Source: a virus
Reading direction: 5' to 3' (one strand)
Length of the DNA: 64,000 bases
Virus record (IMG/VR): IMGVR_UViG_3300030107_001446
Coordinates: 135,259-199,258 of that record
The position numbers and the translations under genes were made by a program. Shown piece by piece: positions 1-64,000 of the stretch. Positions within the stretch are counted from its first letter, which is position 1. Every line of letters begins with the position of its first letter. Below the pieces are notes generated by a model, which did no database searches, was not told the origin of the DNA, and saw nothing but the letters and a program-made list of their open reading frames with translations.

Positions 1-74
1 AAGCATTCAAGCATAAATATGCTACATACGATGAATACATCGATGCACTAGCAGATTACATTAATGGTTATTAA
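1..74 (+). CDS. 3' end of a hypothetical protein (partial, runs in from the window start)
   Basis: Frame 3 is open from the start (AFKHKYATYDEYIDALADYINGY) to TAA at 72-74, 2 nt before the next ATG. Confidence 0.55.
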   Translation, partial: AFKHKYATYDEYIDALADYINGY

Positions 75-76
75 TT

Positions 77-283
77 ATGGCACTAAGTAAACAAGTAAAA
101 GACAGTTTAGAAGCAGCATCCGAGGATTTGAGGAATGCGTTGGCATTTAGTGCCAGATGTGAGAAACCTTACATATCAAAACATATTGCAGATATGTTAT
201 CACAAATTGATAATATAATATATGTTGTCCCAATATTAGATAAAGTGGAGGAAATGCAGGATGGCATCATTGATGATAACTGA
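77..283 (+). CDS. small conserved cyanophage hypothetical protein
   Basis: 68-aa ORF; MALSKQVKDSL..A...LRNALAFSAR.E.P resembles a small family I recall from T4-like cyanophages. Confidence 0.75.
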   Translation: MALSKQVKDSLEAASEDLRNALAFSARCEKPYISKHIADMLSQIDNIIYVVPILDKVEEMQDGIIDDN

Positions 284-653
284 TGGAGTTAGGGATAACG
301 ATGAATTAAAATATTATGAGGACATTTATATTACTGATGATAATATAACTGTTGAATCTAAACAATTACCTGCTTATACTATAGTAGATAATACATATTA
401 TACTGGTGAAACTACTGAAGGATACAGAGTAAATGCTAGGATTAAATGTCAACTAGGCAATCCCGAAGGGATGCAGAGACACATGACAGCAGGTGATAAG
501 GTATTAAATCCTATGATATTTAATGGTAATATATTATGGACATATGAAAAGATAGGTATGTTTGATACAGTAGCAGAAAGTAAATCATTTATTGAATCAT
601 ACATCAATGAGGATGCAACTAAACTAATCAATGAGAGACAGCATGATGTGTGA
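261..653 (+). CDS. hypothetical protein
   Basis: 130-aa ORF with GGAGG at 247-251 upstream of the ATG; overlaps the end of the previous gene. Confidence 0.7.
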   Translation: MASLMITDGVRDNDELKYYEDIYITDDNITVESKQLPAYTIVDNTYYTGETTEGYRVNARIKCQLGNPEGMQRHMTAGDKVLNPMIFNGNILWTYEKIGMFDTVAESKSFIESYINEDATKLINERQHDV

Positions 654-707
654 CAGTTGATAAAGAGTCCAATACTATGCCCATTCTTGCCCACATGTGC
701 TTATAAT
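648..707 (+). promoter_or_regulatory. early sigma70-type promoter with upstream box
   Basis: TATAAT at 702-707; box GTGTGACAGTTGATAAAGAGTCC at 648-670, with AAGAGTC ending 32 nt before the -10 element. Confidence 0.6.
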
Positions 708-735
708 ATGCGAGTATCAATCGCATTCTTGCTTA

Positions 736-993
736 ATGACAGTAACACGCACTAGAAGGACTAGGAAGGCATCTACAACTAAGAAATCCCCTGCTAGACC
801 TAAAGTGACTAAAGTTACACCACCTGCAAGACCTGATACACTTCTCAAATTTGATGACTACAAGAAAGACATCAAATTAAGACTAGAAATCCATAACTAT
901 GAGATTTCAGCACTATGGGATGATGTTAAATGGTCTTATGATAAAATCTCTAAGTATGTCAAATCATCATATGATAGGGCATTCAACCAGTAG
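736..993 (+). CDS. hypothetical protein with basic, low-complexity N-terminus
   Basis: The ATG at 736 (MTVTRTRRTRKAST...) is preferred to the track start at 697, which lies inside the promoter; the C-terminal half is predicted helical. Confidence 0.75.
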   Translation: MTVTRTRRTRKASTTKKSPARPKVTKVTPPARPDTLLKFDDYKKDIKLRLEIHNYEISALWDDVKWSYDKISKYVKSSYDRAFNQ

Positions 994-1041
994 AGTAAGT
1001 GTCACAAGACCCCTACACAGGGGTCTTTTTTAATGTATAAT
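987..1041 (+). promoter_or_regulatory. early sigma70-type promoter with upstream box (helicase promoter)
   Basis: CCAGT-N5-AAGTGTC at 987-1003 and TATAAT at 1036-1041 (32-nt gap). Confidence 0.6.
1006..1031 (+). terminator. intrinsic terminator overlapping the next promoter
   Basis: Perfect 9-bp stem AAGACCCCT-ACAC-AGGGGTCTT followed by a T run, 12 nt after the stop at 993. Confidence 0.8.
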
Positions 1042-1134
1042 AATAATATGAGATGAAAGTTATGCGGATGCACAATTAAGTGCTAGTCAACCGAGCAACA
1101 TACAATCATCTCTTTCAATTTATTATTAAATCCC

Positions 1135-2370
1135 TTGATTTCACTTAGACCACATCAATTACGAGCATTAAATATAATGCAACGTGAAGATAAGGGACAA
1201 ATAATAGTGCCAACTGGAGGTGGTAAAACATACATTATGATTAACGATTACATTGCTATGTTACAAGAATGCAATGAAATTGAAAGTGATAATGTAACAG
1301 TAGTTGTTGCACCTCGTATATTATTAGCACAGCAATTATGTGATGATTTCTATCATCAAGTCCCACAAGATTTAAACATATTTCATGCACATAGTGGAAG
1401 GACTTCGTTTCCAAGTTCTACTAAATCAAATGAAATTGCAGAGTTTGTTGATAACAATCATCAAACAATTATATTCACAACTTATCATTCATTGAAGAAA
1501 GTTGTAGAATCTGATATAACAATAGATTGCATATATTTTGATGAAAGTCACAATGGCACAGCAAGATCATTCTTTGAAAGTGTTAGTAACTGTAGTCAAT
1601 ATGCAGAGCGTTGTTATTACTTTACAGCAACACCTAGAATATCATATAAACATGATAGAGGGATGAATAACAAACATATCTGGGGAAATATCCTGGAATC
1701 CGTCCCTGCACCTGAGTTAATTGATGGTGGAAGTTTAATACCACCAACTATAATTCCATTTGAAGTTGATACTAACTATGCTAAACATAATGCACATGTC
1801 CATCATTCAATTACTATACAAAATGTTATCGACAGTATAGAATTAGAGGGCAGCAAAGTGTTAGTTAGTGTCCCATCATCTAAGGTATTAATTAACATGT
1901 TATCACGCACATATTTGATAAAAGAGTTAAGAAATAAAGGATACGATTTATTACACATAACAAGTAAATTTGGTGCTTATGTCAACAACAAAAAAGTTAA
2001 TCGCTCTCAATTCTTTGAGACTCTCAAGCAATGGGGTGAAGAGAAAGAAAGAAAGTTTATCATCTTTCATTACAGCATCCTATCGGAAGGCATCAACGTT
2101 AGTGGACTCACTCATACAGTATTCTTGCGAAATCTTAACATCGTTGAGATGGCACAAAGCATCGGACGTGTTATTAGGATGGATAAACAAGATACCAAAG
2201 ATATTGCAGAAGGCACTATTGATAGTGGGGATATTTGTAATTATCGCAAATCCACTGGTTATTGTATTATTCCTACTCACAAGAGTTATGGCACTAAAAC
2301 TCTCAAAAGAATGCAAAGAATAACGGATGACATTTTTAGAGATGGTGTGCATACCACAGCATATTGTTAA
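1135..2370 (+). CDS. superfamily 2 DExH-box helicase (ResIII/DEAD-like)
   Basis: Motif I PTGGGKT, Ia VAPRILLAQQL, II DESH, III TAT, V SEGINV, VI QSIGRVIR; TTG start; no accessory nuclease domain visible. Confidence 0.92.
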   Translation: MISLRPHQLRALNIMQREDKGQIIVPTGGGKTYIMINDYIAMLQECNEIESDNVTVVVAPRILLAQQLCDDFYHQVPQDLNIFHAHSGRTSFPSSTKSNEIAEFVDNNHQTIIFTTYHSLKKVVESDITIDCIYFDESHNGTARSFFESVSNCSQYAERCYYFTATPRISYKHDRGMNNKHIWGNILESVPAPELIDGGSLIPPTIIPFEVDTNYAKHNAHVHHSITIQNVIDSIELEGSKVLVSVPSSKVLINMLSRTYLIKELRNKGYDLLHITSKFGAYVNNKKVNRSQFFETLKQWGEEKERKFIIFHYSILSEGINVSGLTHTVFLRNLNIVEMAQSIGRVIRMDKQDTKDIAEGTIDSGDICNYRKSTGYCIIPTHKSYGTKTLKRMQRITDDIFRDGVHTTAYC

Positions 2371-2393
2371 AATGTGTAAACCGCAACCAGTAC

Positions 2394-2452
2394 GTGTGCC
2401 ACCGCACAAAGTGTCCACTAAATGCGGACAAGGTGCGGAAATCGGTTATAAT
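2394..2452 (+). promoter_or_regulatory. early sigma70-type promoter with upstream box
   Basis: GTGTGCCACCGCACAAAGTGTCCAC at 2394-2418 and TATAAT at 2447-2452 (31 nt after AAGTGTC). Confidence 0.65.
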
Positions 2453-2460
2453 AAGAATAT

Positions 2461-2548
2461 GGGAAACGAAATCCCATCCCTGAGACTCTTAATTATCCAC
2501 TTGGTAAACAGGTTAGCATAGAGTCAGACATCTGGGATTTTGTTTCTC
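2461..2548 (+). ncRNA. candidate structured 5' leader RNA
   Basis: 16-bp stem 2461-2476/2533-2548 (two G-U pairs), inner stem GACTCT/AGAGTC and an apical ACTTG-GTAAA-CAGGT hairpin; begins about 8 nt after the -10 element. Confidence 0.55.
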
Positions 2549-2580
2549 TCACCTTTGTAAATCTTTACTTCTCTCTTAAC

Positions 2581-2895
2581 ATGCGTAAAATTGAATCAGA
2601 AATGAATGCAGCAGTAACAAATCGTTACAACTTCAGCAAGTCAAATACAACTGTAAACATCAATGACAGAATCGCTGAAGTCAGACTTCATGGAAATTTA
2701 ATCGCTAGAGTTGGTGACAATTTCGTCCAAATCTTCGATGGTGGTTGGCAATCAGTTACAACCAAATCTAGATTAAATGCACTATTACAGGCAGTAACAC
2801 CTAACGGTGGTGTATTTCAAAGAGATTGGACTTGGTATTACAACTCAAGCAAAGTTGGCACAGTCCCATTTTTCTCAGGTATGGAAGCAGCATAA
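2581..2895 (+). CDS. conserved phage hypothetical protein
   Basis: 104 aa; V.LHGN.IA and DGGWQS.TTKSRLNALL motifs recur in cyanophage early genes (recalled, not searched). Confidence 0.85.
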   Translation: MRKIESEMNAAVTNRYNFSKSNTTVNINDRIAEVRLHGNLIARVGDNFVQIFDGGWQSVTTKSRLNALLQAVTPNGGVFQRDWTWYYNSSKVGTVPFFSGMEAA

Positions 2896-2972
2896 ACCCT
2901 GCTCTCACCTGAGTTTTTACTGGCATTTAATATAATGTAAGTCCAGTATTTTGTCCCTTTGCTTATTACAAA

Positions 2973-3080
2973 ATGTCAAACAACGTTGCATTTAACTTTC
3001 TTGTTGAATCTCTATCTAGAGCAGAAACAGGTAACGAATTAATCGCACTAATTGACACATACCTTGCAAATCAAGGTTAA
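2973..3080 (+). CDS. small hypothetical protein (35 aa, missed by the ORF track)
   Basis: MSNNVAFNFLVESLSRAETGNELIALIDTYLANQG*; TATAAT at 2931-2936 upstream. Confidence 0.6.
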   Translation: MSNNVAFNFLVESLSRAETGNELIALIDTYLANQG

Positions 3081-3130
3081 TTAAATAATAATGAGGGGTG
3101 CAATTCCCCTCTCATTCTTAACAATCTCTC

Positions 3131-3307
3131 ATGTTAAATCATCTTTCAGACTTATTAGAATCATGGTGTAATAGTCAGCAATTAGAGTTTATTAGTGCTG
3201 ACGATTTACTGTATGGTTACTATCAACAACTCACCATAGATCAACGTGCTTGGTTAAACAATTACATTGAAATATGGGATAAAACACAACAATTTGAGGT
3301 GGGTTAA
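3131..3307 (+). CDS. small hypothetical protein (58 aa, missed by the ORF track)
   Basis: MLNHLSDLLESWCNSQQLEFISADDLLYG...WLNNYIEIWD...*; fills the gap and stops 2 nt before the ATG at 3310. Confidence 0.7.
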   Translation: MLNHLSDLLESWCNSQQLEFISADDLLYGYYQQLTIDQRAWLNNYIEIWDKTQQFEVG

Positions 3308-3309
3308 TC

Positions 3310-3540
3310 ATGTATAAAAGTGAAACATTAGGACGTATCTTTTGGTGTGAAGATGATACTTATGACTTCAAATCATGTCCTATGAAGTTAGATGGCACAG
3401 GCGATTTTGACTATTGGGATTATGTATCAGAGTGGACAGAATGGCATGAAGTAGATATGAATTTACTCTTTGATATTCACAAAGCATGTATATTTAATAA
3501 GAGAGAATATGCAGGTAGTATAACATTTAATGGGGTATAA
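3310..3540 (+). CDS. hypothetical protein
   Basis: 76-aa ORF with GAGGT upstream, in a tightly packed operon. Confidence 0.75.
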   Translation: MYKSETLGRIFWCEDDTYDFKSCPMKLDGTGDFDYWDYVSEWTEWHEVDMNLLFDIHKACIFNKREYAGSITFNGV

Positions 3541-3543
3541 TTA

Positions 3544-3756
3544 ATGCACTATTCAACACCATACGACATAGGATTAGGCGATTTAGTGTTATTTAAGGGC
3601 ATTATTTACTATGTCTTAATTAACTACATTAAAGGTGAAACTGACGCTAAAGGTTATACACCAAACAGCAACAGAACCATCTTAATTAATGATACTTTCG
3701 GCACAAGGATTATGTGTCATAATTATAAAGAATTGGAGGTAATTGATGAAGAATAA
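3544..3756 (+). CDS. hypothetical protein (small beta-barrel-like)
   Basis: 70-aa ORF 3 nt after the previous stop; the I.LGDLV.F pattern suggests an SH3/KOW-like fold (inference). Confidence 0.65.
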   Translation: MHYSTPYDIGLGDLVLFKGIIYYVLINYIKGETDAKGYTPNSNRTILINDTFGTRIMCHNYKELEVIDEE

Positions 3757-3868
3757 AAGTATTACATCACAACTAAGTGATGAAGCAATTTATCAAATAC
3801 TAGAGATAATTGCAAGTGAAATTGATAATATAGATGATAAAGAGTTATTCATTAGTATGGAGGATTAA
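3746..3868 (+). CDS. small acidic hypothetical protein (40 aa, missed by the ORF track)
   Basis: MKNKSITSQLSDEAIYQILEIIASEIDNIDDKELFISMED*; GGAGGT Shine-Dalgarno upstream. Confidence 0.6.
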   Translation: MKNKSITSQLSDEAIYQILEIIASEIDNIDDKELFISMED

Positions 3869-3870
3869 CA

Positions 3871-4056
3871 ATGCAAAGTGATGAGTTTGAAATCAAATTA
3901 CCTGTTTATTTTACATGTAACGAGTATAAATTCGTAAGGGAATGTATTCAAAATGCACAGGATAATTGGACACAAGATAAATACAAAACTTGTGATATTG
4001 TCCTTAATAAGTTATATGAATTAAGTGAAACTTGCATACAAGATAGAATCAATTAA
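3871..4056 (+). CDS. hypothetical protein
   Basis: 61-aa ORF with GGAGG upstream. Confidence 0.65.
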   Translation: MQSDEFEIKLPVYFTCNEYKFVRECIQNAQDNWTQDKYKTCDIVLNKLYELSETCIQDRIN

Positions 4057-4085
4057 CCTTTAAACATTCAATCGCATTATTATCA

Positions 4086-4349
4086 ATGACAAAACTAAAT
4101 CCACGTCCAGTTTACAACAATCCACAGAAACCAGTTGTTAACAACAATGTCAACAAATTCCCCAGATTAACTAATCAAGAATGGGATGATATTATAGGAT
4201 TAATTGATGATAAACTAGAAAGGCAATATTATGAATGTTATCAAACAATAAAGGACAAACTAGAAGCATATAGGCAAGAAGATGTAATTGTCAACAGGTT
4301 ATGTGACACTAATATTAGTGACTACGATAAGATACCAAATCGCTATTAA
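4086..4349 (+). CDS. hypothetical protein
   Basis: 87-aa ORF preceded by the TCAATCGCATT leader motif. Confidence 0.65.
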   Translation: MTKLNPRPVYNNPQKPVVNNNVNKFPRLTNQEWDDIIGLIDDKLERQYYECYQTIKDKLEAYRQEDVIVNRLCDTNISDYDKIPNRY

Positions 4350-4386
4350 TACATTATAATATTAGTATAGACAACAAACAAACCTT

Positions 4387-4641
4387 ATGAATCCAGTATT
4401 AAAGCAATTCATTGATTACATTTTTTCATTCTACGGATGTCCTGATGATGTCCTTTACCCACTTGTTAAGGATAACAGGATGGTAACCAAACATGAAATT
4501 TATCAAGCAATCAAAGTTTATATTGCTAAACTGGAAACCGCATCCGCAGGATCTTTCTACACTTGGGGCGGTGGTGATTCTCTAGACAGAGAAAGAGTAA
4601 GGGATATTTTAATCTCAGATTTCAACTTCACACTTCAGTAA
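4387..4641 (+). CDS. conserved cyanophage hypothetical protein
   Basis: 84 aa; FY....LY and GGDS.DRE.VRDIL motifs are typical of a cyanophage family (recalled). Confidence 0.8.
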   Translation: MNPVLKQFIDYIFSFYGCPDDVLYPLVKDNRMVTKHEIYQAIKVYIAKLETASAGSFYTWGGGDSLDRERVRDILISDFNFTLQ

Positions 4642-4661
4642 ACCTAATTCATTCTAAAATT

Positions 4662-4829
4662 ATGCCAAATGCTTCAAACAAACTACAGACAGACCTTTAT
4701 AACATCGCATCTAATCACGAAGGAATTTTAGATATGATAGTTTACGGATTTGTTAATGATATGTCACCATCTCAAGTAAGACAATATCAAGACATGCTAG
4801 ACACCAATTTTCCTAATCAAGTATCCTAA
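4662..4829 (+). CDS. small hypothetical protein (55 aa, missed by the ORF track)
   Basis: MPNASNKLQTDLYNIASNHEGILDMIVYGFVNDMSPSQVRQYQDMLDTNFPNQVS*. Confidence 0.6.
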   Translation: MPNASNKLQTDLYNIASNHEGILDMIVYGFVNDMSPSQVRQYQDMLDTNFPNQVS

Positions 4830-4830
4830 A

Positions 4831-4959
4831 ATGTTACAACTTCCTACTTCTTACCTAAAATCAGACACATTACTCAAAATCTATCAAACAGTAACACGCA
4901 AACCACAAAGTGTTTACAATCCCCCTAGAAGTAGAAAGATTTCAATACTTAATGATTAA
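4831..4959 (+). CDS. small basic hypothetical protein (42 aa, missed by the ORF track)
   Basis: MLQLPTSYLKSDTLLKIYQTVTRKPQSVYNPPRSRKISILND*; starts 1 nt after the previous stop. Confidence 0.55.
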   Translation: MLQLPTSYLKSDTLLKIYQTVTRKPQSVYNPPRSRKISILND

Positions 4960-5011
4960 ACACTAAGTATTAACAAATCACTCACAGATCGCCAAATTTT
5001 TTATTAATCAA

Positions 5012-5341
5012 ATGACCAAACTTTCCACTCTAATTGATAACATAAACAACACACAAGTTGTAGAGCAAAATGTATATAAACTTGCAAAATGTGTAGATGC
5101 TAGTTATAAACAATCATATGATTATAGAGTCATTAATTGTGAAGTTAAAAAAGGTAAAAAGTATTGGAAACTAATATTTGACAACAGCGTTCATGCCTTT
5201 GTAGATGTAAACAATGGTGACGTATTTAAACCTGCTAGTTGGAATAAACCTGCTAAACATGTGAGGTATAACTTATTAACTAATCCAGAGATTTGCTTCA
5301 CTAAATGTGATTGGGCAGGAGGATATTTGTATATAAGATGA
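5012..5341 (+). CDS. conserved phage hypothetical protein
   Basis: 109 aa; GKKY.K, SVHAFVD...GDV.KPASW..PAK.VRYNL and DWAGGYLY motifs are widespread in T4-like phages (recalled). Confidence 0.85.
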   Translation: MTKLSTLIDNINNTQVVEQNVYKLAKCVDASYKQSYDYRVINCEVKKGKKYWKLIFDNSVHAFVDVNNGDVFKPASWNKPAKHVRYNLLTNPEICFTKCDWAGGYLYIR

Positions 5342-5369
5342 TAACAATCTCACCACACATGCAAGGGAG

Positions 5370-5402
5370 TTTTCCACAATTAGCGGACATACTTGTGGAA
5401 AA
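5370..5402 (+). repeat. perfect 10-bp inverted repeat; each arm matches the DnaA box TTTTCCACA
   Basis: TTTTCCACAA at 5370-5379, 13-nt spacer, TTGTGGAAAA at 5393-5402. Confidence 0.8.
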
Positions 5403-5551
5403 TAGTGTATATTTTAAATGGTTAATTAAACATAGGTATGTGTTATTTAACGATGATAATATTGACTCTAGTTAGTGTTATCTAAGAGCGTAACATAGCG
5501 AGATTTTTTTGTCAACAACTATGGAGAAATATGTCAATCTTCGCTAACACC

Positions 5552-5580
5552 TTGACATGACACATTTTTTCCTATATAAT
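5552..5580 (+). promoter_or_regulatory. consensus sigma70 promoter
   Basis: TTGACA (5552-5557), exactly 17 nt, TATAAT (5575-5580). Confidence 0.88.
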
Positions 5581-5601
5581 AACAATGTAAGCACAATTAC
5601 A

Positions 5602-5754
5602 ATGGGAAGATCTTACAAACGTAATGACCCTTATTCATCACATAAGGCGAAAAGTTTGAGAGAAAAGAGAAAACAATCCAACACTAAGTTCAAAGGAGTT
5701 ACTAACAACAATCCGCACAATAATGTGGAAAAGTATTACAAACCCCGCCCCTAA
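5602..5754 (+). CDS. small basic hypothetical protein (50 aa)
   Basis: MGRSYKRNDPYSSHKAKSLREKRKQ...; the ATG at 5602 is preferred because the track start at 5557 lies inside the promoter. Confidence 0.7.
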   Translation: MGRSYKRNDPYSSHKAKSLREKRKQSNTKFKGVTNNNPHNNVEKYYKPRP

Positions 5755-5794
5755 TTGCCCCCCTATACTATGCCCCGCATTGCCCTTTTTTGCT

Positions 5795-5965
5795 ATGTCT
5801 AAAATAACAACTATTCAGACAATTCCACCAGTAAATGTTAAATTGTGGTCACACGGTTCTAAACACTTTTGGGCATACGATTACCCAGGAAATAGTAAGA
5901 ACGGACCATTTAAATCTGAGAAATTAGCATTACTTGACGCAACCCAATTCTCTAGTGATTCATGA
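5795..5965 (+). CDS. conserved cyanophage hypothetical protein (56 aa)
   Basis: MSKITTIQTIPPVNVKLW...FWAYDY...GPFKSE..AL.DA; the ATG at 5795 is preferred to 5723, whose extension is a Pro-rich read-through of a C-tract. Confidence 0.7.
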   Translation: MSKITTIQTIPPVNVKLWSHGSKHFWAYDYPGNSKNGPFKSEKLALLDATQFSSDS

Positions 5966-6153
5966 CAACAATTCCACACAAATTGCAGTTATTACTTAAC
6001 ACATACGATGAGGGATTATTACCCCCTGATTTACAAATAGAGATGGCACAGTTCTTAATAGATTGTGACCTACATAATGAGTTATTACAGTATCAACAAC
6101 TATGCGACTATTACATCGCTGAGGGTATATGTTATGACGTGCAATTAGCATGA
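5962..6153 (+). CDS. conserved cyanophage hypothetical protein
   Basis: 63 aa with an ATGA overlap to the previous stop; LL..YDEG.LPP..QIEMAQFLID...LCDYYI.EG.CY. Confidence 0.75.
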   Translation: MTTIPHKLQLLLNTYDEGLLPPDLQIEMAQFLIDCDLHNELLQYQQLCDYYIAEGICYDVQLA

Positions 6154-6301
6154 CTAATTAACACATAGTATGCACACAGTTATTAACAATTAAGACAGTT
6201 AATTTCTGTGTGTATGTGTATATTAAAAAATCGATAAATGCTAACCTACAAAAGTATACCATCGATATCAAAAAATTTTCCCAGTAAAAAATTTCTCCAG
6301 T

Positions 6302-6781
6302 ATGGTTTTAAACCCTAGACAAGAAAAGAAAATCGCCCTGCAAGAAACCTATAAGGATTTGGTAGGTCTCCCATGGCCTGCTCGTAGGTATCCAGGGTGT
6401 TACGATATTATACAGAAATACGCTAAGGCACAATTAGACCTCGACCTACCTAACTTCTCAGGGGTCTACCAGTCATTCGCAGATGACGCTGTAGCACAGG
6501 CAAATGGTCTATGGATAGAGAAACCTACATGGGGTGAGGAATTAGACTTTACAAACCTACAGAAGGATGACCTATTATTGTTTAGGTTATATACACAGGA
6601 AGGTAGGATTGTTACTCCAGAGAATGAGCGTATACCTAATCATGGTGCTGCTTACCTAGGTGATGGTTATATGCTACATCAACCATATAAGGAGTTAAGT
6701 CAGATAGTAGACATGAAAAGTAGTGGATGTAAGATATATCAGACATCTTGTGTAGGTGTAGTTAGGAATAACACTACATAG
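6302..6781 (+). CDS. NlpC/P60-family cysteine peptidase (candidate peptidoglycan endopeptidase or tail-associated protein)
   Basis: LVGLPW...GCY carries the catalytic Cys; GD.L.F-like DDLLLF; NHGAAYLGDGYMLHQ supplies the His and third triad residue. Confidence 0.8.
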   Translation: MVLNPRQEKKIALQETYKDLVGLPWPARRYPGCYDIIQKYAKAQLDLDLPNFSGVYQSFADDAVAQANGLWIEKPTWGEELDFTNLQKDDLLLFRLYTQEGRIVTPENERIPNHGAAYLGDGYMLHQPYKELSQIVDMKSSGCKIYQTSCVGVVRNNTT

Positions 6782-6806
6782 CAATAGACAACTGAATAAT
6801 AAGTTA

Positions 6807-6971
6807 ATGAGCAAAAGGTTTACTTTACAGATAGAGGAGACCTACGACGGTGATTGTTATGTTAACATACCACAGGATTTAATGGATGAATGTGGATGGA
6901 AAGCAGGAGATGTGCTAGAATATGAAGAAGAGACCGATGGGTCTGTTATCTTGATTAAAAGTGAAGAATGA
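6807..6971 (+). CDS. AbrB/MazE/SpoVT-type swapped-hairpin DNA-binding protein (54 aa, missed by the ORF track)
   Basis: MSKRFTLQIEETYDGDCYVNIPQDLMDECGWKAGDVLEYEEETDGSVILIKSEE matches the IP..l...gW..GD.l......dg.i.l signature. Confidence 0.8.
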   Translation: MSKRFTLQIEETYDGDCYVNIPQDLMDECGWKAGDVLEYEEETDGSVILIKSEE

Positions 6972-7036
6972 GATATAATCAAATAATGCTAACTATACTG
7001 GTTGTATGTAATATCATCAACTTGGTAAAAAATTAG
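6968..7036 (+). CDS. candidate 22-aa membrane micropeptide
   Basis: MRYNQIMLTILVVCNIINLVKN*; ATGA overlap with the AbrB-like stop; one hydrophobic stretch. Confidence 0.5.
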   Translation: MRYNQIMLTILVVCNIINLVKN

Positions 7037-7062
7037 CGTTTGAAAAAAATAAAAAAATCGTC

Positions 7063-7311
7063 GTGGAAACTCCAAAGTTTAACAGTGATGAGGAATTCAT
7101 CGCTTGGGCATTACAAAATATAAGTGAAGCAATAAAGAATCTATCCAGTAGAATAGAAGCTTTAGAGGGGGCAATAGGTAAAATGCCTCCCCCTGGTGCT
7201 GATATGATTAAGTATAAAGTCCCAGGTGATGACTCCTACTCTAATTTGAAAGAGTTATTTGATAATCTGTATAAGAGGATAAATACCTTAGAGAATAATA
7301 GTAAAACGTAG
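7063..7311 (+). CDS. hypothetical protein with short coiled coil
   Basis: 82 aa, GTG start; heptad segment ISEAIKNLSSRIEALE. Confidence 0.75.
   Translation: METPKFNSDEEFIAWALQNISEAIKNLSSRIEALEGAIGKMPPPGADMIKYKVPGDDSYSNLKELFDNLYKRINTLENNSKT
7279..7285 (+). promoter_or_regulatory. candidate T4-type late promoter
   Basis: ATAAATA 25 nt upstream of the GTG of the 1203-aa gene, embedded in the upstream CDS. Confidence 0.5.
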
Positions 7312-10300
7312 TGCCAGCTTATATTCAGGAAACAGGTCGAAGTTTTCCGAATCCTACTAAAGGCGGTGGTTTTAACCAAGTCTTTAAACGTCCTTCATCA
7401 GGTGAGTATACTACTCATGGAGATTACCCTGATGTAGGTAGCGGTATGGACTATAGTATCACCTTTGAGGGTGCTGGTCCAGGTACTATGCCTATGGGCA
7501 AAGATATTGTCCATTATATTGGTGATGATGACCCTACTAATGTTACCAGTGGTGGTGGGGAAAGAAGAGGAGTCTATAGATGGTATAGAGGGGTCAAAGA
7601 TGACCACATGTATACACAAGACCCTCAACAAAAGAAATCAGACTTCGGTTGCGAGAATGAGTCTTGGAGGACAGCAGCAGGAGGATATAACTCAGAACCT
7701 AGGCAAGGGACACCTGTATTCTATGTAATGAGAGAGCAGGTACCTAATAGTGTGCCACTCAATACCTATTACAGTCACTGGCCTGACGATTCACAACTGA
7801 CCGTAGGAGGTAATGTCCCTACTGGATTAAACGGAGTAGGTTGTGGAAGAAACAAATACTTTAATACTGGTAAGTTAGGATATGCCTTTACTTCAGAAGC
7901 AGATGCATTAGCATACTGTAGTGGTGGAGAGACTCCTGTCCCTCTATATGAGTATCTACATCCTGACCCAGACCATTTCTATACAATAGACCCTGCTAAT
8001 GAAGTTAATCTTAGTGGTGGTCCTATAGCACCTAAACATGCCTATGGTGGAGAATACTCCTACCTAGGCATTTTGTGTTGGGTATTTGCTGAACCTCCTA
8101 GAGATGCACCTACCGATACTATAGTAGACGTAGGTAAAATAGGTCCAACAGGGCAAACTCTTAACAAGAGTGGTTGGTATGACTACACTGATGATGACCA
8201 ATACTCCTATGGTGAGTCTGGATGGGGTTCTGGAGGGTGGTCTGAGTTCATGTATAGGCAAATGCGTGACTCAAACAGTAATGCAGTAGAGGGTCCACCT
8301 GCTGTTAACGGTTGGGGTAACCCAGATAACGTAGATATGCTATCTAATGATGCTCAATTTGAATGGGCTTATGGTTTATCTGGTGCTGTAAAGGGTGCTG
8401 TGCCTAGATTCCTCGGTTTTGAGGACATGTATGATGCTCAATTCGTCTTTTATTTGTTTGATACCTCCTTCCCATGGAATGGTCCTATCTTTTCTACACA
8501 GTATATCCTCTCAAATGCGAAATGTTGTCCAAATACTACTGACCCAGAGGGTTGTCCGCAGTGTGCACCAGTATGGACGTACCATTCTCACTTCTATGAG
8601 ATACAATCAGACTCATGGGAGACTACAAAAACAGAGATTTCCATACATGATGAGAGTAGTACGGGTGTAAAAGAGTCATTCTGGACTATAGGAACTGATT
8701 CTACTACACTATTCTTCCGTTATGTTACCCGTACAGGTGACTTTAACCGTGGAGATAAGATAAATGGGTGGGATATTGACGCAGTTTACTACTTTGGTGA
8801 TGAATTAAAGTGTGGAATAATGGAATTAACGTGGGATCAGGGTAGTGGTGCAACGAAAAATACCTTTTCTTATCAACAATCCTTCACTTCTACGGATAAT
8901 GGGGAGATAGAAGTGCTTGCTGGCTACGGTGTACCCAATAAAGCAGCGTTTTGTGGCACATATGAGTTTCCAAAGAAGATATCTTACTGGAAAGTAGAGG
9001 TAGATCCACAGGCTTTGATACCTCATCGTAAGATGGATGAGGCAGAAATGCGAGCTGTAGTCGGAGATGATGGTACAATCGTCGCAATAGACATAGTTAA
9101 TGGCGGTAGAGGGTATGTTTTAGAGGATACAATCATAGAATTAACGCATCCGAGGGAAATGGATAACTTCTCTGCTACGGATACAGCAGATTTTATGGAA
9201 AATAGTATTAATAGTGACACGGATTACGATAAAGCACTCGGTAATAGTCGCACAGAGAAAGGATTTAAGCGTAAAAACATGGAATCTGCTGTAAAAGCGT
9301 ATGGAACGCATAGCGGAATCGTGGATTTGAGTAAAGATAAGAATAATGAGCTCTATAAACTGAAAAAAGCAGTCGTAGAAGTAGAGAAAATAGACGAAGC
9401 AGGTACAATTAAGCGTGTAAGAGTCGTAGATGGTGGTGCAGGATACAACCAAGCGAATGTTCCTACCGTAATGATAGTACAACCAGAGAAAATTAAGGTA
9501 TCAGAGGACGCATCTCAGGATGAGATAGCTGCGACTGAGAAAGGAATGCAAGAAGCATGGAATCACGAGTTTACGGATGGAGATGTGCAACCAATTTCAT
9601 CTACATTTGACAAAGAAACCATGGGAATCATCGGATCTTCCATGGGAGTCTCCCCACAGGGAGAAAATTCAGGATCATCTGTCTATGTTGAGGTACCAGA
9701 CTCCTATGTAAGGGCAGCTAGTGACGGTGTAGACGACGATGTAACCAAATTATGCATGAATATACCCGCAGAATGTATTAATGTAGATGCTAAGGGTTAT
9801 ATTTCTGATGCTATGCCTGATGAAACCCAGTTTGAAATCATATCTGGAGCAGATCCAAACGGTATAGGACTATTTGAGAAGGAAGTGATGCCATATGCAT
9901 ATAGTGGCACTGCTCAAGTAGACCAATACTCAGAGAATGTCTCCCACTTATACGGTCCATTTGGTAAACAGAGGTGTATTGAGGTAAGACAACCTAAACT
10001 TTACAACATAACTCGTTGGTTTGATATGCCATGTGCATATTTGGATGCTAACGAGGCAGGTGAGCAGAAGGCATTTGGTTATCTACCCTTTAAATACTGT
10101 GGTTCTGAGCAGAAGGATGCAACCTTTAGAGTATCACTTAGTTGTGAGGGACGTATAACTGGTAGTCAAGGTGGTGCGTGTATGGATTTCATACAGAGTT
10201 TACCTACTCCGCATCTACAACAGAAGAGACCTACACCAACAAACAATAGATGTTGGAATTGTAGACGTGGTAATGTACCTGGTAGGTGTTACCGTGACCC

Positions 10301-10922
10301 TAGTGACCCTAATGACATTGTATTTGTGCCAGTAGGTTTGGATGAGAATACTTACGACTATAATAGGAGTAACTTTACAGAGCTAGAGCAGTTACAAATG
10401 TGGGCAGGGCAGAATATTACCAGTGCAGCCGCAGTGCAGACATGGTTAGGACACCCAACCGCACAAGACCCTGCTGGTACTCCGCACTCTGTTGATTATA
10501 CTGAGCTTACTGTTGCGTCATGTAGCGGAGGAGTCCCGCCAAATGAGTGTTGGGATACCTATGTGCGTGGAGTAACTGCGTCAGACGGTCCATTAGTAGT
10601 GTATAGTGAGTACGATGCGAACGGAAATGGCGGTGGTGGTAGTACCTTCTGTCAGACAAGTCAATTATATGACTCTTGTGTTGCACTAGATAAGTGTATG
10701 GATGCGTCTATTGCCATCAACCCTAAGCGTATGACTGGTAGTGGCACTAATGCACGGATGTTAATGGGTCCGTATAATGGAACTATGACCGTGCGGAATT
10801 ATCTTACTGGTGGTACTATTGCACTAGATAAGAGTATCAAGAATTATGGTAACCCATACTTTGATGAGTGTAGTGAGGAGAATGCGTGGACAGAAGGTAC
10901 ACAGGTTAACGAGGATTTATAA
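7311..10922 (+). CDS. large putative virion protein (DUF5648-like H-F/M-Y-T repeats at the N-terminus, Gly-rich GxGY linkers, Cys-rich C-terminus)
   Basis: 1203 aa; VYRWY...DHMYT and PLYEY...DHFYT repeats; NGGRGY and DGGAGY motifs shared with the baseplate genes; start and stop overlap both neighbours. Confidence 0.8.
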   Translation: MPAYIQETGRSFPNPTKGGGFNQVFKRPSSGEYTTHGDYPDVGSGMDYSITFEGAGPGTMPMGKDIVHYIGDDDPTNVTSGGGERRGVYRWYRGVKDDHMYTQDPQQKKSDFGCENESWRTAAGGYNSEPRQGTPVFYVMREQVPNSVPLNTYYSHWPDDSQLTVGGNVPTGLNGVGCGRNKYFNTGKLGYAFTSEADALAYCSGGETPVPLYEYLHPDPDHFYTIDPANEVNLSGGPIAPKHAYGGEYSYLGILCWVFAEPPRDAPTDTIVDVGKIGPTGQTLNKSGWYDYTDDDQYSYGESGWGSGGWSEFMYRQMRDSNSNAVEGPPAVNGWGNPDNVDMLSNDAQFEWAYGLSGAVKGAVPRFLGFEDMYDAQFVFYLFDTSFPWNGPIFSTQYILSNAKCCPNTTDPEGCPQCAPVWTYHSHFYEIQSDSWETTKTEISIHDESSTGVKESFWTIGTDSTTLFFRYVTRTGDFNRGDKINGWDIDAVYYFGDELKCGIMELTWDQGSGATKNTFSYQQSFTSTDNGEIEVLAGYGVPNKAAFCGTYEFPKKISYWKVEVDPQALIPHRKMDEAEMRAVVGDDGTIVAIDIVNGGRGYVLEDTIIELTHPREMDNFSATDTADFMENSINSDTDYDKALGNSRTEKGFKRKNMESAVKAYGTHSGIVDLSKDKNNELYKLKKAVVEVEKIDEAGTIKRVRVVDGGAGYNQANVPTVMIVQPEKIKVSEDASQDEIAATEKGMQEAWNHEFTDGDVQPISSTFDKETMGIIGSSMGVSPQGENSGSSVYVEVPDSYVRAASDGVDDDVTKLCMNIPAECINVDAKGYISDAMPDETQFEIISGADPNGIGLFEKEVMPYAYSGTAQVDQYSENVSHLYGPFGKQRCIEVRQPKLYNITRWFDMPCAYLDANEAGEQKAFGYLPFKYCGSEQKDATFRVSLSCEGRITGSQGGACMDFIQSLPTPHLQQKRPTPTNNRCWNCRRGNVPGRCYRDPSDPNDIVFVPVGLDENTYDYNRSNFTELEQLQMWAGQNITSAAAVQTWLGHPTAQDPAGTPHSVDYTELTVASCSGGVPPNECWDTYVRGVTASDGPLVVYSEYDANGNGGGGSTFCQTSQLYDSCVALDKCMDASIAINPKRMTGSGTNARMLMGPYNGTMTVRNYLTGGTIALDKSIKNYGNPYFDECSEENAWTEGTQVNEDL

Positions 10923-11455
10923 TGGCATTTGGATTTTTAAAACCAGTTGCATCACTTAACGGACTACCTTGCAGTGGTCACGGACTTTGTTTGCCTTCTA
11001 CTATACACTCTGTACAGAGTTGTGGTAGTCCTCCTATTCCTTATTCTATTGTGATTAAGGAATTTACATGTTGGTGGCCTCCGCACCCTACGGTTCCCTT
11101 CTTCCCTGTTACACCATTACGTGCTACAGTGTTAGTGAATCGTATTCCCATCATGTTATTGGGTGATACATTCATACCACACATTGCTGTGTGTACCAAT
11201 ATAATTGTGTACATATGTCCTTGTGGTAAGGCAATGTGTCCAACGCCCACTCCAATCCCTTGTAGCGTCCTTACAATCGAAGATGGTGGAGGAGTCGGTC
11301 ATACTAGAATCTGTATGGCAACGACCTTTACTGTATTTGCATTGAAGCGACCTATAGGTAGGATTCTGGATCCGTTAGGAGTTGGATTCTCAGGGTTTAG
11401 TTACCCTTGTTCATCTGTGGTTGCATTTGGGCATGCAACTGTGTTAGCATCATAG
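10922..11455 (+). CDS. PAAR-like spike-tip protein (T4 gp5.4-like), Cys-expanded
   Basis: CSGHG start, TVLVN..PI..LGD..IPH, TVFA..RPIGRI.D and a C-terminal CSSVVA.G..TVLA; 11 Cys; lies next to gp25. Confidence 0.8.
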   Translation: MAFGFLKPVASLNGLPCSGHGLCLPSTIHSVQSCGSPPIPYSIVIKEFTCWWPPHPTVPFFPVTPLRATVLVNRIPIMLLGDTFIPHIAVCTNIIVYICPCGKAMCPTPTPIPCSVLTIEDGGGVGHTRICMATTFTVFALKRPIGRILDPLGVGFSGFSYPCSSVVAFGHATVLAS

Positions 11456-11471
11456 TAGTTTATTTTAAATT

Positions 11472-11609
11472 ATGGCATTATACTCGTCAACTGGTGGATA
11501 TATTACTCCTCCTGCAAAGAAAACAAGACAAGGAAACTCGAAAAACACAAAATTGAGTGCTACTTCTCGTAATGGAGCAAGAAAAAAATATAGGGGTCAA
11601 GGAAAATAG
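11472..11609 (+). CDS. small basic conserved protein (45 aa, missed by the ORF track)
   Basis: MALYSSTGGYITPPAKKTRQGNSKNTKLSATSRNGARKKYRGQGK*; the KTRQG..K...SA.SRN...K.YRGQG pattern is recalled from T4-like cyanophages near gp25. Confidence 0.75.
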   Translation: MALYSSTGGYITPPAKKTRQGNSKNTKLSATSRNGARKKYRGQGK

Positions 11610-11620
11610 TCGGGAAACCC

Positions 11621-11628
11621 TATAAATA
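11621..11628 (+). promoter_or_regulatory. T4-type late promoter
   Basis: Exact TATAAATA, intergenic, upstream of gp25. Confidence 0.85.
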
Positions 11629-11634
11629 AACATA

Positions 11635-12069
11635 TTGGCACTAAATATAGGTAATATGCCATCGTATAGGTTCAGATCTGAAAAATATATCAGTAGAGGG
11701 TTTAAGGATTTAGCAGTCTCTTTTAAACCAAACCCTTCTACAGGAGATTTTGGTGTGGTCAAAAATGAAAACGCTATAAAACAGTCTGTCCGAAACATCA
11801 TATTAACAATGTTTGGTGAAAGACCTTTTCAATATGAAATTGGGTCTAGGGTTAAAGCACTATTGTTTGAGCCTTGGGATCCATTTAGTGCTGATAGTAT
11901 GAAAAGTGAAATTCGTAATGCTCTGGATAGATTAGAACCAAGAATCGAAGTTAACCAAATTAAGTTAAGGGATGATTCTGATATAAATTCCATCCAGGTT
12001 GGTATTGACTACACTATCGTGGGTCAAGAAGAAATACAAAACGTCGAATTTCTCTTAGAGAGAGCATAA
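11635..12069 (+). CDS. gp25: baseplate wedge subunit gp25
   Basis: FKDL..SF..NP...D...KNE.AIKQSVRNII.T..GERPF...GS....LFE and EPRI motifs; start is either TTG 11635 or ATG 11656. Confidence 0.93.
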   Translation: MALNIGNMPSYRFRSEKYISRGFKDLAVSFKPNPSTGDFGVVKNENAIKQSVRNIILTMFGERPFQYEIGSRVKALLFEPWDPFSADSMKSEIRNALDRLEPRIEVNQIKLRDDSDINSIQVGIDYTIVGQEEIQNVEFLLERA

Positions 12070-14168
12070 TGTCCGCTATTCCATCACAATTAACGTCGTT
12101 AGACTTCTTTGAAATCAAAGAATCTATCAGATCTTACCTTAGAACTCGTAAAGAATTCACAGACTACGACTTTGAAGGTAGTTCTGCGTCATATTTGATA
12201 GATATTCTTGCTTATAACACTTATTATACTGCCTTTAATGCTAATATGGCATTAAATGAGGCATTTTTGGAGACTGCTACTGTTAGAGATAACATTGTAA
12301 GGATAGCAAAGCAGTTAAATTACACTCCAAGGTCTATAAAAGCAGCTAGAGCATGCTTGAGATTGGTTGCACAGACAACAACATCTCTAAATGGCACTAC
12401 ATTCCCAGAATTTTGCACATTACATAAAGGTGATGTGTTTGTAGCAGAGAATGAGGCTGATACTTTTACCTTTGCATTGACAGAAGACATCAAAGTTGCG
12501 GTAGATTCATCTACTGGAAAGGCAACCTTCGATAATGTATTGGTATATCAGGGAAATCTGCTAACATACAACTATACAGTTGATTATACAGTCAAGCAGG
12601 ACTATGTAATACCTGCTGAAAACGTTGATACCTCTCTTTTGAGAGTAGATGTATCTCCAAATGCTCAATCCTCTGAAACTGACACCTATAGTCAGGCAGC
12701 AAACATCACATCTACTGATGCTACCTCAAGGATTTACTATTTGGAAGAGGCAGATGACCTTAGATACCGTTTAGTCTTCGGTGATGGGGTTATTGGACGT
12801 AAATTAATCGATGGAGAATACCTTACCCTCACCTATGTGGTAACAAATGGTGTTGAGGCTAATGGATGTAAGAATTTTGACTATATTGGTTATATAAACG
12901 ACTCAGATGGTAGACCAATTAACCCTTCTGCCATCACATTGGTCACCAAAGACGCTGCACAGGACGGTGAAGAGCACGAAACCGCACTTTCGGTTAAGTT
13001 TAGAGCACCTAGGGCATATGCAACCCAAAACAGGGCAGTTACTGAAACAGATTATGAGCATATCGTCTCTGAAATCTATCCACAAGCAGCTTCAGTGACT
13101 GCTTATGGTGGTGAGAAGTTAAATCCACCTGTTTATGGTAAAGTTTATGTCGCTATACGACCAAAAACAGGAAATAAGCTTAATGAGACAACAAAACAGA
13201 AGATAAAAAACGATTTGAAGAAATATTCAGTCGCTTCTATTGAACCAGTCATCATTGACCCAACTTCTTTCTACGTTATTCCAAAATCTTACGTTTATTA
13301 CAACGGAAACGAGACTGGACTTACTGGATCGCAACTTGGCACTAAAGTTTTACAGTCTATTGATGCTTATAACAGAAATGGACAGAATAACAGGTTTGGA
13401 GGACGTATAGACGGCTCTAAATTTGGTGCAATGCTTGATAATAGCGATACCTCCATTGCAGGTAACGTTACACAGATGACTTTAGGTCAAAATCTCGATA
13501 AATTCACTTTTGGTAACGTATTTACCCAATGTCTTGATTTTGGTAACCCACTTTATAACCCATCTAACTATTCTGGCAATCCAGATGGAGGAGATGGTGA
13601 TAATACAGGTGTTTCCTGTAAACCTTCCTTCTCTGTTGCTAAATCTGGTACATTTTATGCCACAGGCTACACAGAAGACCTTGTAAACCTCACTTTAAGT
13701 GATGGTGCTACTGCTGCTGCTATATCAACTCCTGGTTTAAGCACAAATGTAACAAATCAGGTGTTAGTCCCAGTAAATATAAGAGATGATGGATCAGGAA
13801 ACCTTATTCTAGTTACTACTAGAGATGAGACTGAATTGATACTCAATCCTTCCGTTGGAAGTGTAGATTATGCGAATGGAATAGTCTGTGTTGGACCGAT
13901 TGCAATACAAGGCACTCCAGATGATACTGAAAGACTTCCAATTCAAGTATTACCAGCTGGTGGATCAATTAATATCCCACCAGGTGTAGATCCAACAATC
14001 TTTAACCCATCAGTCAATCCTATTGACTATACAATCAACGATACTGCAATCCCCACCTTCGATCCTAACAACTTTAATGGTTTCAATTTCGGTGATATTG
14101 GGGGCATAAATATTATCGATTATCCAACTGATACGTTCACGTATCCAGTCAGCGACTCCTGTTTCTAA
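12069..14168 (+). CDS. gp6: baseplate wedge subunit gp6
   Basis: LDF..IK..I..YL.....FTDYDFEGS....LIDILAYNTYY.AFNANM..NE.FL.TA..R.N.V..AK.L.YTPRS, plus QNRAVT..DY. Confidence 0.95.
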   Translation: MSAIPSQLTSLDFFEIKESIRSYLRTRKEFTDYDFEGSSASYLIDILAYNTYYTAFNANMALNEAFLETATVRDNIVRIAKQLNYTPRSIKAARACLRLVAQTTTSLNGTTFPEFCTLHKGDVFVAENEADTFTFALTEDIKVAVDSSTGKATFDNVLVYQGNLLTYNYTVDYTVKQDYVIPAENVDTSLLRVDVSPNAQSSETDTYSQAANITSTDATSRIYYLEEADDLRYRLVFGDGVIGRKLIDGEYLTLTYVVTNGVEANGCKNFDYIGYINDSDGRPINPSAITLVTKDAAQDGEEHETALSVKFRAPRAYATQNRAVTETDYEHIVSEIYPQAASVTAYGGEKLNPPVYGKVYVAIRPKTGNKLNETTKQKIKNDLKKYSVASIEPVIIDPTSFYVIPKSYVYYNGNETGLTGSQLGTKVLQSIDAYNRNGQNNRFGGRIDGSKFGAMLDNSDTSIAGNVTQMTLGQNLDKFTFGNVFTQCLDFGNPLYNPSNYSGNPDGGDGDNTGVSCKPSFSVAKSGTFYATGYTEDLVNLTLSDGATAAAISTPGLSTNVTNQVLVPVNIRDDGSGNLILVTTRDETELILNPSVGSVDYANGIVCVGPIAIQGTPDDTERLPIQVLPAGGSINIPPGVDPTIFNPSVNPIDYTINDTAIPTFDPNNFNGFNFGDIGGINIIDYPTDTFTYPVSDSCF

Positions 14169-14174
14169 GAATAA

Positions 14175-17100
14175 ATGACTCCGATAACCAAGAATATCAA
14201 CGTCTCTGATAGGGTCGAAAATCAGTTACCTGAATTTATACGCCAGGAAGACAGACAATTAGTCAACTTCCTATTTGAATACTATAAATCACAGGAAAAA
14301 ACTGGTAGACCATACGATATCCTCAACAACTTGATGAGGTATCTTGACCTTGACAAATACTCCTCAGAAGAGTTGTCAAGTAGCACGAGCTTGTTAAAAG
14401 ATATTGGGGTAGATGACACTAAGATAGAAATAGAGAGTATTAATGGATTCCAGACAAGAGATGGATCCATAATGGTTGATAATGAGATCATTTACTACGA
14501 GGGAGTCACTCGTGGACCTGATGTTATTATTACACCTGGTATTTCACTTCCACAGTTTAATAAGAAGAAGCAACAACTAGAAAACCCCTTCACATCGTTT
14601 GATGGTGTTGAAAGAGTCTTCCCATTAAGTTTTTTAGGTACTCCTATAGCACCTCCTAGTGCAGAGCACTTAATTGTAGTGACATACAACGATATGCTGA
14701 TTCCTGGATCAGAGTATACTGTTAATGGCACTAATATATCATTTACAAATCCACCTAGAGCAAGAACAGGTGCAGATGATTCAGAATTTACTCAAGTAGT
14801 ATATTTGGTTGGATATGCAGACCAAACAATCGTTACTGCTGACCAAATCCCATATCAAGAGTGGCAGAATACTCAAGTTTATCCATTAAGAGTTAATGGA
14901 CAGTCTTATACTCCAACTTCTGATATTGGTTTAATTATTAACAAGAATGGTAGGTTACAAACTCCTCAAGACGACTATACCCTCTTTGAAGACAAGGTTA
15001 TCTTCAAAAACCCAGTCGGTGCTGCTGATCTTATCCATATTAGGTCTGTTGAATATGTTGCTCCTGCATATGGGTCTGGAGCCTCAGCTATTGCTCAAGT
15101 TGATACTATAGGTCAGATTGAAGCAATCATTCCTAAGGATGGTGGTAAGAAGTATCGTCTAGATTTCGCTCCTAAGGTTGCTATAACCCATAAAGATGGT
15201 ATTAGTGCTACTGCAAAGTCCCTAGTTGGTGGTATTAAGGATATTAACCTTATAGATGGTGGACAAGGGTATTCTTCTTATAACCCACCTATCCCAGTAG
15301 TTGTAGCACCTGCAGATCCTAATGGATCCATTGCACAACTAAGTTTAACAGTTAATGATGTAACTGGAACAGTTGATAGCGTTACTATTACTAATAGTGG
15401 TAGTGGATATGACTTTATTCCCGCTATTTCCTTTAAGAATCCTTCTGGTGCTACTATAGGTGCACCTACTATTGACATAGAAGGTAGAGTTAACATAGGT
15501 AGCATCCCTGTTATCACTATGGGTAGTGGATATAGTAATCCACCTACAGTTTATATTGATGCTGCTCCAGATGGGGGTATCAATGCTCAGGCAGTCTCTA
15601 AAATCAACCAAGATGGTCAAGTATATGAGATTACCATTGTTAATAGGGGTAAAGGATACATTACACCTCCTAGAGTAAAGATTGTTGAGCCTATAGGTGC
15701 TCAAGTCCTCGATGTAACGGTTGCATCGGGAAGTGTTACAAATATTGAGATGTTAACAGGTGGTAGCGGTTATACAGACGCACCATCAGTCTACATAGTT
15801 GACAAAAGGGTTGATGGATATGGAGAACCAATTGGAGGTACTGGTGCAACAGCAGTTGCCACCATTTTTAATGGTGAAATCACCGATATCAACATTACTA
15901 ACTTTGGAACTGGTTATTCCGAGTCTGAACCCCCTCAAATCTATATTGCAGAACCTAAATCCGCTAGAGCATCGGTAGATGTAGGTTTTGACGAAGTAAC
16001 TGGATTCGACATCCTAGAAAAGGGCAGTGGATACTCTTCTTCTGCCTTTTTACAATGTTCTCGTGGTGTTTCTGGTCCTGTTAAGTATGATAACCTTCAT
16101 AATGAGATATATGCCACTGAAGCGAATTTAAGACAGTCTGATCACCATGCAGGTGCTGCTGTAGTCAATTTAGACACTTTATTCATCAAAGAAGTCTTCG
16201 ATAAGTTTAGAAGGCAGTATTTGCCGACTTTAGACATTGATTTTGCGTCAATTAACCCAGTTCAGGTAATTAAGAATATTACCGACTTCTATATCTCGAA
16301 AGGTACTAAATTATCGACTCAATACCTCTTCAAAATTCTTTTTGGTGAAGATGTTGACCTTTATTATCCAAAAGATGAAATAATCAGTCCATCTCATGCA
16401 ACTTGGGTTGTAGACACGGTTTTAAGAGCCGAATTGATGGAAGGAGACCCAAATAACCTAATTGACTCCCAAGTTAACCAATATGCCGATGATGTAGACC
16501 CTAATGTTACTGCTGCGTCTGCATTGATTGAAAACGTCATTACAATCATCGAAGGAACCGATACAATCTACGAATTGGCGATTTCTGAAGAAACCTTGGT
16601 TGGAAGCTTCATTATTCCTTATAAAACTCGTCTTGTTGAGCCATTAACGACCACTGGGCAAATAATCACTGTTGACTCTACTATTGGATGGCCTGAAAGA
16701 AATGGTACCATAAGAATAAATGATGAAGAAGAAGTACAATATAAAGAGAAATCTCTAAACCAATTCATTGAATGTACCAGAAGCAAAAACGGAATTGTTG
16801 AAGATTGGGATCCAGGAACAATAATTCAGTCCGATATTTACGTTTGGACTAACTTTGGAACAGCACAGCAATGTAAGTTAAGAATATTAGGAATTGCTGA
16901 AGCAGGTACTACAGTTCTTAATGATACAGGGTCATATTACCTTCAAGGAGATAAACTAAAGGTAGCAAACCTTGGATCTACTGCTGAGGAGTTAAGACTC
17001 CAATCTTGGTTATATAACGTCAAGAAACTTATCCAAGTTACCACTATAACTCCTGGTGGAGTTAATAACCAGACTGCGACTGTAGTTTGCGGTAACCCAC

Positions 17101-20100
17101 ATGGATTATTGGTTTCTGACCAAGTTACCATATATGGTGCTAACCCAGTTGTCTATAATGGCACATTTACGGTTACATCACGTATTGACCAATTTACTTT
17201 CTCTTATCAGATAGCAACACCTACAGAGATAATTCCTACTGGTAATATCCTCTTATCTGTTGACTTAAACAGAGGTAAGTCTGATGTAGTATCAATAAAC
17301 AAGGTTGTTAGTGAGTTTACAACTAACATACAGAATGCATTTTTCAACGATAACTATGTTTATGTTGCTGCTTCTGGTTTACCCAACTATAAGATTGGTC
17401 CTTTCACTGGGTCAGCTCTCATCCCAGGAAACCAAAGGAAACTCTTAAGATTCCCCAGAACAGTACAAACCGTCTCAGAAAGACAAGCAGTTGCTCCAGG
17501 TACTCCAATAGGTAGTTGGGTCAACGGTGTTTCTATATGGTCATATAAGTCTCCAGACTATATCCAGTATGGTCCTTTAACCTCTGTTAGTGTTACTAGC
17601 GTTGGTGAAGGATATGATGCAGGTGCTAAACCCAACGTAGAAATCACTGGGGGTGGTGGAACAGGTGCTACTGCTGAAGTTATAGTTAATGGTAGTCTTT
17701 CATCATTTGATGTTATAGAACAGGGTAGTGGATATACAGAATCACCTTTAGTATCAATCGTAGGTGGCGGTGGTATTGGTGCTACTGCTCAAGCAGTTAT
17801 TACAGGTGGTAGAGTAACAAGAATTTTAGTTGAGCAACCAGGTTCAGGTTATACGACTCAACCCCTAGTTTCTATTACTGGAGGTGGAGGCACTGGTGCG
17901 ACTGCTACTGCCAGTGTCCGTGGACCTATTAGTAGTGTTAGTATTACAAACTTCGGTAGTGGATATACTTCACTCCCTGACATTAAAGTTAACTCTGGTG
18001 AGAATGCTTTAGCACAACCAATCGTATTAAATGGTAGAATCGTTTCTATCGCTATTATCAACTCTGGTAATTCCTATACAACAGCACCTAATGTAATAAT
18101 CAATGGTGATGGATTTGGTGCAATCGCTAAAGCAACTATCGGTACAATTGGTGAAGATAAAGGACGTGTATTAAGCGTTTCTATCACTAACCGTGGAATT
18201 GGGTATACACAAGGTTTAACAACCGTCAGACTCGAAGCAGTGGGTCAATTAGCGTCATTCCAACCTACAGTTTACCAATGGAATAGAAACCTTCAATATG
18301 AATTGGTAGACAAGTTTGATGGTGCAAGTGGATATGTATTTACTGGATTTAACAACCAGTTTGGTGGTGAATATGCTCACCTATCAGATCCTAAAGAATT
18401 AAGATATGTTGTTGGTGATAACGTATTCTTAAATCCTGTTACACAGAATTTCCAAGAAGTTGCTTCTAACTATGACCACTCACCTATTATAGGTTGGGCA
18501 TTTGATGGAAACCCAATTTATGGTCCTTATGGTTACATTGACCCAACTGACCAGAATAGTGGTATCAGAAGGATGCGTACATCCTTCAAATTGAAGACTA
18601 ATGTTGTATTTGATGCAACTACTAATCCTAACCCTTCTAGGGTAGATGGACCTCCTATTTCAACATATGCTGCTGGAACATTTGTTGATGATTACTACTA
18701 TGATTTCCAATCTGGTGATTTAGACCAATATAATGGTCGTTTCTGTAAAACACCTGATTATCCAGATGGCACATATGCATACTTCGTAACTATCGATGCT
18801 AGTGACGCAGGTATTGCTGAATTCCCATATATCGTTGGACCTCAGTTTAACTCACTTCCAGATTCATGGAATATGAATCAAGCAGCAACACAGGAGAATA
18901 TTCCTGATGGAGTTGTCCGTTATAGAGATCCATATACTGATGTTGACATTGATATTGACCGTCAACCAAACCAGACTGCTGATGTCTTTACTACTGAGAT
19001 AGAAGGTTATCCTATCATCTTTGAAATACAAGACTCTAATAATGATGGTTTGATTGATGCTAATGAGCAACAAGAATTATTAGAGATGTCTGAAGAGGCA
19101 ACTCTACAAATATACGATTATTTCCCAAGAGTATCAGCAGAGTCTAGAGTTGATATTGAAGTTGAGACAACTACCCAATTTGAGAATGCTCAGATAGATG
19201 GATTCGTTGTTGAAAACCCAGGTGTTTCATATCAGGTAAATGACACCATATTCTTCGATAATGAAGGAACTGGTGGATTTGGTGCATCTGCTCTTATTGA
19301 ATCTGTTAAAGGACAGAATATAATTGGTTATCAAAAAGAAATGATTGGTGACCGTCCTTACGGTGTAATTACTACTGATATAGAGCATGAATTACGTCAA
19401 CAGGATGAAATCATTGTAAACTCACGTCCTGTTATTGATAATACTAATAAGACGTTTAGAGTTAAGGTTGTAGCGGGTGTTGAGAATATTGCTATAACTC
19501 AATCAGGTACTGGATATAATACAGATATTCCTCCAACATTTGAGTTAATTACTGCATCTGGACAAGATGCTGAGTTATCACTTGTATTAGAGAATACAGG
19601 TCAAGTTAATGCTGTTAATATCATTAACTCAGGTAATGGATACGATTCTGATAATCCTCCTCAGATTAGGGTATCACATCCACAACAATTCAAGAAAACA
19701 AGGTATTGGTTAGCTGAATATCAAGAAGCAACAGGTATAGTTAGTATCAATGATATTGTAACCACTGAAGAGCGTTATACTTATATTTGCGGTAGCATCA
19801 CTGAGACAGATGGTGATATGGCAGCATTCCTTGCCAAGTTTGATGATTTAGGTCAACTTGTTTGGGAAAGAAACCTTCTTCCTCAAAATGCAGGTCAGAA
19901 GAAAGCAGAATTCATTAAGATTCTAGTTGACGCAGTTCCAGAGAATGACCTCATATATGTTGTTGGACATACTTACGATCCAAACAATTCAGCATATAAT
20001 CCTGATATATGGTTAGGTAAGTATGAATCTGGATTTAATAATGCTAATGCACCTGATGGTATTCTTAAATGGCAGAAAGCGATTGCAGGTATCAGTGGTA

Positions 20101-23100
20101 CTACAAGAAGGGATTGGGTAACTTCCTTAGCACTTGACCAGGAAGGTCGTATCTATCTTGCAGGTTATACAGATAGTAATTCCATAGATCCTAACGATAT
20201 GTGGATTATCCAGTGTAACTTGGATGGTGACCTTGTAGAGAAGAGAAAGATTGCATCTGCAACTGATTCTGAAATGATTAATCAGATTCAGTGGATATCT
20301 GATGATAGATTCTTCATGGTTGGTCAAAATGACGAAAATGACGATTGTATCTTCGGTGTATTCTGGTTTGACGGTGCAAACCTTGAAATTGAATATATTC
20401 GCCAAATTCCAACAATAGGTGGATATGTAAGAAATCCTAAATTCACTATTGACGAATATGACGATGTAATCTTAGTTTGGGACGTATATAACGGTGCAGC
20501 ACAGAAATACGATAAAGTCCAGATTAACAAGTTCCCATTATCTACAGCATCTACTTCATGGACATGGAGTAAGACTGTAACCATTAGTGGTGATATTGAC
20601 GCTATTAGACATGCAGGAGTCAATGTAGATAAGTTTGGAAATTATACTTTAGTTACTGATGTAATAGAAGACCAAAATCAGAGATATGCGATATACCACT
20701 ATATCAAGTATGATGGTAACGTAATTAAAGAATCTAAAGTTGATGATACTACAAGTATCGGATTCCAAGCTATAACTCACTCAGTTGATAACTCTGGTGA
20801 TGTAATAATGGTTATTAACAGACAACAGTCTGACCAAATTGCAGCATATAGATTTAATGATGATACTGATTTAGATTACGACTTTACTAAGCAGAATAAG
20901 GCAGCAATGACCTTCTATTCTCCATCTGACGCATCATATGATTCATCATTCTATAAGTATGGCACTGGTGCACTTAAACTAAGTGCAGTTAACCCAGTTT
21001 CTCTTCCTAATCTTAATCTTGAGTCTAAAGAGTGGAGTTTCAGAGCATGGTTATCCATGAATTCTACTGCTCATTCTACAGACCATAAACCACTTCTTTG
21101 GGATATTCTACCAGTAGCAGGTGATTCAATTCAGGTTGAATTGGATGGTGATACTAATAGTGCAAACTATGAGAAAGTTATAATCTATGTAAACTCTGTA
21201 CAGGTTGCAACTTCTCTTCTTGCTACTAACTGGACTGCATTTGCAGGTGCATCATGGGTGCATGTTACATTCCAGAAGAGAGAAGAATCATTAGGTCTTT
21301 ATCAATATGAAGTCTTTATCAATGGTGCTTTAGTTTGTAACTTCCAATCAACATCTGATATCAGTGTTGGTAGTGCAGTCCTTTGTGGTAAGTCTGCTGG
21401 ACCTACATCTAACAATACATTCATTGGATGGGTAGATGACTATGTGATTGATGATGTTGCTCCATATCTTTCTGCTTATAGTGTGCCATCGGCCGAGATT
21501 GAAATTACTACTTCAAACTCTGATTCTGCCTTAGTTAAATTTGACAGAGAGCATACTAAGAGAGGAAGTTATGCACTTAGTGGACTAGACAATTATACAC
21601 AATTAGACTTTACAGATAATGAGATTACAACTACATGGGTTGATGTAGGTCTATCTGCTATCAGTCCATGGATTGTTGGAGCAGGTGGTTTACAGATTCT
21701 TGATATGTCTCAGGTTGTTTCTAACCTGAATCCTGGCACATATACATTTACTGCTAATAAGTTTGAGTATGGTACTAAGACTTCTACAATACCATCTCCT
21801 CTAGGTAAGAAACTTATTATTGAACCTGAAGTAATCAGTAAATTCTATATTAGAGATGCTCTATATCAGAAGATTGATAATGTAATGGAATTCACCTTCA
21901 GTCAAGATATTAAGTTGACTAAAGGATCAATACTTCAACAATTCAACAGCTCTGGTGTTACACAAGCATATGGTACTATTGTAAAAGTTCCAGAAGGAAC
22001 TCTCCTGAATCCTGGATATGGTAATAAGTATCAAGTTGGTAAAATATATGGTACTTTTAATAACACTGACCGTTATAGGACAGTAGCAAATGATATTAAC
22101 CAGATTGAAGGAACTTACTTTAATACAGAAGAAGAGGAATCACCTTGGCAAGCAAATACAGCATATACTGCGGGTGATAGAGTATACGCTGATAAGAAGA
22201 TTTACGAAGTCCAAGCAACAGGTACTTCTGGTACTATTTCATTATCACATACATCTGGTGTTGCTAGTGACGGATTATTAAACTGGGCATTTATTGATGA
22301 TGCAGGTAAGTTTACTGTTGACTTAACACAACATCCATATCCTAGACCTCAGTGGGTTGGTATGGATATGCCAGAATGGTTACCAGATCGCTTATATGTT
22401 GAGGGACAAAGAGTATGGTGGAAACTCAATGTATATGAAGTAGCAGTAGGTGGTGCAGGTGTAGCAGGAACAAATGCTCCTGTGCATGATACTGGTGATG
22501 CATCTGATGGTGGTGTAACATGGACTCACGTTTCTACTGAGGAAGCAATCAGCGTCTATAGTAGATTGATGGGTTATGATATGGGCAATAATTATACGGT
22601 CCAGATCATGGAAGTCCATCCTGGTTCAGTATACATTCCAGATGACGTTGTTAGTTTAAATGCAGGAAATATAACTCTTGCTGAAGATGAAAAGAGTGTA
22701 GAGATATCTGGATTTGCTTCAGTTAAAAAGATTCAAGTTACTGCACGTTTAGAGAAAGATATAATTAGGACAAATGCTGTAAGGACAGAATTTGTTTATT
22801 GCACATCAAATACTGCTCATATGTTTAAAGCAGGTGATATCCTCTTTACTGAAGGATTCAGTACTGCACAATTTAATGGTAGTTTCTTTATTGACCAAGT
22901 AATTGGCACTAGAGAATTTACATTTGCTATTAGAGCAACTGCAAGTAGTGATCCTGCATTTATTAATAATGCTCTTGGTGGTGTTAACATCTATGCAAAA
23001 CACCCAACATTAGAGTTTACTAGAAATCATCAGTATGTCTTTGACCTATCTGACTCTTCTAACTTTGGATATTACTTATCATTCTCTCAAGATAACCAAT

Positions 23101-26100
23101 ACAAACTAGAATACTCATTTAACAACATTGAAAGAAATGGAACTCCTGGTATTGCAACAACACCAGCTCCAACAGTTCAATTCTCTGTATTAGGTGAAGT
23201 TACTAATATTTCCTACTACTTTGACCCATCAAGAACTGGTGCTGATTCACCAGTAGGTACAAACAGTTTTATTGATGTCATTAAAACTCCTTTCGATGGT
23301 AGATTTACTATTTCAGAAGTACCAACAGATACATCATTCAAATTCCCACTCCTTAAGGAACCTGAAAGGACTAATGCTGAGGTTGGAGAAGATTATCTAG
23401 GTAATGATTATTCATACTATTCAACTACATCTGTAAGGGCAGTTGGACCTATTAATACAATTCAACTGGTTTCTCCAGGTGGATTCTATCAGAAGTTACC
23501 TATCATTAGTGATATTGCATCTTTCAGACAAATTGAGAAATGTGTAGTAGTAGATGGAGGTACTGAATATGCTCCAGGTGTTTACTATGATGTGCCTATT
23601 GCAGGAGATGGTGAAGGTGCTAAATGTACTGTTACTGTTGAAGTAGATGAGGAGATTGGATCAGGAACTATTACAGGTTGTGCTGTAACTGACCCAGGTA
23701 AAGGTTATACAACTGCATCTATTGATATTGACGCTATACCTGGAATATTAGGAGCAACTCTTGCTGGATCTGGTGGTAGTGTAAATGTTGTTATTCCATC
23801 AGAAGGTAGTGGTGCATCTGTATTCTTAACAGGTACTAATATTGGTAAGATTAAGAGATTAAAGAATAATGAATTTGGTTTCGGTTATTCACATGACTAT
23901 ACCTTAAAACCAGAGATTACCTTCCCTGTTAACTTACAACTCTTTAATACTTCAATACTAAGTCAGATTACCATAACTGATCCAGGTTCTGGATACTCAT
24001 CAACTCCAGCTGTTGTAATCGAAGGTGGTGGTGGATCTGGTGCTGAAGCAGAAGCAATTATTAAGAATAATAGATTATCTGAGATAATAATCAAGAATCC
24101 AGGTGCAGGTTACTCATCTGAACCAACTGTTACTCTTAAATCAGAATTTAACTACGTTGTTAACTTAGACCTTAATTATCTACAGTTTAACTTCCCACAT
24201 GGTATTACGTCAGGTGCAGAAGTTACATTTAGGGCAGAAAACGTAGGATCCACAACTGGCGAATTACCAAAACCATCTACCGCAGGTTTAACCAGTTTGG
24301 TGGCAAATCAGGTTTACTATGCTATTGCTGGTACAGCAGCAGGACTAGAGCCTGACCAATTAAGATTCGGTCTTACTAAAGCATCTGCATTAGCAGGATC
24401 TTACATTACCTTCTTAACACAAGGTAGTGGTCGTCAAGTCCTTTTAACTGAGGTATTCGGTGGTAAAGCAACTGCTGTTGTTGAAACTTCTAGATTCCTT
24501 GAAGGTGAAGATGTATACCAAGGTTCTAATGTTGAAACTGCCACTGCTATGGGTACAGTTTCTACTAACACTGGTTGGCAGATAGGTCCTAAGATTCTTA
24601 AGATTGTTGATTATACTGGTGATTGGGCAGTTGGTGAGTCTGTAACAGGTACTATTTCTAAAGCATCTGGTGTTATCGATAACTTCTCGATTGCACGTGG
24701 TGTGTTAAATATCGGCTCCCTAACGAAGACACCAGGCCGATTTATTGATGACGTTGGTAAACCATCTGAGATTGTCCAGAAGATTCAAGATAGTTTCTTC
24801 TATCAAAACTTCTCTTACGTTGTCCAATCACAAATTCCTATCACAGAGTGGAAGTCTCAAGTATTAGAGAATAACCACCCAGCTGGTTTCAACATGTTTG
24901 GTCAGTTACAACTTACTGGTGGTAAGGACGTATCTGGACGTAAGATTGGTACTGAGTTTACTAAGAAAGTTAATATTAACAACTATAGTAATGTAAACCA
25001 GATTACATCATTTGGTGCTGCTCAACCAATCTATACTGACTACAACAATACTGAGGTTCTTTTCCGTAAGAAACGTCTAACATCTTCTGAGGAAATCTTA
25101 ACTTCAATCGTTAAGAAACTTGATAATTTTGAGGATCAGTTTGATGGTATTAAGAAAGCATTCCCAATTACTGTTGAAGGTGAGCAGGTAATCGTTAAGC
25201 AAGATCAGTTGATGATTACACTTAATGGTGTTATTCAGGCTCCTGGTATTTCTTATCAAGTTGTTGGTGGAGATTTAGTATTCTCTGAGCCACCAAGACC
25301 TCCTTCAAAAGTTAACTATAGAATCATTGGTGTTACACCTACTCCAATATACAGAATTGCTCTTTATAGTCCTGGTGGTAATGCAAACTATGGTATATTC
25401 CCAACTATAGGTCAGCAAGTACAAGGTGAATTCTCCGATGCTGTTGGAACTGTTATAGATTCAGGTACTAATCATATTGATGTTATCAATATCGTTGGTG
25501 GACCATTCCAACTTAACGAAGAGATTGTTAGAGGAGAAATCTTCTCAGCATTAGTCGAAACAGTTACTCAGGTTAATAGTGATACTATATTTGAATTTGG
25601 TGAAGCAATTACTAACCTTGAAGGTGATACTGCATATGTTGAAGAGACAAACGTAGATACTGATGGTAATGTTACAGATAGACTTGTTGTAAGTAAGACT
25701 TCAGGTACTCCAAGATTTGAAACTGGAATATATGACTTAAGACTTAACGAATACATTTATTCTGCATCATCTAAGATTGCAGGACAGATTACATACACTG
25801 CACCTTACTCAGACCCAATTAATGACGAAGTTGTTGATGAATTAATCATTAACCGAGGCACAACTTTCTTCGGACTACTATTTGAGCGTTTATTAAGTCT
25901 AACAAACCCAAATATCATTTTAGACAATATTTCGCAATCTTCAATCACTCCAACTAAGCTTTATGATTCTTCAAACAGAATTAACGCTGATTTCCTTGAT
26001 TTTGAAGAAGTTAGGACTACAGAAGTTACATATTCACAATTAGCGAATGGTGCTTTTGCAGATGGTGATATTATCCGAAATAAGAAGACTTTCTACGGAA

Positions 26101-29100
26101 ATCCAATTTCTGTCTTCCATGGAAACGCTGCAAACCGTTTCTTAGATGGTGGACGTAATATTGCGAATAATAAGCAAGAAATCATCGATTTTGCTGAAGC
26201 AAGCATTGCAATAGACTATCCAGACTATTATTTCCCATCTGACGTTATTACTAACGCTTGGAGTCGATTTAAAGATGCTTACAGGATGATTCAGAAGAAT
26301 AAGGCATTAATCGTCGGAATGGCGTTTGATGACATGAAAACTCAATTCCCTTCATCCTCAATTCCTTCAGATGCGAAATGTAAGCGAGATATTGAATATT
26401 TCGTAGATGCAGTAAGTATTGACATGTATGCAGGTGGAAACCGCTATACACGTAAATTCTGTCAGCAATATTTCAATGAGGCTGGATCTTTCACTTATAT
26501 CAATGCTCAAGCAACTGAGACCAAATGGGCTTACGAAAAAGCAAGAGATAGGATGAAAGTTGCTATTGCTAATGGATATTCAGGAACTATTAGTGCAGCA
26601 AACTCTGGAGACTCTTGGGTTGCATATCAAGACTTAACAATCACTGCTGACCCATCACCAACCAATCCTTACGGTACTGCAGGAACTAACACTTCAAATA
26701 CTGATTCAGACAACTGTACTGATGTCCAATCTGCTATTGAGACATTACATGAAATAGTTGATGAAACATTAACTAATGGATCTCTAACTGAATTACCAGT
26801 TGAATCTGGTGGTACATATTCACCACACCAAGAGAAGTGCAGAAGAGACCTTGGATATTTCATTGATGCTATTTCTAATGACCTTAAGACTGGTGGTAAC
26901 TATCAAACTGTCCTATTCACAAGATCATTCTTTGATGCTTCTGGCACACCTCTAACTAACGGAATTGTTGGTGAAGAAGCAGAAGCAGTCCATGCATTTA
27001 CAACTGCTGGTACATTGATGCATAGAGCAATTAATAACTTAATGTATTGGAAGGATCTTAGTGGGGTTGGATATAACCTTAATGATCCTACTACTTACTC
27101 TGGTGGTGTTGCTCCTGCTAATACTTACGATGCAAACTATGCATCTGGTAATAATCAAGATATTAACAACTGTGCAAACGTTAAGTCCTATATTGATACG
27201 CTGAAAGCGATTGCTACGACTGCAATGACAGCAGGTAACTTAACTAACGTTAATAACCTTGCATCCATCACAGATGGTACATTCCAAGATGGAGAAACAA
27301 TTAGGACAACTAAATTTGCATATAAGAATAGAAGTCGTGGATTATTCGCTCTTGGAGATACAATCAAGGGTATTACATCTGGTGCTGTATTTGAAGCAAT
27401 CGGTGCTAATGCAGGTTTAAAATGGATATTTGCTTCTAATGTTACTGGCACATTCCAAGATGAAGAATGGATAACCAATTCTACTTTAACTGCAACAAAT
27501 TGCACCCAAAGTGTAATTGTTAAGAAAGCAGAATTAGTAGGAGATAAATCTGTCTACAAACCTTCAAATGGACTTCTAACACAAACAGCAAGTGAAGATT
27601 TTGCTTTTGGAACTGGAGATTTCACAATCCAATCATGGATACGTCCTGCTGCTAATGTTGGCACACAATACCTATTTGACTTCAGAAGATTATCTGCTGC
27701 TCAAGGTTTAAACATTAGAATGGATGGTCAAGGTCTTAAGGTCTATAATGGCACAACCTTGATGGTAAGTGGTAGTGGTGATTTTGCAACAACTGGTACT
27801 TGGTATCACATCGCTATTGTAAGAAATTCTGGTGTTACTCAGGCATATGTTAATGGTGCTCAAATAGGGTCTAACTACGTTGACACTAACGATTATCTTT
27901 ACAATGCTCCTCATATTGGGTCTGACTTTAACCAGTCATCTCATTGGACTGGACATATTGATAATCTTTGCATTAAGAAGGGTGTTTGTGATTTCATTAC
28001 TGGATTTACTCCTCCTACTCAAGTTGACTTTGCTGAAGATAATATTGTATTAGGTATCGATGGTGAAGGTCCATTCATTGCTTCTACTACTGAAGTATGG
28101 GCAACATACACTGGACAGAGAACATCATCTACAACTGCTAAGAGAGTTGATTATGATGGTTTAGCACTTATTGCTTCTGATATTGATACTGGTAGAAAAG
28201 AATTAAGAGATTGTGCTGAAATAATCGACCTTAACGGTGCATGGATTGCTGAGGAAGCAGTTGGTCGAATGAAGGCAGCATTCGTTGATTTCACCATTAG
28301 AGGTGACGATCCAGGAAATAATAGTTACGGTGGTACTAACCTTTGTATTAGGGATACTAAAGATTATATTCTTGGTGCTCTAATTAAAGACTTACAAGAA
28401 GGTGGAGATTTCCATACAATCTATACTGCAAGGACATACCTTACTACAAGTGGTAAATTAGACCATATCACAGATGAGATTCTACAATCTCTCTATACAT
28501 GGAATGAGGTATTTAAACTTTGTGAGACTGTTATTACAACAACATCTACTGACCTATCAGGTGAATATAGCACAAGATTGAGAATACCTAATAACTTCTC
28601 ATCTCCTGCATCTTCTACTGTTACTGATGAGATTAAACTATTAGGTGATAATTTACTTAAAGTTGTTGCTCCTAATGACCAAAGATTCAGAGAAGGTGGA
28701 TTCCAACTTTGGAAGAATAGAGATTATATTGCTGAAGAAGTAGCAGGATATATTCAAAACAAATATCAACAGGAGATTAATGAAGTAACATATGACTTCC
28801 TTGAAATGCCTGGATATGGTCAACCCTACTGTGAACGTGATATCAAACAATTTATTCTTCCTGCTGTGATGGCTGATTTGGTCACAGGTGGTACATATCA
28901 GACTGAAGCAGTTATTGACAAGTATCTTGATAGTCAGAATAAGGTAATACATGTTGATGAAGAATTAAACCCAATGCTTGATGCATTTGAGTATTGTAAG
29001 ATGCTCTGCATGAAGGCAGTTAATAACTTACTATTATCAAGTGGTGAAGCAGCTGCTGAGTTGGGTGTCCCAACATGGGTACAAGAAGAGTATTATGCAC

Positions 29101-32100
29101 CTCAGTGGACTGCTAGAGCAGCATATAGAGATGATACTATTGTCCTTGATACAGAAGGATATCCTCAGGCAGGAACTAGACAAAACAATGACAGATATCT
29201 TGATGCTGCTGACCTAATCTGGAAGAATAGACACGTCATCGCTAAAGAGTGTGTTAGCACTATGAATGACTTGTCCAAGTATGAGAATCTAAACATTCCT
29301 GGTGGACATGTTAACTGTGAAGATGATGTTTTAGATATGATTGAAGCAATGGTACATGACCTTCGCTTTGATTGTAACGAGAAGACATATGATGCTGCTG
29401 CATTATACATTGAGACTGAAAATAACTCACTTAAGCATATTGAGGGTGAGTGGGAAGCATCTATAACTGTAGTTAAGATTCTAAGAGATATTACTTCTCT
29501 AATAATGCGTAATGCATTTGGTAGAGATTATGAAGAAGGTGGATCCCCTGATCAGAAACCAGTTGAATCTTATGAGCAAAATCCAAGAATTGACCTTTAT
29601 AAGAATTGTGGTGATGCGATTGATGGAAACATCAGATATATCGCAGAGCAAGCAGTTGCAGCTGGATTAGTCCAATTCCCTAACCTTAATATTCCTGGTG
29701 GTCCTATTAACTGTGTCCATGACGTTACTGATATTCTTAGAGCATTAGTATTCAACATCAAGTATGGTGGTAATAACTGGTTACAATATTCTACTGAATT
29801 CTATGCAACATATTCTGGTAATTTAGACCATGTTACTAATGCACCTACTGAAACTAATTGGATAATGAATAAAGCACGTGATTTTGCAATCCGTGCAATG
29901 AAGGGTCAGATTATTACTAATGAAGCAGGACATGTAGTAGACCAAAGATTCTACGATGCAGTGCCAAGACCTACTACAACTATGGTCACAACCAGTGTAT
30001 TAACTGGTGCACCTGTTACTGACAATTATAATAATCTTGTAACAAGATCATTCAAGTTTGGTGAAGATAAGATTTCTACAACTGATACTGGCACAGGTAT
30101 CATACCTGATGAAGATGCTGTATTCAGTGTTGTAACTAAACTACCTTCTAGTCCAATAGATTGCTGTCTATTTGAAGCAGGTGGTGGTACATCTGGTGTA
30201 TGGTTTGGTATCAGAGATGGTGGTACATGGTTGAGATTAAGAGCTGGTAATGGTACTAACTCATATACATCTGGAGCATCATATACTGCTGATACTGGTC
30301 TTGCAATGCTCGACCTACAGATTAGTAACCTAACACAATACTTTGATGATGGTGACCATGAATTAGTATGGCAGATTGTTATTGGTGGTAACCAAACAAC
30401 TGGTGCAGGTAGTGTTACTCTTTGGATTGATGGTCAACAGATTGGACAAGCAACAACACCTGGTGGTGGTTGGACAGGTTTAACTGGAGCATCTGGATTA
30501 TTTGCTAATACTCAGTGGGCAGGATTCGGTGTTTCTAATGGATCTTTGGTAGCAGGAGAAGCAGCAACTATTAACACATTTACAGTTAATGTTGGACCTG
30601 CTCCTACTATTGCATATGATATAACTGCTGCTGATTACGATTCATCTACAGGTGATTTAATATTAAATGTTGGTAATCATAATCATACTCCAGGAACATT
30701 CTTGAGGTTGATTTCTAACTCATTAACATTTACATGTGACCAAGATAATCATGCTTCTAATCACACTTATCCTAGATCTGGTGACCCCGCAGGTAATACT
30801 GCTGTAGAGGTATTAGATGTAGGTAGAACTGAGCATACTGCAACTGCTGCGTCATACGATCCTAACTCAGGAATAATGAATATGACCATAGAGCAGCATG
30901 GTATGACTGCATCAACATCTCATACTGCTAAAGATGCTGCATATGACCCAGATTCAGGTGTCCTAACAATTACTCTTGATGACCATGGATTTAAGACAGG
31001 TGACCAAGTTAAGATTCATAATGGATCTCTAATCTTTACATGTGCTCAAGATAATCATGCTACTAAGCATGGATATCCTAGACAGAAAGATCCAGCTGGT
31101 GACCAGTGGTTATTAATAGAAGAAGTTACACCAAATACATTTAAAGTTAATGTTGGTGCTACACCTAAAGTTGAGTATAATGTTTCCGATGCAGTATATG
31201 ACCAAAATGATGGTGAATTAACTCTTGATATTGGTCAGCATCGTTTCGTTGGTGCTTCAAATCATGTTGCAACATTTGCTGAATATAATGCAGATAAGGG
31301 AACATTAAAACTAACAGTATCTGGACATGGAGTTATAGTTGGTGACCAGATTCAGATCATGGAAAATTCCATGACATTTACTTGCTCAATGGATAATCAT
31401 TATACTAACCATGTATATCCAAGAAGCACTGACCCATGTGTAGGTCAATGGTTAGATGTTGTTGAATCTGATATTCCTGGTGGAACATTTACAGTTAACG
31501 TAGGTCAATCTCCTATAGTTGGTTGGGATCCATCTGATGCAACATATAATTCTGAGACAGGTCATTTAACACTTGAAATTGGCAATCACTCTCTTGCAGT
31601 TGGTACTCATGTGAAACTATCACAAGAGTCATTAAACTTCACTTGCTCAATGGATGACCATGCAACGATTCATAGTTATCCTAGAGATACAGACCCAACT
31701 CATAATGAACCAATACAAATTCTTGCAACCACTGCTACTTCTATAACAGTACCAGTTGGTACAACTCCTACAGTTCAATATACTCCAACAAATGCAACAT
31801 TTACTCCTGCTGATGGTCTATTAGAATTAACATTAGATAGAAAGCATACATTCCGTCCTGCTACTATTCATAACATTTCTGGTGGTGAATATAATGGATC
31901 TACTGGAATGATGAGAGTTACAGTTGCTGACCATGGATTCTCTAATGGTGATTTTGTTAAGATTGCTGATGGTGGAATTACATTCTCATGCACAATGGAT
32001 GGCAATGCATCTAACCATGCATATCCAAGAGCATCAGACCCATATTCTAATAAATGGTTAGCAGTTAGAAATGCATCTAAAGATTCATTCGATGTATATG

Positions 32101-35100
32101 TTGGTAGAACACCTGAGTTACCATTTACAATAACTGATGCTACATTTGTACCTTCTACAGGTCATATGAGAGTATGGATTGGTGACCATGATTTAGTTGC
32201 AGGTGATTATGTAAGAATGACAGAAGAGTCAATCGGATTTACCTGTTTATTAGATAATAATATTTCCAAGAAATACTATCCTAGGTCATCTGGATCTAAC
32301 TACGTTGGTAACGGTGGTGCTGACCCATTCTGGAATAAGAGAATCCAGATTGCATATGCAGGTATGCCTTTAACTGCTACTACTGGCACATCATATAATC
32401 CTACAACTGGAGTTATGAGCATCTCTACTGATGCTCCTCATGGAATGAGTGACGGTGATGAAGTTAAGATTGCAACTGATTCATTAGTATTCACTTGTTT
32501 AGAAGATAACAACCAAACAAATCATACTTATCCTAGAGCAACTGATCCATTTAATGATAGATGGATGAGAGTTTCTAATACATCAACATATACATTTGAT
32601 GTCCAAGTATTGAGTTATGCTCCATCAACTAACTCAACAACTCATACATTTGTCCAAGCAAATGTAAATGGAATCACTAAGAAGGATGGCACAATTACTC
32701 TTGATGTAGGTGCATCCTCAGATACTACTGCTCATACTTACACTGCAACTCCTGGTTTAACTCCAACTGCTATTACTCATAATCCTGTAACAGGTATTAT
32801 GGATATCACAGTTGAAGGACACAAATTAATGGCAGGTGACTTTATTAAGATTGCTGATAATTCATTGACATTTACTTGTGCAATGGATAACCATGCATCT
32901 GACCATGTATATCCTCGTCCTGCTGACCCAGCTAGTGGATCATGGTTGAAAGTCTTAACTGCTACTACTGATACATTTACAGTACAAGTATTAAAAGATA
33001 TACCACAGAGTAATACTACAACTCATCTATTCAAGTCTGCTGTTGCTGAATGTATTACAAAATCTGTTATTAAAACTGGTGGTGTATATGACCACACTTA
33101 TGTAACATCTTCTGTTGGTGCTTTACGTCATGCAGGTGATAGTGTAAGACTTGCTCCTGATGCATTGACATTCCGTTGTGATGCTGATGGTCAAGCATCT
33201 GATCATGTATATCCTAGATCTGCTACTACACAACATACACCTTCAGATGTTGTATATAATCCTAACACTGGTAACCTTAAGTTTACAGTTAATAATCATG
33301 GATTCTTACCACATTCATATGTCAAGATTGCTGATAACTCTCTAACATTTACATGTGCTAAGGATGACAATGCTACTGGACATTTATATCCAAGACCTAC
33401 TGACCCTGTAAGTGGTAAGTGGGTGATGATTAATGATGTAAGTGCGAATACATTCACTGTTGAAGTATTAGATGTAATTCCATCTACAAATACTACAGTC
33501 CATACATTTGTATCTGCAACTTCTAACTGCATTACACATAAGAAAGACCACTTCTATGATACAAATATTCCTATCTACGAAGTAGGAATGACATCATCTA
33601 CACCTTCTAATGTTTCTTATAATCCAACATTAGGTGAGATGGTTGTTACTGTTAATAATACTCTTACTGGATGTAATAAGATTACACCTGATAGTGCTAC
33701 CTATTATCCTGCTACTGGTATTTTAAGAATACAGATGAATGGTCATCCTGTTAAGAATGGTCAAATGGTTTGGTTACAAGATGGAGCATTTACATTCCGT
33801 TGTGACGAAGATGGTCAAGCATCTGATCATGCTTATCCAAGACCTTCTGATCCTGCAAGTAATAAATTCCTTAAAGCATTTAATGTTGGCACAAATACTA
33901 TAGATGTTAACGTAGGATACTTTGAAGGACAAGGTGCAATTTCTAACCAAACAACTCATGTATTCCAGAGTGGTGCAATGAATGGAGTATGGCATGCAAA
34001 TTCTTATGTAATGTTTGAAGAGAATGCTGTTACATTCCAGTGCACTAAGGATAACAATGCAACTAATCATTCATATCCTAGACCTTCAGATCCATCATGG
34101 AATAAGTGGTTACCTGTATTCAATACTTCCTCTGGACAGTTTAGTGTTAAGGTTGGTAAGTCTGGTATTAATGACATTTACGATCATACTTTCGTTTCCT
34201 TTGCTACTGATGGTCTTAAGACACAAACTGGCACTATTAAATTAGATGTTGGTAATGGTCAAATTACAAACCCAACAACTCATGTATTCCAATCTGCTAA
34301 TGCTAATTCTTTAATTGGTGGTGGTGAATATACACACGACTTCAAATCAACAAATTCAACATACACTGTAACGGATGCTAACTATCTTCCTGCTACAGGT
34401 ATAATGACTCTTACAATTCCTAATCATGGATTCCAAGATGGTGAGAGTATTAAGATTTCTAATGATTCATTAGTATTCACATGTCTTCAAGACGCAGGTG
34501 GATCTGAGCACAGTTACCCAAGATATACAGACCCTGTTGCAGATAAATGGATTAAGATTCATAATTGCACAGATGATACATTTGATGTCCAAGTACTAGA
34601 GAATATTCCATCAACTAACCAGACTCTTCATACATTCAAACGTGCATCTGCTAATGGTGTAACAAGAGCAGTATTAGCAACTGGTGGTAACTACACTCAT
34701 AAGTTTATTGCTCCTGCACAATTAACTCCAACTAACGCAGTATACGATCCATCAACAGGTGTGATGACTGTAACTGTTACTAAGCATGGATTAAAGAATG
34801 GCACAAGAATTAAAGTTGAAGATGGATTCGTAACATTCACATGTGGTCAAGATAGTAACCAAACTAATCATTCATATCCTAGGGCATCTGACCCATTTAG
34901 TGATGAGTGGATGAAGGTATCTAACGTCACTACTGACACATTTGATATTCAAGTATTATTCAATATTCCATCTACAAATACTACACCTCATACATTTGTA
35001 TCTGGTAAACCTAAGAGTATAACTGTTGCTACTTTAATGAAGGGTAATGACAGTATTAAGATTGCTGACAATGGTTTAACATTCACATGTAGTAAAGATG

Positions 35101-38100
35101 GTAATTCTACTGAGCACACATATCCACGTCCTAATGTTGACCCATCATGGAATAATTCTCTAAGGATTGTTGATGATGGTGTATCACGTCATACTCCAAC
35201 AGATGCTTCTTATACTGCTACAACTGGAGTCCTAACATTAACAGTACCTAATCATGGTTGGTCTAATGGTCAGTATATTAGATTAGAAGATTATGCATTA
35301 GATTTAACTTGCACCATGGATGATGGTAGTGAGAATCATGCATATCCTAGAGGCACAGATCCTATTAGTAATAAGTGGTTAGAAATTTCTAACGTAACTG
35401 CATCTACATTTGATATTAATGTAGGCACTACACCTTCTGTCCAGTATACTCCTGCTGATGCTTCTTATGACCCATATTCAGGTCATATGGAATTGAATAT
35501 TGGTGCTCACCCACTTAAGGTTGGTCAAAGTGTTAAACTTGCTGATGGTGCTGTTACCTTTAGTTGTGACATGGATATGAATGCATCTAACCATGCATAT
35601 CCAAGGACAACTGTTGACACATTTACTCCAACAGCAGGAGCATATGATGGCACAACTGGTTATCTAACATTAACTCTTAATGGTCATGGATTTGATAACG
35701 GATCATTAATTAAGATTGCAGATAATGCTCTTACTGCTACCTGTGAAATGGATGGTAATTCATCAGGTAAGACATATCCAAGATCAACAGATCCTATTAG
35801 TGGAAAATGGAAACCTGTAGAGAATGCAACTGAAAATACATTTGATATTTTTGTTGGTAAGACAGAATTCAAGAGTTTCGATCCACAGCAAGTAGATTAT
35901 AATCCTGCTACAGGTAATATGGTAATCACTGTTGGTCCTGACCACGGTATTACAACTGCACATAGTGTTTACATTAATCGTGAATCAATGTGCTTCACTT
36001 GTGCACAAGATGGTCATGGAAGTGACCACTTCTATCCACGTCCTAATGGTAGTGGTGGTGCATCTGGTGATGACCCTGCATATCAAGAGGCTGTTGCTGT
36101 AACTGCTGTTGATGATAGCACTATAACAGTTAATGTTAACCCATCACCTTCTGGAGCATCTAATCATGCTCATATCTTCAAACCTGCTGTAGGTTTAACT
36201 CCACAGAATGTGACATATAGTGGTGTATCTGGTGTGATGACTGTTACCTATGCAAGTCATGGCATGATAACAGGTGAGCAGATTATGTTTGAGGATAATT
36301 CCTTAATCTTCACATGTGGTAAAGATGACCATGCTACTGAGCATGCTTATCCAAGACACGGTGACCCTGCAAGCAACAGATGGTTAACAATTACAAGAAT
36401 TGATGACAATAGATTCACTGTTAAAGTTTTAGATGAAACTCCTTCTACTAACACTTCTGCTCATACATTCAAGTATGCTAAAGCAGGTGCAATGAAGAGA
36501 GGATCTATCAGAGCAGGTGGATCATTTACACATACATTTACAACATTCGCATCAGGTGGTGTATCTCATAAGAGAGATAGAGCATATGACCATTCTATAG
36601 AAATTAAGAAAGTTGGTCATGGTGAATATACTGCTACAGGTGCAACATATAATGCTGAGACAGGTGTCCTACAATTAACAATTAATGGTCATCCATTTGC
36701 TAATGGTAACATGATTAAGTTGAAGCCTAATTCACTAATCATGACTTGTGATATGGATAACAATGCTACTAAGCACTCTTATCCTAGAAAGACAGATTTT
36801 GCTTATGATAGATGGTTAGAAATTTCCAACAAGCAAACAAATACTATTGATGTTAACGTTGGTAAAACACCTCGTGCTAACTACCTAGTTTCTGCTGCCA
36901 CATTTGACCCAACATCAGGTGACATGGAACTTACTATTGGTAAGCATGGATATCATGGTGGCACAACACATACAGTAACTAATGGTACCTATGATGCTAT
37001 AACTGGTAAGATGGTTATCACAGTTCCTGATCATGGATTCATTATTGGCGATAGAGTTAAGTTTGTAGATAATTCAATTTCATTCAAGTGTGGTATGGAT
37101 GGATATGATGTTGTTAAATCTTATCCAAGACCAACTGACCCTGCACATAACACATGGTTAGAAATTGATGATATAACACTTCATACATTCTCTATTAATG
37201 TTGGTACATCACCTAAGACAACTCATAACGTAACTAACGCTAATTACAATCCTACCAGTGGTGTAATGGAATTAACCATTGGATCACATAACTTGGATGT
37301 TGGTGATAGTATCAAACTTAAGCCAAATTCATTAACATTTACTTGTGATTATAATGGTGATGGTCAGACAACTCAGAAGACATATCCTCGCTCATCTGGT
37401 GCTGCTACTGCAAACGGTAAAGACTATGCTTATGATGCAGCATTGGTTATTACTGCTAAGACAGGAACATCAATCACAGTTAACGTTAACGGTGGTCAAG
37501 GTGCTATTACTGACGTAACTACTCACACATGGGCTGGTGGAACATCAGCAGGTGCTGTTATGTCTGGTGGTGGTTATGCACATCAATTCTGGTCTGCTGC
37601 TGCAAACGGACTTCAGAGAGCAAACGAATCAGTTTACATTGAGAATGAGTCATTAGTATTCAAGTGTAATAATGATGGTTATGCTACTGAGCACAAGTAT
37701 CCACGTGCTAATGGTCAAGGTGGTGCTACTGCTGATGACCCATATTATGATACTTCAGTTCCTATAGTTTCTGTAGGAGATGAAACTATTACAGTTAACG
37801 TTGGTAAATCTTCAGATACATCAACTCATCTATTTGTAAGGTCTGAAAATGCATTCGATGTTTCTGGTGCATCCTTCGTACCTGGCTCAGGTGAATTAAC
37901 AATCACAATGCCTAGTCATCCATTCACCTCAGGTGATAAGGTTATGCTTAAGGATCAAGGATTCACATTCACTTGTCAAGAAGATAATGACCAAACAACT
38001 CATTCATATCCTAGAGCATCAGACCCTGCTTCAAATAATACTTGGTTGACAGTTACTGTTGTAGATGCATCTAACTTTAAAGTTAACGTTGGTACTTCTT

Positions 38101-41100
38101 CTAACGTTACAACTCACACATGGGTATCATCATTACCTGGTGCTGTTATAAGAGGTGTAATTAGAGGTGGTGGAGTTTATGCTCATACCTTCGATAGTTT
38201 CGTTGATGGTGGAGTACAATGGAAGAATTCTACTATTAGTCTTGACGTTGGTGAGTCACCAGCTAAAGGATATGGTGTTAGTGGTGCATCCTTTGTACCT
38301 GCCACAGGTCTATTGACAATGACAATCGGCAACCATCAGCTTAAGACTGGTATGTATGCCAAGATTGCTAACAAGTCAATGGTATTCCGTTGCGACCAAG
38401 ACTCACAGCAAACTGACCACGTATATCCACGTCCTAATGGATTCAGTGGTGCTACAGGTAATGACCCTGCATACAATAATAGAGTAGAAATTACTTCTGT
38501 ATCTGCTGATAGTATTACAGTTGATGTTGGTACATCTTCTAACACTACAACTCATTATTTCCAAAACGCTAATAACGTTTACACACCAACTTTTGCATCA
38601 TATGACCCAACATCAGGTTTAATGAATATCAGCATTCCTGGTGACACTAAAAACGTTACAGGTGCTGCATACAACCCAACTTCTGGTACATTAGAATTAA
38701 CAATCGGTGCTCATACTTTAACTACAGATGATGTAATTAAGTTGAAGCCTAATTCATTAACATTCACTTGTGATTATGGTGGAGATGGAAACGTAACTCA
38801 GAAGACATATCCTCGTGCACAAGGTGCATCTACTTCTGATGGAAAAGATTATGCATATGATACTGCATTAGCAATTACTGCTGTAGACCAAGCAGGTGGC
38901 ACAATCACAGTTAACGTTAACGGTGGTCAGGGTGCTATCACTGATACTACTACCCATACATTCCAATCTGCACTTGCAGGTGCTGTTATCGTTGGTAACG
39001 GTTTCATAGATGGTGAGTATATTAAGATTGCTGATGATGCATTTAAGTTTACTTGTGATAAGGATAATAACGTTACATATCACGATTATCCAAGAGCATC
39101 AGATCCATCAAGTGGAAGATGGTTGAAGATTTCTAACTGTAATGTTGATACATTCGATGTCCAAGTATTACAAAACGTACCTTCCACAAACACAACTGAC
39201 CATACATTTGTATCTGCTGTAGCATCTAGTATTCAGAGGTCTGTTGTTACTATCGGTGGTGAGTATAATCATACATTCGTATCTGCTGTTAGTGGTGGTG
39301 TAACTGCGGGTGGAAACTATACACATACATTTGCATCTGCTAAGCCAAATTCACTACACAGACAGAGTGGTAAGATTACAGTTAATGTAAATGTTGCTGC
39401 TACTGCTGACCTATATGACCATACATTTGTTAGTGCAATTCCTGGTGCTGTTATAGCAGGTGGTAATTATATGCACTCATTTGTATCTGCTGCCACAGGT
39501 GGAATTGAGAAAGCAAATTCATATATCTTGATAAAAGATGGTGCTCTTAACTTCACATGTGATTTAGATGATTATGAAACTGAGCACTTATATCCTAGAG
39601 ATACAGACCATGCAAGTAATGAATGGTTGGCAGTATCTAATGTCACTGTGGATACATTTGATGTCCAAGTATTGAAAGGAGTCCCATCATCATTCTTAGG
39701 TAAGCATACATTTGTATCTTGTGCTGAAGGTGGTATATGGAAGCAAGACGGTACTATTAAGATTAACGTTGGACCTTCACCTGCGGGTAATACATATGCT
39801 CACAGATTTGTAAGTGCTAACTCTGGTGCTTTAATACAGGGTGGTAACTATAGACATAACTTTGTATCTGCTGCATCTGGATGCATTAAGGTAACAAATA
39901 GTGGTGCTACATTAACACCTACTGATGCATACTACGTCCCAACAACAGGTAAGTTAACTCTAACTGTTGCAGGTCATAGTTTAACAACTGATGATACTAT
40001 TGAAATTGATACTAACGGATTAACATTCACATGTAGTCAAGACCAGAATGCAACTAACCACACATATCCTCGTGTGACAGACTATGCTGACGGTAAGAAA
40101 TTACATGTCCAAATGTCTAACTCATGGGCATGGCCTACTCAAGATTTGAAATACTTCAGGTCACGTCAGGTATCACAAAACTACACAGGTACAGAAGGTG
40201 CTCCAGTAGAAACTGAGATTACACAACTCATACAATTTGTAACTGATGGACTTACTAATCCTAACACAGTTGCAAGTAGGTCTTACATCATGCCTACTGT
40301 ATGGCCTGTTAAGTATACTCCAGAAGTTGTAGTAAGAGATCTTACTATTCAATATGATACAGCACAGGGTGGACAAGGTAACCAAGGTACATGGAATCAA
40401 ACATGTCAAAACGTTGCTTCAACAATCGCTACTGTTGCTGATATCTACATTCAAACAATAGCAGAGGCAGCAAATAATAATGTTAACTACTTAACTTCAA
40501 ACGTTACTAAGACATTCCCATTCAATAGCAACACAATATATCAAGATGGCACATGCTATAACGTAACATCTGCTATTGATACGTTGTTTGATATTATGAA
40601 GCATACACTTGGTGCTGGATCAAATAACTCCAAGAATATCGCTAACATGATACTCTTCAATCAGCAAGCAATAGCAGGAAGAGCATTTGGTGAGACACAG
40701 GTTAACTGGCCTACAACTAATCTAACTATTGACTTTGCTAATGATGTCCTTGCAGCAGTACGTTATGACTTAGTAACTGGTGGTAACTCAGGTGCATTTG
40801 AATTAGCACAACAGTGGTTTGACGGTGAAGGTAACTTCATAGCATTCCCAACCGTAGTTAGGACACACATCTTATATTGTTTAACAAGAGTTAGAGAATA
40901 TATTAAGAGTGTTATGTATCTTGTTGGTGAAGATGCTGTATGGAATAATTACGATGTATATGTCCCAGAAGGAAGACTTGAGTGGAATCAAGAAGCAGTT
41001 GAATTTATGGTTGACTCTTCACTTAACCCACTTGAATTTGCTTTAGAGAGAGGAGAATTCCCAACAGAAGCAAGAGTCCAGTGGATTGCATCTAGTGATG

Positions 41101-43919
41101 CTGTTAACCGTGTTACAAGGAATGAAGTAGGTTGGGATTATAACACCGACCCTGCATTGGTTACTCTAACTCCTGAAGTTGAAGTTGGATATGACCGTGC
41201 TGAATATAGAATAAGAATTAATCAACCAAACAACTTCCGTCGTGGTGATGTGTTAAGTTACATTCCTACTGGTGGTCAAGCTCTTAGTGGATTGACAAAT
41301 CAGGAATATTTCTACTGTCTAACTGCTACTGCTCAGTGGTTTGAAATAGGTGCTTCCTATATCCACGATGGTAGATTTAGATTACTACAAGTAGATACAT
41401 CTAACTCAAACACACAGGTATTCCAAGTAATGCAGAGAAGTGGTATTTCAAGGACTGCTCCTACATACCCAGTTGATATGTCCGATACTCCAATACAAGG
41501 TGGATTCAATGCTGCTGACGTTGTATATGGGTCAACATCTGGATCTAGTGCTGAGGTATCAAATGTCCTTACTAATGAAGGTAAGATTTATAAGATGTAT
41601 ACACACTATGATTTAACTGGTGTATCACAATCGGCTGGCACATACGAAAACTTCATTAATGGTGAGACTGTCCAAGTCCAAGGTGCAACTTCTAATACTG
41701 GTTTTGTATTACAGACTGCTGCAACAGATGATGACACAGGTGAATCTATCCTTAAACTTAACTCCATCGCAGGTGCTATTAACTTGAATGATGTTGTTGA
41801 GGGTGTAGATAGTGGCACAACTGCAACAGTTGGTACTCCATCTGAAAGATTCTTACTTAACGTTACATCTGGTGCATTCTCAGCAGGTGACTGGTTCTTC
41901 GAGGAAGGTGCTAACACTGAAGCATACATGGATGCTTATGTTAATAAGTCTGGTTCTCTAACTGGTAATGAAGGTGGTAGAATTACAATCGATGTTGAGA
42001 CCATTGATAGTCAGTGGACTCCTGGTGATATTATCTACGGTAGTGTTACTAACTATATTCTTTCAGTTAAGGGTATTAGTGGTACACAAATTCAGTTGAA
42101 TCAGTGGTTACACGGTAGAGTAACCTATGAATTAGACCTAGGCGTACCTATCGTTGATACTGGTATCTCTGATACATTCAACGTTGGTGACGAGGTTACA
42201 CTCCTACAAGGTACCGTCCAGAAGAATCCAGGTTGGATTGCTACTGTAACCAAGTATATTAATGGTCTAGAATTAGATCCAGGCGAGCCTAACTATGGTA
42301 TTCATAAAGTTTGGATTGGTAACTTAGTACCTGTTGGAGCAGGTGCTGATATCTCTGAGGTAACTCAAGGAATTAATACTATTGGTAAGATTCAATTAGG
42401 GTCTAATTTCCCAACAATATACGCACAGTGCACAAACGTAACTACAACAAATTACTCATCTTATGCAAGAGTAGTTGCTATAGAGCAAGCAGGTATTACT
42501 GCTGAAATTTGGGTAGAGAATGCAGTTGGTGATTTTGTTGATAATATGTCACTTGTATCTGACTTTGGATGGGGTGGTGCTGTTACTTCTGCTAGGACAC
42601 TAGAGGGTAGAGTTGACAGATACTTCAGAGGATTTGATGGAAATCAAACAATATTTGACTTAACCATTTCTAATGGTGAAGCATACTTCCCAGATCCAGC
42701 TGGACATCTATTAGTATTCGTTAATGGTATTCTACAACCTCCAGGTGGTGCTAACTCTTATGTTGCATACTCAGATAAGATTCAGTTTGCTGAGCCTCCT
42801 GAGATTGGATCACAATTCGTTGGATACTATGTTGGTAAATTACGTCAGTTAGATGATATCAGTTATGAGTTTGACTCATTGAGATCTTCCTTCAACCTTA
42901 AGCGTCAAGGTTTATTCTACTCCTTAACACTGACTGAAGGTGTATCTTCTAACGTTATACGTCCTGAGAATAACATTATCGTATCACTTAACGGTATTAT
43001 TCAGGAACCAGGTCTAGCATACGAGATTGTTGGTTCACGATTAATCTTCGCTGAAGTCCCACGTGCGGGATCAACCTTCGTTGGTTTCTCATATATTGGT
43101 AGTGATGCTGACGTTATCGCAGCAACAGTCGTACCTCCTGTTGAGGCAGGTGACCAACTCTTTATCGAGGGTGAGGAATTTAATCGTGAAGTTGCTCTAA
43201 TTGAATCTTCCAACTCCTTGATTACTTTTGAGTATACAGGATCAGTTAAGGGTAGAAATGCTGCTGCTATCGCTCAGATAACCTCTGGTAAGATAACAGG
43301 TGCTAACCTAACCAACTCTGGTGATGGTTATACTTCACGTCCTAACGTTGACGTTATATCTTCCTCTGGATTTGATTCTCGCATCAAGGCATTGATGGGT
43401 ATTACACGCATAGATGTTAAGACATCTGGTGTTGGATACTCTATACCAAATGTTGCTATTGATAACGTAGTTCCAGATGATTTCACACCTCCAGAAGGTG
43501 CACCAATTAACGGTGGATTTGATGTATTCGCAGGTGAAGGCACAGATGCAGGTGGTGGAGGTACCACAATCGAATCTGGTACAATAGCAATTCTTCAGGA
43601 TCCAGTTAACGTTACTGTTAACCAAGGTCAGAATGCAGCATTCACAGTTGTCTCTAGTGTAACTAACGACCAGACAATGAATTATCAGTGGCAGAAGAAG
43701 GAGTATGGTACACAGACTTGGAGCAACATCATTGGTGCTAACCAAGCAACATACAATACTTCTATCACACAACAAGCAGATGATGGTGACGAATATAGAG
43801 TCGCTATCACAGCAGCAGGTGCAATCCCAGTTTACTCACTCTCTGCTACATTGAGTGTCCAGACTGGTGCTACTATCTTGAGTAACTTCACTCCAGACCT
43901 TATCTTTGACGACAACTAA
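14175..43919 (+). CDS. gp7: giant multidomain baseplate wedge protein, gp7-like (9914 aa)
   Basis: Single stop-free ORF of 29,745 nt between gp6 and gp8. N-terminus VSD.V..QLPEFI....F...YY.SQE and FY.SKGT..S..YLFK.LF match cyanophage gp7-like proteins. Contains a split YHYH-type domain, beta-propeller-like region, LamG-like domains, CBM-like modules, helical repeats, a 30-copy repeat array and a C-terminal Ig-like domain. Confidence 0.85.
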   Translation: MTPITKNINVSDRVENQLPEFIRQEDRQLVNFLFEYYKSQEKTGRPYDILNNLMRYLDLDKYSSEELSSSTSLLKDIGVDDTKIEIESINGFQTRDGSIMVDNEIIYYEGVTRGPDVIITPGISLPQFNKKKQQLENPFTSFDGVERVFPLSFLGTPIAPPSAEHLIVVTYNDMLIPGSEYTVNGTNISFTNPPRARTGADDSEFTQVVYLVGYADQTIVTADQIPYQEWQNTQVYPLRVNGQSYTPTSDIGLIINKNGRLQTPQDDYTLFEDKVIFKNPVGAADLIHIRSVEYVAPAYGSGASAIAQVDTIGQIEAIIPKDGGKKYRLDFAPKVAITHKDGISATAKSLVGGIKDINLIDGGQGYSSYNPPIPVVVAPADPNGSIAQLSLTVNDVTGTVDSVTITNSGSGYDFIPAISFKNPSGATIGAPTIDIEGRVNIGSIPVITMGSGYSNPPTVYIDAAPDGGINAQAVSKINQDGQVYEITIVNRGKGYITPPRVKIVEPIGAQVLDVTVASGSVTNIEMLTGGSGYTDAPSVYIVDKRVDGYGEPIGGTGATAVATIFNGEITDINITNFGTGYSESEPPQIYIAEPKSARASVDVGFDEVTGFDILEKGSGYSSSAFLQCSRGVSGPVKYDNLHNEIYATEANLRQSDHHAGAAVVNLDTLFIKEVFDKFRRQYLPTLDIDFASINPVQVIKNITDFYISKGTKLSTQYLFKILFGEDVDLYYPKDEIISPSHATWVVDTVLRAELMEGDPNNLIDSQVNQYADDVDPNVTAASALIENVITIIEGTDTIYELAISEETLVGSFIIPYKTRLVEPLTTTGQIITVDSTIGWPERNGTIRINDEEEVQYKEKSLNQFIECTRSKNGIVEDWDPGTIIQSDIYVWTNFGTAQQCKLRILGIAEAGTTVLNDTGSYYLQGDKLKVANLGSTAEELRLQSWLYNVKKLIQVTTITPGGVNNQTATVVCGNPHGLLVSDQVTIYGANPVVYNGTFTVTSRIDQFTFSYQIATPTEIIPTGNILLSVDLNRGKSDVVSINKVVSEFTTNIQNAFFNDNYVYVAASGLPNYKIGPFTGSALIPGNQRKLLRFPRTVQTVSERQAVAPGTPIGSWVNGVSIWSYKSPDYIQYGPLTSVSVTSVGEGYDAGAKPNVEITGGGGTGATAEVIVNGSLSSFDVIEQGSGYTESPLVSIVGGGGIGATAQAVITGGRVTRILVEQPGSGYTTQPLVSITGGGGTGATATASVRGPISSVSITNFGSGYTSLPDIKVNSGENALAQPIVLNGRIVSIAIINSGNSYTTAPNVIINGDGFGAIAKATIGTIGEDKGRVLSVSITNRGIGYTQGLTTVRLEAVGQLASFQPTVYQWNRNLQYELVDKFDGASGYVFTGFNNQFGGEYAHLSDPKELRYVVGDNVFLNPVTQNFQEVASNYDHSPIIGWAFDGNPIYGPYGYIDPTDQNSGIRRMRTSFKLKTNVVFDATTNPNPSRVDGPPISTYAAGTFVDDYYYDFQSGDLDQYNGRFCKTPDYPDGTYAYFVTIDASDAGIAEFPYIVGPQFNSLPDSWNMNQAATQENIPDGVVRYRDPYTDVDIDIDRQPNQTADVFTTEIEGYPIIFEIQDSNNDGLIDANEQQELLEMSEEATLQIYDYFPRVSAESRVDIEVETTTQFENAQIDGFVVENPGVSYQVNDTIFFDNEGTGGFGASALIESVKGQNIIGYQKEMIGDRPYGVITTDIEHELRQQDEIIVNSRPVIDNTNKTFRVKVVAGVENIAITQSGTGYNTDIPPTFELITASGQDAELSLVLENTGQVNAVNIINSGNGYDSDNPPQIRVSHPQQFKKTRYWLAEYQEATGIVSINDIVTTEERYTYICGSITETDGDMAAFLAKFDDLGQLVWERNLLPQNAGQKKAEFIKILVDAVPENDLIYVVGHTYDPNNSAYNPDIWLGKYESGFNNANAPDGILKWQKAIAGISGTTRRDWVTSLALDQEGRIYLAGYTDSNSIDPNDMWIIQCNLDGDLVEKRKIASATDSEMINQIQWISDDRFFMVGQNDENDDCIFGVFWFDGANLEIEYIRQIPTIGGYVRNPKFTIDEYDDVILVWDVYNGAAQKYDKVQINKFPLSTASTSWTWSKTVTISGDIDAIRHAGVNVDKFGNYTLVTDVIEDQNQRYAIYHYIKYDGNVIKESKVDDTTSIGFQAITHSVDNSGDVIMVINRQQSDQIAAYRFNDDTDLDYDFTKQNKAAMTFYSPSDASYDSSFYKYGTGALKLSAVNPVSLPNLNLESKEWSFRAWLSMNSTAHSTDHKPLLWDILPVAGDSIQVELDGDTNSANYEKVIIYVNSVQVATSLLATNWTAFAGASWVHVTFQKREESLGLYQYEVFINGALVCNFQSTSDISVGSAVLCGKSAGPTSNNTFIGWVDDYVIDDVAPYLSAYSVPSAEIEITTSNSDSALVKFDREHTKRGSYALSGLDNYTQLDFTDNEITTTWVDVGLSAISPWIVGAGGLQILDMSQVVSNLNPGTYTFTANKFEYGTKTSTIPSPLGKKLIIEPEVISKFYIRDALYQKIDNVMEFTFSQDIKLTKGSILQQFNSSGVTQAYGTIVKVPEGTLLNPGYGNKYQVGKIYGTFNNTDRYRTVANDINQIEGTYFNTEEEESPWQANTAYTAGDRVYADKKIYEVQATGTSGTISLSHTSGVASDGLLNWAFIDDAGKFTVDLTQHPYPRPQWVGMDMPEWLPDRLYVEGQRVWWKLNVYEVAVGGAGVAGTNAPVHDTGDASDGGVTWTHVSTEEAISVYSRLMGYDMGNNYTVQIMEVHPGSVYIPDDVVSLNAGNITLAEDEKSVEISGFASVKKIQVTARLEKDIIRTNAVRTEFVYCTSNTAHMFKAGDILFTEGFSTAQFNGSFFIDQVIGTREFTFAIRATASSDPAFINNALGGVNIYAKHPTLEFTRNHQYVFDLSDSSNFGYYLSFSQDNQYKLEYSFNNIERNGTPGIATTPAPTVQFSVLGEVTNISYYFDPSRTGADSPVGTNSFIDVIKTPFDGRFTISEVPTDTSFKFPLLKEPERTNAEVGEDYLGNDYSYYSTTSVRAVGPINTIQLVSPGGFYQKLPIISDIASFRQIEKCVVVDGGTEYAPGVYYDVPIAGDGEGAKCTVTVEVDEEIGSGTITGCAVTDPGKGYTTASIDIDAIPGILGATLAGSGGSVNVVIPSEGSGASVFLTGTNIGKIKRLKNNEFGFGYSHDYTLKPEITFPVNLQLFNTSILSQITITDPGSGYSSTPAVVIEGGGGSGAEAEAIIKNNRLSEIIIKNPGAGYSSEPTVTLKSEFNYVVNLDLNYLQFNFPHGITSGAEVTFRAENVGSTTGELPKPSTAGLTSLVANQVYYAIAGTAAGLEPDQLRFGLTKASALAGSYITFLTQGSGRQVLLTEVFGGKATAVVETSRFLEGEDVYQGSNVETATAMGTVSTNTGWQIGPKILKIVDYTGDWAVGESVTGTISKASGVIDNFSIARGVLNIGSLTKTPGRFIDDVGKPSEIVQKIQDSFFYQNFSYVVQSQIPITEWKSQVLENNHPAGFNMFGQLQLTGGKDVSGRKIGTEFTKKVNINNYSNVNQITSFGAAQPIYTDYNNTEVLFRKKRLTSSEEILTSIVKKLDNFEDQFDGIKKAFPITVEGEQVIVKQDQLMITLNGVIQAPGISYQVVGGDLVFSEPPRPPSKVNYRIIGVTPTPIYRIALYSPGGNANYGIFPTIGQQVQGEFSDAVGTVIDSGTNHIDVINIVGGPFQLNEEIVRGEIFSALVETVTQVNSDTIFEFGEAITNLEGDTAYVEETNVDTDGNVTDRLVVSKTSGTPRFETGIYDLRLNEYIYSASSKIAGQITYTAPYSDPINDEVVDELIINRGTTFFGLLFERLLSLTNPNIILDNISQSSITPTKLYDSSNRINADFLDFEEVRTTEVTYSQLANGAFADGDIIRNKKTFYGNPISVFHGNAANRFLDGGRNIANNKQEIIDFAEASIAIDYPDYYFPSDVITNAWSRFKDAYRMIQKNKALIVGMAFDDMKTQFPSSSIPSDAKCKRDIEYFVDAVSIDMYAGGNRYTRKFCQQYFNEAGSFTYINAQATETKWAYEKARDRMKVAIANGYSGTISAANSGDSWVAYQDLTITADPSPTNPYGTAGTNTSNTDSDNCTDVQSAIETLHEIVDETLTNGSLTELPVESGGTYSPHQEKCRRDLGYFIDAISNDLKTGGNYQTVLFTRSFFDASGTPLTNGIVGEEAEAVHAFTTAGTLMHRAINNLMYWKDLSGVGYNLNDPTTYSGGVAPANTYDANYASGNNQDINNCANVKSYIDTLKAIATTAMTAGNLTNVNNLASITDGTFQDGETIRTTKFAYKNRSRGLFALGDTIKGITSGAVFEAIGANAGLKWIFASNVTGTFQDEEWITNSTLTATNCTQSVIVKKAELVGDKSVYKPSNGLLTQTASEDFAFGTGDFTIQSWIRPAANVGTQYLFDFRRLSAAQGLNIRMDGQGLKVYNGTTLMVSGSGDFATTGTWYHIAIVRNSGVTQAYVNGAQIGSNYVDTNDYLYNAPHIGSDFNQSSHWTGHIDNLCIKKGVCDFITGFTPPTQVDFAEDNIVLGIDGEGPFIASTTEVWATYTGQRTSSTTAKRVDYDGLALIASDIDTGRKELRDCAEIIDLNGAWIAEEAVGRMKAAFVDFTIRGDDPGNNSYGGTNLCIRDTKDYILGALIKDLQEGGDFHTIYTARTYLTTSGKLDHITDEILQSLYTWNEVFKLCETVITTTSTDLSGEYSTRLRIPNNFSSPASSTVTDEIKLLGDNLLKVVAPNDQRFREGGFQLWKNRDYIAEEVAGYIQNKYQQEINEVTYDFLEMPGYGQPYCERDIKQFILPAVMADLVTGGTYQTEAVIDKYLDSQNKVIHVDEELNPMLDAFEYCKMLCMKAVNNLLLSSGEAAAELGVPTWVQEEYYAPQWTARAAYRDDTIVLDTEGYPQAGTRQNNDRYLDAADLIWKNRHVIAKECVSTMNDLSKYENLNIPGGHVNCEDDVLDMIEAMVHDLRFDCNEKTYDAAALYIETENNSLKHIEGEWEASITVVKILRDITSLIMRNAFGRDYEEGGSPDQKPVESYEQNPRIDLYKNCGDAIDGNIRYIAEQAVAAGLVQFPNLNIPGGPINCVHDVTDILRALVFNIKYGGNNWLQYSTEFYATYSGNLDHVTNAPTETNWIMNKARDFAIRAMKGQIITNEAGHVVDQRFYDAVPRPTTTMVTTSVLTGAPVTDNYNNLVTRSFKFGEDKISTTDTGTGIIPDEDAVFSVVTKLPSSPIDCCLFEAGGGTSGVWFGIRDGGTWLRLRAGNGTNSYTSGASYTADTGLAMLDLQISNLTQYFDDGDHELVWQIVIGGNQTTGAGSVTLWIDGQQIGQATTPGGGWTGLTGASGLFANTQWAGFGVSNGSLVAGEAATINTFTVNVGPAPTIAYDITAADYDSSTGDLILNVGNHNHTPGTFLRLISNSLTFTCDQDNHASNHTYPRSGDPAGNTAVEVLDVGRTEHTATAASYDPNSGIMNMTIEQHGMTASTSHTAKDAAYDPDSGVLTITLDDHGFKTGDQVKIHNGSLIFTCAQDNHATKHGYPRQKDPAGDQWLLIEEVTPNTFKVNVGATPKVEYNVSDAVYDQNDGELTLDIGQHRFVGASNHVATFAEYNADKGTLKLTVSGHGVIVGDQIQIMENSMTFTCSMDNHYTNHVYPRSTDPCVGQWLDVVESDIPGGTFTVNVGQSPIVGWDPSDATYNSETGHLTLEIGNHSLAVGTHVKLSQESLNFTCSMDDHATIHSYPRDTDPTHNEPIQILATTATSITVPVGTTPTVQYTPTNATFTPADGLLELTLDRKHTFRPATIHNISGGEYNGSTGMMRVTVADHGFSNGDFVKIADGGITFSCTMDGNASNHAYPRASDPYSNKWLAVRNASKDSFDVYVGRTPELPFTITDATFVPSTGHMRVWIGDHDLVAGDYVRMTEESIGFTCLLDNNISKKYYPRSSGSNYVGNGGADPFWNKRIQIAYAGMPLTATTGTSYNPTTGVMSISTDAPHGMSDGDEVKIATDSLVFTCLEDNNQTNHTYPRATDPFNDRWMRVSNTSTYTFDVQVLSYAPSTNSTTHTFVQANVNGITKKDGTITLDVGASSDTTAHTYTATPGLTPTAITHNPVTGIMDITVEGHKLMAGDFIKIADNSLTFTCAMDNHASDHVYPRPADPASGSWLKVLTATTDTFTVQVLKDIPQSNTTTHLFKSAVAECITKSVIKTGGVYDHTYVTSSVGALRHAGDSVRLAPDALTFRCDADGQASDHVYPRSATTQHTPSDVVYNPNTGNLKFTVNNHGFLPHSYVKIADNSLTFTCAKDDNATGHLYPRPTDPVSGKWVMINDVSANTFTVEVLDVIPSTNTTVHTFVSATSNCITHKKDHFYDTNIPIYEVGMTSSTPSNVSYNPTLGEMVVTVNNTLTGCNKITPDSATYYPATGILRIQMNGHPVKNGQMVWLQDGAFTFRCDEDGQASDHAYPRPSDPASNKFLKAFNVGTNTIDVNVGYFEGQGAISNQTTHVFQSGAMNGVWHANSYVMFEENAVTFQCTKDNNATNHSYPRPSDPSWNKWLPVFNTSSGQFSVKVGKSGINDIYDHTFVSFATDGLKTQTGTIKLDVGNGQITNPTTHVFQSANANSLIGGGEYTHDFKSTNSTYTVTDANYLPATGIMTLTIPNHGFQDGESIKISNDSLVFTCLQDAGGSEHSYPRYTDPVADKWIKIHNCTDDTFDVQVLENIPSTNQTLHTFKRASANGVTRAVLATGGNYTHKFIAPAQLTPTNAVYDPSTGVMTVTVTKHGLKNGTRIKVEDGFVTFTCGQDSNQTNHSYPRASDPFSDEWMKVSNVTTDTFDIQVLFNIPSTNTTPHTFVSGKPKSITVATLMKGNDSIKIADNGLTFTCSKDGNSTEHTYPRPNVDPSWNNSLRIVDDGVSRHTPTDASYTATTGVLTLTVPNHGWSNGQYIRLEDYALDLTCTMDDGSENHAYPRGTDPISNKWLEISNVTASTFDINVGTTPSVQYTPADASYDPYSGHMELNIGAHPLKVGQSVKLADGAVTFSCDMDMNASNHAYPRTTVDTFTPTAGAYDGTTGYLTLTLNGHGFDNGSLIKIADNALTATCEMDGNSSGKTYPRSTDPISGKWKPVENATENTFDIFVGKTEFKSFDPQQVDYNPATGNMVITVGPDHGITTAHSVYINRESMCFTCAQDGHGSDHFYPRPNGSGGASGDDPAYQEAVAVTAVDDSTITVNVNPSPSGASNHAHIFKPAVGLTPQNVTYSGVSGVMTVTYASHGMITGEQIMFEDNSLIFTCGKDDHATEHAYPRHGDPASNRWLTITRIDDNRFTVKVLDETPSTNTSAHTFKYAKAGAMKRGSIRAGGSFTHTFTTFASGGVSHKRDRAYDHSIEIKKVGHGEYTATGATYNAETGVLQLTINGHPFANGNMIKLKPNSLIMTCDMDNNATKHSYPRKTDFAYDRWLEISNKQTNTIDVNVGKTPRANYLVSAATFDPTSGDMELTIGKHGYHGGTTHTVTNGTYDAITGKMVITVPDHGFIIGDRVKFVDNSISFKCGMDGYDVVKSYPRPTDPAHNTWLEIDDITLHTFSINVGTSPKTTHNVTNANYNPTSGVMELTIGSHNLDVGDSIKLKPNSLTFTCDYNGDGQTTQKTYPRSSGAATANGKDYAYDAALVITAKTGTSITVNVNGGQGAITDVTTHTWAGGTSAGAVMSGGGYAHQFWSAAANGLQRANESVYIENESLVFKCNNDGYATEHKYPRANGQGGATADDPYYDTSVPIVSVGDETITVNVGKSSDTSTHLFVRSENAFDVSGASFVPGSGELTITMPSHPFTSGDKVMLKDQGFTFTCQEDNDQTTHSYPRASDPASNNTWLTVTVVDASNFKVNVGTSSNVTTHTWVSSLPGAVIRGVIRGGGVYAHTFDSFVDGGVQWKNSTISLDVGESPAKGYGVSGASFVPATGLLTMTIGNHQLKTGMYAKIANKSMVFRCDQDSQQTDHVYPRPNGFSGATGNDPAYNNRVEITSVSADSITVDVGTSSNTTTHYFQNANNVYTPTFASYDPTSGLMNISIPGDTKNVTGAAYNPTSGTLELTIGAHTLTTDDVIKLKPNSLTFTCDYGGDGNVTQKTYPRAQGASTSDGKDYAYDTALAITAVDQAGGTITVNVNGGQGAITDTTTHTFQSALAGAVIVGNGFIDGEYIKIADDAFKFTCDKDNNVTYHDYPRASDPSSGRWLKISNCNVDTFDVQVLQNVPSTNTTDHTFVSAVASSIQRSVVTIGGEYNHTFVSAVSGGVTAGGNYTHTFASAKPNSLHRQSGKITVNVNVAATADLYDHTFVSAIPGAVIAGGNYMHSFVSAATGGIEKANSYILIKDGALNFTCDLDDYETEHLYPRDTDHASNEWLAVSNVTVDTFDVQVLKGVPSSFLGKHTFVSCAEGGIWKQDGTIKINVGPSPAGNTYAHRFVSANSGALIQGGNYRHNFVSAASGCIKVTNSGATLTPTDAYYVPTTGKLTLTVAGHSLTTDDTIEIDTNGLTFTCSQDQNATNHTYPRVTDYADGKKLHVQMSNSWAWPTQDLKYFRSRQVSQNYTGTEGAPVETEITQLIQFVTDGLTNPNTVASRSYIMPTVWPVKYTPEVVVRDLTIQYDTAQGGQGNQGTWNQTCQNVASTIATVADIYIQTIAEAANNNVNYLTSNVTKTFPFNSNTIYQDGTCYNVTSAIDTLFDIMKHTLGAGSNNSKNIANMILFNQQAIAGRAFGETQVNWPTTNLTIDFANDVLAAVRYDLVTGGNSGAFELAQQWFDGEGNFIAFPTVVRTHILYCLTRVREYIKSVMYLVGEDAVWNNYDVYVPEGRLEWNQEAVEFMVDSSLNPLEFALERGEFPTEARVQWIASSDAVNRVTRNEVGWDYNTDPALVTLTPEVEVGYDRAEYRIRINQPNNFRRGDVLSYIPTGGQALSGLTNQEYFYCLTATAQWFEIGASYIHDGRFRLLQVDTSNSNTQVFQVMQRSGISRTAPTYPVDMSDTPIQGGFNAADVVYGSTSGSSAEVSNVLTNEGKIYKMYTHYDLTGVSQSAGTYENFINGETVQVQGATSNTGFVLQTAATDDDTGESILKLNSIAGAINLNDVVEGVDSGTTATVGTPSERFLLNVTSGAFSAGDWFFEEGANTEAYMDAYVNKSGSLTGNEGGRITIDVETIDSQWTPGDIIYGSVTNYILSVKGISGTQIQLNQWLHGRVTYELDLGVPIVDTGISDTFNVGDEVTLLQGTVQKNPGWIATVTKYINGLELDPGEPNYGIHKVWIGNLVPVGAGADISEVTQGINTIGKIQLGSNFPTIYAQCTNVTTTNYSSYARVVAIEQAGITAEIWVENAVGDFVDNMSLVSDFGWGGAVTSARTLEGRVDRYFRGFDGNQTIFDLTISNGEAYFPDPAGHLLVFVNGILQPPGGANSYVAYSDKIQFAEPPEIGSQFVGYYVGKLRQLDDISYEFDSLRSSFNLKRQGLFYSLTLTEGVSSNVIRPENNIIVSLNGIIQEPGLAYEIVGSRLIFAEVPRAGSTFVGFSYIGSDADVIAATVVPPVEAGDQLFIEGEEFNREVALIESSNSLITFEYTGSVKGRNAAAIAQITSGKITGANLTNSGDGYTSRPNVDVISSSGFDSRIKALMGITRIDVKTSGVGYSIPNVAIDNVVPDDFTPPEGAPINGGFDVFAGEGTDAGGGGTTIESGTIAILQDPVNVTVNQGQNAAFTVVSSVTNDQTMNYQWQKKEYGTQTWSNIIGANQATYNTSITQQADDGDEYRVAITAAGAIPVYSLSATLSVQTGATILSNFTPDLIFDDN
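30600..40110 (+). repeat. array of 30 intragenic protein repeats (F-T-C-x2-D-x5-H-x-Y-P-R-x2-D-P core)
   Basis: I counted 30 C...YPR cores in the translation, from FTCDQDNHASNHTYPRSGDP to FTCSQDQNATNHTYPRVTDY; boundaries approximate. Confidence 0.9.
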
Positions 43920-43922
43920 ATA
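43915..43922 (+). promoter_or_regulatory. T4-type late promoter variant overlapping a stop codon
   Basis: ACTAAATA contains the TAA (43917-43919) of the giant gene; next ATG at 43928. Confidence 0.65.
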
Positions 43923-43927
43923 ATCTC

Positions 43928-45916
43928 ATGGCAGGTACAGCATCATTTAACTCAGCAACCCAGATACTTACTGTAGCAGCAGATGGATTACCATCTCCTG
44001 TTGCTTCTGGTGTGTTCCCTAATGATAATAACTCCAATACAATTACAGAGCAGGACTTTGATCATGACTTCCTATACCGTGGAGGAACATTTGGACCTAC
44101 TAGGACTTTTAATTCTAATCAGTATACGCATGACGGTTTCATTAGGTCGATATCGTTAATCTCTAGTGACTTAAATGTCTTTACTGGTAACTTTATCCAA
44201 CCTGGCGATGAAGTTTTATTCGTATTCAGTGATGGTCTGAAGAAAAGATTTATCTATAGAGGTACAACTTTTACATCTATAGAAGGAGAATTCTGGTTAG
44301 CAACATCAGATAGACTTGATTTGATTATGGATACACAGGAAAATACTCCTGTGTCAGGAACATATGAATATTTCGATGCAAGAAATTCCAGATCTGCTAC
44401 ACCTTTAGGTGCTATAGGAATTGCAGGTAACGGAGTTACTATTTTTAACCCATCAGCAGGTGGTGGACTTAACCCTCCTCCTGGTTTTCAGTGGATAGCA
44501 GCAGGAGAGAGTCCTTTTGTTGATTCTGGAGAAGATTCTTGTGGTGGACACCCAGAAACAACTGGTCAGTATCATTATCACGACCCACATTTTATAGATT
44601 GTTGGAATAATAATGGTGCAATGGCAGGTTATAATGATTATTATGGGTCAACACAGTTTAATGGTGATAATTTAAGACATCCAGACGGTCATTCTAAGAT
44701 TTTAGGCATAGCATTTGATGGATTTCCTATTTACGGACCCTATGGATATAACAGTCCCTTTGATAATATTAGTACACCTCGTGTAATGAGGACTTCATAT
44801 CGTGTTAGAGACGTTGAAATACCAGGAAGACCTGATTATGGCAACTCATCTGACAACCCTCCTGCTGGAACCTTAATGGAGGACTGGGAATTTGTTGAAG
44901 GTGTTGGTGATTTAGACACTTGTAATGGTAGATTCTGCACTACACCTGAATATACAACAGGAACTTATGCATATTTCGTCACTGTAGATGAAAATGACAC
45001 CGATGTTGTTAAATTTCCATTCATTATTGGTAAAACAACTAGAGAAACTATTGATACTACCTTTACTAATGAGCCTGTACAGGGTGGTGCACAGTTACCA
45101 GAGGTCACTATTACTGTTACAGTGGGCACAGACTCAGTAAACGGTCAAGCAACAGGTGTATTCTACTTCAATGGTGTTGAAAAACCTGCTAATTTCGCTC
45201 TTGAGAGAGAAACTACGAAGTATATCTTCAATCAAGATGCTGATTCTAATGCAACCTTCGGTGATACTTACCATCCTTTGATGGTATCACCTGGAGAAGA
45301 TGGTGAATTAGCTGGTTACGACCATTATATGATGGGTATTACCTATAAATTGGATGGTGTACCTAAGACTATGATGCAATATCATATGGGATTCGAGGCA
45401 GCAACCACTCGTAGAATGGAATGGGTTGTACCTGCCACTGCACCTAACTTACTTTGGTATTGGTGTCATTTCCATACAGGTCAGGGTAATAGTTTTGCTA
45501 TCTCTGGTGGCACAGTCATCCCAACTCTAGCATTTACACTACAACCACAGAATGTAACTGTAAGTAGTGGTGCAACTGCAACATTTACTGTCCAAACAGA
45601 GATATCTCCAGAAGACGGACCAGTTACTTATCAATGGTATAGGTCTACTGACGGTGGATTTGCATTCAGTGCTGTTACTGGAGCAACAACTGACACATAT
45701 CAGTTGACTGGACTGTCTTATATGACTGGATATCGTTATAGATGTCGTATTACTGGTCCTGTGGGAGCACCAGTACAAGCAGATAACTCCCCATTAGATT
45801 CACAAGCTGCAATTCTAACTGTCACAGGTGGTGGTGATGGTGGAAGCACTGATAATCGCTTCGATAGCACATTGTCAACATTTGACTCTACGCTACAAAC
45901 ATATGATGGTACCTAA
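43928..45916 (+). CDS. YHYH-domain virion protein with cupredoxin-like and Ig-like domains
   Basis: GHP...GQYHYH at 44570-44581; HS.ILG.AFDGFPIYGPYGY; DLD.CNGRF..TPEY..GTYAYF; HPL...YWCHFH; C-terminal QPQNVTV..G..ATF.V...YQWY. Confidence 0.88.
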   Translation: MAGTASFNSATQILTVAADGLPSPVASGVFPNDNNSNTITEQDFDHDFLYRGGTFGPTRTFNSNQYTHDGFIRSISLISSDLNVFTGNFIQPGDEVLFVFSDGLKKRFIYRGTTFTSIEGEFWLATSDRLDLIMDTQENTPVSGTYEYFDARNSRSATPLGAIGIAGNGVTIFNPSAGGGLNPPPGFQWIAAGESPFVDSGEDSCGGHPETTGQYHYHDPHFIDCWNNNGAMAGYNDYYGSTQFNGDNLRHPDGHSKILGIAFDGFPIYGPYGYNSPFDNISTPRVMRTSYRVRDVEIPGRPDYGNSSDNPPAGTLMEDWEFVEGVGDLDTCNGRFCTTPEYTTGTYAYFVTVDENDTDVVKFPFIIGKTTRETIDTTFTNEPVQGGAQLPEVTITVTVGTDSVNGQATGVFYFNGVEKPANFALERETTKYIFNQDADSNATFGDTYHPLMVSPGEDGELAGYDHYMMGITYKLDGVPKTMMQYHMGFEAATTRRMEWVVPATAPNLLWYWCHFHTGQGNSFAISGGTVIPTLAFTLQPQNVTVSSGATATFTVQTEISPEDGPVTYQWYRSTDGGFAFSAVTGATTDTYQLTGLSYMTGYRYRCRITGPVGAPVQADNSPLDSQAAILTVTGGGDGGSTDNRFDSTLSTFDSTLQTYDGT

Positions 45917-45919
45917 ATA
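45913..45919 (+). promoter_or_regulatory. T4-type late promoter variant overlapping a stop codon
   Basis: CTAAATA contains the TAA at 45914-45916; next ATG at 45941. Confidence 0.65.
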
Positions 45920-45940
45920 ACCTTGTAGAAAACTGTACTC

Positions 45941-47419
45941 ATGGCAAAGCAAAATCTCAATATAGGTTCGTCGGCAAACGACGGGACTGGTGACAGTCTG
46001 AGGGATGGTGCTATCAAATTGAATAGCGTCATCAACGAACTGTATACCAATCTGGGAAACGATACCAACCTTCAAATTAATGTAGGGTCTCCGACACAGG
46101 GACAACTACTTAAATGGAATGGTGCTCAGTTTGCTGAGGGCGGTTTTAACTCATTTACTGAAGATGTAGATGTAAATGATTTCTCAATAATATCAAGTGC
46201 AAATGGTGACATTACTCTTAAACCCAATGGGACTGGCGATGTTAAGTTTTGGGCAGCCAATACTGGAAGTGCTCTTACTTATATCGATGGTGAAGATGGA
46301 AAATTAAAATATTCAAATCATTTCCCAACAGTAGGTGATTTACCTGATGTTAACAGTCATCATGGTATGTTTGCCTATGTTTCTGCTGATGGTAAACCTA
46401 GAGTTGCTAGTAGCACTGCTTGGGTACCAATAATAACAGAGCAAAGTGGATTAGGTAGTCTAGGTGACGTTGATATGACCGTTGGTGGCGGTCCAAGTGG
46501 TGGTCAAGTTATTAAATGGAATGGATCAACAAACAAATGGGAACCAGCTAACGATGATTCGTCAGGTGGTGGAGGTGGTGGCACAACTCAAAACCTCTTT
46601 GAAGGAATCACTGCTGACACTGGCAGTACTACTGCTAGTGCTCCTACTGATGTCCTTACAGTTGCGGGAGGCACTAATATCTCGACTACAATCGTCGGAG
46701 ACACCCTCACAATAGCAATGACAGGGACACTTGGTGACCCTGATCAGAATCTCTACAGTGTCATAGGTAGTGATTCAGGAAATAAGACTGCAAATAGTGC
46801 AACAGCACAGATTAATTTCGTTGGTGGCACTGGAGTTTCTACTGCTATAGCAGGAGATGACCTAACAATTACTAATGATGCACCTAACGTAGTCCAAGAA
46901 GTTTATAAAACAATAACAGGTGATAGTGGTACCACAACTGCACAGTTGTCAACCTCTACCCTGAATATTGCAGGTGGTTCAGGATGCACATCAGTAGCAA
47001 CTTCTAATACTTTGACAGTTAATGTAGATGTACCTTTACCATCTACTTCAACTAGAGGACAACAACTAATATTTGATGGTAGTGACTGGATATCAGCAGT
47101 CGCACACGTCAATTTTGACATTACATCTAATATGAGTAATGCATATAGACTATCTGGTGGTGGAGTTGGCACTTCTACTGACAACCCACAAATATACCTC
47201 ATGAGAGGTTTCACATATAGATTCGTTAACACAACTGGTAATGCTCACCCATTTGAAATAAGAGCATCAGCAGGTGGATCTGCCATTACTAATGGTATTA
47301 CAGGTTCAACTACTGGAGTCCAGTATTATACTATCCCACAGACTTTAAGTCCTGGTACCACTTATGTTTATGAGTGTACTGCTCACCCCGCTATGGTAGG
47401 TAACATTGTAATCGTATGA
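45941..47419 (+). CDS. baseplate/fibre-connector protein with gp9/gp10-like N-terminus and C-terminal cupredoxin-like domain
   Basis: MAKQNLNIGSSANDGTGDSLRDGAIKLN...ELY..LG resembles the T4 gp10/gp9 N-terminal motif; repeated TITGDSG.TTA...T.TL.IAGG segments; C-terminal HPF...YECTAHPAMVG. Confidence 0.8.
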   Translation: MAKQNLNIGSSANDGTGDSLRDGAIKLNSVINELYTNLGNDTNLQINVGSPTQGQLLKWNGAQFAEGGFNSFTEDVDVNDFSIISSANGDITLKPNGTGDVKFWAANTGSALTYIDGEDGKLKYSNHFPTVGDLPDVNSHHGMFAYVSADGKPRVASSTAWVPIITEQSGLGSLGDVDMTVGGGPSGGQVIKWNGSTNKWEPANDDSSGGGGGGTTQNLFEGITADTGSTTASAPTDVLTVAGGTNISTTIVGDTLTIAMTGTLGDPDQNLYSVIGSDSGNKTANSATAQINFVGGTGVSTAIAGDDLTITNDAPNVVQEVYKTITGDSGTTTAQLSTSTLNIAGGSGCTSVATSNTLTVNVDVPLPSTSTRGQQLIFDGSDWISAVAHVNFDITSNMSNAYRLSGGGVGTSTDNPQIYLMRGFTYRFVNTTGNAHPFEIRASAGGSAITNGITGSTTGVQYYTIPQTLSPGTTYVYECTAHPAMVGNIVIV

Positions 47420-49356
47420 CAAGAACTGTTCCTGGATCTGGTGCTCAAATTATTCCGATATTTAATAGTGTATCTGGGGTAAGGGACGTTTATGTGATCA
47501 ATGGTGGTGAAGGATACGATCCTAATGACCCTCCTAGATTAAGAATTGAGAATTGTGGTACACCAATCAGGGATGCAGTATTAAGAGCAGTCATTGAAGG
47601 TGAAGCTGGTGTTATAACTGCTGTAGAAGTATTAGATCCAGGTGAAGGATATGATCCACTTAAATTAGTCATCGAAGATGATACTTCAGATGGTAAAGCA
47701 ACTGGACAGATATTCATAAAAGATGATGGTAGTGGTGGAATTGACTTCATTCAGATGACAGTTCCAGGTGACCAGTATTTTGATGCAGTAGCATCTATAC
47801 AAGGTGGTGGTGGATCTGGTGCTGAATTAGTACCTGTTACAGGACTGGTTACTGGTCTAGCGATTGAAGAGCAAGGTAGAAATTATACAGAAGAAGACGT
47901 TAACATCATCATATCAGGTGGTGGAGGACAGGGTGCAACTGGTGTTGCTGCTGTATCTCAGTTTGGTGAAGTTTCTTCTATTACATTAACTAATCAAGGT
48001 GAATTCTTCGAGACACCTCCTCTCATACAAATTATTAAAGGTGGAGGTTCAGGTGCAACAGCAGAAGCGTTTATTGACCTTGGAGTCATTACGAACATTG
48101 ACCTATTGGCAGGTGGTGGAGGTTATAGCACTCCTCCAGAAATTATTTTCACGAGAGATACCAACCTCATCAGGTCAGCAAGAGTCAGACAATCCTTAAA
48201 CTCTACGATATTTAATTTAACAGGATTAGTTACTGACGTAGATACCAGTCAGAATACCATATATGTTGAGTCAACTGCACCTTTCCCAGGTTCAGGTAAG
48301 ATTCTATTAGGTAGAGAGGTTATCAGATATACAGGTAAAACCTCTAAGCATGATGAATCTGACTTAAACGTTAACCCAGATTACGTCCCATGGGATTCAT
48401 TCACAGGATGTGATAGAGGAGTTAACTTTAGATTTGACCAGAAAGTTATCTTAGATAACCTACAGGATGATCCTAATACTGGATTAACAAATTATGATTT
48501 CAATGTAACTGATAAGGTTAGAAGGGTTGTTGAATCCTCTAATAACAGAGTTGCTATTGTATATGATTGGGATAGAGTTAATAGAGCACTATATCTCGTA
48601 TTCCAAGTTGATGAGTTGGCATTTATTGATGGTGGTAGATCCAGTGAACAGTCTAAAATTATAGCATTCGTTGGTGGTACCGCAGGTGCATCTGGCACAG
48701 GTGTTGAACCACATGTTTTATTAGAAGTGGAAGGTGAAGATATAGTTACCTTTACTGACCCATTGTCTTTGATCCTTAACAGAAGGTTTGAGGATAATGA
48801 TGAAGAATACACCGATGAAGAAGGTGTGCAACGATTTGGTGATGGAATTATTGACTTAGTTAACACTGGTACTGAGTTTGAAAACCAGATTAACTTAGAT
48901 GGTGGTATTGCATCATCTAAATATGGTATTGAGGAAACTTTAGGTGGTCAAAATACCACTCTATTCCAATTAGGTGATCAGATATATGATGGAAGTCCTA
49001 ATGCTTTAGTAGCAACTATCCAATCTGCGGGTCAGTTAGGAGATGGTGATGCTCACACATCAACATTCGAGATAGTAGTAGGAGAATTCCAAGTAGGGTC
49101 TGCATATAATCCAGCTGGTGAAGAAATCGAAGGGATTACCAGTGGTGTTAAAGCAACTATGACTCAAGTTTTACCCAATACACCCAAGACAGGCCAGACT
49201 ACATTAATAGGTAGAAGTATTGTCCCTAACCTCGTTGCTTCTCCTGACAAATACTATTTCCAAGATGGCGAAATGCTAAGAGGAAATAATTCTGGTGCTC
49301 AATGTTATATCTTCTCTGTGTCATACGATTTGTATGCCAGAAATGAAGATGATTAA
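47416..49356 (+). CDS. conserved cyanophage baseplate-region structural protein
   Basis: 646 aa with repeated G.GY...P.I.I.GGGG.GA.A linkers as in the gp7-like protein; ATGA overlap with the upstream gene. Confidence 0.8.
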   Translation: MTRTVPGSGAQIIPIFNSVSGVRDVYVINGGEGYDPNDPPRLRIENCGTPIRDAVLRAVIEGEAGVITAVEVLDPGEGYDPLKLVIEDDTSDGKATGQIFIKDDGSGGIDFIQMTVPGDQYFDAVASIQGGGGSGAELVPVTGLVTGLAIEEQGRNYTEEDVNIIISGGGGQGATGVAAVSQFGEVSSITLTNQGEFFETPPLIQIIKGGGSGATAEAFIDLGVITNIDLLAGGGGYSTPPEIIFTRDTNLIRSARVRQSLNSTIFNLTGLVTDVDTSQNTIYVESTAPFPGSGKILLGREVIRYTGKTSKHDESDLNVNPDYVPWDSFTGCDRGVNFRFDQKVILDNLQDDPNTGLTNYDFNVTDKVRRVVESSNNRVAIVYDWDRVNRALYLVFQVDELAFIDGGRSSEQSKIIAFVGGTAGASGTGVEPHVLLEVEGEDIVTFTDPLSLILNRRFEDNDEEYTDEEGVQRFGDGIIDLVNTGTEFENQINLDGGIASSKYGIEETLGGQNTTLFQLGDQIYDGSPNALVATIQSAGQLGDGDAHTSTFEIVVGEFQVGSAYNPAGEEIEGITSGVKATMTQVLPNTPKTGQTTLIGRSIVPNLVASPDKYYFQDGEMLRGNNSGAQCYIFSVSYDLYARNEDD

Positions 49357-49360
49357 CCCC

Positions 49361-49368
49361 TATAAATA
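49361..49368 (+). promoter_or_regulatory. T4-type late promoter
   Basis: Exact TATAAATA, intergenic, upstream of gp8; shares CCCTATAAATA with the gp25 promoter. Confidence 0.85.
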
Positions 49369-49390
49369 TAAAGAAGGCAATCCGTAGACA

Positions 49391-50926
49391 ATGGCGTTAC
49401 TTACCGACCAATTTAGAATTTTTACTGCCGAAAGGTTCCGCAAGGCACTTGAGGGACCTATACCTACACAGTCTGACTTAGAGGCAGGTACTTCTAGGGA
49501 TCGCTTGTATGTGTTCATCGGTAGACCCCAACCATGGGATAACGAGAATGCACCTCCAGACCCAGTAGATTCATTCCAAGAGTTTTCAGATGACTATTCT
49601 GACATGATCTCTATGAAGAGAGTGTTAGCGAATGATACTGTGCAGGTTATCCGTAGGACAGACTGGATACCCCCAGAGCAAACTACTGGTGGATTGGGTT
49701 ATGTTTATGATATGTACCGCCATGATTACTCCTCGACTAAAACTGCATCATCGGGTGCGACGAAACTTTACGACGCAGATTTCTACGTTGTTAACTCGTC
49801 TTATCAGGTTTACAAGTGCATCTTTAATGGGACAAGTCCTTCTGATCCTAACGGTAAACCTTCTACTGTTGAGCCTACTGGTACCTCCACTTCAATTATC
49901 ACAACTGCTGATGGTTACCGTTGGAAGTATATGTTTACGATCCCTGTTGGTCAAGTCTTGAAATTCTTCTCCAATGAGTATATGCCTGTGTTGTCTGACA
50001 CCGCAGTTGTTGCTGATGCTATTGGTGGAGAGATTGATACTGTTATTATTGCATCTTCAGGTGCAGGATATAACAATGGTACATATGAAAACGTCCCCAT
50101 TAAAGGAGACGGTGTAGGTGGTAGAGTATCACTTGTGGTTGATGGTGGTAGAATTGCTTCTGCTACTGTGACATCTGGTGGTAGTGGATACACCTTTGGT
50201 AAAGTAATCATCGATGAAGTCAACGGTATTGGTGCAGGAACTGGTACTGGTGGTAGTGTCGAGGTTGTTATTCCTCCAGTGGAGGGACATGGTGCAGCAC
50301 CTGCTACTGAGTTAGGTGGTTTCCGTGTAATGATAAACACTAAGTTCACCTATGATGAAGGATCTGGTGACTTCCCAACTGATAACGACTATCGTCGTAT
50401 TGGTTTGGTTATTAATCCTAACAAGTTTGGCACTGAAGAGTTAACCTCAGATTTAACATTGAGTGCAACAAAAGCGGTGATATTTGCACCGACCTTTACT
50501 GGAAACTTCCAGACTGATGAAATTATTACCCAATCTCGTACCGTTGGTGGTCAGCAGGTAACTGCAAGAGGTAGGGTTATATCATGGAATAGTACTACTA
50601 AGGTACTAAAGTATTACCAGAATAGAATAGATGGAGTCTTCCCTGAATTTACTGGTAACCTAATTGAGTTTGAAGGTGGTAACCCAATAGTAGGTGCGAT
50701 TTCAGGTGCATCTGCTGACCCTGATATTAACTTCCCCATTGTATCTGGTTCATCAACAAGAATCATTAACAATGCTGAATATGATTTGGGTATGGCATTT
50801 ACCAACGGATATGCAAAAGCAGAAGTAGATCCAAACTCTGGTGACGTTATTTACATAGATAACAGAGGAGCAATCACTCGTGCGGGTGACCAAATTGAAG
50901 ACATCAAAATCGTAATCGAGTTCTAA
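49391..50926 (+). CDS. gp8: baseplate wedge subunit gp8
   Basis: YVFIGRPQPW, M..MKRV, R.DW, YDMYRHDY, FYVVN..Y.VYKC..N and DGY.WKYMFTI motifs. Confidence 0.93.
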   Translation: MALLTDQFRIFTAERFRKALEGPIPTQSDLEAGTSRDRLYVFIGRPQPWDNENAPPDPVDSFQEFSDDYSDMISMKRVLANDTVQVIRRTDWIPPEQTTGGLGYVYDMYRHDYSSTKTASSGATKLYDADFYVVNSSYQVYKCIFNGTSPSDPNGKPSTVEPTGTSTSIITTADGYRWKYMFTIPVGQVLKFFSNEYMPVLSDTAVVADAIGGEIDTVIIASSGAGYNNGTYENVPIKGDGVGGRVSLVVDGGRIASATVTSGGSGYTFGKVIIDEVNGIGAGTGTGGSVEVVIPPVEGHGAAPATELGGFRVMINTKFTYDEGSGDFPTDNDYRRIGLVINPNKFGTEELTSDLTLSATKAVIFAPTFTGNFQTDEIITQSRTVGGQQVTARGRVISWNSTTKVLKYYQNRIDGVFPEFTGNLIEFEGGNPIVGAISGASADPDINFPIVSGSSTRIINNAEYDLGMAFTNGYAKAEVDPNSGDVIYIDNRGAITRAGDQIEDIKIVIEF

Positions 50927-50929
50927 GCA

Positions 50930-53900
50930 ATGCCACAGAATACCAATTTAAATATTAGTCCATACTTTGATGACTTCGATAAAGACAAGAATTTTTATCG
51001 AGTCCTCTTTAGACCTGGGTATCCGATACAGGCAAGAGAGCTTACGACTATGCAATCGATTCTTCAGAATCAGTTGGAGTCGGTTGGACAACACTTCTTT
51101 AAAGAAGGAAGTATGGTTATTCCTGGTCAGGTCGGTTATGACCTACAGGTGCAAGCAATCATACTGCAACAATCTTTCCTTGGTGTAGACGTTGAGACAT
51201 ATCGTACTCAGATTACAGGACAGATTATAGAAGGTATTACCACTGGTATTAAAGCAAAAGTCTTATATTCAATCCCCTCTACAGAGTCTAGTCGTGGATA
51301 TATTACTCTATACGTTAAGTATGTTGAGTCAGGTGACTCTGTAAGTGACACTGGTATCAAGACATTTCAGCCCAACGAGCAACTATTGGCCGAAAATGAA
51401 ATAACTTTCGGTACAACTCTTATTGAGGTTGGATCCCCATTCGCACAATTACTACCTGTTGAATCTACTGCGGTTGCATCAACTGCATATATTAACGCAG
51501 GTGTATACTTTATTAGAGGACATTTTGTAGATGTTGCATCATCATATCTCATCCTTGACCAATATAGTAACAACCCTTCCTACAGAGTTGGACTTGAAGT
51601 CAGTGAATCAATCGTTACGCCAGAAGACGACCCAAGTCTTAATGACAACGCAGCTGGCACATCTAACTATTCTGCTCCAGGTGGTCACAGATTTAGAATT
51701 AAAACTTCTCTCGTTAAGAAACCAATCAACGATGAGACCGATAAAAACTTTATTGAACTACTTCGTATCAACAACTCAAAGATTGAACAGTTCGTTACTC
51801 ACACTGCTTATTCAGAGTTGGAAAGGTCACTTGCAAGGAGAACCTTTGAAGAAAGTGGAGACTATGTAATTGATACCTTCGCTGTTAAGGCAAGAGAAAG
51901 TTTAGACGACGGATTTAATAATGGTGTTTATAGTGCAGGTGAAACAACCTCTGGTGGACAATTAGCATCAGACGATTTAATTTCATTTGAGATTAGCCCA
52001 GGTAGAGCATACGTTAAAGGTTATAGGACAGAGTTTTTGGTACCACAATACGTGGATGCAGACAAACCAAGAGACTTTGATTCAGTGCAAAACGCCATAC
52101 TAGCATTCAGACTAGGGCAGTTTGTAAAGGTTTATGACATCTACGGATGGCCTAATCTAACAGGTGAAGGTGTATCAGCAGCATATCAAACACTTGAGTT
52201 ATATGATGACTGGACACTTAATACCACAAATACTGTAACTGGTACACTAATTGGACGTTGTAGGACAGTCCAGCTTCAGGAAGACCAGACTGGTATTTGG
52301 GATTTGTGGATATTTGATGCTCAAATGTTTACTGCAATCAACTTTGCAGCAGGTAATAACAGTGTTGCAGTGGGTGATTTACTACGTGGTAGGACATCTC
52401 AAGCAACAGGTTTCGTTGCTGAATCAGGTTCAGGTACCAACTGTAGACTAGAGCAAGTTTCAGGTGTCTTCCTAAATGGCGAGGTTATCGAGCGTGATGG
52501 CCGAGTTGTTGGTACAATGGAAGCAGCACATACTTTCAACCTTACAGATACACGTTCATGCGTAGGTAGAGAAGATCCAAGTAATGGTTCATCTACTATT
52601 ATCTTCGGTGCTAACTGGTTATTAAATGACCAAGCAGAAATAGAAGGGTCTACTATTACTATTGACCAAGCAGGTAATAGCAGATTAGAAGGATTTAGGA
52701 CTAAGTTTGCTAATGACTTACGTCCAGGTGATGTTGTTACCTCAACTAATACTTCTTCTGAGGGTGAGAATACTCTTAGGATTCAGACAGTTGACGTTAC
52801 AGCATTGAATATTACAGCACAAAATGCTGCTACAGGTCAGTCAGGATTTATATTTGATTATCTTAATCAGTATGCATTACTAGAAGCAGCTGCCAAAAAA
52901 GGTACTGTTAATGATGCTGAAGTTAACTCACTTATTAGAATGCGTCCTTTCGTATTCCAGAAGGACTATCAGAATGGTGAATTAACTATTGACACACCAA
53001 GGACTTCTATGAAGTCTATTGCTGACGAGTCATTCTTTGTCTATAGGACATTTAATAATAAGACTGTTGTATCTGGTGGTGTTACAGTTTCACTACCTGA
53101 ATCAGAGCAGTTTGCAACACTAGATGATGAAAACTATATCTTAACTATTATTGCTGAATCAGGATCTGCATGGAATGTTGGAGACAACCTTAATATAGAA
53201 GCACTAAGTGAAGCAGGTACATTAACAGTTACCTTTGGTGCTGACAGACAGTCAATTACTATTGACCAACTAGCAAATGTTAATACTATTAAATTAACTG
53301 CTCTAGTTTCTAAGAATATAGTATCTAAAAAAATCAAAACTGCTGCTAAGATGAGAGCGATGAAGGTTATTCGCACTCGGATTAACAACGACCAAACTAA
53401 ATACGGACTTGCCTATGGTAATTTGTATGGCACACGTATTGAAGATGAAGAAATTTCATTCGCTTTGAATGATGTATACAACGTACATGCTGTATACGAA
53501 TCGGAGACTGATGCAGATGCTGCTCCACCATATGTTGTATTAACCGAATCTACTTTCTTTGATAACGGAACTGTTATCGTAGGTAGGACATCAGGTGCAC
53601 GTGGTAGAGTTATTCAGTTTATCAACTCCACATTAAGACTATACTTTGTGCAGTTAAATGAAATACCATTTGCTGCGGGTGAGACTATTGATGGTGTAGA
53701 TGATGATGGTGTACCACTTAACGCAATCGTTGATGACGCTGAAGGATCAGTATCTAGGGGTAGTAAAGTTATTACCACTCAGTATACTCTTGAAGCAGGT
53801 CAGAAGGCACACTTCTATGATGTTTGTAAGATTACAAGGTATCCACAGTATACCCCACCAATCAGAAAACTTCTTGTTATATTTGATTACTTCATACATG

Positions 53901-56900
53901 AATCATCAGGTGACTACTTTGCATCACAGTCATACACAGGTATAGACTATAAAGATATTCCAAAATACAAACTAGATGGATCTATTAACTTCTTGAGAGA
54001 CCAAGTAGACTTCCGTCCAGGTGTAGGAGAATTAGCATCAGGGTCAGGTACAGTTACACAACCATTCTATGTTAACTGTGCGTCACTAGACTTTGCTGCA
54101 AGACAATTTGACACCTCTGGAGGTGTTGGTGGATCTACTATCTTCGATATACCGAAGGTTAATACAGAGATTCGTATGGACTATGCATACTATCTCCCAC
54201 GTGCAGATAAGTTATATTTAACGCACGATAACCAACTTAAGGTAGTTAAAGGTGTATCCTCTGAGGACTTACCTCCCCCAGACGGTATCGAGAATGCTAT
54301 GCTATTAGCACAGATTGAATACCGCCCATATGTTTATGACGTAGAAAGAGACATTCTGATTAACCCAGAAATCATTCGTCGTTATACGATGAAAGATATC
54401 GGAGATTTAGAGACACGTCTTGAGCACGTTGAATACTACACATCATTGTCACTGCTAGAGGTACAAGCAGAAAATACTAAGACATATGATGACAACGGAT
54501 TTGACCGTCTTAAGAATGGTTACGTTGTTGATGACTTCACTGACCATAACGTTGGTGACGTGTTTAGTATTGACTACAAATGCTCTCTCGATTTCCAAAA
54601 CGGATTCCTCAGACCGTCACACTATACTACAAACGTACCACTAGAATTAAATATGGCTTCGTCTTCTAATATAGTGAAGACAGAAGGTAACATGGCATTG
54701 CTGCCATGGGATGATTTAGCAATCATCACTCAACCCTATGCATCTAGGGTAGAGAATGTAAACCCATTTAACGTGTTTACTTTCATCGGTAGAGTTGACT
54801 TAACTCCTGCATCTGATGACTGGTTAGATACTAAGAGATTACCTGCACGTGTTGAAAACGTAGAAGGTGACTTCTCTGCTGTATCAAGAGATTTACAAGT
54901 TGACCAGAATGGTTTCGCACCTATCCAGTGGGGTAGTTGGAAGACTAACTGGACTGGAGAATCTCTACTATCCACATCACAGTTTAGGAATAGGTCTGGT
55001 AGTTTCTCAGCAGGTGGTCGTAAACTAGGAAGATTAGGTCACGGACAAGGAAGACAACCCATCTTCGTACATGAAAGAAGGACTTGGAGGGTTGTTAATA
55101 ACCAAGCAAGACAGGGTATTAGGACTCGTGTAGTACCAAAGATTGATAGAAAGTCTTTAGGTGATAGCGTATTATCACAAACAGCGATTCCATGGATACG
55201 TTCACGAAACGTAGCCTTCAACGTAGAGCGTATGAAGCCTCGCACAAGAGTATTTGCATTCTTCGATGGAGTTAACGTATCTACTTACATTACCCCTAAA
55301 GTAATTGAGTTAGTTAAGTCATCTACTGCTAACCCATTAAGTAATGAAACACCCTTTGTTACAGGTGAAACTGTAGTTGGTAGTATCTCAGGTTGTCGTC
55401 TTAAAGTCGCTGCTGCGAATGATGGATATGCAACTGACCCTTATGCTACAGGTACCGCTACACTACAAGAGTCTTATGCATCAAATACTCCATATATTAA
55501 CATAGATACGAAGTCATTGGCCGAGAGCGTCAATCCAAACTACTATGGTAATATGGTGATTGGTGAAATATTGATAGGACAGACATCTGGAGCACGTGGT
55601 GTTGTTAAAGACCGTCGTCTATTGACTGACAATATTGGTAACCTACAAGGTACATTCTTCATACCTAACCCAGGTAATGATTCCAACCCACGTTGGGCAA
55701 CAGGTACTAGGACATTCCGTTTTACTACCTCCTCTACTAATAGTAAGGCAAGTGGTGAAGTAGATTCTTCTGCTGAAACTACTTACACAGCACAAGGTGA
55801 ATTGAAAACTGTTAGAGAAAATATTCTTGCAGTTAGAAATGCAGAGTTGGTTAGAGATACCGTTTCAGATACGAGACAGGTTATCACTACTAGGACTGAG
55901 ACAAGGCAGATTGGTTGGTATGACCCTCTTGCTCAATCATTCCTATGTGATGAAGAAGGTGGTGTATTCTTAACTGGTGTTGATGTATTCTTCAAAACAA
56001 AGGATGCCAACATCCCTATCTCTATGCAGATAAGGACTATGGAGAATGGTTATCCCACTAAGGATATCCTACCTTTCTCAGATGTGACTATCAGTCCTTC
56101 ACAGATTGAGTTGTCTGACAACGCAGCAATTCCATCAAGGTTTACATTCAGGTCTCCTGTTTATATCAAACAATCAACTGAATATTGTTTCGTATTACTA
56201 TCTGACTCTAACGAGTATACCGTATGGATATCTCGAATGGGTGATATAGATGTATCAGGAACAAGGACTATATCTGAGCAGCCATATGCGGGTGTGCTAT
56301 TCAAATCACAAAACGCATCTACTTGGACTGCTGACCAGTTTGAGGACATGAAGTTTACAGTATACCGTGCTAAGTTTAATCAGATGCAAGGTACTGCAAT
56401 TCTCAATAACGCTGAATTAGGTAAAGGTAATGGAGGTATTCATAACCTTATTGAGAATCCAATCCTCACATTAAAACCAAAACAAACCTTACTTCTACCT
56501 GCTACACAAAACTTTAACTTTACTATAGGTGCAAGGATTAAGCAGGAACCATCAGGAGCATCTGCTACTATAGTAGAATTTGACTCAATATCAGATCCAG
56601 AGAAGTTAACCATCACAGATATAGATGGTGCATTCGCAGCAGGATTTTTAGATGCTAACAATGACCCATTCCAAGGACTTAGGTCTTCACAGTCAGTTTC
56701 TTCAATAGTATTATCTGCTGTATATAATGGCACGTTTGAAGTTGGAGATGTGGTAACAGGTTCAACATCTGGTGCTACAGGTACAGTTACTGCATACGAT
56801 GCAGGTACAACAACTTTGACATTAAATTATATCAGTAAGGCATTTGATACTGGAGATACATTATCAGAGCCAGGAGGCACATCTGCTACTATTACAAGCA

Positions 56901-58264
56901 TTGGTTATAGTGGTGACTCTTATGTTGCTTATCCTACACAAGCTCCATCATTCCCTGATGACGACAAAGAAATTGCCATCTCACATAGAAACCATGGTAT
57001 GCATCAACGCACCAACAACGTAGAAATTGAAGGTGTTATATCTGAAGTTCCATCTACAACGTTGACTACAACTCTGTCAGCAGGTGCTACTTCAATTCAG
57101 GTACAAGATGTATCCCAATTCCATGGTGTGATAGGTGGTGCTATAATCGGTAACTTAAATCCTGGTTATATAAAGATTGAAGATGAAATCATACAATACT
57201 CAGCAATCTCTGCTAATGGACAGGTATTAACTGTCGCAACTTCTGGTAGAGGTGCTGCTGGTACTGCTGATGTAGAGCATCCCTCAGGTAGCATAGTTGA
57301 ATGTTACAATTTAGATGGGGTACCTCTTACAGAAATCAACAAAGTACATACCTCTATTGAGTGTCCTTGGTTGGATACATTTATGATAGCAGTTGACCAC
57401 GTTGCAACTAATGGTATCAGAGGTGGAGGAACACATGTATGGTCATCTCAAAACGTCCAGTTTGAGACTCTAACTCCTAGAGTATCAACCATGGTGTTGC
57501 CTGAGACTGAGGTAACAGCACGTGTTAACACAACTACTGCCACATCTGTAGGTAGTGGAGGTGGAGAAGGTGCATCACAACCACGTGACCAAGCATCCTT
57601 CGTTAATAATGGACAATATTATGATATTGTGTTGAATGAGCAAAATGCTTTCACTTCACCACAAATGATTTGCTCTAAAATTAACGAGCAAAATAAACTT
57701 GATGGTAATAAGTCTCTTACCATGGCATTAACATTGACCACAGAGAAAGATTCTGTGTCTCCATGTATTGACCTTGATAGATTATCATTGATTACAACAT
57801 CTAATAGAATCAACTGGTGGCCTGGCGGTCCTGCTCCTTATGGACAGCAGTCTCAGATTGATAGGACAATGGATGTAAGCGTCCTACCAACTGGTGACCA
57901 GAATGACGCAGTGTATCTCACTCGTCTCGCTCGCCTAGGTTCTGAGGCCAGAACTATTAAGATTGATTTCCAAACTACTAGACATCCATCAACAGAGATT
58001 AGAGTTTACTATCGTGCATTCAAGCAAGGTGATAACGCTGATCCTAATACAGTTGGATGGACATATGTTGGTGCTCCTCTAAGTGAGGTCAATAACCAAT
58101 CATATGACTCTTCTGGTACTGATGAAATTCTTTGGAAGGATTATGCTTACGAAGTTAACGGACTTAATTTTAACGCATTCCAGATAAAAATCGTAATGAG
58201 ATCTTGGAGTCAAGCAAGAGTTCCATTGATTGCCGACTTGAGGGCTATAGCGTTAGCTACATAG
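50930..58264 (+). CDS. DUF4815 / VrlC-like large virion structural protein
   Basis: 2444 aa; MPQ.TNLN.SPYFDDF...KNFYRVLFRPG.P.QARELT..QSILQ.Q N-terminus, R.KNG..VDDF core and W.DPLAQSF...GVFLT.VD.FF. Confidence 0.9.
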   Translation: MPQNTNLNISPYFDDFDKDKNFYRVLFRPGYPIQARELTTMQSILQNQLESVGQHFFKEGSMVIPGQVGYDLQVQAIILQQSFLGVDVETYRTQITGQIIEGITTGIKAKVLYSIPSTESSRGYITLYVKYVESGDSVSDTGIKTFQPNEQLLAENEITFGTTLIEVGSPFAQLLPVESTAVASTAYINAGVYFIRGHFVDVASSYLILDQYSNNPSYRVGLEVSESIVTPEDDPSLNDNAAGTSNYSAPGGHRFRIKTSLVKKPINDETDKNFIELLRINNSKIEQFVTHTAYSELERSLARRTFEESGDYVIDTFAVKARESLDDGFNNGVYSAGETTSGGQLASDDLISFEISPGRAYVKGYRTEFLVPQYVDADKPRDFDSVQNAILAFRLGQFVKVYDIYGWPNLTGEGVSAAYQTLELYDDWTLNTTNTVTGTLIGRCRTVQLQEDQTGIWDLWIFDAQMFTAINFAAGNNSVAVGDLLRGRTSQATGFVAESGSGTNCRLEQVSGVFLNGEVIERDGRVVGTMEAAHTFNLTDTRSCVGREDPSNGSSTIIFGANWLLNDQAEIEGSTITIDQAGNSRLEGFRTKFANDLRPGDVVTSTNTSSEGENTLRIQTVDVTALNITAQNAATGQSGFIFDYLNQYALLEAAAKKGTVNDAEVNSLIRMRPFVFQKDYQNGELTIDTPRTSMKSIADESFFVYRTFNNKTVVSGGVTVSLPESEQFATLDDENYILTIIAESGSAWNVGDNLNIEALSEAGTLTVTFGADRQSITIDQLANVNTIKLTALVSKNIVSKKIKTAAKMRAMKVIRTRINNDQTKYGLAYGNLYGTRIEDEEISFALNDVYNVHAVYESETDADAAPPYVVLTESTFFDNGTVIVGRTSGARGRVIQFINSTLRLYFVQLNEIPFAAGETIDGVDDDGVPLNAIVDDAEGSVSRGSKVITTQYTLEAGQKAHFYDVCKITRYPQYTPPIRKLLVIFDYFIHESSGDYFASQSYTGIDYKDIPKYKLDGSINFLRDQVDFRPGVGELASGSGTVTQPFYVNCASLDFAARQFDTSGGVGGSTIFDIPKVNTEIRMDYAYYLPRADKLYLTHDNQLKVVKGVSSEDLPPPDGIENAMLLAQIEYRPYVYDVERDILINPEIIRRYTMKDIGDLETRLEHVEYYTSLSLLEVQAENTKTYDDNGFDRLKNGYVVDDFTDHNVGDVFSIDYKCSLDFQNGFLRPSHYTTNVPLELNMASSSNIVKTEGNMALLPWDDLAIITQPYASRVENVNPFNVFTFIGRVDLTPASDDWLDTKRLPARVENVEGDFSAVSRDLQVDQNGFAPIQWGSWKTNWTGESLLSTSQFRNRSGSFSAGGRKLGRLGHGQGRQPIFVHERRTWRVVNNQARQGIRTRVVPKIDRKSLGDSVLSQTAIPWIRSRNVAFNVERMKPRTRVFAFFDGVNVSTYITPKVIELVKSSTANPLSNETPFVTGETVVGSISGCRLKVAAANDGYATDPYATGTATLQESYASNTPYINIDTKSLAESVNPNYYGNMVIGEILIGQTSGARGVVKDRRLLTDNIGNLQGTFFIPNPGNDSNPRWATGTRTFRFTTSSTNSKASGEVDSSAETTYTAQGELKTVRENILAVRNAELVRDTVSDTRQVITTRTETRQIGWYDPLAQSFLCDEEGGVFLTGVDVFFKTKDANIPISMQIRTMENGYPTKDILPFSDVTISPSQIELSDNAAIPSRFTFRSPVYIKQSTEYCFVLLSDSNEYTVWISRMGDIDVSGTRTISEQPYAGVLFKSQNASTWTADQFEDMKFTVYRAKFNQMQGTAILNNAELGKGNGGIHNLIENPILTLKPKQTLLLPATQNFNFTIGARIKQEPSGASATIVEFDSISDPEKLTITDIDGAFAAGFLDANNDPFQGLRSSQSVSSIVLSAVYNGTFEVGDVVTGSTSGATGTVTAYDAGTTTLTLNYISKAFDTGDTLSEPGGTSATITSIGYSGDSYVAYPTQAPSFPDDDKEIAISHRNHGMHQRTNNVEIEGVISEVPSTTLTTTLSAGATSIQVQDVSQFHGVIGGAIIGNLNPGYIKIEDEIIQYSAISANGQVLTVATSGRGAAGTADVEHPSGSIVECYNLDGVPLTEINKVHTSIECPWLDTFMIAVDHVATNGIRGGGTHVWSSQNVQFETLTPRVSTMVLPETEVTARVNTTTATSVGSGGGEGASQPRDQASFVNNGQYYDIVLNEQNAFTSPQMICSKINEQNKLDGNKSLTMALTLTTEKDSVSPCIDLDRLSLITTSNRINWWPGGPAPYGQQSQIDRTMDVSVLPTGDQNDAVYLTRLARLGSEARTIKIDFQTTRHPSTEIRVYYRAFKQGDNADPNTVGWTYVGAPLSEVNNQSYDSSGTDEILWKDYAYEVNGLNFNAFQIKIVMRSWSQARVPLIADLRAIALAT

Positions 58265-58314
58265 AACCTCATCCCCAACCCTTACATGGTTGATTATAAT
58301 TATTATTATTCCAT

Positions 58315-58593
58315 ATGTCAAGTTCTAAAGATCACTCCGACCAGATTCAACCTTTCAAAGATGACCTAATCCCAGTCGAGAACAGGGATGGGTGGTTTAG
58401 AGACCCCGAATCTAATGCTGTAGTTAACTGTAACAAAACACAGTATGAACAATATATGGCATCATATAACAAGCGTCAAAAGAAAGACGATGACTTCGAC
58501 AGTTTACAAAACGATGTAGACCTGCTAAAATCAGATATATCTGACATGAAGTCAATGCTTACACTATTATTGGAGAAAGAAAATGCCAGCTGA
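58315..58593 (+). CDS. conserved small coiled-coil protein (possible fibre assembly factor)
   Basis: 92 aa; RD..S.AVVN....Y..Y then heptads DFDSLQNDVDLLKSDISDMKSML. Confidence 0.75.
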   Translation: MSSSKDHSDQIQPFKDDLIPVENRDGWFRDPESNAVVNCNKTQYEQYMASYNKRQKKDDDFDSLQNDVDLLKSDISDMKSMLTLLLEKENAS

Positions 58594-58807
58594 TGTGACC
58601 GAAACACAAGACCCTGCGGAACTGCTAGGGCAATTTAAAGAAAGATATCAAGCTCTACTTGGAGAGAATCAACAACTCGCTAAGAAGATTAAAGATAACG
58701 AAAGTACTGCTCTAAAACTTCTAGGTGCTATTGAAACATTAGAATATTTGAATCCTCCTACAGAGGAAACACCACCAACAGAGGAAACAGCAGCAGAAGA
58801 CACATAA
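58583..58807 (+). CDS. small coiled-coil hypothetical protein
   Basis: 74 aa; QFKERY..L..ENQQL..KIK.NE..ALKLLGAIETLEYL. Confidence 0.75.
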   Translation: MPADVTETQDPAELLGQFKERYQALLGENQQLAKKIKDNESTALKLLGAIETLEYLNPPTEETPPTEETAAEDT

Positions 58808-58810
58808 ATA
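58803..58810 (+). promoter_or_regulatory. T4-type late promoter variant overlapping a stop codon
   Basis: CATAAATA contains the TAA at 58805-58807; fibre ATG at 58848. Confidence 0.7.
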
Positions 58811-58847
58811 AACCAGTAAGACTGTGCTCTGAAGGATCCCTAATTAA

Positions 58848-61800
58848 ATGGCAAATAGACTACAACTAAGACGTGATGGTGCACAGCAGTGGGCTAACGT
58901 CAACCCAATCCTAGCTCAGGGTGAGTTGGGTATCGAAATAGATACCTCTCGACTGAAGATAGGAGATGGTGTCACATCTTGGAACTCTCTTAAGTATGAG
59001 AGACCATTAGAAACAGAATCAAACACTGCAAATACACTTGTTAAAAGGGACGCTGATGGTAACTTTGAAGCAGGAGCCATTACTGCTTCTTTAGTTGGTA
59101 ACGCTGCTACAGCAACAAGATTAGCAAACGCTCGATCTATCGCCTTAGGTGGTGATATGTCGGGTAGTGGTACGTTCGATGGATCCTCGAACCTAACTAT
59201 CACTGCTGAATTGAATTATGCTGTTGCTCTACCTCATTATGACCCTAATGATTTAGATGCGACAGGTACATATAGTCAGGTTACAGTTGACTCTCGTGGT
59301 CGTATTGTTGATGCAACTAACCCTACCACTTTAAGTGCATATGGAATTGCTGACGCACAACCATTAGATAGTGACCTATCTTCACTAGCAAGTATGACTA
59401 CATTTGGTCTGCTCTCAAGGCAGTCTGAAGGTGCTATTGTTAGTAGAAGTATTACAGGTGGTGCTAATAGAATCCTTGTACAGAATGGTAATGGTCAAGC
59501 ATCTAACCCATTCATTGACCTTGCTGATACTACAGTTGTTGTCGGTGACTATAACCCTATAGGTAACCTAGACACACCTCTAATATCTGCAACCACTGGT
59601 GACGAGACAGTTAACACAACTAACTTTAACGTTGACAGATATGGTCGTTTAACATTTGCTCAGACTTCTGCTATTGCTACAGCAAAAGTAGGTACTGAAG
59701 CATCTGCATTTAGTAATGGTACTTCGTATAGTAGATTTGATAGAATTAAAAACTCTACTGATAAATTCTACGAAGCATCTATTAGAGATATTCCTCCTGG
59801 ATTGGGAGAACCAACTCATACAGATACAAGTGATACAGGTGGATGGAGATACTTAGGTAGTGCTCTATCACCACAGAAAGGTATAGCATCTTTCAATCAA
59901 GAAGACTTTAGTATTACTGCATGGTTAGACCCACAACAGGGTGGACATGTAAGTATTGCTGAGAGAGGTGTAGAAAACTCTCAACTTCAATCATTAGGAC
60001 ATCTAATGTTTGGAGATAGTCAAACTACACAGACATTAGAATTAGACCCAGAGCGTAATCAACACAACGCATATCATGGTCTAACCCATCTAAACCACCT
60101 TAACATTAATAACCGTGGTGGTAACGTTGCTGCAAGAATAGTTGCTTATGATACTGCTGAGTATCCATATCAACCAGGTATATTATCACAGGGTAGTAGT
60201 TATTCAGCACCTGCTGCTGATGCCCAGTATGGTAATAGTAAAGAATTTACAGGGTCATCCTTAACAGGTATATTTGACCTTAACTTAGACACAACATTCT
60301 CTGCTGATGTATTACTTGATGGTGATAAGAGAGATCAAGAATTAAAGAGAGTCGTAGCACCTGACGCTACTGAAACCAACCGCATGAGATTTACTTATGC
60401 TGCGGATTCAGCAAATGATGTTGACATGCTTATCTCCTCTACTAACGCAGGGGCAGGTAATGCAACAATTAATATACAGGCAGACCAAGGAATGGTCCTT
60501 ACTGCCATACATCCAGATGCGAGGGTATGTTTTGAAAACTTCCATGCGAAAGCTAATGTCTTGGCTTGCGATCCTGGCAGTAATCTGGTCCTTGATCCAG
60601 ATGACAATCAACAGAATACAGGTACTGTAGAAATTTGGGGTGACCTATTAGTACAAGGTCAGACCACTACAGTTAACTCAACTGTAATGACAGTAGACGA
60701 TCCTATCATTACATTGGGTGGAGACACTGCTCCAGGTTCTGCTGATAGTAAAGATCGTGGTATAGAATTTAGATATTATAGAACTGGAGACCAAGCAAGG
60801 GTTGGATTCTTTGGTTGGGATAACGATTATGCAAACTCTAACATATGGACTGGCACTGGCGGCTTTAGGTTCCTCCTCGATGCCACTAACTCCTCTGAAA
60901 TTTTCTCTGGCACTGACGCTCCTATCATTGCTGGAACACTCGCACTCACAACAAACACAGGAAGCAACTCCACGTCGGAAGGGTCTCTGGTAGTAACTGG
61001 TGGTGTAGGTATATCACAAAATGTCCACATAGGTGGTACTACAACTATCGCAGGACAGACAGAGATTAACGATACAGTGTTAATCAAGTCTGATAATGAA
61101 GACTTTAAGATTCAGACTGCTGCGGGTGTAGATAAGTTTACAGTTGATACTGATACTGGTAACACAGTTATTAAAGGTACAACTAATGCTGATGGTGATG
61201 CTTATTTCTATTCTGACTTCTATGTTAGAGCAGACAATAAGGGATTCATGGTCCAGAATGCAAATGGTGATAACTTATTCTGGGTTGATACTGACAATGG
61301 TAACTTCCACACCGATGGCACGATGGACATCGATGGTGGTTCTACCTTAAACAGTACTTTAGATGTAGATGGTGCTACTACTCTTAACAGCACATTAGAT
61401 GTTGATGATGATGTAGTCTTCCATAATGACTTCCTAATGGATGTCACTGGTAAAGAGTTTAAGATTACTAATGGTACCGATACTAAATTCCTTATCAGTA
61501 GCACAAATGGTAACACTGATATTGAAGGTAGTTTAAACATAGGTGGATTCAACACCTTTGAAAGGACAAATAATATAACAGTTGATACTACTGCTAACGA
61601 TGCCATCACTAAGACTGCTGATGGAAATGCTACATTTGCAGGTGGTGTTAACATCGATAAGGATGTAAGAATAGGTGGAGACTTATATGTCTCAGACAGA
61701 ATTGATTCTAAGGATGCTGGTACAGCAAGGACACGTCCTTCTCTACTTAATAACTTAGATGTAAGATATCGTGAGTATATTGGTAGTGTTGCAGCACATA

Positions 61801-64000
61801 ACGCAACATTCGCTGATGACCCAGATGCAAACCTTAGAGTAGCAGGTGGTGCAGGTATCGTAGCAGACCTACATGTAGGAGATGACTTCTATGTTGGTAA
61901 GGTTGGTACTAATGATAACGTAGAGTTTTCTATCTTAGGTGAGTCTGGATATACAACTATAGGTCGTGTAGGACAGGGTGGTGCAACAGATGGTGCTCTC
62001 GTAGTCCATGGTGACGCAACATTTAATAGAGAATTTAATATAACTGGTAGTCTTACTACCATTGGTAATGCTAATACTGATGTATTAACAGTCAATGCAG
62101 TATCGCAATTTACCGATGATGTCACAGTTGACGGAAGTTTAACAGTCAACACCAACGCATTAATCGAAGGTAACCTCACAGTTAATGGTACTACTACAAC
62201 AGTTAATAGCACTACAGTAACTGTAGATGACCCTGTATTCACATTGGGTGGAGACACTGCTCCAGGTTCTCAAGATGCATTAGACCGTGGTATAGAATTT
62301 AGATACCATGATGGTGTTACTGCAAGAATAGGATTCTTTGGTTGGGATACTTCAGCATCAAGATATGCATTCTATAATGCTGCAACTAATTCATCAGAGG
62401 CATTCTCTGGAGTACGCTCAGGAATTGATGCAGGAAGTTTAAAATTATTTGATACAACTAATGCTACTAATGCTGCTACAGGTGCATTAATCGTAGGTGG
62501 TGGTGCTTCTGTAGGTCTTGACTTCTATGTTGGAGACGACTTAGTTGTTACTGATGATGGTAGTTTTGGTGGCAATGTAGATATCACAGGTACTCTTGAT
62601 GTAACTGATGATTTTGCGGTCAACTCTACTAAGTTTACAGTTGATGCTGGTACAGGTAACACTGTAATAGCAGGGACTGTCCAAGTAGATGGTAACGCAA
62701 CTATCGGTAATTCTGGATCTGATGCACATAGTGTTACAGGTACTGTCCAGTTTAACCAAGCGATTACTTCCACAGATATCACTGCGGATAATATTAAAAT
62801 AGGTGTTGATGGTGATACTGAAATTTCTACTACCTCTGGAAATCTAGTATTAGATTCAGCAGGTGGTACAGTAAATGTTACAGATGATTTAGATGTTGAC
62901 CTCAACCTTAATGTCGATGGTAATACCAAGGTTGATGGTACCCTTACCGTTGATGGAAATACTACTATTGGTAATGCTTCTGGTGACGCTCATTCTGTTA
63001 CAGGTACAGTTCAATTCAACCAAGCAATCACTTCCACAGATATCACAGCTGATTCTGTTACTATTGGTGTGGACTCTGATTCTGAAATTAGCACAACTTC
63101 TGGAAACAACCTTATACTTGACTCCGCAACTGGAGAGACTCAAGTCGATGATAACCTCACAGTCACTGGTACGTTAGATGTAGATGGTAACACACAGATT
63201 GGTAACAACTCTGGTGATGCTCATGCCTTCACAGGTACAGTAACATTCAATCAGGCAATTACATCTACTGACATCACTGCTGACAACGTGCAGATTGGTG
63301 TATCAGGTGCATCTGAAGTTGATACTTCCTCTGGTAACTTAACTCTTGACTCTGCTACTGGTGAGACAGTTATTGATGATAACGTAACTGTTAATGGCAC
63401 AGCAGATATTGATGGTCTTACTACTATTACAGACGGTCTAACAGTCAAGGCAGATAACAAGTTAGTTTCTATCCAAACTGCAGCTGGATTAACTAAGGTT
63501 AGTTTTGATACTGACAATGGTAATACAGATATTCAAGGAACTCTTAATGTAGAGGGTGCTACAACTATTGATGACACTCTTAATGTCACACAGGCAGTAG
63601 ACCTAGACACTACATTGAATGTAGATGGTGCTGCTACTTTCCAAGATAACGTTGTATTGAATGCTGATAATAAAGAATTTGCAATACAGTTAGATGATGG
63701 CACAGACAAGTTTACAGTCCAGTCGGCAACTGGTAACACAGATATTCAAGGAACACTGGATGTTAATGGAGCTACTAATGTTACTAACACTGTTGGTATC
63801 ACTGGTGTTACCTCCATCACTAATGCTACTAATCCTTCTAACCTAATTGATACTGCTGCATTCAACGTAACAGGTGGTGCAGTTATTAATAAGGATGTCT
63901 TCTTCGGTGAAGACTTCTACATGGGTCCAAACAATGCTCCTACCTTATCAGTTGTAGGTGCATCTGGAAATACAACTATTCTTGGTACTCTTAACGTTAC
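58848..64000 (+). CDS. long tail fibre protein (partial, runs off the window end; missed by the ORF track)
   Basis: ATG at 58848, MANRLQLRRDGAQQWANVNPILAQGELGIEIDTSRLKIGDG.T.WNSL.Y (Mtd-N-like fibre anchor). Frame spot-checks are consistent through to the last codons (..ASGNTTILGTLNV; more than 1717 codons). Repetitive G.L.V.G.T.. beta-strand segments. Confidence 0.9.
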   Translation, partial: MANRLQLRRDGAQQWANVNPILAQGELGIEIDTSRLKIGDGVTSWNSLKYERPLETESNTANTLVKRDADGNFEAGAITASLVGNAATATRLANARSIALGGDMSGSGTFDGSSNLTITAELNYAVALPHYDPNDLDATGTYSQVTVDSRGRIVDATNPTTLSAYGIADAQPLDSDLSSLASMTTFGLLSRQSEGAIVSRSITGGANRILVQNGNGQASNPFIDLADTTVVVGDYNPIGNLDTPLISATTGDETVNTTNFNVDRYGRLTFAQTSAIATAKVGTEASAFSNGTSYSRFDRIKNSTDKFYEASIRDIPPGLGEPTHTDTSDTGGWRYLGSALSPQKGIASFNQEDFSITAWLDPQQGGHVSIAERGVENSQLQSLGHLMFGDSQTTQTLELDPERNQHNAYHGLTHLNHLNINNRGGNVAARIVAYDTAEYPYQPGILSQGSSYSAPAADAQYGNSKEFTGSSLTGIFDLNLDTTFSADVLLDGDKRDQELKRVVAPDATETNRMRFTYAADSANDVDMLISSTNAGAGNATINIQADQGMVLTAIHPDARVCFENFHAKANVLACDPGSNLVLDPDDNQQNTGTVEIWGDLLVQGQTTTVNSTVMTVDDPIITLGGDTAPGSADSKDRGIEFRYYRTGDQARVGFFGWDNDYANSNIWTGTGGFRFLLDATNSSEIFSGTDAPIIAGTLALTTNTGSNSTSEGSLVVTGGVGISQNVHIGGTTTIAGQTEINDTVLIKSDNEDFKIQTAAGVDKFTVDTDTGNTVIKGTTNADGDAYFYSDFYVRADNKGFMVQNANGDNLFWVDTDNGNFHTDGTMDIDGGSTLNSTLDVDGATTLNSTLDVDDDVVFHNDFLMDVTGKEFKITNGTDTKFLISSTNGNTDIEGSLNIGGFNTFERTNNITVDTTANDAITKTADGNATFAGGVNIDKDVRIGGDLYVSDRIDSKDAGTARTRPSLLNNLDVRYREYIGSVAAHNATFADDPDANLRVAGGAGIVADLHVGDDFYVGKVGTNDNVEFSILGESGYTTIGRVGQGGATDGALVVHGDATFNREFNITGSLTTIGNANTDVLTVNAVSQFTDDVTVDGSLTVNTNALIEGNLTVNGTTTTVNSTTVTVDDPVFTLGGDTAPGSQDALDRGIEFRYHDGVTARIGFFGWDTSASRYAFYNAATNSSEAFSGVRSGIDAGSLKLFDTTNATNAATGALIVGGGASVGLDFYVGDDLVVTDDGSFGGNVDITGTLDVTDDFAVNSTKFTVDAGTGNTVIAGTVQVDGNATIGNSGSDAHSVTGTVQFNQAITSTDITADNIKIGVDGDTEISTTSGNLVLDSAGGTVNVTDDLDVDLNLNVDGNTKVDGTLTVDGNTTIGNASGDAHSVTGTVQFNQAITSTDITADSVTIGVDSDSEISTTSGNNLILDSATGETQVDDNLTVTGTLDVDGNTQIGNNSGDAHAFTGTVTFNQAITSTDITADNVQIGVSGASEVDTSSGNLTLDSATGETVIDDNVTVNGTADIDGLTTITDGLTVKADNKLVSIQTAAGLTKVSFDTDNGNTDIQGTLNVEGATTIDDTLNVTQAVDLDTTLNVDGAATFQDNVVLNADNKEFAIQLDDGTDKFTVQSATGNTDIQGTLDVNGATNVTNTVGITGVTSITNATNPSNLIDTAAFNVTGGAVINKDVFFGEDFYMGPNNAPTLSVVGASGNTTILGTLNV

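Follow-up and report, generated by a model that had tools for sequence, protein, structure and literature searches.

A 9914-residue gp7 homologue from an ocean T4-like cyanophage stands at the extreme of a known family of giant proteins

Few viruses of the ocean are as abundant as the T4-like cyanophages, and how these find their dilute hosts is poorly understood. In T4, each baseplate wedge joins one gp7 with two gp6. Fused gp7 genes of more than 15 kb were described in the cyanophages P-SSM2 and P-SSM4 by Sullivan et al. (2005; PMC1079782), who proposed that the fusions are baseplate-anchored fibre subunits. Mass spectrometry of purified virions identified 71 peptides of a homologue, S-SZBM1_208 (6619 aa, 724 kDa; PMC9146016), and GenBank holds P-TIM40 gp099 (7351 aa) and P-RSM6 CPXG_00128 (8573 aa). 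The family, its gp7 link and the presence of a homologue in the virion are already in the literature; our searches turned up neither a cryo-EM study of the baseplate of any marine cyanomyovirus nor a paper that discusses proteins as long as the one described here.

We analysed a window consisting of the final 64 kb of a 199-kb T4-like cyanomyovirus genome from IMG/VR. A giant open reading frame of 29,745 nt occupies 46% of this window (Table 1). Its product has a calculated mass of 1.076 MDa (about 1.08 MDa) and a pI of 4.7, and the GC content along the frame is even (0.36-0.41). An earlier note, made from the sequence alone, had described a single uninterrupted frame of 9914 aa, free of intein motifs and about ten times the size of T4 gp7. 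All of this was borne out: the frame is without stop, it is 9.6 times larger than T4 gp7 (1032 aa), and neither intein or homing-endonuclease families nor a protease domain were found in any Pfam scan of the protein. The frame is a real gene of a T4-like cyanophage from the ocean, and its product, probably the baseplate-wedge protein gp7, is an extreme, near-record member of a family known since 2005, enlarged by the insertion of a repeat array.

Table 1. Features of the giant frame and of neighbouring baseplate genes, in coordinates of the window.
Feature	Residues	Nucleotides	Strand	Basis
gp6 baseplate wedge subunit, 699 aa, upstream		12069..14168	+	phrog_219 E 6e-202; T4 gp6 BLASTP E 1e-39
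Whole frame, giant homologue of gp7 (baseplate wedge initiator)	1-9914	14175..43919	+	phrog_701
N-terminal conserved segment	1-110	14175..14504	+	83-88% identity among four close orthologues
Subfamily-specific insertion	111-619	14505..16031	+	~42-aa 'GxGY' repeats, repeat family D7
gp7 core	620-1100	16032..17474	+	motif 1 at aa 704-729, nt 16284-16361
YHYH domain	1396-1542	18360..18800	+	Pfam PF14240 E 2e-28, 100 bits (cut-off 25)
Beta-propeller-like region	1843-2219	19701..20831	+	Pfam SBBP repeat 27.6 bits (cut-off 20.5)
LamG/ConA-like domain 1	2273-2425	20991..21449	+	Laminin_G_3 30.4 bits (cut-off 27.6)
CBM5/12-like motif, weak	2658-2685	22146..22229	+	CBM_5_12 19.2 bits (below cut-off 26.2), E 1.3e-3
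gp7 core motif 2	3550-3581	24822..24917	+	T4 gp7 866-897; 86-90% identity among orthologues
Helical-repeat scaffold	3981-5260	26115..29954	+	phrog_4527, phrog_5342 (tail-fibre families by annotation)
LamG domain 2, within helical scaffold	4474-4600	27594-27974	+	Laminin_G_3 E 2e-17
Array of 30 small beta-barrel units	5467-8660	30573..40154	+	C-x2-4-D/N-x3-8-H/K-x0-2-YPR motif in each
Conserved C-terminal region	8636-9794	40080..43556	+	helical modules, then GxGY-type repeats
C-terminal Ig-like domain	9795-9887	43557..43835	+	phmmer, PDB 9c2d_S E 1.4e-4
Downstream baseplate genes		45941..50926	+	phrog_677, phrog_22827/708, phrog_438
gp10-like gene		45941-47419	+	T4 gp10 BLASTP match
Wedge-type protein, 646 aa		47416-49356	+	
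gp8-like gene		49391-50926	+	T4 gp8 BLASTP match

The position of the gene is that of gp7. The order in the window is PAAR, gp6, giant frame, structural protein, gp10, wedge protein and gp8, so that the giant frame lies directly after gp6, as gp7 does in T4, and ahead of gp10 and gp8. The gp6-gp7-gp8 order agrees with that of T4, and the gene order is identical in P-TIM40 and P-RSM6, where gp25 is found directly upstream of gp6. T4 gp7 matches no frame of the window except the giant one. Of the trimeric T4 tail fibres, gp12 was compared with the window, and it matches the frame at 58848 and not the giant one.

Two motifs of T4 gp7 were recovered in colinear order. Residues 733-758 of T4 gp7 align with residues 704-729 of the giant protein (BLASTP E 1e-3; family profile against T4 gp7, E 2.6e-6, probability 88.6%), and residues 866-897 align with residues 3550-3581 (BLASTP E 8e-3; profile E 7e-5, probability 63%). 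The stretches matched between the two proteins are short (26-110 aa). T4 gp7 residues 646-759 match phrog_2885, phrog_26741 and phrog_17744, and residues 666-835 of the giant protein strongly match the same three families. The Pfam family PF23786 (Baseplate_wedge) scores 18.5 bits at the expected place, residues 695-736, below its gathering cut-off of 27; it is present in the precomputed annotation of many full-length homologues. An AlphaFold2 model of residues 600-1100 reached a mean pLDDT of 67 (medium confidence), its quality being limited because the alignment held 21 sequences. Among 350,542 PDB chains, the top Foldseek match of this model was a gp7 chain, 9f4a_A0 (E 4.4e-4), and T4 gp7 itself (5iv5_BJ) was matched with an E-value of 7.2e-3. 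A VIA comparison of core residues 744-916 with gp7 residues 765-851 gave a Z of 9.0 and an rmsd of 4.4 over 86 aligned residues. The modelled core fold therefore appears, with moderate confidence, to resemble that of solved gp7. Single-sequence phmmer searches of the PDB were uninformative (nothing useful for residues 1-1500 and 3600-3800, and only a weak gp7 match, E 0.48, for residues 640-860), so that it took profiles and a fold model to see the likeness. The earlier note had called the protein gp7-like, and synteny, the colinear motifs and the fold match to solved gp7 (PDB 5IV5 and a relative in 9F4A) support it.

The N-terminal 640 residues of the T4 protein have no counterpart in the giant protein, and hhalign found no match between the N-terminal 120 residues of the latter and T4 gp7. 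The two motifs are separated by about 110 residues in T4 and by about 2,800 in the giant protein, where inserted YHYH, propeller, LamG and CBM-like domains fill the interval. Beyond the core, the giant protein carries about 6,200 further residues.

The core is the most conserved region, with 89-91% identity among four orthologues and a dN/dS of 0.07-0.09. In most relatives among the matches listed, the N-terminal segment directly precedes it: query residues 619-1075 align with residues ~110-570 of most representatives listed. The insertion between the two (residues 111-619), which has modules in common with phrog_460 and phrog_438, is absent from most distant relatives among the matches listed. 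The earlier note had seen the wedge core as a scaffold for adhesion-type domains, and Pfam YHYH, LamG and SBBP domains are indeed present. The propeller placed at about 19700-20830 exceeds the SBBP cut-off, with a weak additional match to the NCBIfam delta-60 repeat, and the LamG domains placed near 20940 and 27520 both correspond to Laminin_G_3 matches. LamG domains show 64-75% identity among the four orthologues, and the first of them is one of the most variable parts of the protein (dN/dS 0.27-0.34). A third LamG domain, near 30050, was not confirmed, with no Pfam match at E<=1, and the CBM5/12-like stretch (about 22140-22540) is weak, its one match being sub-threshold. The Ig-like tip fared moderately well: the phmmer match, 9c2d_S, is a phage tail protein whose Ig domains stand in tandem, while Pfam I-set (16 bits), Ig_3 and V-set all stay below threshold. 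The helical-repeat scaffold gave no informative match to PDB sequences, and the 'tail fiber' names of phrog_5342 and phrog_4527 are annotation only. A Pfam Phycobilisome match (PF00502) is probably spurious, since no stretch passes alone and the PDB search brought up no phycobiliprotein.

The closest relatives are the members of PHROG 701, annotated as 'virion structural protein', whose profile scores 5614 bits over residues 7-3829 and 1877 bits over the C-terminus; the conserved C-terminal region corresponds to profile positions 5344-6123. P-SSM2 orf113, P-SSM4 orf080, S-SZBM1_208, P-TIM40 gp099 and P-RSM6 CPXG_00128 occupy the same slot between gp6 and gp10/gp8, are colinear with the giant protein over their N-terminal ~3,900-5,260 aa (55-61% identity) and C-terminal ~1,270-1,730 aa (46-52%), and have YHYH, LamG and helical-repeat domains and the repeat module in common with it. 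P-RSM6 and P-TIM40 show 60-61% identity over its first ~3,900 and ~4,360 aa, respectively, and S-SZBM1_208 is colinear with residues 8-5260 and 8636-9911. C-terminal identity is 51.5% for S-SZBM1, 48% for P-RSM6 and 46% for P-TIM40. From end to end, the giant protein is colinear with this cyanophage family, whose members are also annotated as 'baseplate wedge initiator': colinear chains of matches were found to P0049, P-RSM6, P-TIM40, P0002 and P0062. The N-terminus is matched by 347 or more clusters of 5.5-8 kaa. The giant protein is longer than its named relatives because its array has 30 units. Complete members of its own uncultivated clade span 9458-9922 aa, and a 9922-aa frame in G003 rules it out as the longest member of the family. 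That it is among the longest phage proteins, as the earlier note suggested, is plausible. Its novelty is weakened because giant homologues are already described or deposited (the 2005 gp7 fusions and homologues of 6619-8573 aa) and frames of equal length recur, in at least four other IMG/VR contigs.

The array of 30 copies reported in the earlier note was counted again by its motif, LTFTC..D....H.YPR, which occurs 30 times at residues 5517-8631 with a spacing of 59-168 aa. Relative to S-SZBM1 gp7, which has no array at the corresponding position, the giant protein carries one insertion of 3.4 kaa, a block comprising residues 5261-8635 (nt 29955-40079). Unit number is 15 in P-RSM6, 5 in P-TIM40 and 24-29 in close orthologues. 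Among four orthologues the array shows 64-72% identity and indels of whole units, and its dN/dS is 0.26-0.28. The AlphaFold2 model of four units (residues 6991-7340; pLDDT 88.7) is all-beta and consists of consecutive small beta-barrels. Foldseek found nothing in the PDB at E<=0.001 for this model (best E 0.067), and a wide VIA search gave Z values up to 6.1, non-specific by the tool's own guide. The nearest described folds are the small six-stranded barrels of about 80 residues in phage endosialidases (phi92, 4HIZ; K1F) and in the FCCH domain of ubiquitin E1. A barrel of the giant protein at residues 949-1032 matches these with VIA Z 10-11, whereas the array units do so weakly (Z 5.8-5.9, in the range that the tool calls non-specific). 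Pfam E1_FCCH matches the giant protein faintly, the endosialidase and FCCH barrels have no significant sequence similarity to its barrels, and the C/D/H/YPR signature belongs, as far as tested, to the array units and not to those barrels. One may speculate that the array is a new kind of appendage, a single-chain beta-barrel string of about 100 nm in which each Cys/Asp/His/Tyr-Pro-Arg site would bind a metal or host ligand, six megadalton tentacles per baseplate forming a multivalent capture device tunable from 0 to 30 units, unlike the trimeric fibres of known myoviruses; we regard this as a tentative idea that is more doubtful than not.

Taken together, the giant frame probably encodes the gp7 orthologue of a marine, T4-like cyanomyovirus (Kyanoviridae) that is uncultivated. 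Inserted domains and an extension at the C-terminus have enlarged this orthologue hugely, and most likely its core sits in the wedges and the remainder forms an adhesive appendage. By analogy with T4, every one of the six wedges would contain the N-terminal segment together with the two-part core (residues 1-110, 620-1100 and about 3550-3700). The rim of the baseplate might then be decorated by the inserted domains (YHYH, propeller, LamG and CBM-like), and the remaining ~6,200 residues, with helical repeats, 30 barrels, C-terminal region and Ig-like end, could form a single-chain projection resembling beads on a string. Judging from the domain types, such an appendage may let the phage adhere weakly and multivalently to the surface of cyanobacteria ahead of the committed receptor step, and the number of array units, which ranges from 0 to 30 among relatives, would set its reach. 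The conserved C-terminal region could also fold back onto the baseplate instead of forming a free tip.

It is unlikely, although it explains several observations, that the extension is architectural instead of adhesive, wrapping or enlarging the baseplate or acting as a spacer or stabiliser, with the C-terminal region docked on neighbouring proteins and the array a tolerated spacer. Both ends of the protein are conserved and copy number varies in the middle; the neighbouring gp8-like and 646-aa baseplate proteins have GxGY modules in common with both terminal regions, and the conserved Cys/Asp/His/YPR core of each array unit is what would be expected of a fold-stabilising motif. However, domains of the LamG, CBM-like, propeller and Ig-like types typically bind surfaces. 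Evolution is fastest in the array and the LamG domains, where dN/dS is 0.22-0.34 compared with 0.07-0.09 in the core, and this is what one would expect of surfaces that face the host. The array module also recurs in giant fibre-like proteins whose N-termini differ.

Still less probable is a precursor that is cleaved during or after assembly, or split into separate frames in some phages, so that the wedge would keep a core of gp7 size and the thousands of residues toward the C-terminus would act as a fibre protein in their own right. Cleavage was also raised as a possibility in the earlier note, and some PHROG families have internal ends: phrog_19630 covers residues 8-1277 and phrog_18802 starts at residue 3377. 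A Tara frame of 6538 aa (P0122) starts at residue 3375 and is colinear to the end, with 59.6% identity, but its start codon is not ATG and lies 379 nt into the contig, as would fit a break introduced by gene calling or assembly. A common split of the gene near residue 3376 was rejected, because 318 of the 359 phage records matching residues 3200-3560 cover at least 80% of this query in one place; a single annotated feature spans it in every row among the matches listed. Moreover, a cut there would split the core, since gp7 motif 2 lies beyond the putative boundary, and the Pfam scans gave the chain no protease or intein of its own.

That the frame is an artefact, either a misassembled or expanded repeat array or two genes joined by a sequencing error, could be suspected of a metagenome-derived record with 30 internal repeats, but this is very improbable given that the array copies are pairwise only 60-76% identical in DNA (best short pair, 87% over 60 nt) with no tandem repeat found by Tandem Repeats Finder, that relatives of units 16-19, 70-99% identical, lie on 16 other IMG/VR contigs from several samples, that four of ten IMG/VR records checked hold complete frames (9458, 9792, 9914 and 9922 aa), that the array is under purifying selection and that GC is even along the frame. 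The array is not the assembly artefact that the earlier note had allowed for, and the reality of the frame is confirmed by frames of 9458-9922 aa on independent contigs together with purifying selection in all of its regions (dN/dS 0.07-0.34).

The gene accounts for 15% of the phage genome and must therefore pay its way. Giant gp7 opens no new category. The comparison gives a testable build plan, with a conserved core, fast-evolving LamG domains and an array of 0 to 30 units, and it marks out the clade with versions of about 1 MDa for structural work.

The single 9914-aa open reading frame claimed in the earlier note was borne out by ORF listing and by translation, which gave no internal stops. 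The ORF covers 29,745 nt (46% of the window and 15% of the genome), has an even GC content along its length (0.36-0.41) and encodes a protein with a calculated mass of 1.076 MDa and a pI of 4.7. The window is the terminal 64 kb of a 199,258-bp IMG/VR virus record whose completeness is rated 100%. DNA and protein matches place the source virus among the T4-like marine cyanomyoviruses (Kyanoviridae), and the nearest isolates by such matches are the Prochlorococcus phages P-TIM40 and P-RSM6.

The reading of this protein as gp7-like is supported by gene order, sequence and fold. The genes are arranged in the order PAAR protein, gp6, giant ORF, 662-aa YHYH protein, gp10-like, 646-aa wedge-type protein and gp8-like, and the gp6-gp7-gp8 succession is that of T4. 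The upstream gene was identified as gp6 by phrog_219 (E 6e-202) and by BLASTP with T4 gp6 (E 1e-39). P-TIM40 and P-RSM6 show the same layout, with gp25 directly upstream of gp6. Within the window, T4 gp7 (1032 aa) matched the giant ORF only, T4 gp7 733-758 pairing with motif 1 (residues 704-729) and T4 gp7 866-897 with motif 2 (residues 3550-3581). Family profiles made from about 155-175 members strengthened these two matches to E 2.6e-6 (probability 88.6%) and E 7e-5 (probability 63%), respectively. Three families, phrog_2885, phrog_26741 and phrog_17744, are matched both by T4 gp7 residues 646-759 and by residues 666-835 of the giant protein. An AF2 model of residues 600-1100 (mean pLDDT 67) found gp7 of Klebsiella phage KP1 (9f4a_A0, E 4.4e-4) as its top Foldseek match among 350,542 PDB chains, and matched T4 gp7 (5iv5_BJ) with an E of 7.2e-3; VIA-align paired residues 744-916, directly downstream of motif 1, with gp7 765-851 (Z 9.0). 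The agreement of synteny, sequence, PHROG links and structure makes the gp7 identity well supported but not proven, because Pfam PF23786 scores under its cut-off and the matched stretches are short. The two motifs are separated by about 110 residues in T4 gp7 and by about 2,800 in the giant protein; thus, a very large insertion interrupts the core. Residues 3473-3560 (window 24591-24854), leading into motif 2, have tblastn matches in Methylophilales phages and a Pelagibacter phage, and this part of the core therefore extends beyond cyanophages.

Features of the giant protein and of the structural genes that follow it
Feature	Residues	Window position	Strand	Remarks
Giant ORF	1-9914	14175..43919	+	ATG start, one ORF
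Conserved N-terminal segment	1-110			
GxGY-repeat insertion	111-619			Without counterpart in most distant relatives
gp7 core with motif 1	620-1100			Includes small beta-barrels
YHYH domain	1396-1542			Pfam E 2e-28
Propeller-like region	1843-2219			SBBP repeat over its cut-off
LamG domain 1	2273-2425			30.4 bits
CBM5/12 motif	2658-2685			Weak
gp7 motif 2	3550-3581			
Helical repeats	3981-5260			LamG domain 2 embedded
LamG domain 2	4474-4600			
30-unit array	5467-8660			
Conserved C-terminal region	8636-9794			
Ig-like domain	9795-9887			PDB tail protein 9c2d_S, E 1.4e-4
662-aa protein		43928-45916		Virion structural protein, phrog_25852
646-aa protein		47416-49356		phrog_22827 and phrog_708 'baseplate wedge subunit'
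2444-aa protein		50930-58264		phrog_358 (DUF4815-type)
ORF of >1717 aa		58848-63998		Continues past window end

In most distant relatives, residues ~110-570 align directly to residues 619-1075 of the giant protein. The adhesion-type domains proposed earlier were largely recovered, namely the propeller (about 19700-20830), the LamG domains near 20940 and 27520 and the Ig-like tip; the CBM5/12-like motif is present but weak, and the Pfam scan gave no match for a third LamG near 30050. The Pfam Phycobilisome family PF00502 matched within the helical repeats (residues 4034-4102, window 26274-26480; 27.5 bits for a cut-off of 22.2), a curious match for a cyanophage which is also precomputed in many homologues. 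As no stretch passes alone and phmmer against PDB returned no phycobiliprotein, this match is probably spurious.

The origin of the extra length can be read from S-SZBM1_208, a 6619-aa homologue which aligns with residues 8-5260 (54.8% identity) and 8636-9911 (51.5%). The two blocks adjoin without gap in S-SZBM1_208, so that the window protein amounts to a standard cyanophage gp7 with one 3.4-kaa insertion, the array. The array motif LTFTC..D....H.YPR, searched as a regular expression, occurs exactly 30 times between residues 5517 and 8631, at a spacing of 59-168 aa. P-RSM6 has 15 copies, P-TIM40 five, close orthologues 24-29 and the closest N-terminal metagenome relatives seven. The module is present in 335 cyanophage records. 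Four other giants of 5.9-6.6 kaa (P0123, P0124, P0128 and P0137), from metagenome contigs 158-258 kb long, have the C/D/H/YPR barrel module in 18-24 copies; their N-termini are unrelated and they lack the gp7 core, and the array is therefore a cassette that moves among giant fibre-like proteins.

Four units (residues 6991-7340) were modelled by AF2 with 113 aligned sequences; the model is confident (pLDDT 88.7) and all beta, and consists of successive small barrels of about 85 residues each. It matches the same module in predicted cyanophage structures, including the S-SSM7 'baseplate wedge initiator' (E near 1e-22). Among solved structures no significant relative of the array fold was found (best Foldseek E 0.067), and the best VIA match, a head-to-tail chain of phage FCWL1 (Z 6.1), falls in the non-specific range of the tool. 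At VIA Z 10-11, the small barrels of the core match tail-tip domains of phages as well as the barrels of phi92 endosialidase and ubiquitin-E1 FCCH; residues 949-1032 (window 17019-17270) match the last two. The array units resemble the same two folds weakly, at Z 5.8-5.9, again in the non-specific range. More speculatively, the array may have been amplified from a barrel already in the core. One Cys, a Tyr-Pro-Arg triplet and one Asp are nearly invariant in the array, a sequence pattern compatible with a possible metal or ligand site.

Conservation among four orthologues is highest in the core (89-91% identity) and lowest in the LamG domains (64-75%) and in the array, where identity is 64-72% and indels of entire units occur. 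Comparison of the window with three orthologues gave Nei-Gojobori dN/dS values of 0.07-0.09 for the core, 0.26-0.28 for the array and 0.22-0.34 for the LamG domains, so purifying selection maintains the entire frame. In the T4 baseplate, two gp6 are joined by one gp7 in each of six wedges. We infer that the wedge would incorporate the N-terminal segment and the split core, that the baseplate rim would bear the inserted lectin-type domains and that the ~6,200-residue remainder would project outward as a single-chain, beads-on-a-string appendage. This appendage would adhere weakly and multivalently to the surface of the host, with a reach set by array copy number. Alternatively, the extension could be purely architectural, the conserved C-terminus docking back on the baseplate. 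PHROG families and a Tara ORF with starts at residue ~3376 hint that the chain may be processed or split. However, in 318 of the 359 phage records matching that region a single place accounts for at least 80% of the query, every row among the matches listed is a single annotated feature, and a cut there would divide the gp7 core itself.

An artefactual ORF or array, the latter a possibility raised in the earlier note, is excluded by the purifying selection on the array, by the divergence of its copies and by independent contigs. The copies share only 60-76% identity at the DNA level (best short pair, 87% over 60 nt), with no DNA tandem repeat reported by Tandem Repeats Finder, so that short-read collapse or expansion is unlikely. 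An IMG/VR scan with units 16-19 found 70-99% identical relatives on 16 other contigs from several metagenomes. Four of the ten records checked contain complete frames, of 9914 (99% identical), 9792, 9922 and 9458 aa, and the other six frames extend past contig ends. The Tara ORF P0122 is colinear with residues 3375-9913 (59.6% identity) and likewise contains the motif 30 times.

Nearly all of the window from 7.3 to 64 kb codes for oversized virion proteins. The YHYH-type segment of the 662-aa protein (residues 250-377) and residues ~1400-1550 of the giant protein match the same PHROG profiles, indicating that these neighbours have a common domain module. The 646-aa protein has GxGY modules in common with the giant protein, and its ORF gave no match to T4 gp7; S-SZBM1_205 (615 aa), labelled 'baseplate wedge initiator' in S-SZBM1, may be its counterpart. 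Further downstream lie the very large 2444-aa structural gene and the incomplete ORF, which matches T4 gp12 (short tail fibre) weakly (E 4.7e-4).

The earlier interpretation was largely right, but what it describes is not novel in kind, since large homologues, a point it had itself raised, are already described. In 2005, P-SSM2 and P-SSM4 were reported to carry genes of >15,000 nt in fusion with gp7 homologues, and such fusions were proposed to be baseplate-anchored fibre subunits (PMC1079782). GenBank holds homologues of 7351 and 8573 aa in the same slot (P-TIM40 and P-RSM6), and the S-SZBM1 homologue was detected in virions by 71 peptides (PMC9146016). Matches to the N-terminus come from 4865 representatives overall, and among clusters of 5.5-8 kaa from at least 347. 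Of the 340 database homologues retrieved with a length of at least 2000 aa, the longest apart from the window protein itself has 7974 aa, and the longest among the isolates examined has 8573 aa. The window protein is not the longest of its clade, because the IMG/VR contig G003 encodes 9922 aa; it joins a known family as a new, near-record member. The novelty is modest: the window comes from an uncultivated clade with members of up to 9.5-9.9 kaa (about 1 MDa), and the extra length of its protein traces to one inserted array of a beta-barrel module that is widespread in cyanophages. The outward-projecting appendage proposed here would extend the 2005 model of baseplate-anchored fibre subunits (PMC1079782).

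What the first reader, a model, noticed from the sequence alone, without database searches (positions are those of the whole stretch)
30600..40110. Thirty Cys/His repeats nested inside one another like brackets, implying a branched protein architecture
Each unit has three parts: an opener (Y-x-P-x-T/S-G-x-L/M-x-L-T...H-G), a core (G-x2-I-K-I...F-T-C-x2-D-x5-H-x-Y-P-R-x2-D-P...W...F-x-V-x-V-G) and a closer (T-H-T-F-V-S-A...G). The parts do not follow in simple tandem order. Openers are doubled with no core between them (about 30830-30960, 31170-31330, 31770-31940). Cores resume with no opener (about 33075-33230). Closers stack consecutively (about 34215-34340 and 39240-39520: GGEYNHTFVSA..GGNYTHTFASA..YDHTFVSA..GGNYMHSFVSA). 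This is the pattern expected if whole domains were repeatedly inserted into loops of other copies, giving a tree or brush rather than a rod. Such recursive domain insertion in a virion appendage is not something I recognise as described. The function (multivalent adhesion, metal capture, steric shield) is inference.
Basis: partly seen in the sequence, partly recalled or inferred. Interest (0 to 1): 0.85.

Follow-up and report, generated by a model that had tools for sequence, protein, structure and literature searches.

The report
Self-nested beta-barrel tree in cyanophage protein
A 9,914-residue baseplate-region protein of a marine T4-like cyanophage carries 30 copies of one small beta-barrel domain plugged into each other's loops about ten levels deep, deeper than the six-level record I found published for any protein.

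Summary
One ORF (14175-43919, +) holds exactly 30 openers, 30 Cys/His cores and 30 closers between aa 5485 and 8633. Spacing inside a unit is fixed, but the order of parts is irregular.

- A stack parser (opener pushes, core needs an open opener, closer needs a finished core) consumes the array with 1 conflict and 1 unit left open. Shuffles give about 19 (0/20,000; 0.00016 under a stricter control).
- Maximum depth is 10.
- All five stray "g" strands fall where the parse returns to one of the five units that lack that strand.
- Both tail-less cores regain their tail after the inserted units.
- Orthologues gain or lose whole units inside loops.
- In two AlphaFold2 models, closers whose predicted partner lies inside the segment have the strand's 10-residue block at pLDDT 78-94. 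Those whose partner lies outside have 29-52.

The unit resembles the E1 FCCH and endosialidase barrels (Z 7.3-8.0).

Long-range closures are inferred, since no coordinates were available. Function is unknown; I guess multivalent host-surface binding.

This scan has already noted the same build in other cyanophage genomes. I found no paper on it.

The parts
14175..43919 (+). Giant ORF, 9914 aa, virion structural protein (phrog_701), in the gp7 position after gp25-like and gp6-like genes
   Evidence: PMC1079782
30627..40073 (+). Array of 30 barrel units (aa 5485-8633)
30561..30596 (+). Pre-array last-strand motif TFTVNVG (aa 5463-5474). Candidate 'unit 0' whose closer would be the otherwise unmatched closer at 39837-39890
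   Evidence: inference
30627..39821 (+). Unit depth 1: opener aa 5485, core 5507 with short tail, g strand at aa 8525-8533, closer aa 8543
30846..39725 (+). Unit depth 2: lone opener aa 5558, core aa 8450, closer 8511
30933..39494 (+). Unit depth 3: opener 5587, core 5609, closer 8434
31188..39440 (+). Unit depth 4: lone opener 5672, core 6959 with short tail, g strand aa 8398-8406, closer 8416
31275..34718 (+). Unit depth 5: opener 5701, core 5723, closer 6842
31536..34355 (+). Unit depth 6: opener 5788, core 5810, closer 6721
31791..34301 (+). Unit depth 7: lone opener 5873, tail-less core 6321, orphan tail aa 6456-6471, g strand aa 6685-6693, closer 6703
31881..33113 (+). Unit depth 8: opener 5903, core 5925, closer 6307
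32136..32753 (+). Unit depth 9: opener 5988, core 6010 with short tail, g strand aa 6171-6179, closer 6187. It is contiguous in L012 and L019, where the inner unit is absent
32385..32663 (+). Unit depth 10: opener 6071, core 6094, closer 6157 (contiguous)
32772..33044 (+). Unit depth 9: opener 6200, core 6221, closer 6284 (contiguous)
33246..33521 (+). Unit depth 8: opener 6358, core 6380, closer 6443. It sits between YPR and the tail of core 6321. Its Cys..His loop holds a further unit in L014-L019
33540..33587 (+). Orphan tail KKDHFYDTNIPIYEVG (aa 6456-6471) of core 6321
33609..34205 (+). Unit depth 8: lone opener 6479, core 6610, closer 6671
33696..33977 (+). Unit depth 9: opener 6508, core 6529, closer 6595, inserted between opener 6479 and core 6610
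34374..34649 (+). Unit depth 6: opener 6734, core 6756, closer 6819
34734..35009 (+). Unit depth 5: opener 6854, core 6876, closer 6939
35202..39344 (+). Unit depth 5: opener 7010, core 7032, closer 8384
35457..39290 (+). Unit depth 6: opener 7095, tail-less core 7117, orphan tail aa 7466-7481, g strand aa 8018-8026, closer 8366
35637..36551 (+). Unit depth 7: opener 7155, core 7176, closer 7453
35892..36191 (+). Unit depth 8: opener 7240, core 7266 (long tail), closer 7333
36207..36482 (+). Unit depth 8: opener 7345, core 7367, closer 7430
36570..36617 (+). Orphan tail KRDRAYDHSIEIKKVG (aa 7466-7481) of core 7117
36639..38204 (+). Unit depth 7: opener 7489, core 7511, closer 8004
36894..37847 (+). 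Unit depth 8: lone opener 7574, core 7819, closer 7885
36981..37601 (+). Unit depth 9: opener 7603, core 7625, closer 7803
37236..37544 (+). Unit depth 10: opener 7688, core 7710 (long tail), closer 7784
37866..38135 (+). Unit depth 8: opener 7898, core 7920, closer 7981
38283..38573 (+). Unit depth 7: opener 8037, core 8061, closer 8127
38592..39221 (+). Unit depth 7: lone opener 8140, core 8280, closer 8343
38661..38975 (+). Unit depth 8: opener 8163, core 8186, closer 8261, inserted between opener 8140 and core 8280
32685..32711 (+). Returning g strand DGTITLDVG, completes the short-tailed unit opened at aa 5988
34227..34253 (+). Returning g strand TGTIKLDVG, completes the unit with core 6321
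38226..38252 (+). Returning g strand NSTISLDVG, completes the unit with core 7117
39366..39392 (+). Returning g strand SGKITVNVN, completes the unit with core 6959
39747..39773 (+). Returning g strand DGTIKINVG, completes the unit opened at aa 5485
39837..39890 (+). Closer with no open unit left (aa 8555-8572). The only conflict in the parse; it may close the domain before the array
39924..40073 (+). Unit 30: opener 8584 and core 8607. It is not closed inside the array and the chain runs on into the C-terminal region

Best explanation
The array is one self-nested tree of about 30 small beta-barrel domains.

Unit anatomy. Each unit has these strands: an entry strand, a-b (the opener hairpin), c-d-e (the core with the F-T-C..H-x-Y-P-R loop), f-g (the tail) and h-i (the closer).

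How the chain runs. The chain often leaves a barrel before it is finished. It builds one or more complete barrels in that loop, then returns to supply the missing strands. Units therefore close in last-in, first-out order.

Insertion sites seen:
- b-c loop (lone openers)
- d-e Cys..His loop (in orthologues and homologues)
- e-f, after YPR (tail-less cores)
- f-g (short-tail units)
- g-h (units whose closer comes later)

The result is a branched body about ten levels deep. Its two ends meet at one neck on the giant protein, which sits in the gp7 position of the baseplate gene block.

What is shown:
- The grammar and its statistics.
- Whole-unit gain and loss inside loops among orthologues.
- The barrel fold and its limits.
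- Four local nests in this window.

What is inferred:
- Physical closure of the long-range pairs, which lie up to about 3,000 residues apart.

Function is a guess, at about 30%: a compact multivalent surface module for reversible binding of host cell-surface glycans. The basis is that the closest structural match from a phage is the endosialidase beta-barrel. From my own knowledge, that barrel binds sialic acid.
For: Grammar and counts:
- Counts are 30/30/30. The parse gives 1 conflict plus 1 open unit, against a shuffle mean of 19.7 and minimum of 4 (0 of 20,000).
- The stricter control gives 0.00016, and the reversed order scores 22.
- Orthologues L014 and L015 have 31/31/31 and a score of 2 (0 of 3,000).
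- The separate array L022 has 9/9/9 and a score of 0 (p 0.017).
- 23 of 26 distant homologues score below their shuffle mean (summed 75 against 136). P0002 reads (((U))) six times.

Openers and cores:
- Numbers of lone openers and opener-less cores correlate across 35 homologues (rho 0.72; equal in 20; permutation p 0.00025).
- All 16 arrays with equal counts have the opener first, against 6.3 expected.

Returning strands and tails:
- The five extra g strands (aa 6174, 6688, 8021, 8401, 8528) each fall where the parse has returned to one of exactly five short-tailed units.
- The orphan tails at aa 6456 and 7466 follow the inserted units of the two tail-less cores. They match contiguous short tails in P0002, P0004, P0043 and P0049.

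Natural insertions and deletions:
- A 118-aa unit sits inside the Cys..His loop in L014-L019.
- The same kind of insertion is present in L003 and absent in L002 and L005.
- The unit at aa 6071 is absent in L012 and L019, which leaves its host contiguous as f-g-h.
- A 333-aa deletion removes aa 8028-8358; by the parse this span holds two whole sibling subtrees.
- P0038 has three levels.

Structure search:
- Ranges run from the entry strand to strand i: model 1 residues 157-264 and 306-415, model 2 residues 25-143.
- The flanking lone openers (pLDDT 82-92) are therefore the only a-b hairpins available for cores 6610 and 8280.

Confidence pattern:
- pLDDT values are means of the 10-residue blocks that hold each closer's H-x-F strand.
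- Closers with their partner inside the segment span 64-94, and the block holding most of the strand is 78-94. The lowest case, 6703 (60 then 78), has its opener outside the model.
- Closers with their partner outside score 29-52.
- pTM is 0.54 and 0.47.
Against: - No coordinates or contact maps were available, so no long-range opener-core or core-closer contact was seen directly.
- AlphaFold2 left the stacked closers unmodelled (pLDDT 26-44 by 10-residue block across aa 8362-8451). That would also fit elements that fold only in an oligomer.
- Token calling rests on short motifs. The opener model was trained on this window.
- Some homologue arrays parse no better than shuffles (L024 p 0.44; P0005, P0008).
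- The shuffle controls do not correct for shared ancestry among orthologues.
- One closer (aa 8561) and unit 30 stay unmatched.
- Nothing tested bears on function. Pfam and solved-structure sequence searches give no significant family for the unit.
Confidence: 0.72

Rival explanations
1. The nesting is only local. A few units truly sit inside others (cores 6321, 7117, 6610, 8280). The remaining lone openers and stacked closers are free-standing hairpin spacers between tandem barrels, and the long-range bracket match comes from how blocks were duplicated.
For: - AlphaFold2 gives no structure for the stacked closers.
- The stacked closers have an 18-23 aa period of their own.
- Lone openers at aa 5558, 5672, 5873 and 7574 carry their own His-containing strand and a 29-aa period.
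- The composite opener-unit-core recurs as a block, 40 times against 12.9 expected.
Against: - It does not explain the 30/30/30 counts, or that each stack size equals the number of open units.
- It does not explain the five-of-five match of g strands to short-tailed units.
- Adjacent, similar closers differ in pLDDT according to where their parsed partner lies.
Confidence: 0.18
2. It is an intertwined trimeric fibre. Openers and closers pair between three chains, as in T4 fibre repeats, so the irregular order reflects inter-chain packing and not nesting within one chain.
For: - Sullivan et al. 2005 (PMC1079782) class the >15-kb homologues as tail-fibre-like fusions to gp7.
- phrog_5342 'tail fiber protein' matches the units.
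- Monomer models leave the closer stacks unfolded.
Against: - Monomer models fold complete barrels, including closers, at pLDDT around 90.
- The best structural matches are globular single-chain barrels.
- The bracket statistics need no second chain.
- T4 gp7 is one copy per wedge (my own knowledge, not tested here).
Confidence: 0.06
3. The bracket match is an artefact of motif calling and analyst choice.
For: - The motifs are short.
- The thresholds were chosen on this window.
- The hand parse came before the script.
Against: - The tokens were called, before the parse idea arose.
- The scripted caller reproduces the hand parse and transfers to orthologues and to L022, L027, P0002, P0004 and P0006.
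- The insertion/deletion evidence does not depend on tokens.
Confidence: 0.04

Closest known systems
Si3 insertion of cyanobacterial RNA polymerase beta' (RpoC2), with recursively inserted hybrid-motif domains
   Same: Copies of one small beta domain are inserted into loops of other copies, with recursion and branching. A survey of 2.7 million domains reports it as the deepest case, at six levels (PMC13114784).
   Different: - It is a different protein and setting: an enzyme, against a phage baseplate-region protein.
- The present case has about 30 units and depth 10, against 8 domains and 6 levels.
- Whether the folds are related was not tested.
- Here five different loops serve as insertion sites.
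Beta-barrel domain of phage endosialidases (PF12195; phi92 endosialidase 4hiz_A residues 256-338)
   Same: The structural match is Z 7.3-7.8, rmsd 2.2-2.3 A, 78 residues aligned. There are weak Pfam hits. From my own knowledge, this barrel is itself an inserted domain in its host.
   Different: - The sequence score is far below the Pfam cut-off (19.8 against 35 bits).
- The Cys/His Y-P-R loop and the closer strands are specific to the cyanophage unit.
- A Z under 8 may reflect only a common barrel arrangement.
First catalytic cysteine half-domain (FCCH) of ubiquitin-activating enzyme E1 (4p22_B, 9mc4_A, 2v31)
   Same: It is the top structural match: Z 7.6-8.0, rmsd 2.5-2.8 A, 76-78 residues aligned. 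One unit hits PF16190 at E 0.0081. From my own knowledge, it is also an inserted domain.
   Different: There is no significant sequence relation and the biology is unrelated.
Giant gp7-fused tail-fibre-like proteins of Prochlorococcus myoviruses (P-SSM2 orf113, P-SSM4 orf080)
   Same: Genes over 15 kb in the same genomic place, described as fusions to the baseplate wedge initiator gp7 (PMC1079782). About 340 cyanophage records hold the N-terminal part.
   Different: That paper reports repeats but no nested domain architecture.

Membership tests
Recursive domain-insertion architecture (A1-B-A2, as in RNAP Si3) | A host domain's sequence is interrupted by a complete domain | tested here: met
   - Orthologue insertions and deletions inside the Cys..His loop and the f-g loop.
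- Orphan tails.
- Structure-search ranges.
Recursive domain-insertion architecture (A1-B-A2, as in RNAP Si3) | The inserted domain itself hosts further insertions | tested here: met
   - Three levels shown directly in L014-L019 and in P0038.
- Depth 10 by the grammar parse. That depth is inferred and not seen in 3D.
Recursive domain-insertion architecture (A1-B-A2, as in RNAP Si3) | Same fold family as the Si3 hybrid motif | not tested
   No direct comparison was made.
PF12195 End_beta_barrel | Pfam gathering score (35 bits) | tested here: not met
   19.8 bits. 4 of 19 units hit, best E 0.028.
PF12195 End_beta_barrel | Same barrel fold | tested here: inconclusive
   4hiz_A: Z 7.3-7.8, rmsd 2.2-2.3, 78 aligned. 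A Z under 8 is a common level.
PF16190 E1_FCCH | Sequence match at the Pfam threshold | tested here: not met
   1 of 19 units, E 0.0081.
T4 gp7 baseplate wedge initiator | Gene position after gp6 in the baseplate block | tested here: met
   PAAR, gp25-like (phrog_261) and gp6-like (phrog_219) genes lie upstream, and wedge and connector genes lie downstream.
T4 gp7 baseplate wedge initiator | Sequence relation to gp7 | tested here: inconclusive
   - Matches to phrog_2885 and phrog_708 'baseplate wedge subunit'.
- A weak match to P-HM2 'gp7'.
- PMC1079782 calls the homologues gp7 fusions.
phrog_701 virion structural protein | Profile match along the protein | tested here: met
   E = 0 on all three thirds.

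The most novel reading that the evidence does not exclude
All about 3,100 residues of the array form a single, fully nested and branched tree of 30 barrels, 10 levels deep (11 if the preceding domain is its host). It hangs from one two-stranded neck. This would be the deepest domain-in-domain build known. It would have to fold by finishing barrels in reverse order of their start, and it grows and shrinks in evolution by whole units dropping into or out of loops.
Probability: 0.65. Interest if true: 0.85.

Novelty: new variant of a known kind. Interest (0 to 1): 0.8.

Why it matters
- It would extend recursive domain insertion from a six-level curiosity in one enzyme to a general way of building very large virus-particle proteins.
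- It gives a simple sequence grammar that predicts the topology of hundreds of unannotated cyanophage proteins.
- It raises a concrete folding question: how do barrels whose strands lie up to 3,000 residues apart fold?
- It changes how these 'tail-fibre-like' giants should be pictured: compact branched bodies on the baseplate and not long rods. That bears on how abundant ocean phages meet Prochlorococcus and Synechococcus.

Tried and rejected
- Sequence search of the unit profile against solved structures found nothing meaningful (best hit iota-carbonic anhydrase, E 0.0049, no stretch passing).
- The N-terminal 1500 aa gave no solved relative at E<=0.01, so no direct link to T4 gp7.
- Foldseek on the whole 546-residue model gave only non-specific multi-domain matches.
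- Mean-field covariation on 360 unit sequences (effective number 263) was too noisy to read strand pairings. It was not used.
- A regex count of split cores in homologues was too noisy because core variants lack YPR. It was dropped.
- Single-unit fragments all aligned to the first unit of a multi-unit query. I used shifted long segments instead.
- Complex prediction, lone opener 6479 (34 aa) against closer plus core 6610 (81 aa):
  - ipSAE 0.44 (runs 0.47, 0.44, 0.09); best of 3 controls 0.01; verdict 'weak support'.
  - That mark was reached by 58 of 80 solved complexes and 2 of 110 mismatches. At 0.60 or under, it was reached by only 7 of the 80 solved complexes and by both mismatches that passed.
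  - Run agreement was at least 37% of contacts, and partner pLDDT at least 45.
  - My own alignments were used. I do not count this as evidence.
- Literature searches for a description of nesting in cyanophage gp7-like proteins found none.

Full report
**What and where**

The window comes from a T4-like cyanomyovirus. The nearest isolate is P-TIM40 at 77% nucleotide identity.

The finding lies inside one ORF, 14175..43919 (+), 9914 aa. It matches phrog_701 'virion structural protein' along its whole length. A PAAR protein, a gp25-like protein and a gp6-like wedge protein lie upstream, and wedge and connector genes lie downstream. The ORF therefore occupies the gp7 position. Sullivan et al. 2005 described homologues over 15 kb as fusions to gp7 (PMC1079782).

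**The observation**

A regex and an HMM each find exactly 30 cores F-T-C-x2-D-x5-H-x-Y-P-R between aa 5519 and 8618.

Spacings are fixed:
- opener to core: 31 aa
- core to last barrel strand: 35 aa, or 43-47 in the long variant
- last strand to next opener: 19 aa
- last strand to closer: 16 aa

- Six lone openers: aa 5558, 5672, 5873, 6479, 7574, 8140.
- Six opener-less cores: aa 6321, 6610, 6959, 7819, 8280, 8450.
- Two cores with no tail: aa 6321 and 7117.
- Runs of closers.

DNA copies are only 60-75% alike. The unit occurs in 671 cluster representatives.

**The fold**

Two AlphaFold2 models were made, using alignments of orthologues plus shifted paralogous segments:
- aa 6195-6740: mean pLDDT 80.6, pTM 0.54.
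- aa 8132-8580: mean pLDDT 67.3, pTM 0.47.

A search without Foldseek gave the same top matches for both models:

| Match | Z | rmsd (A) | Residues aligned |
|---|---|---|---|
| E1 FCCH domain | 7.6-8.0 | 2.5-2.8 | 76-78 |
| phi92 endosialidase barrel | 7.3-7.8 | 2.2-2.3 | 78 |
| Phage FCWL1 head-to-tail protein | 7.3-7.8 | 2.6-2.9 | 77-79 |

These Z values are at the level of a common barrel arrangement. I take them as fold resemblance only. Pfam gives only sub-threshold hits to the same two families.

The matched ranges run from the entry strand through the closer strand h and a short strand i:
- model 1: residues 157-264 and 306-415
- model 2: residues 25-143

The closer therefore belongs to the barrel of the preceding core. 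Cores 6610 and 8280 have no a-b hairpin of their own. The only one available is the lone opener upstream of the inserted unit, and it is modelled at pLDDT 82-92.

**Natural experiments**

- In orthologues L014-L019, a complete 118-aa unit lies between F-S-C-K-K-D and x-H-L-Y-P-R of the unit orthologous to aa 6358-6450. The window and other orthologues have that loop contiguous.
- L003 has a unit in the same loop of the orthologue of core 7625. L002 and L005 have a plain core there.
- L012 and L019 lack the unit at aa 6071. Its host then reads as a contiguous f strand, g strand and closer.
- A 333-aa deletion in eight orthologues removes aa 8028-8358. By the parse, this span holds exactly two sibling subtrees, the unit at aa 8037 and the unit at 8140 with its insert.
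- Distant homologues show units inside the Cys..YPR loop (P0028, P0030, P0090, P0112). P0038 shows three levels.
- The two orphan tails (aa 6456-6471 and 7466-7481) are highly conserved. They match ordinary contiguous short tails in other proteins.

**The bracket test**

I treated the opener as a push. A core is allowed only on an open opener, and a closer only on a unit that already has its core.

Results for the window:
- The scripted caller finds 30/30/30 tokens.
- It parses the array with one conflict (closer at aa 8561) and one open unit (unit 30).
- Shuffling blocks gives a mean of 19.7 and a minimum of 4 (0 of 20,000).
- Permuting only the closing labels among their 20 places gives 0.00016.
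- The reversed order scores 22.
- Maximum depth is 10.

Each opener-less core arrives exactly when a lone opener is on top of the stack. The closers stacked before such a core equal the units still open: 2, 3, 1 and 4.

Other arrays:
- Orthologues behave alike. L014 and L015 have 31/31/31 and a score of 2.
- L022 has 9/9/9 and a score of 0. P0002, P0004 and P0006 also parse cleanly.
- 23 of 26 homologues beat their shuffle mean.
- Lone openers and opener-less cores correlate across 35 homologues (rho 0.72).
- The opener always comes first in arrays with equal counts (16 of 16).
- Some arrays parse poorly (L024, P0005, P0008).

**Two checks that were not built into the parser**

1. Five extra last-strand motifs (aa 6174, 6688, 8021, 8401, 8528) are not tokens. 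Each falls exactly where the parse has just returned to one of the five units whose tail lacks that strand (cores 6010, 6321, 7117, 6959, 5507).

2. AlphaFold2 confidence follows the parse. Values are the means of the 10-residue blocks that hold each closer's H-x-F strand.

   | Closers | Where the parsed partner lies | pLDDT |
   |---|---|---|
   | 6284, 6443, 6595, 6671, 8261, 8343, 8511 | inside the modelled segment | 64-94; the block with most of the strand is 84-94 |
   | 6703 | core inside, opener outside | 60, then 78 |
   | 6307, 6721, 8366, 8384, 8416, 8434, 8543, 8561 | outside | 29-52 |

**Limits**

- No coordinates were available, so long-range contacts are inferred.
- The closer stacks could in principle need an oligomer to fold.
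- The shuffle tests ignore shared ancestry.
- The pre-array strand TFTVNVG (aa 5469) and the unmatched closer at aa 8561 may be the two halves of a host 'unit 0'. That is a guess.

**Function**

Nothing was tested. The invariant residues are Cys, Asp, Y-P-R and Asp. The His is replaced by Lys in four units, so a fixed Cys/His metal site in every unit is doubtful.

I commit, at about 30%, to multivalent binding of host-surface glycans by a compact branched body on the baseplate.

**Novelty**

Recursive insertion is known. A survey of 2.7 million domains reports six levels in Prochlorococcus RpoC2 Si3 as the extreme (PMC13114784). I found no paper on nesting in phage gp7-like proteins.

Earlier notes of this scan report the same build in other cyanophage genomes, with depths of 6 to 11. 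I read them after my own parse.

Noticed in passing
window about 26200-30500 and 40400-41500 (aa about 4000-5440 and 8750-9100): Helical repeats of the form D-x3-F/Y-I-x-A-x3-D-L-x2-G-G-N occur before and after the barrel array, for example at about aa 8790. The whole array, plus a ConA-like domain, therefore looks like one insertion in a helical scaffold. Pfam 'Phycobilisome' hits aa 4034-4102 at 28.2 bits (cut-off 22.2), but no single stretch passes.
   Followed up: partly
L014:8607-10595, L015, L016, L018, L019: These orthologues carry one more barrel, inserted in the Cys..His loop of the unit that is contiguous in the window (aa 6380-6407). That makes a directly visible three-level nest.
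   Followed up: yes
window 14175-24074 (aa 1396-1542, 2273-2425) and aa 4474-4600: Other domains in the giant protein: YHYH (PF14240, E 1.3e-28) and two ConA-like Laminin_G_3 matches. The next gene (43928-45916) shares the YHYH-type region.
   Followed up: no
window 10922-11455: A PAAR-motif protein (phrog_281, E 3.9e-21) lies just before the gp25-like and gp6-like genes.
   Followed up: no
window 50930-58264 and 58848-63998: Two more very large ORFs (2444 aa, and over 1717 aa running off the window) follow the baseplate genes. I did not check whether they carry the same barrel units.
   Followed up: no
window aa 6022, 7188, 7637, 7722, 8197 cores: In five cores the His before Y-P-R is replaced by Lys, while the Cys and Asp stay invariant. 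This bears on the separate note that proposes about 30 Cys/His metal sites.
   Followed up: partly
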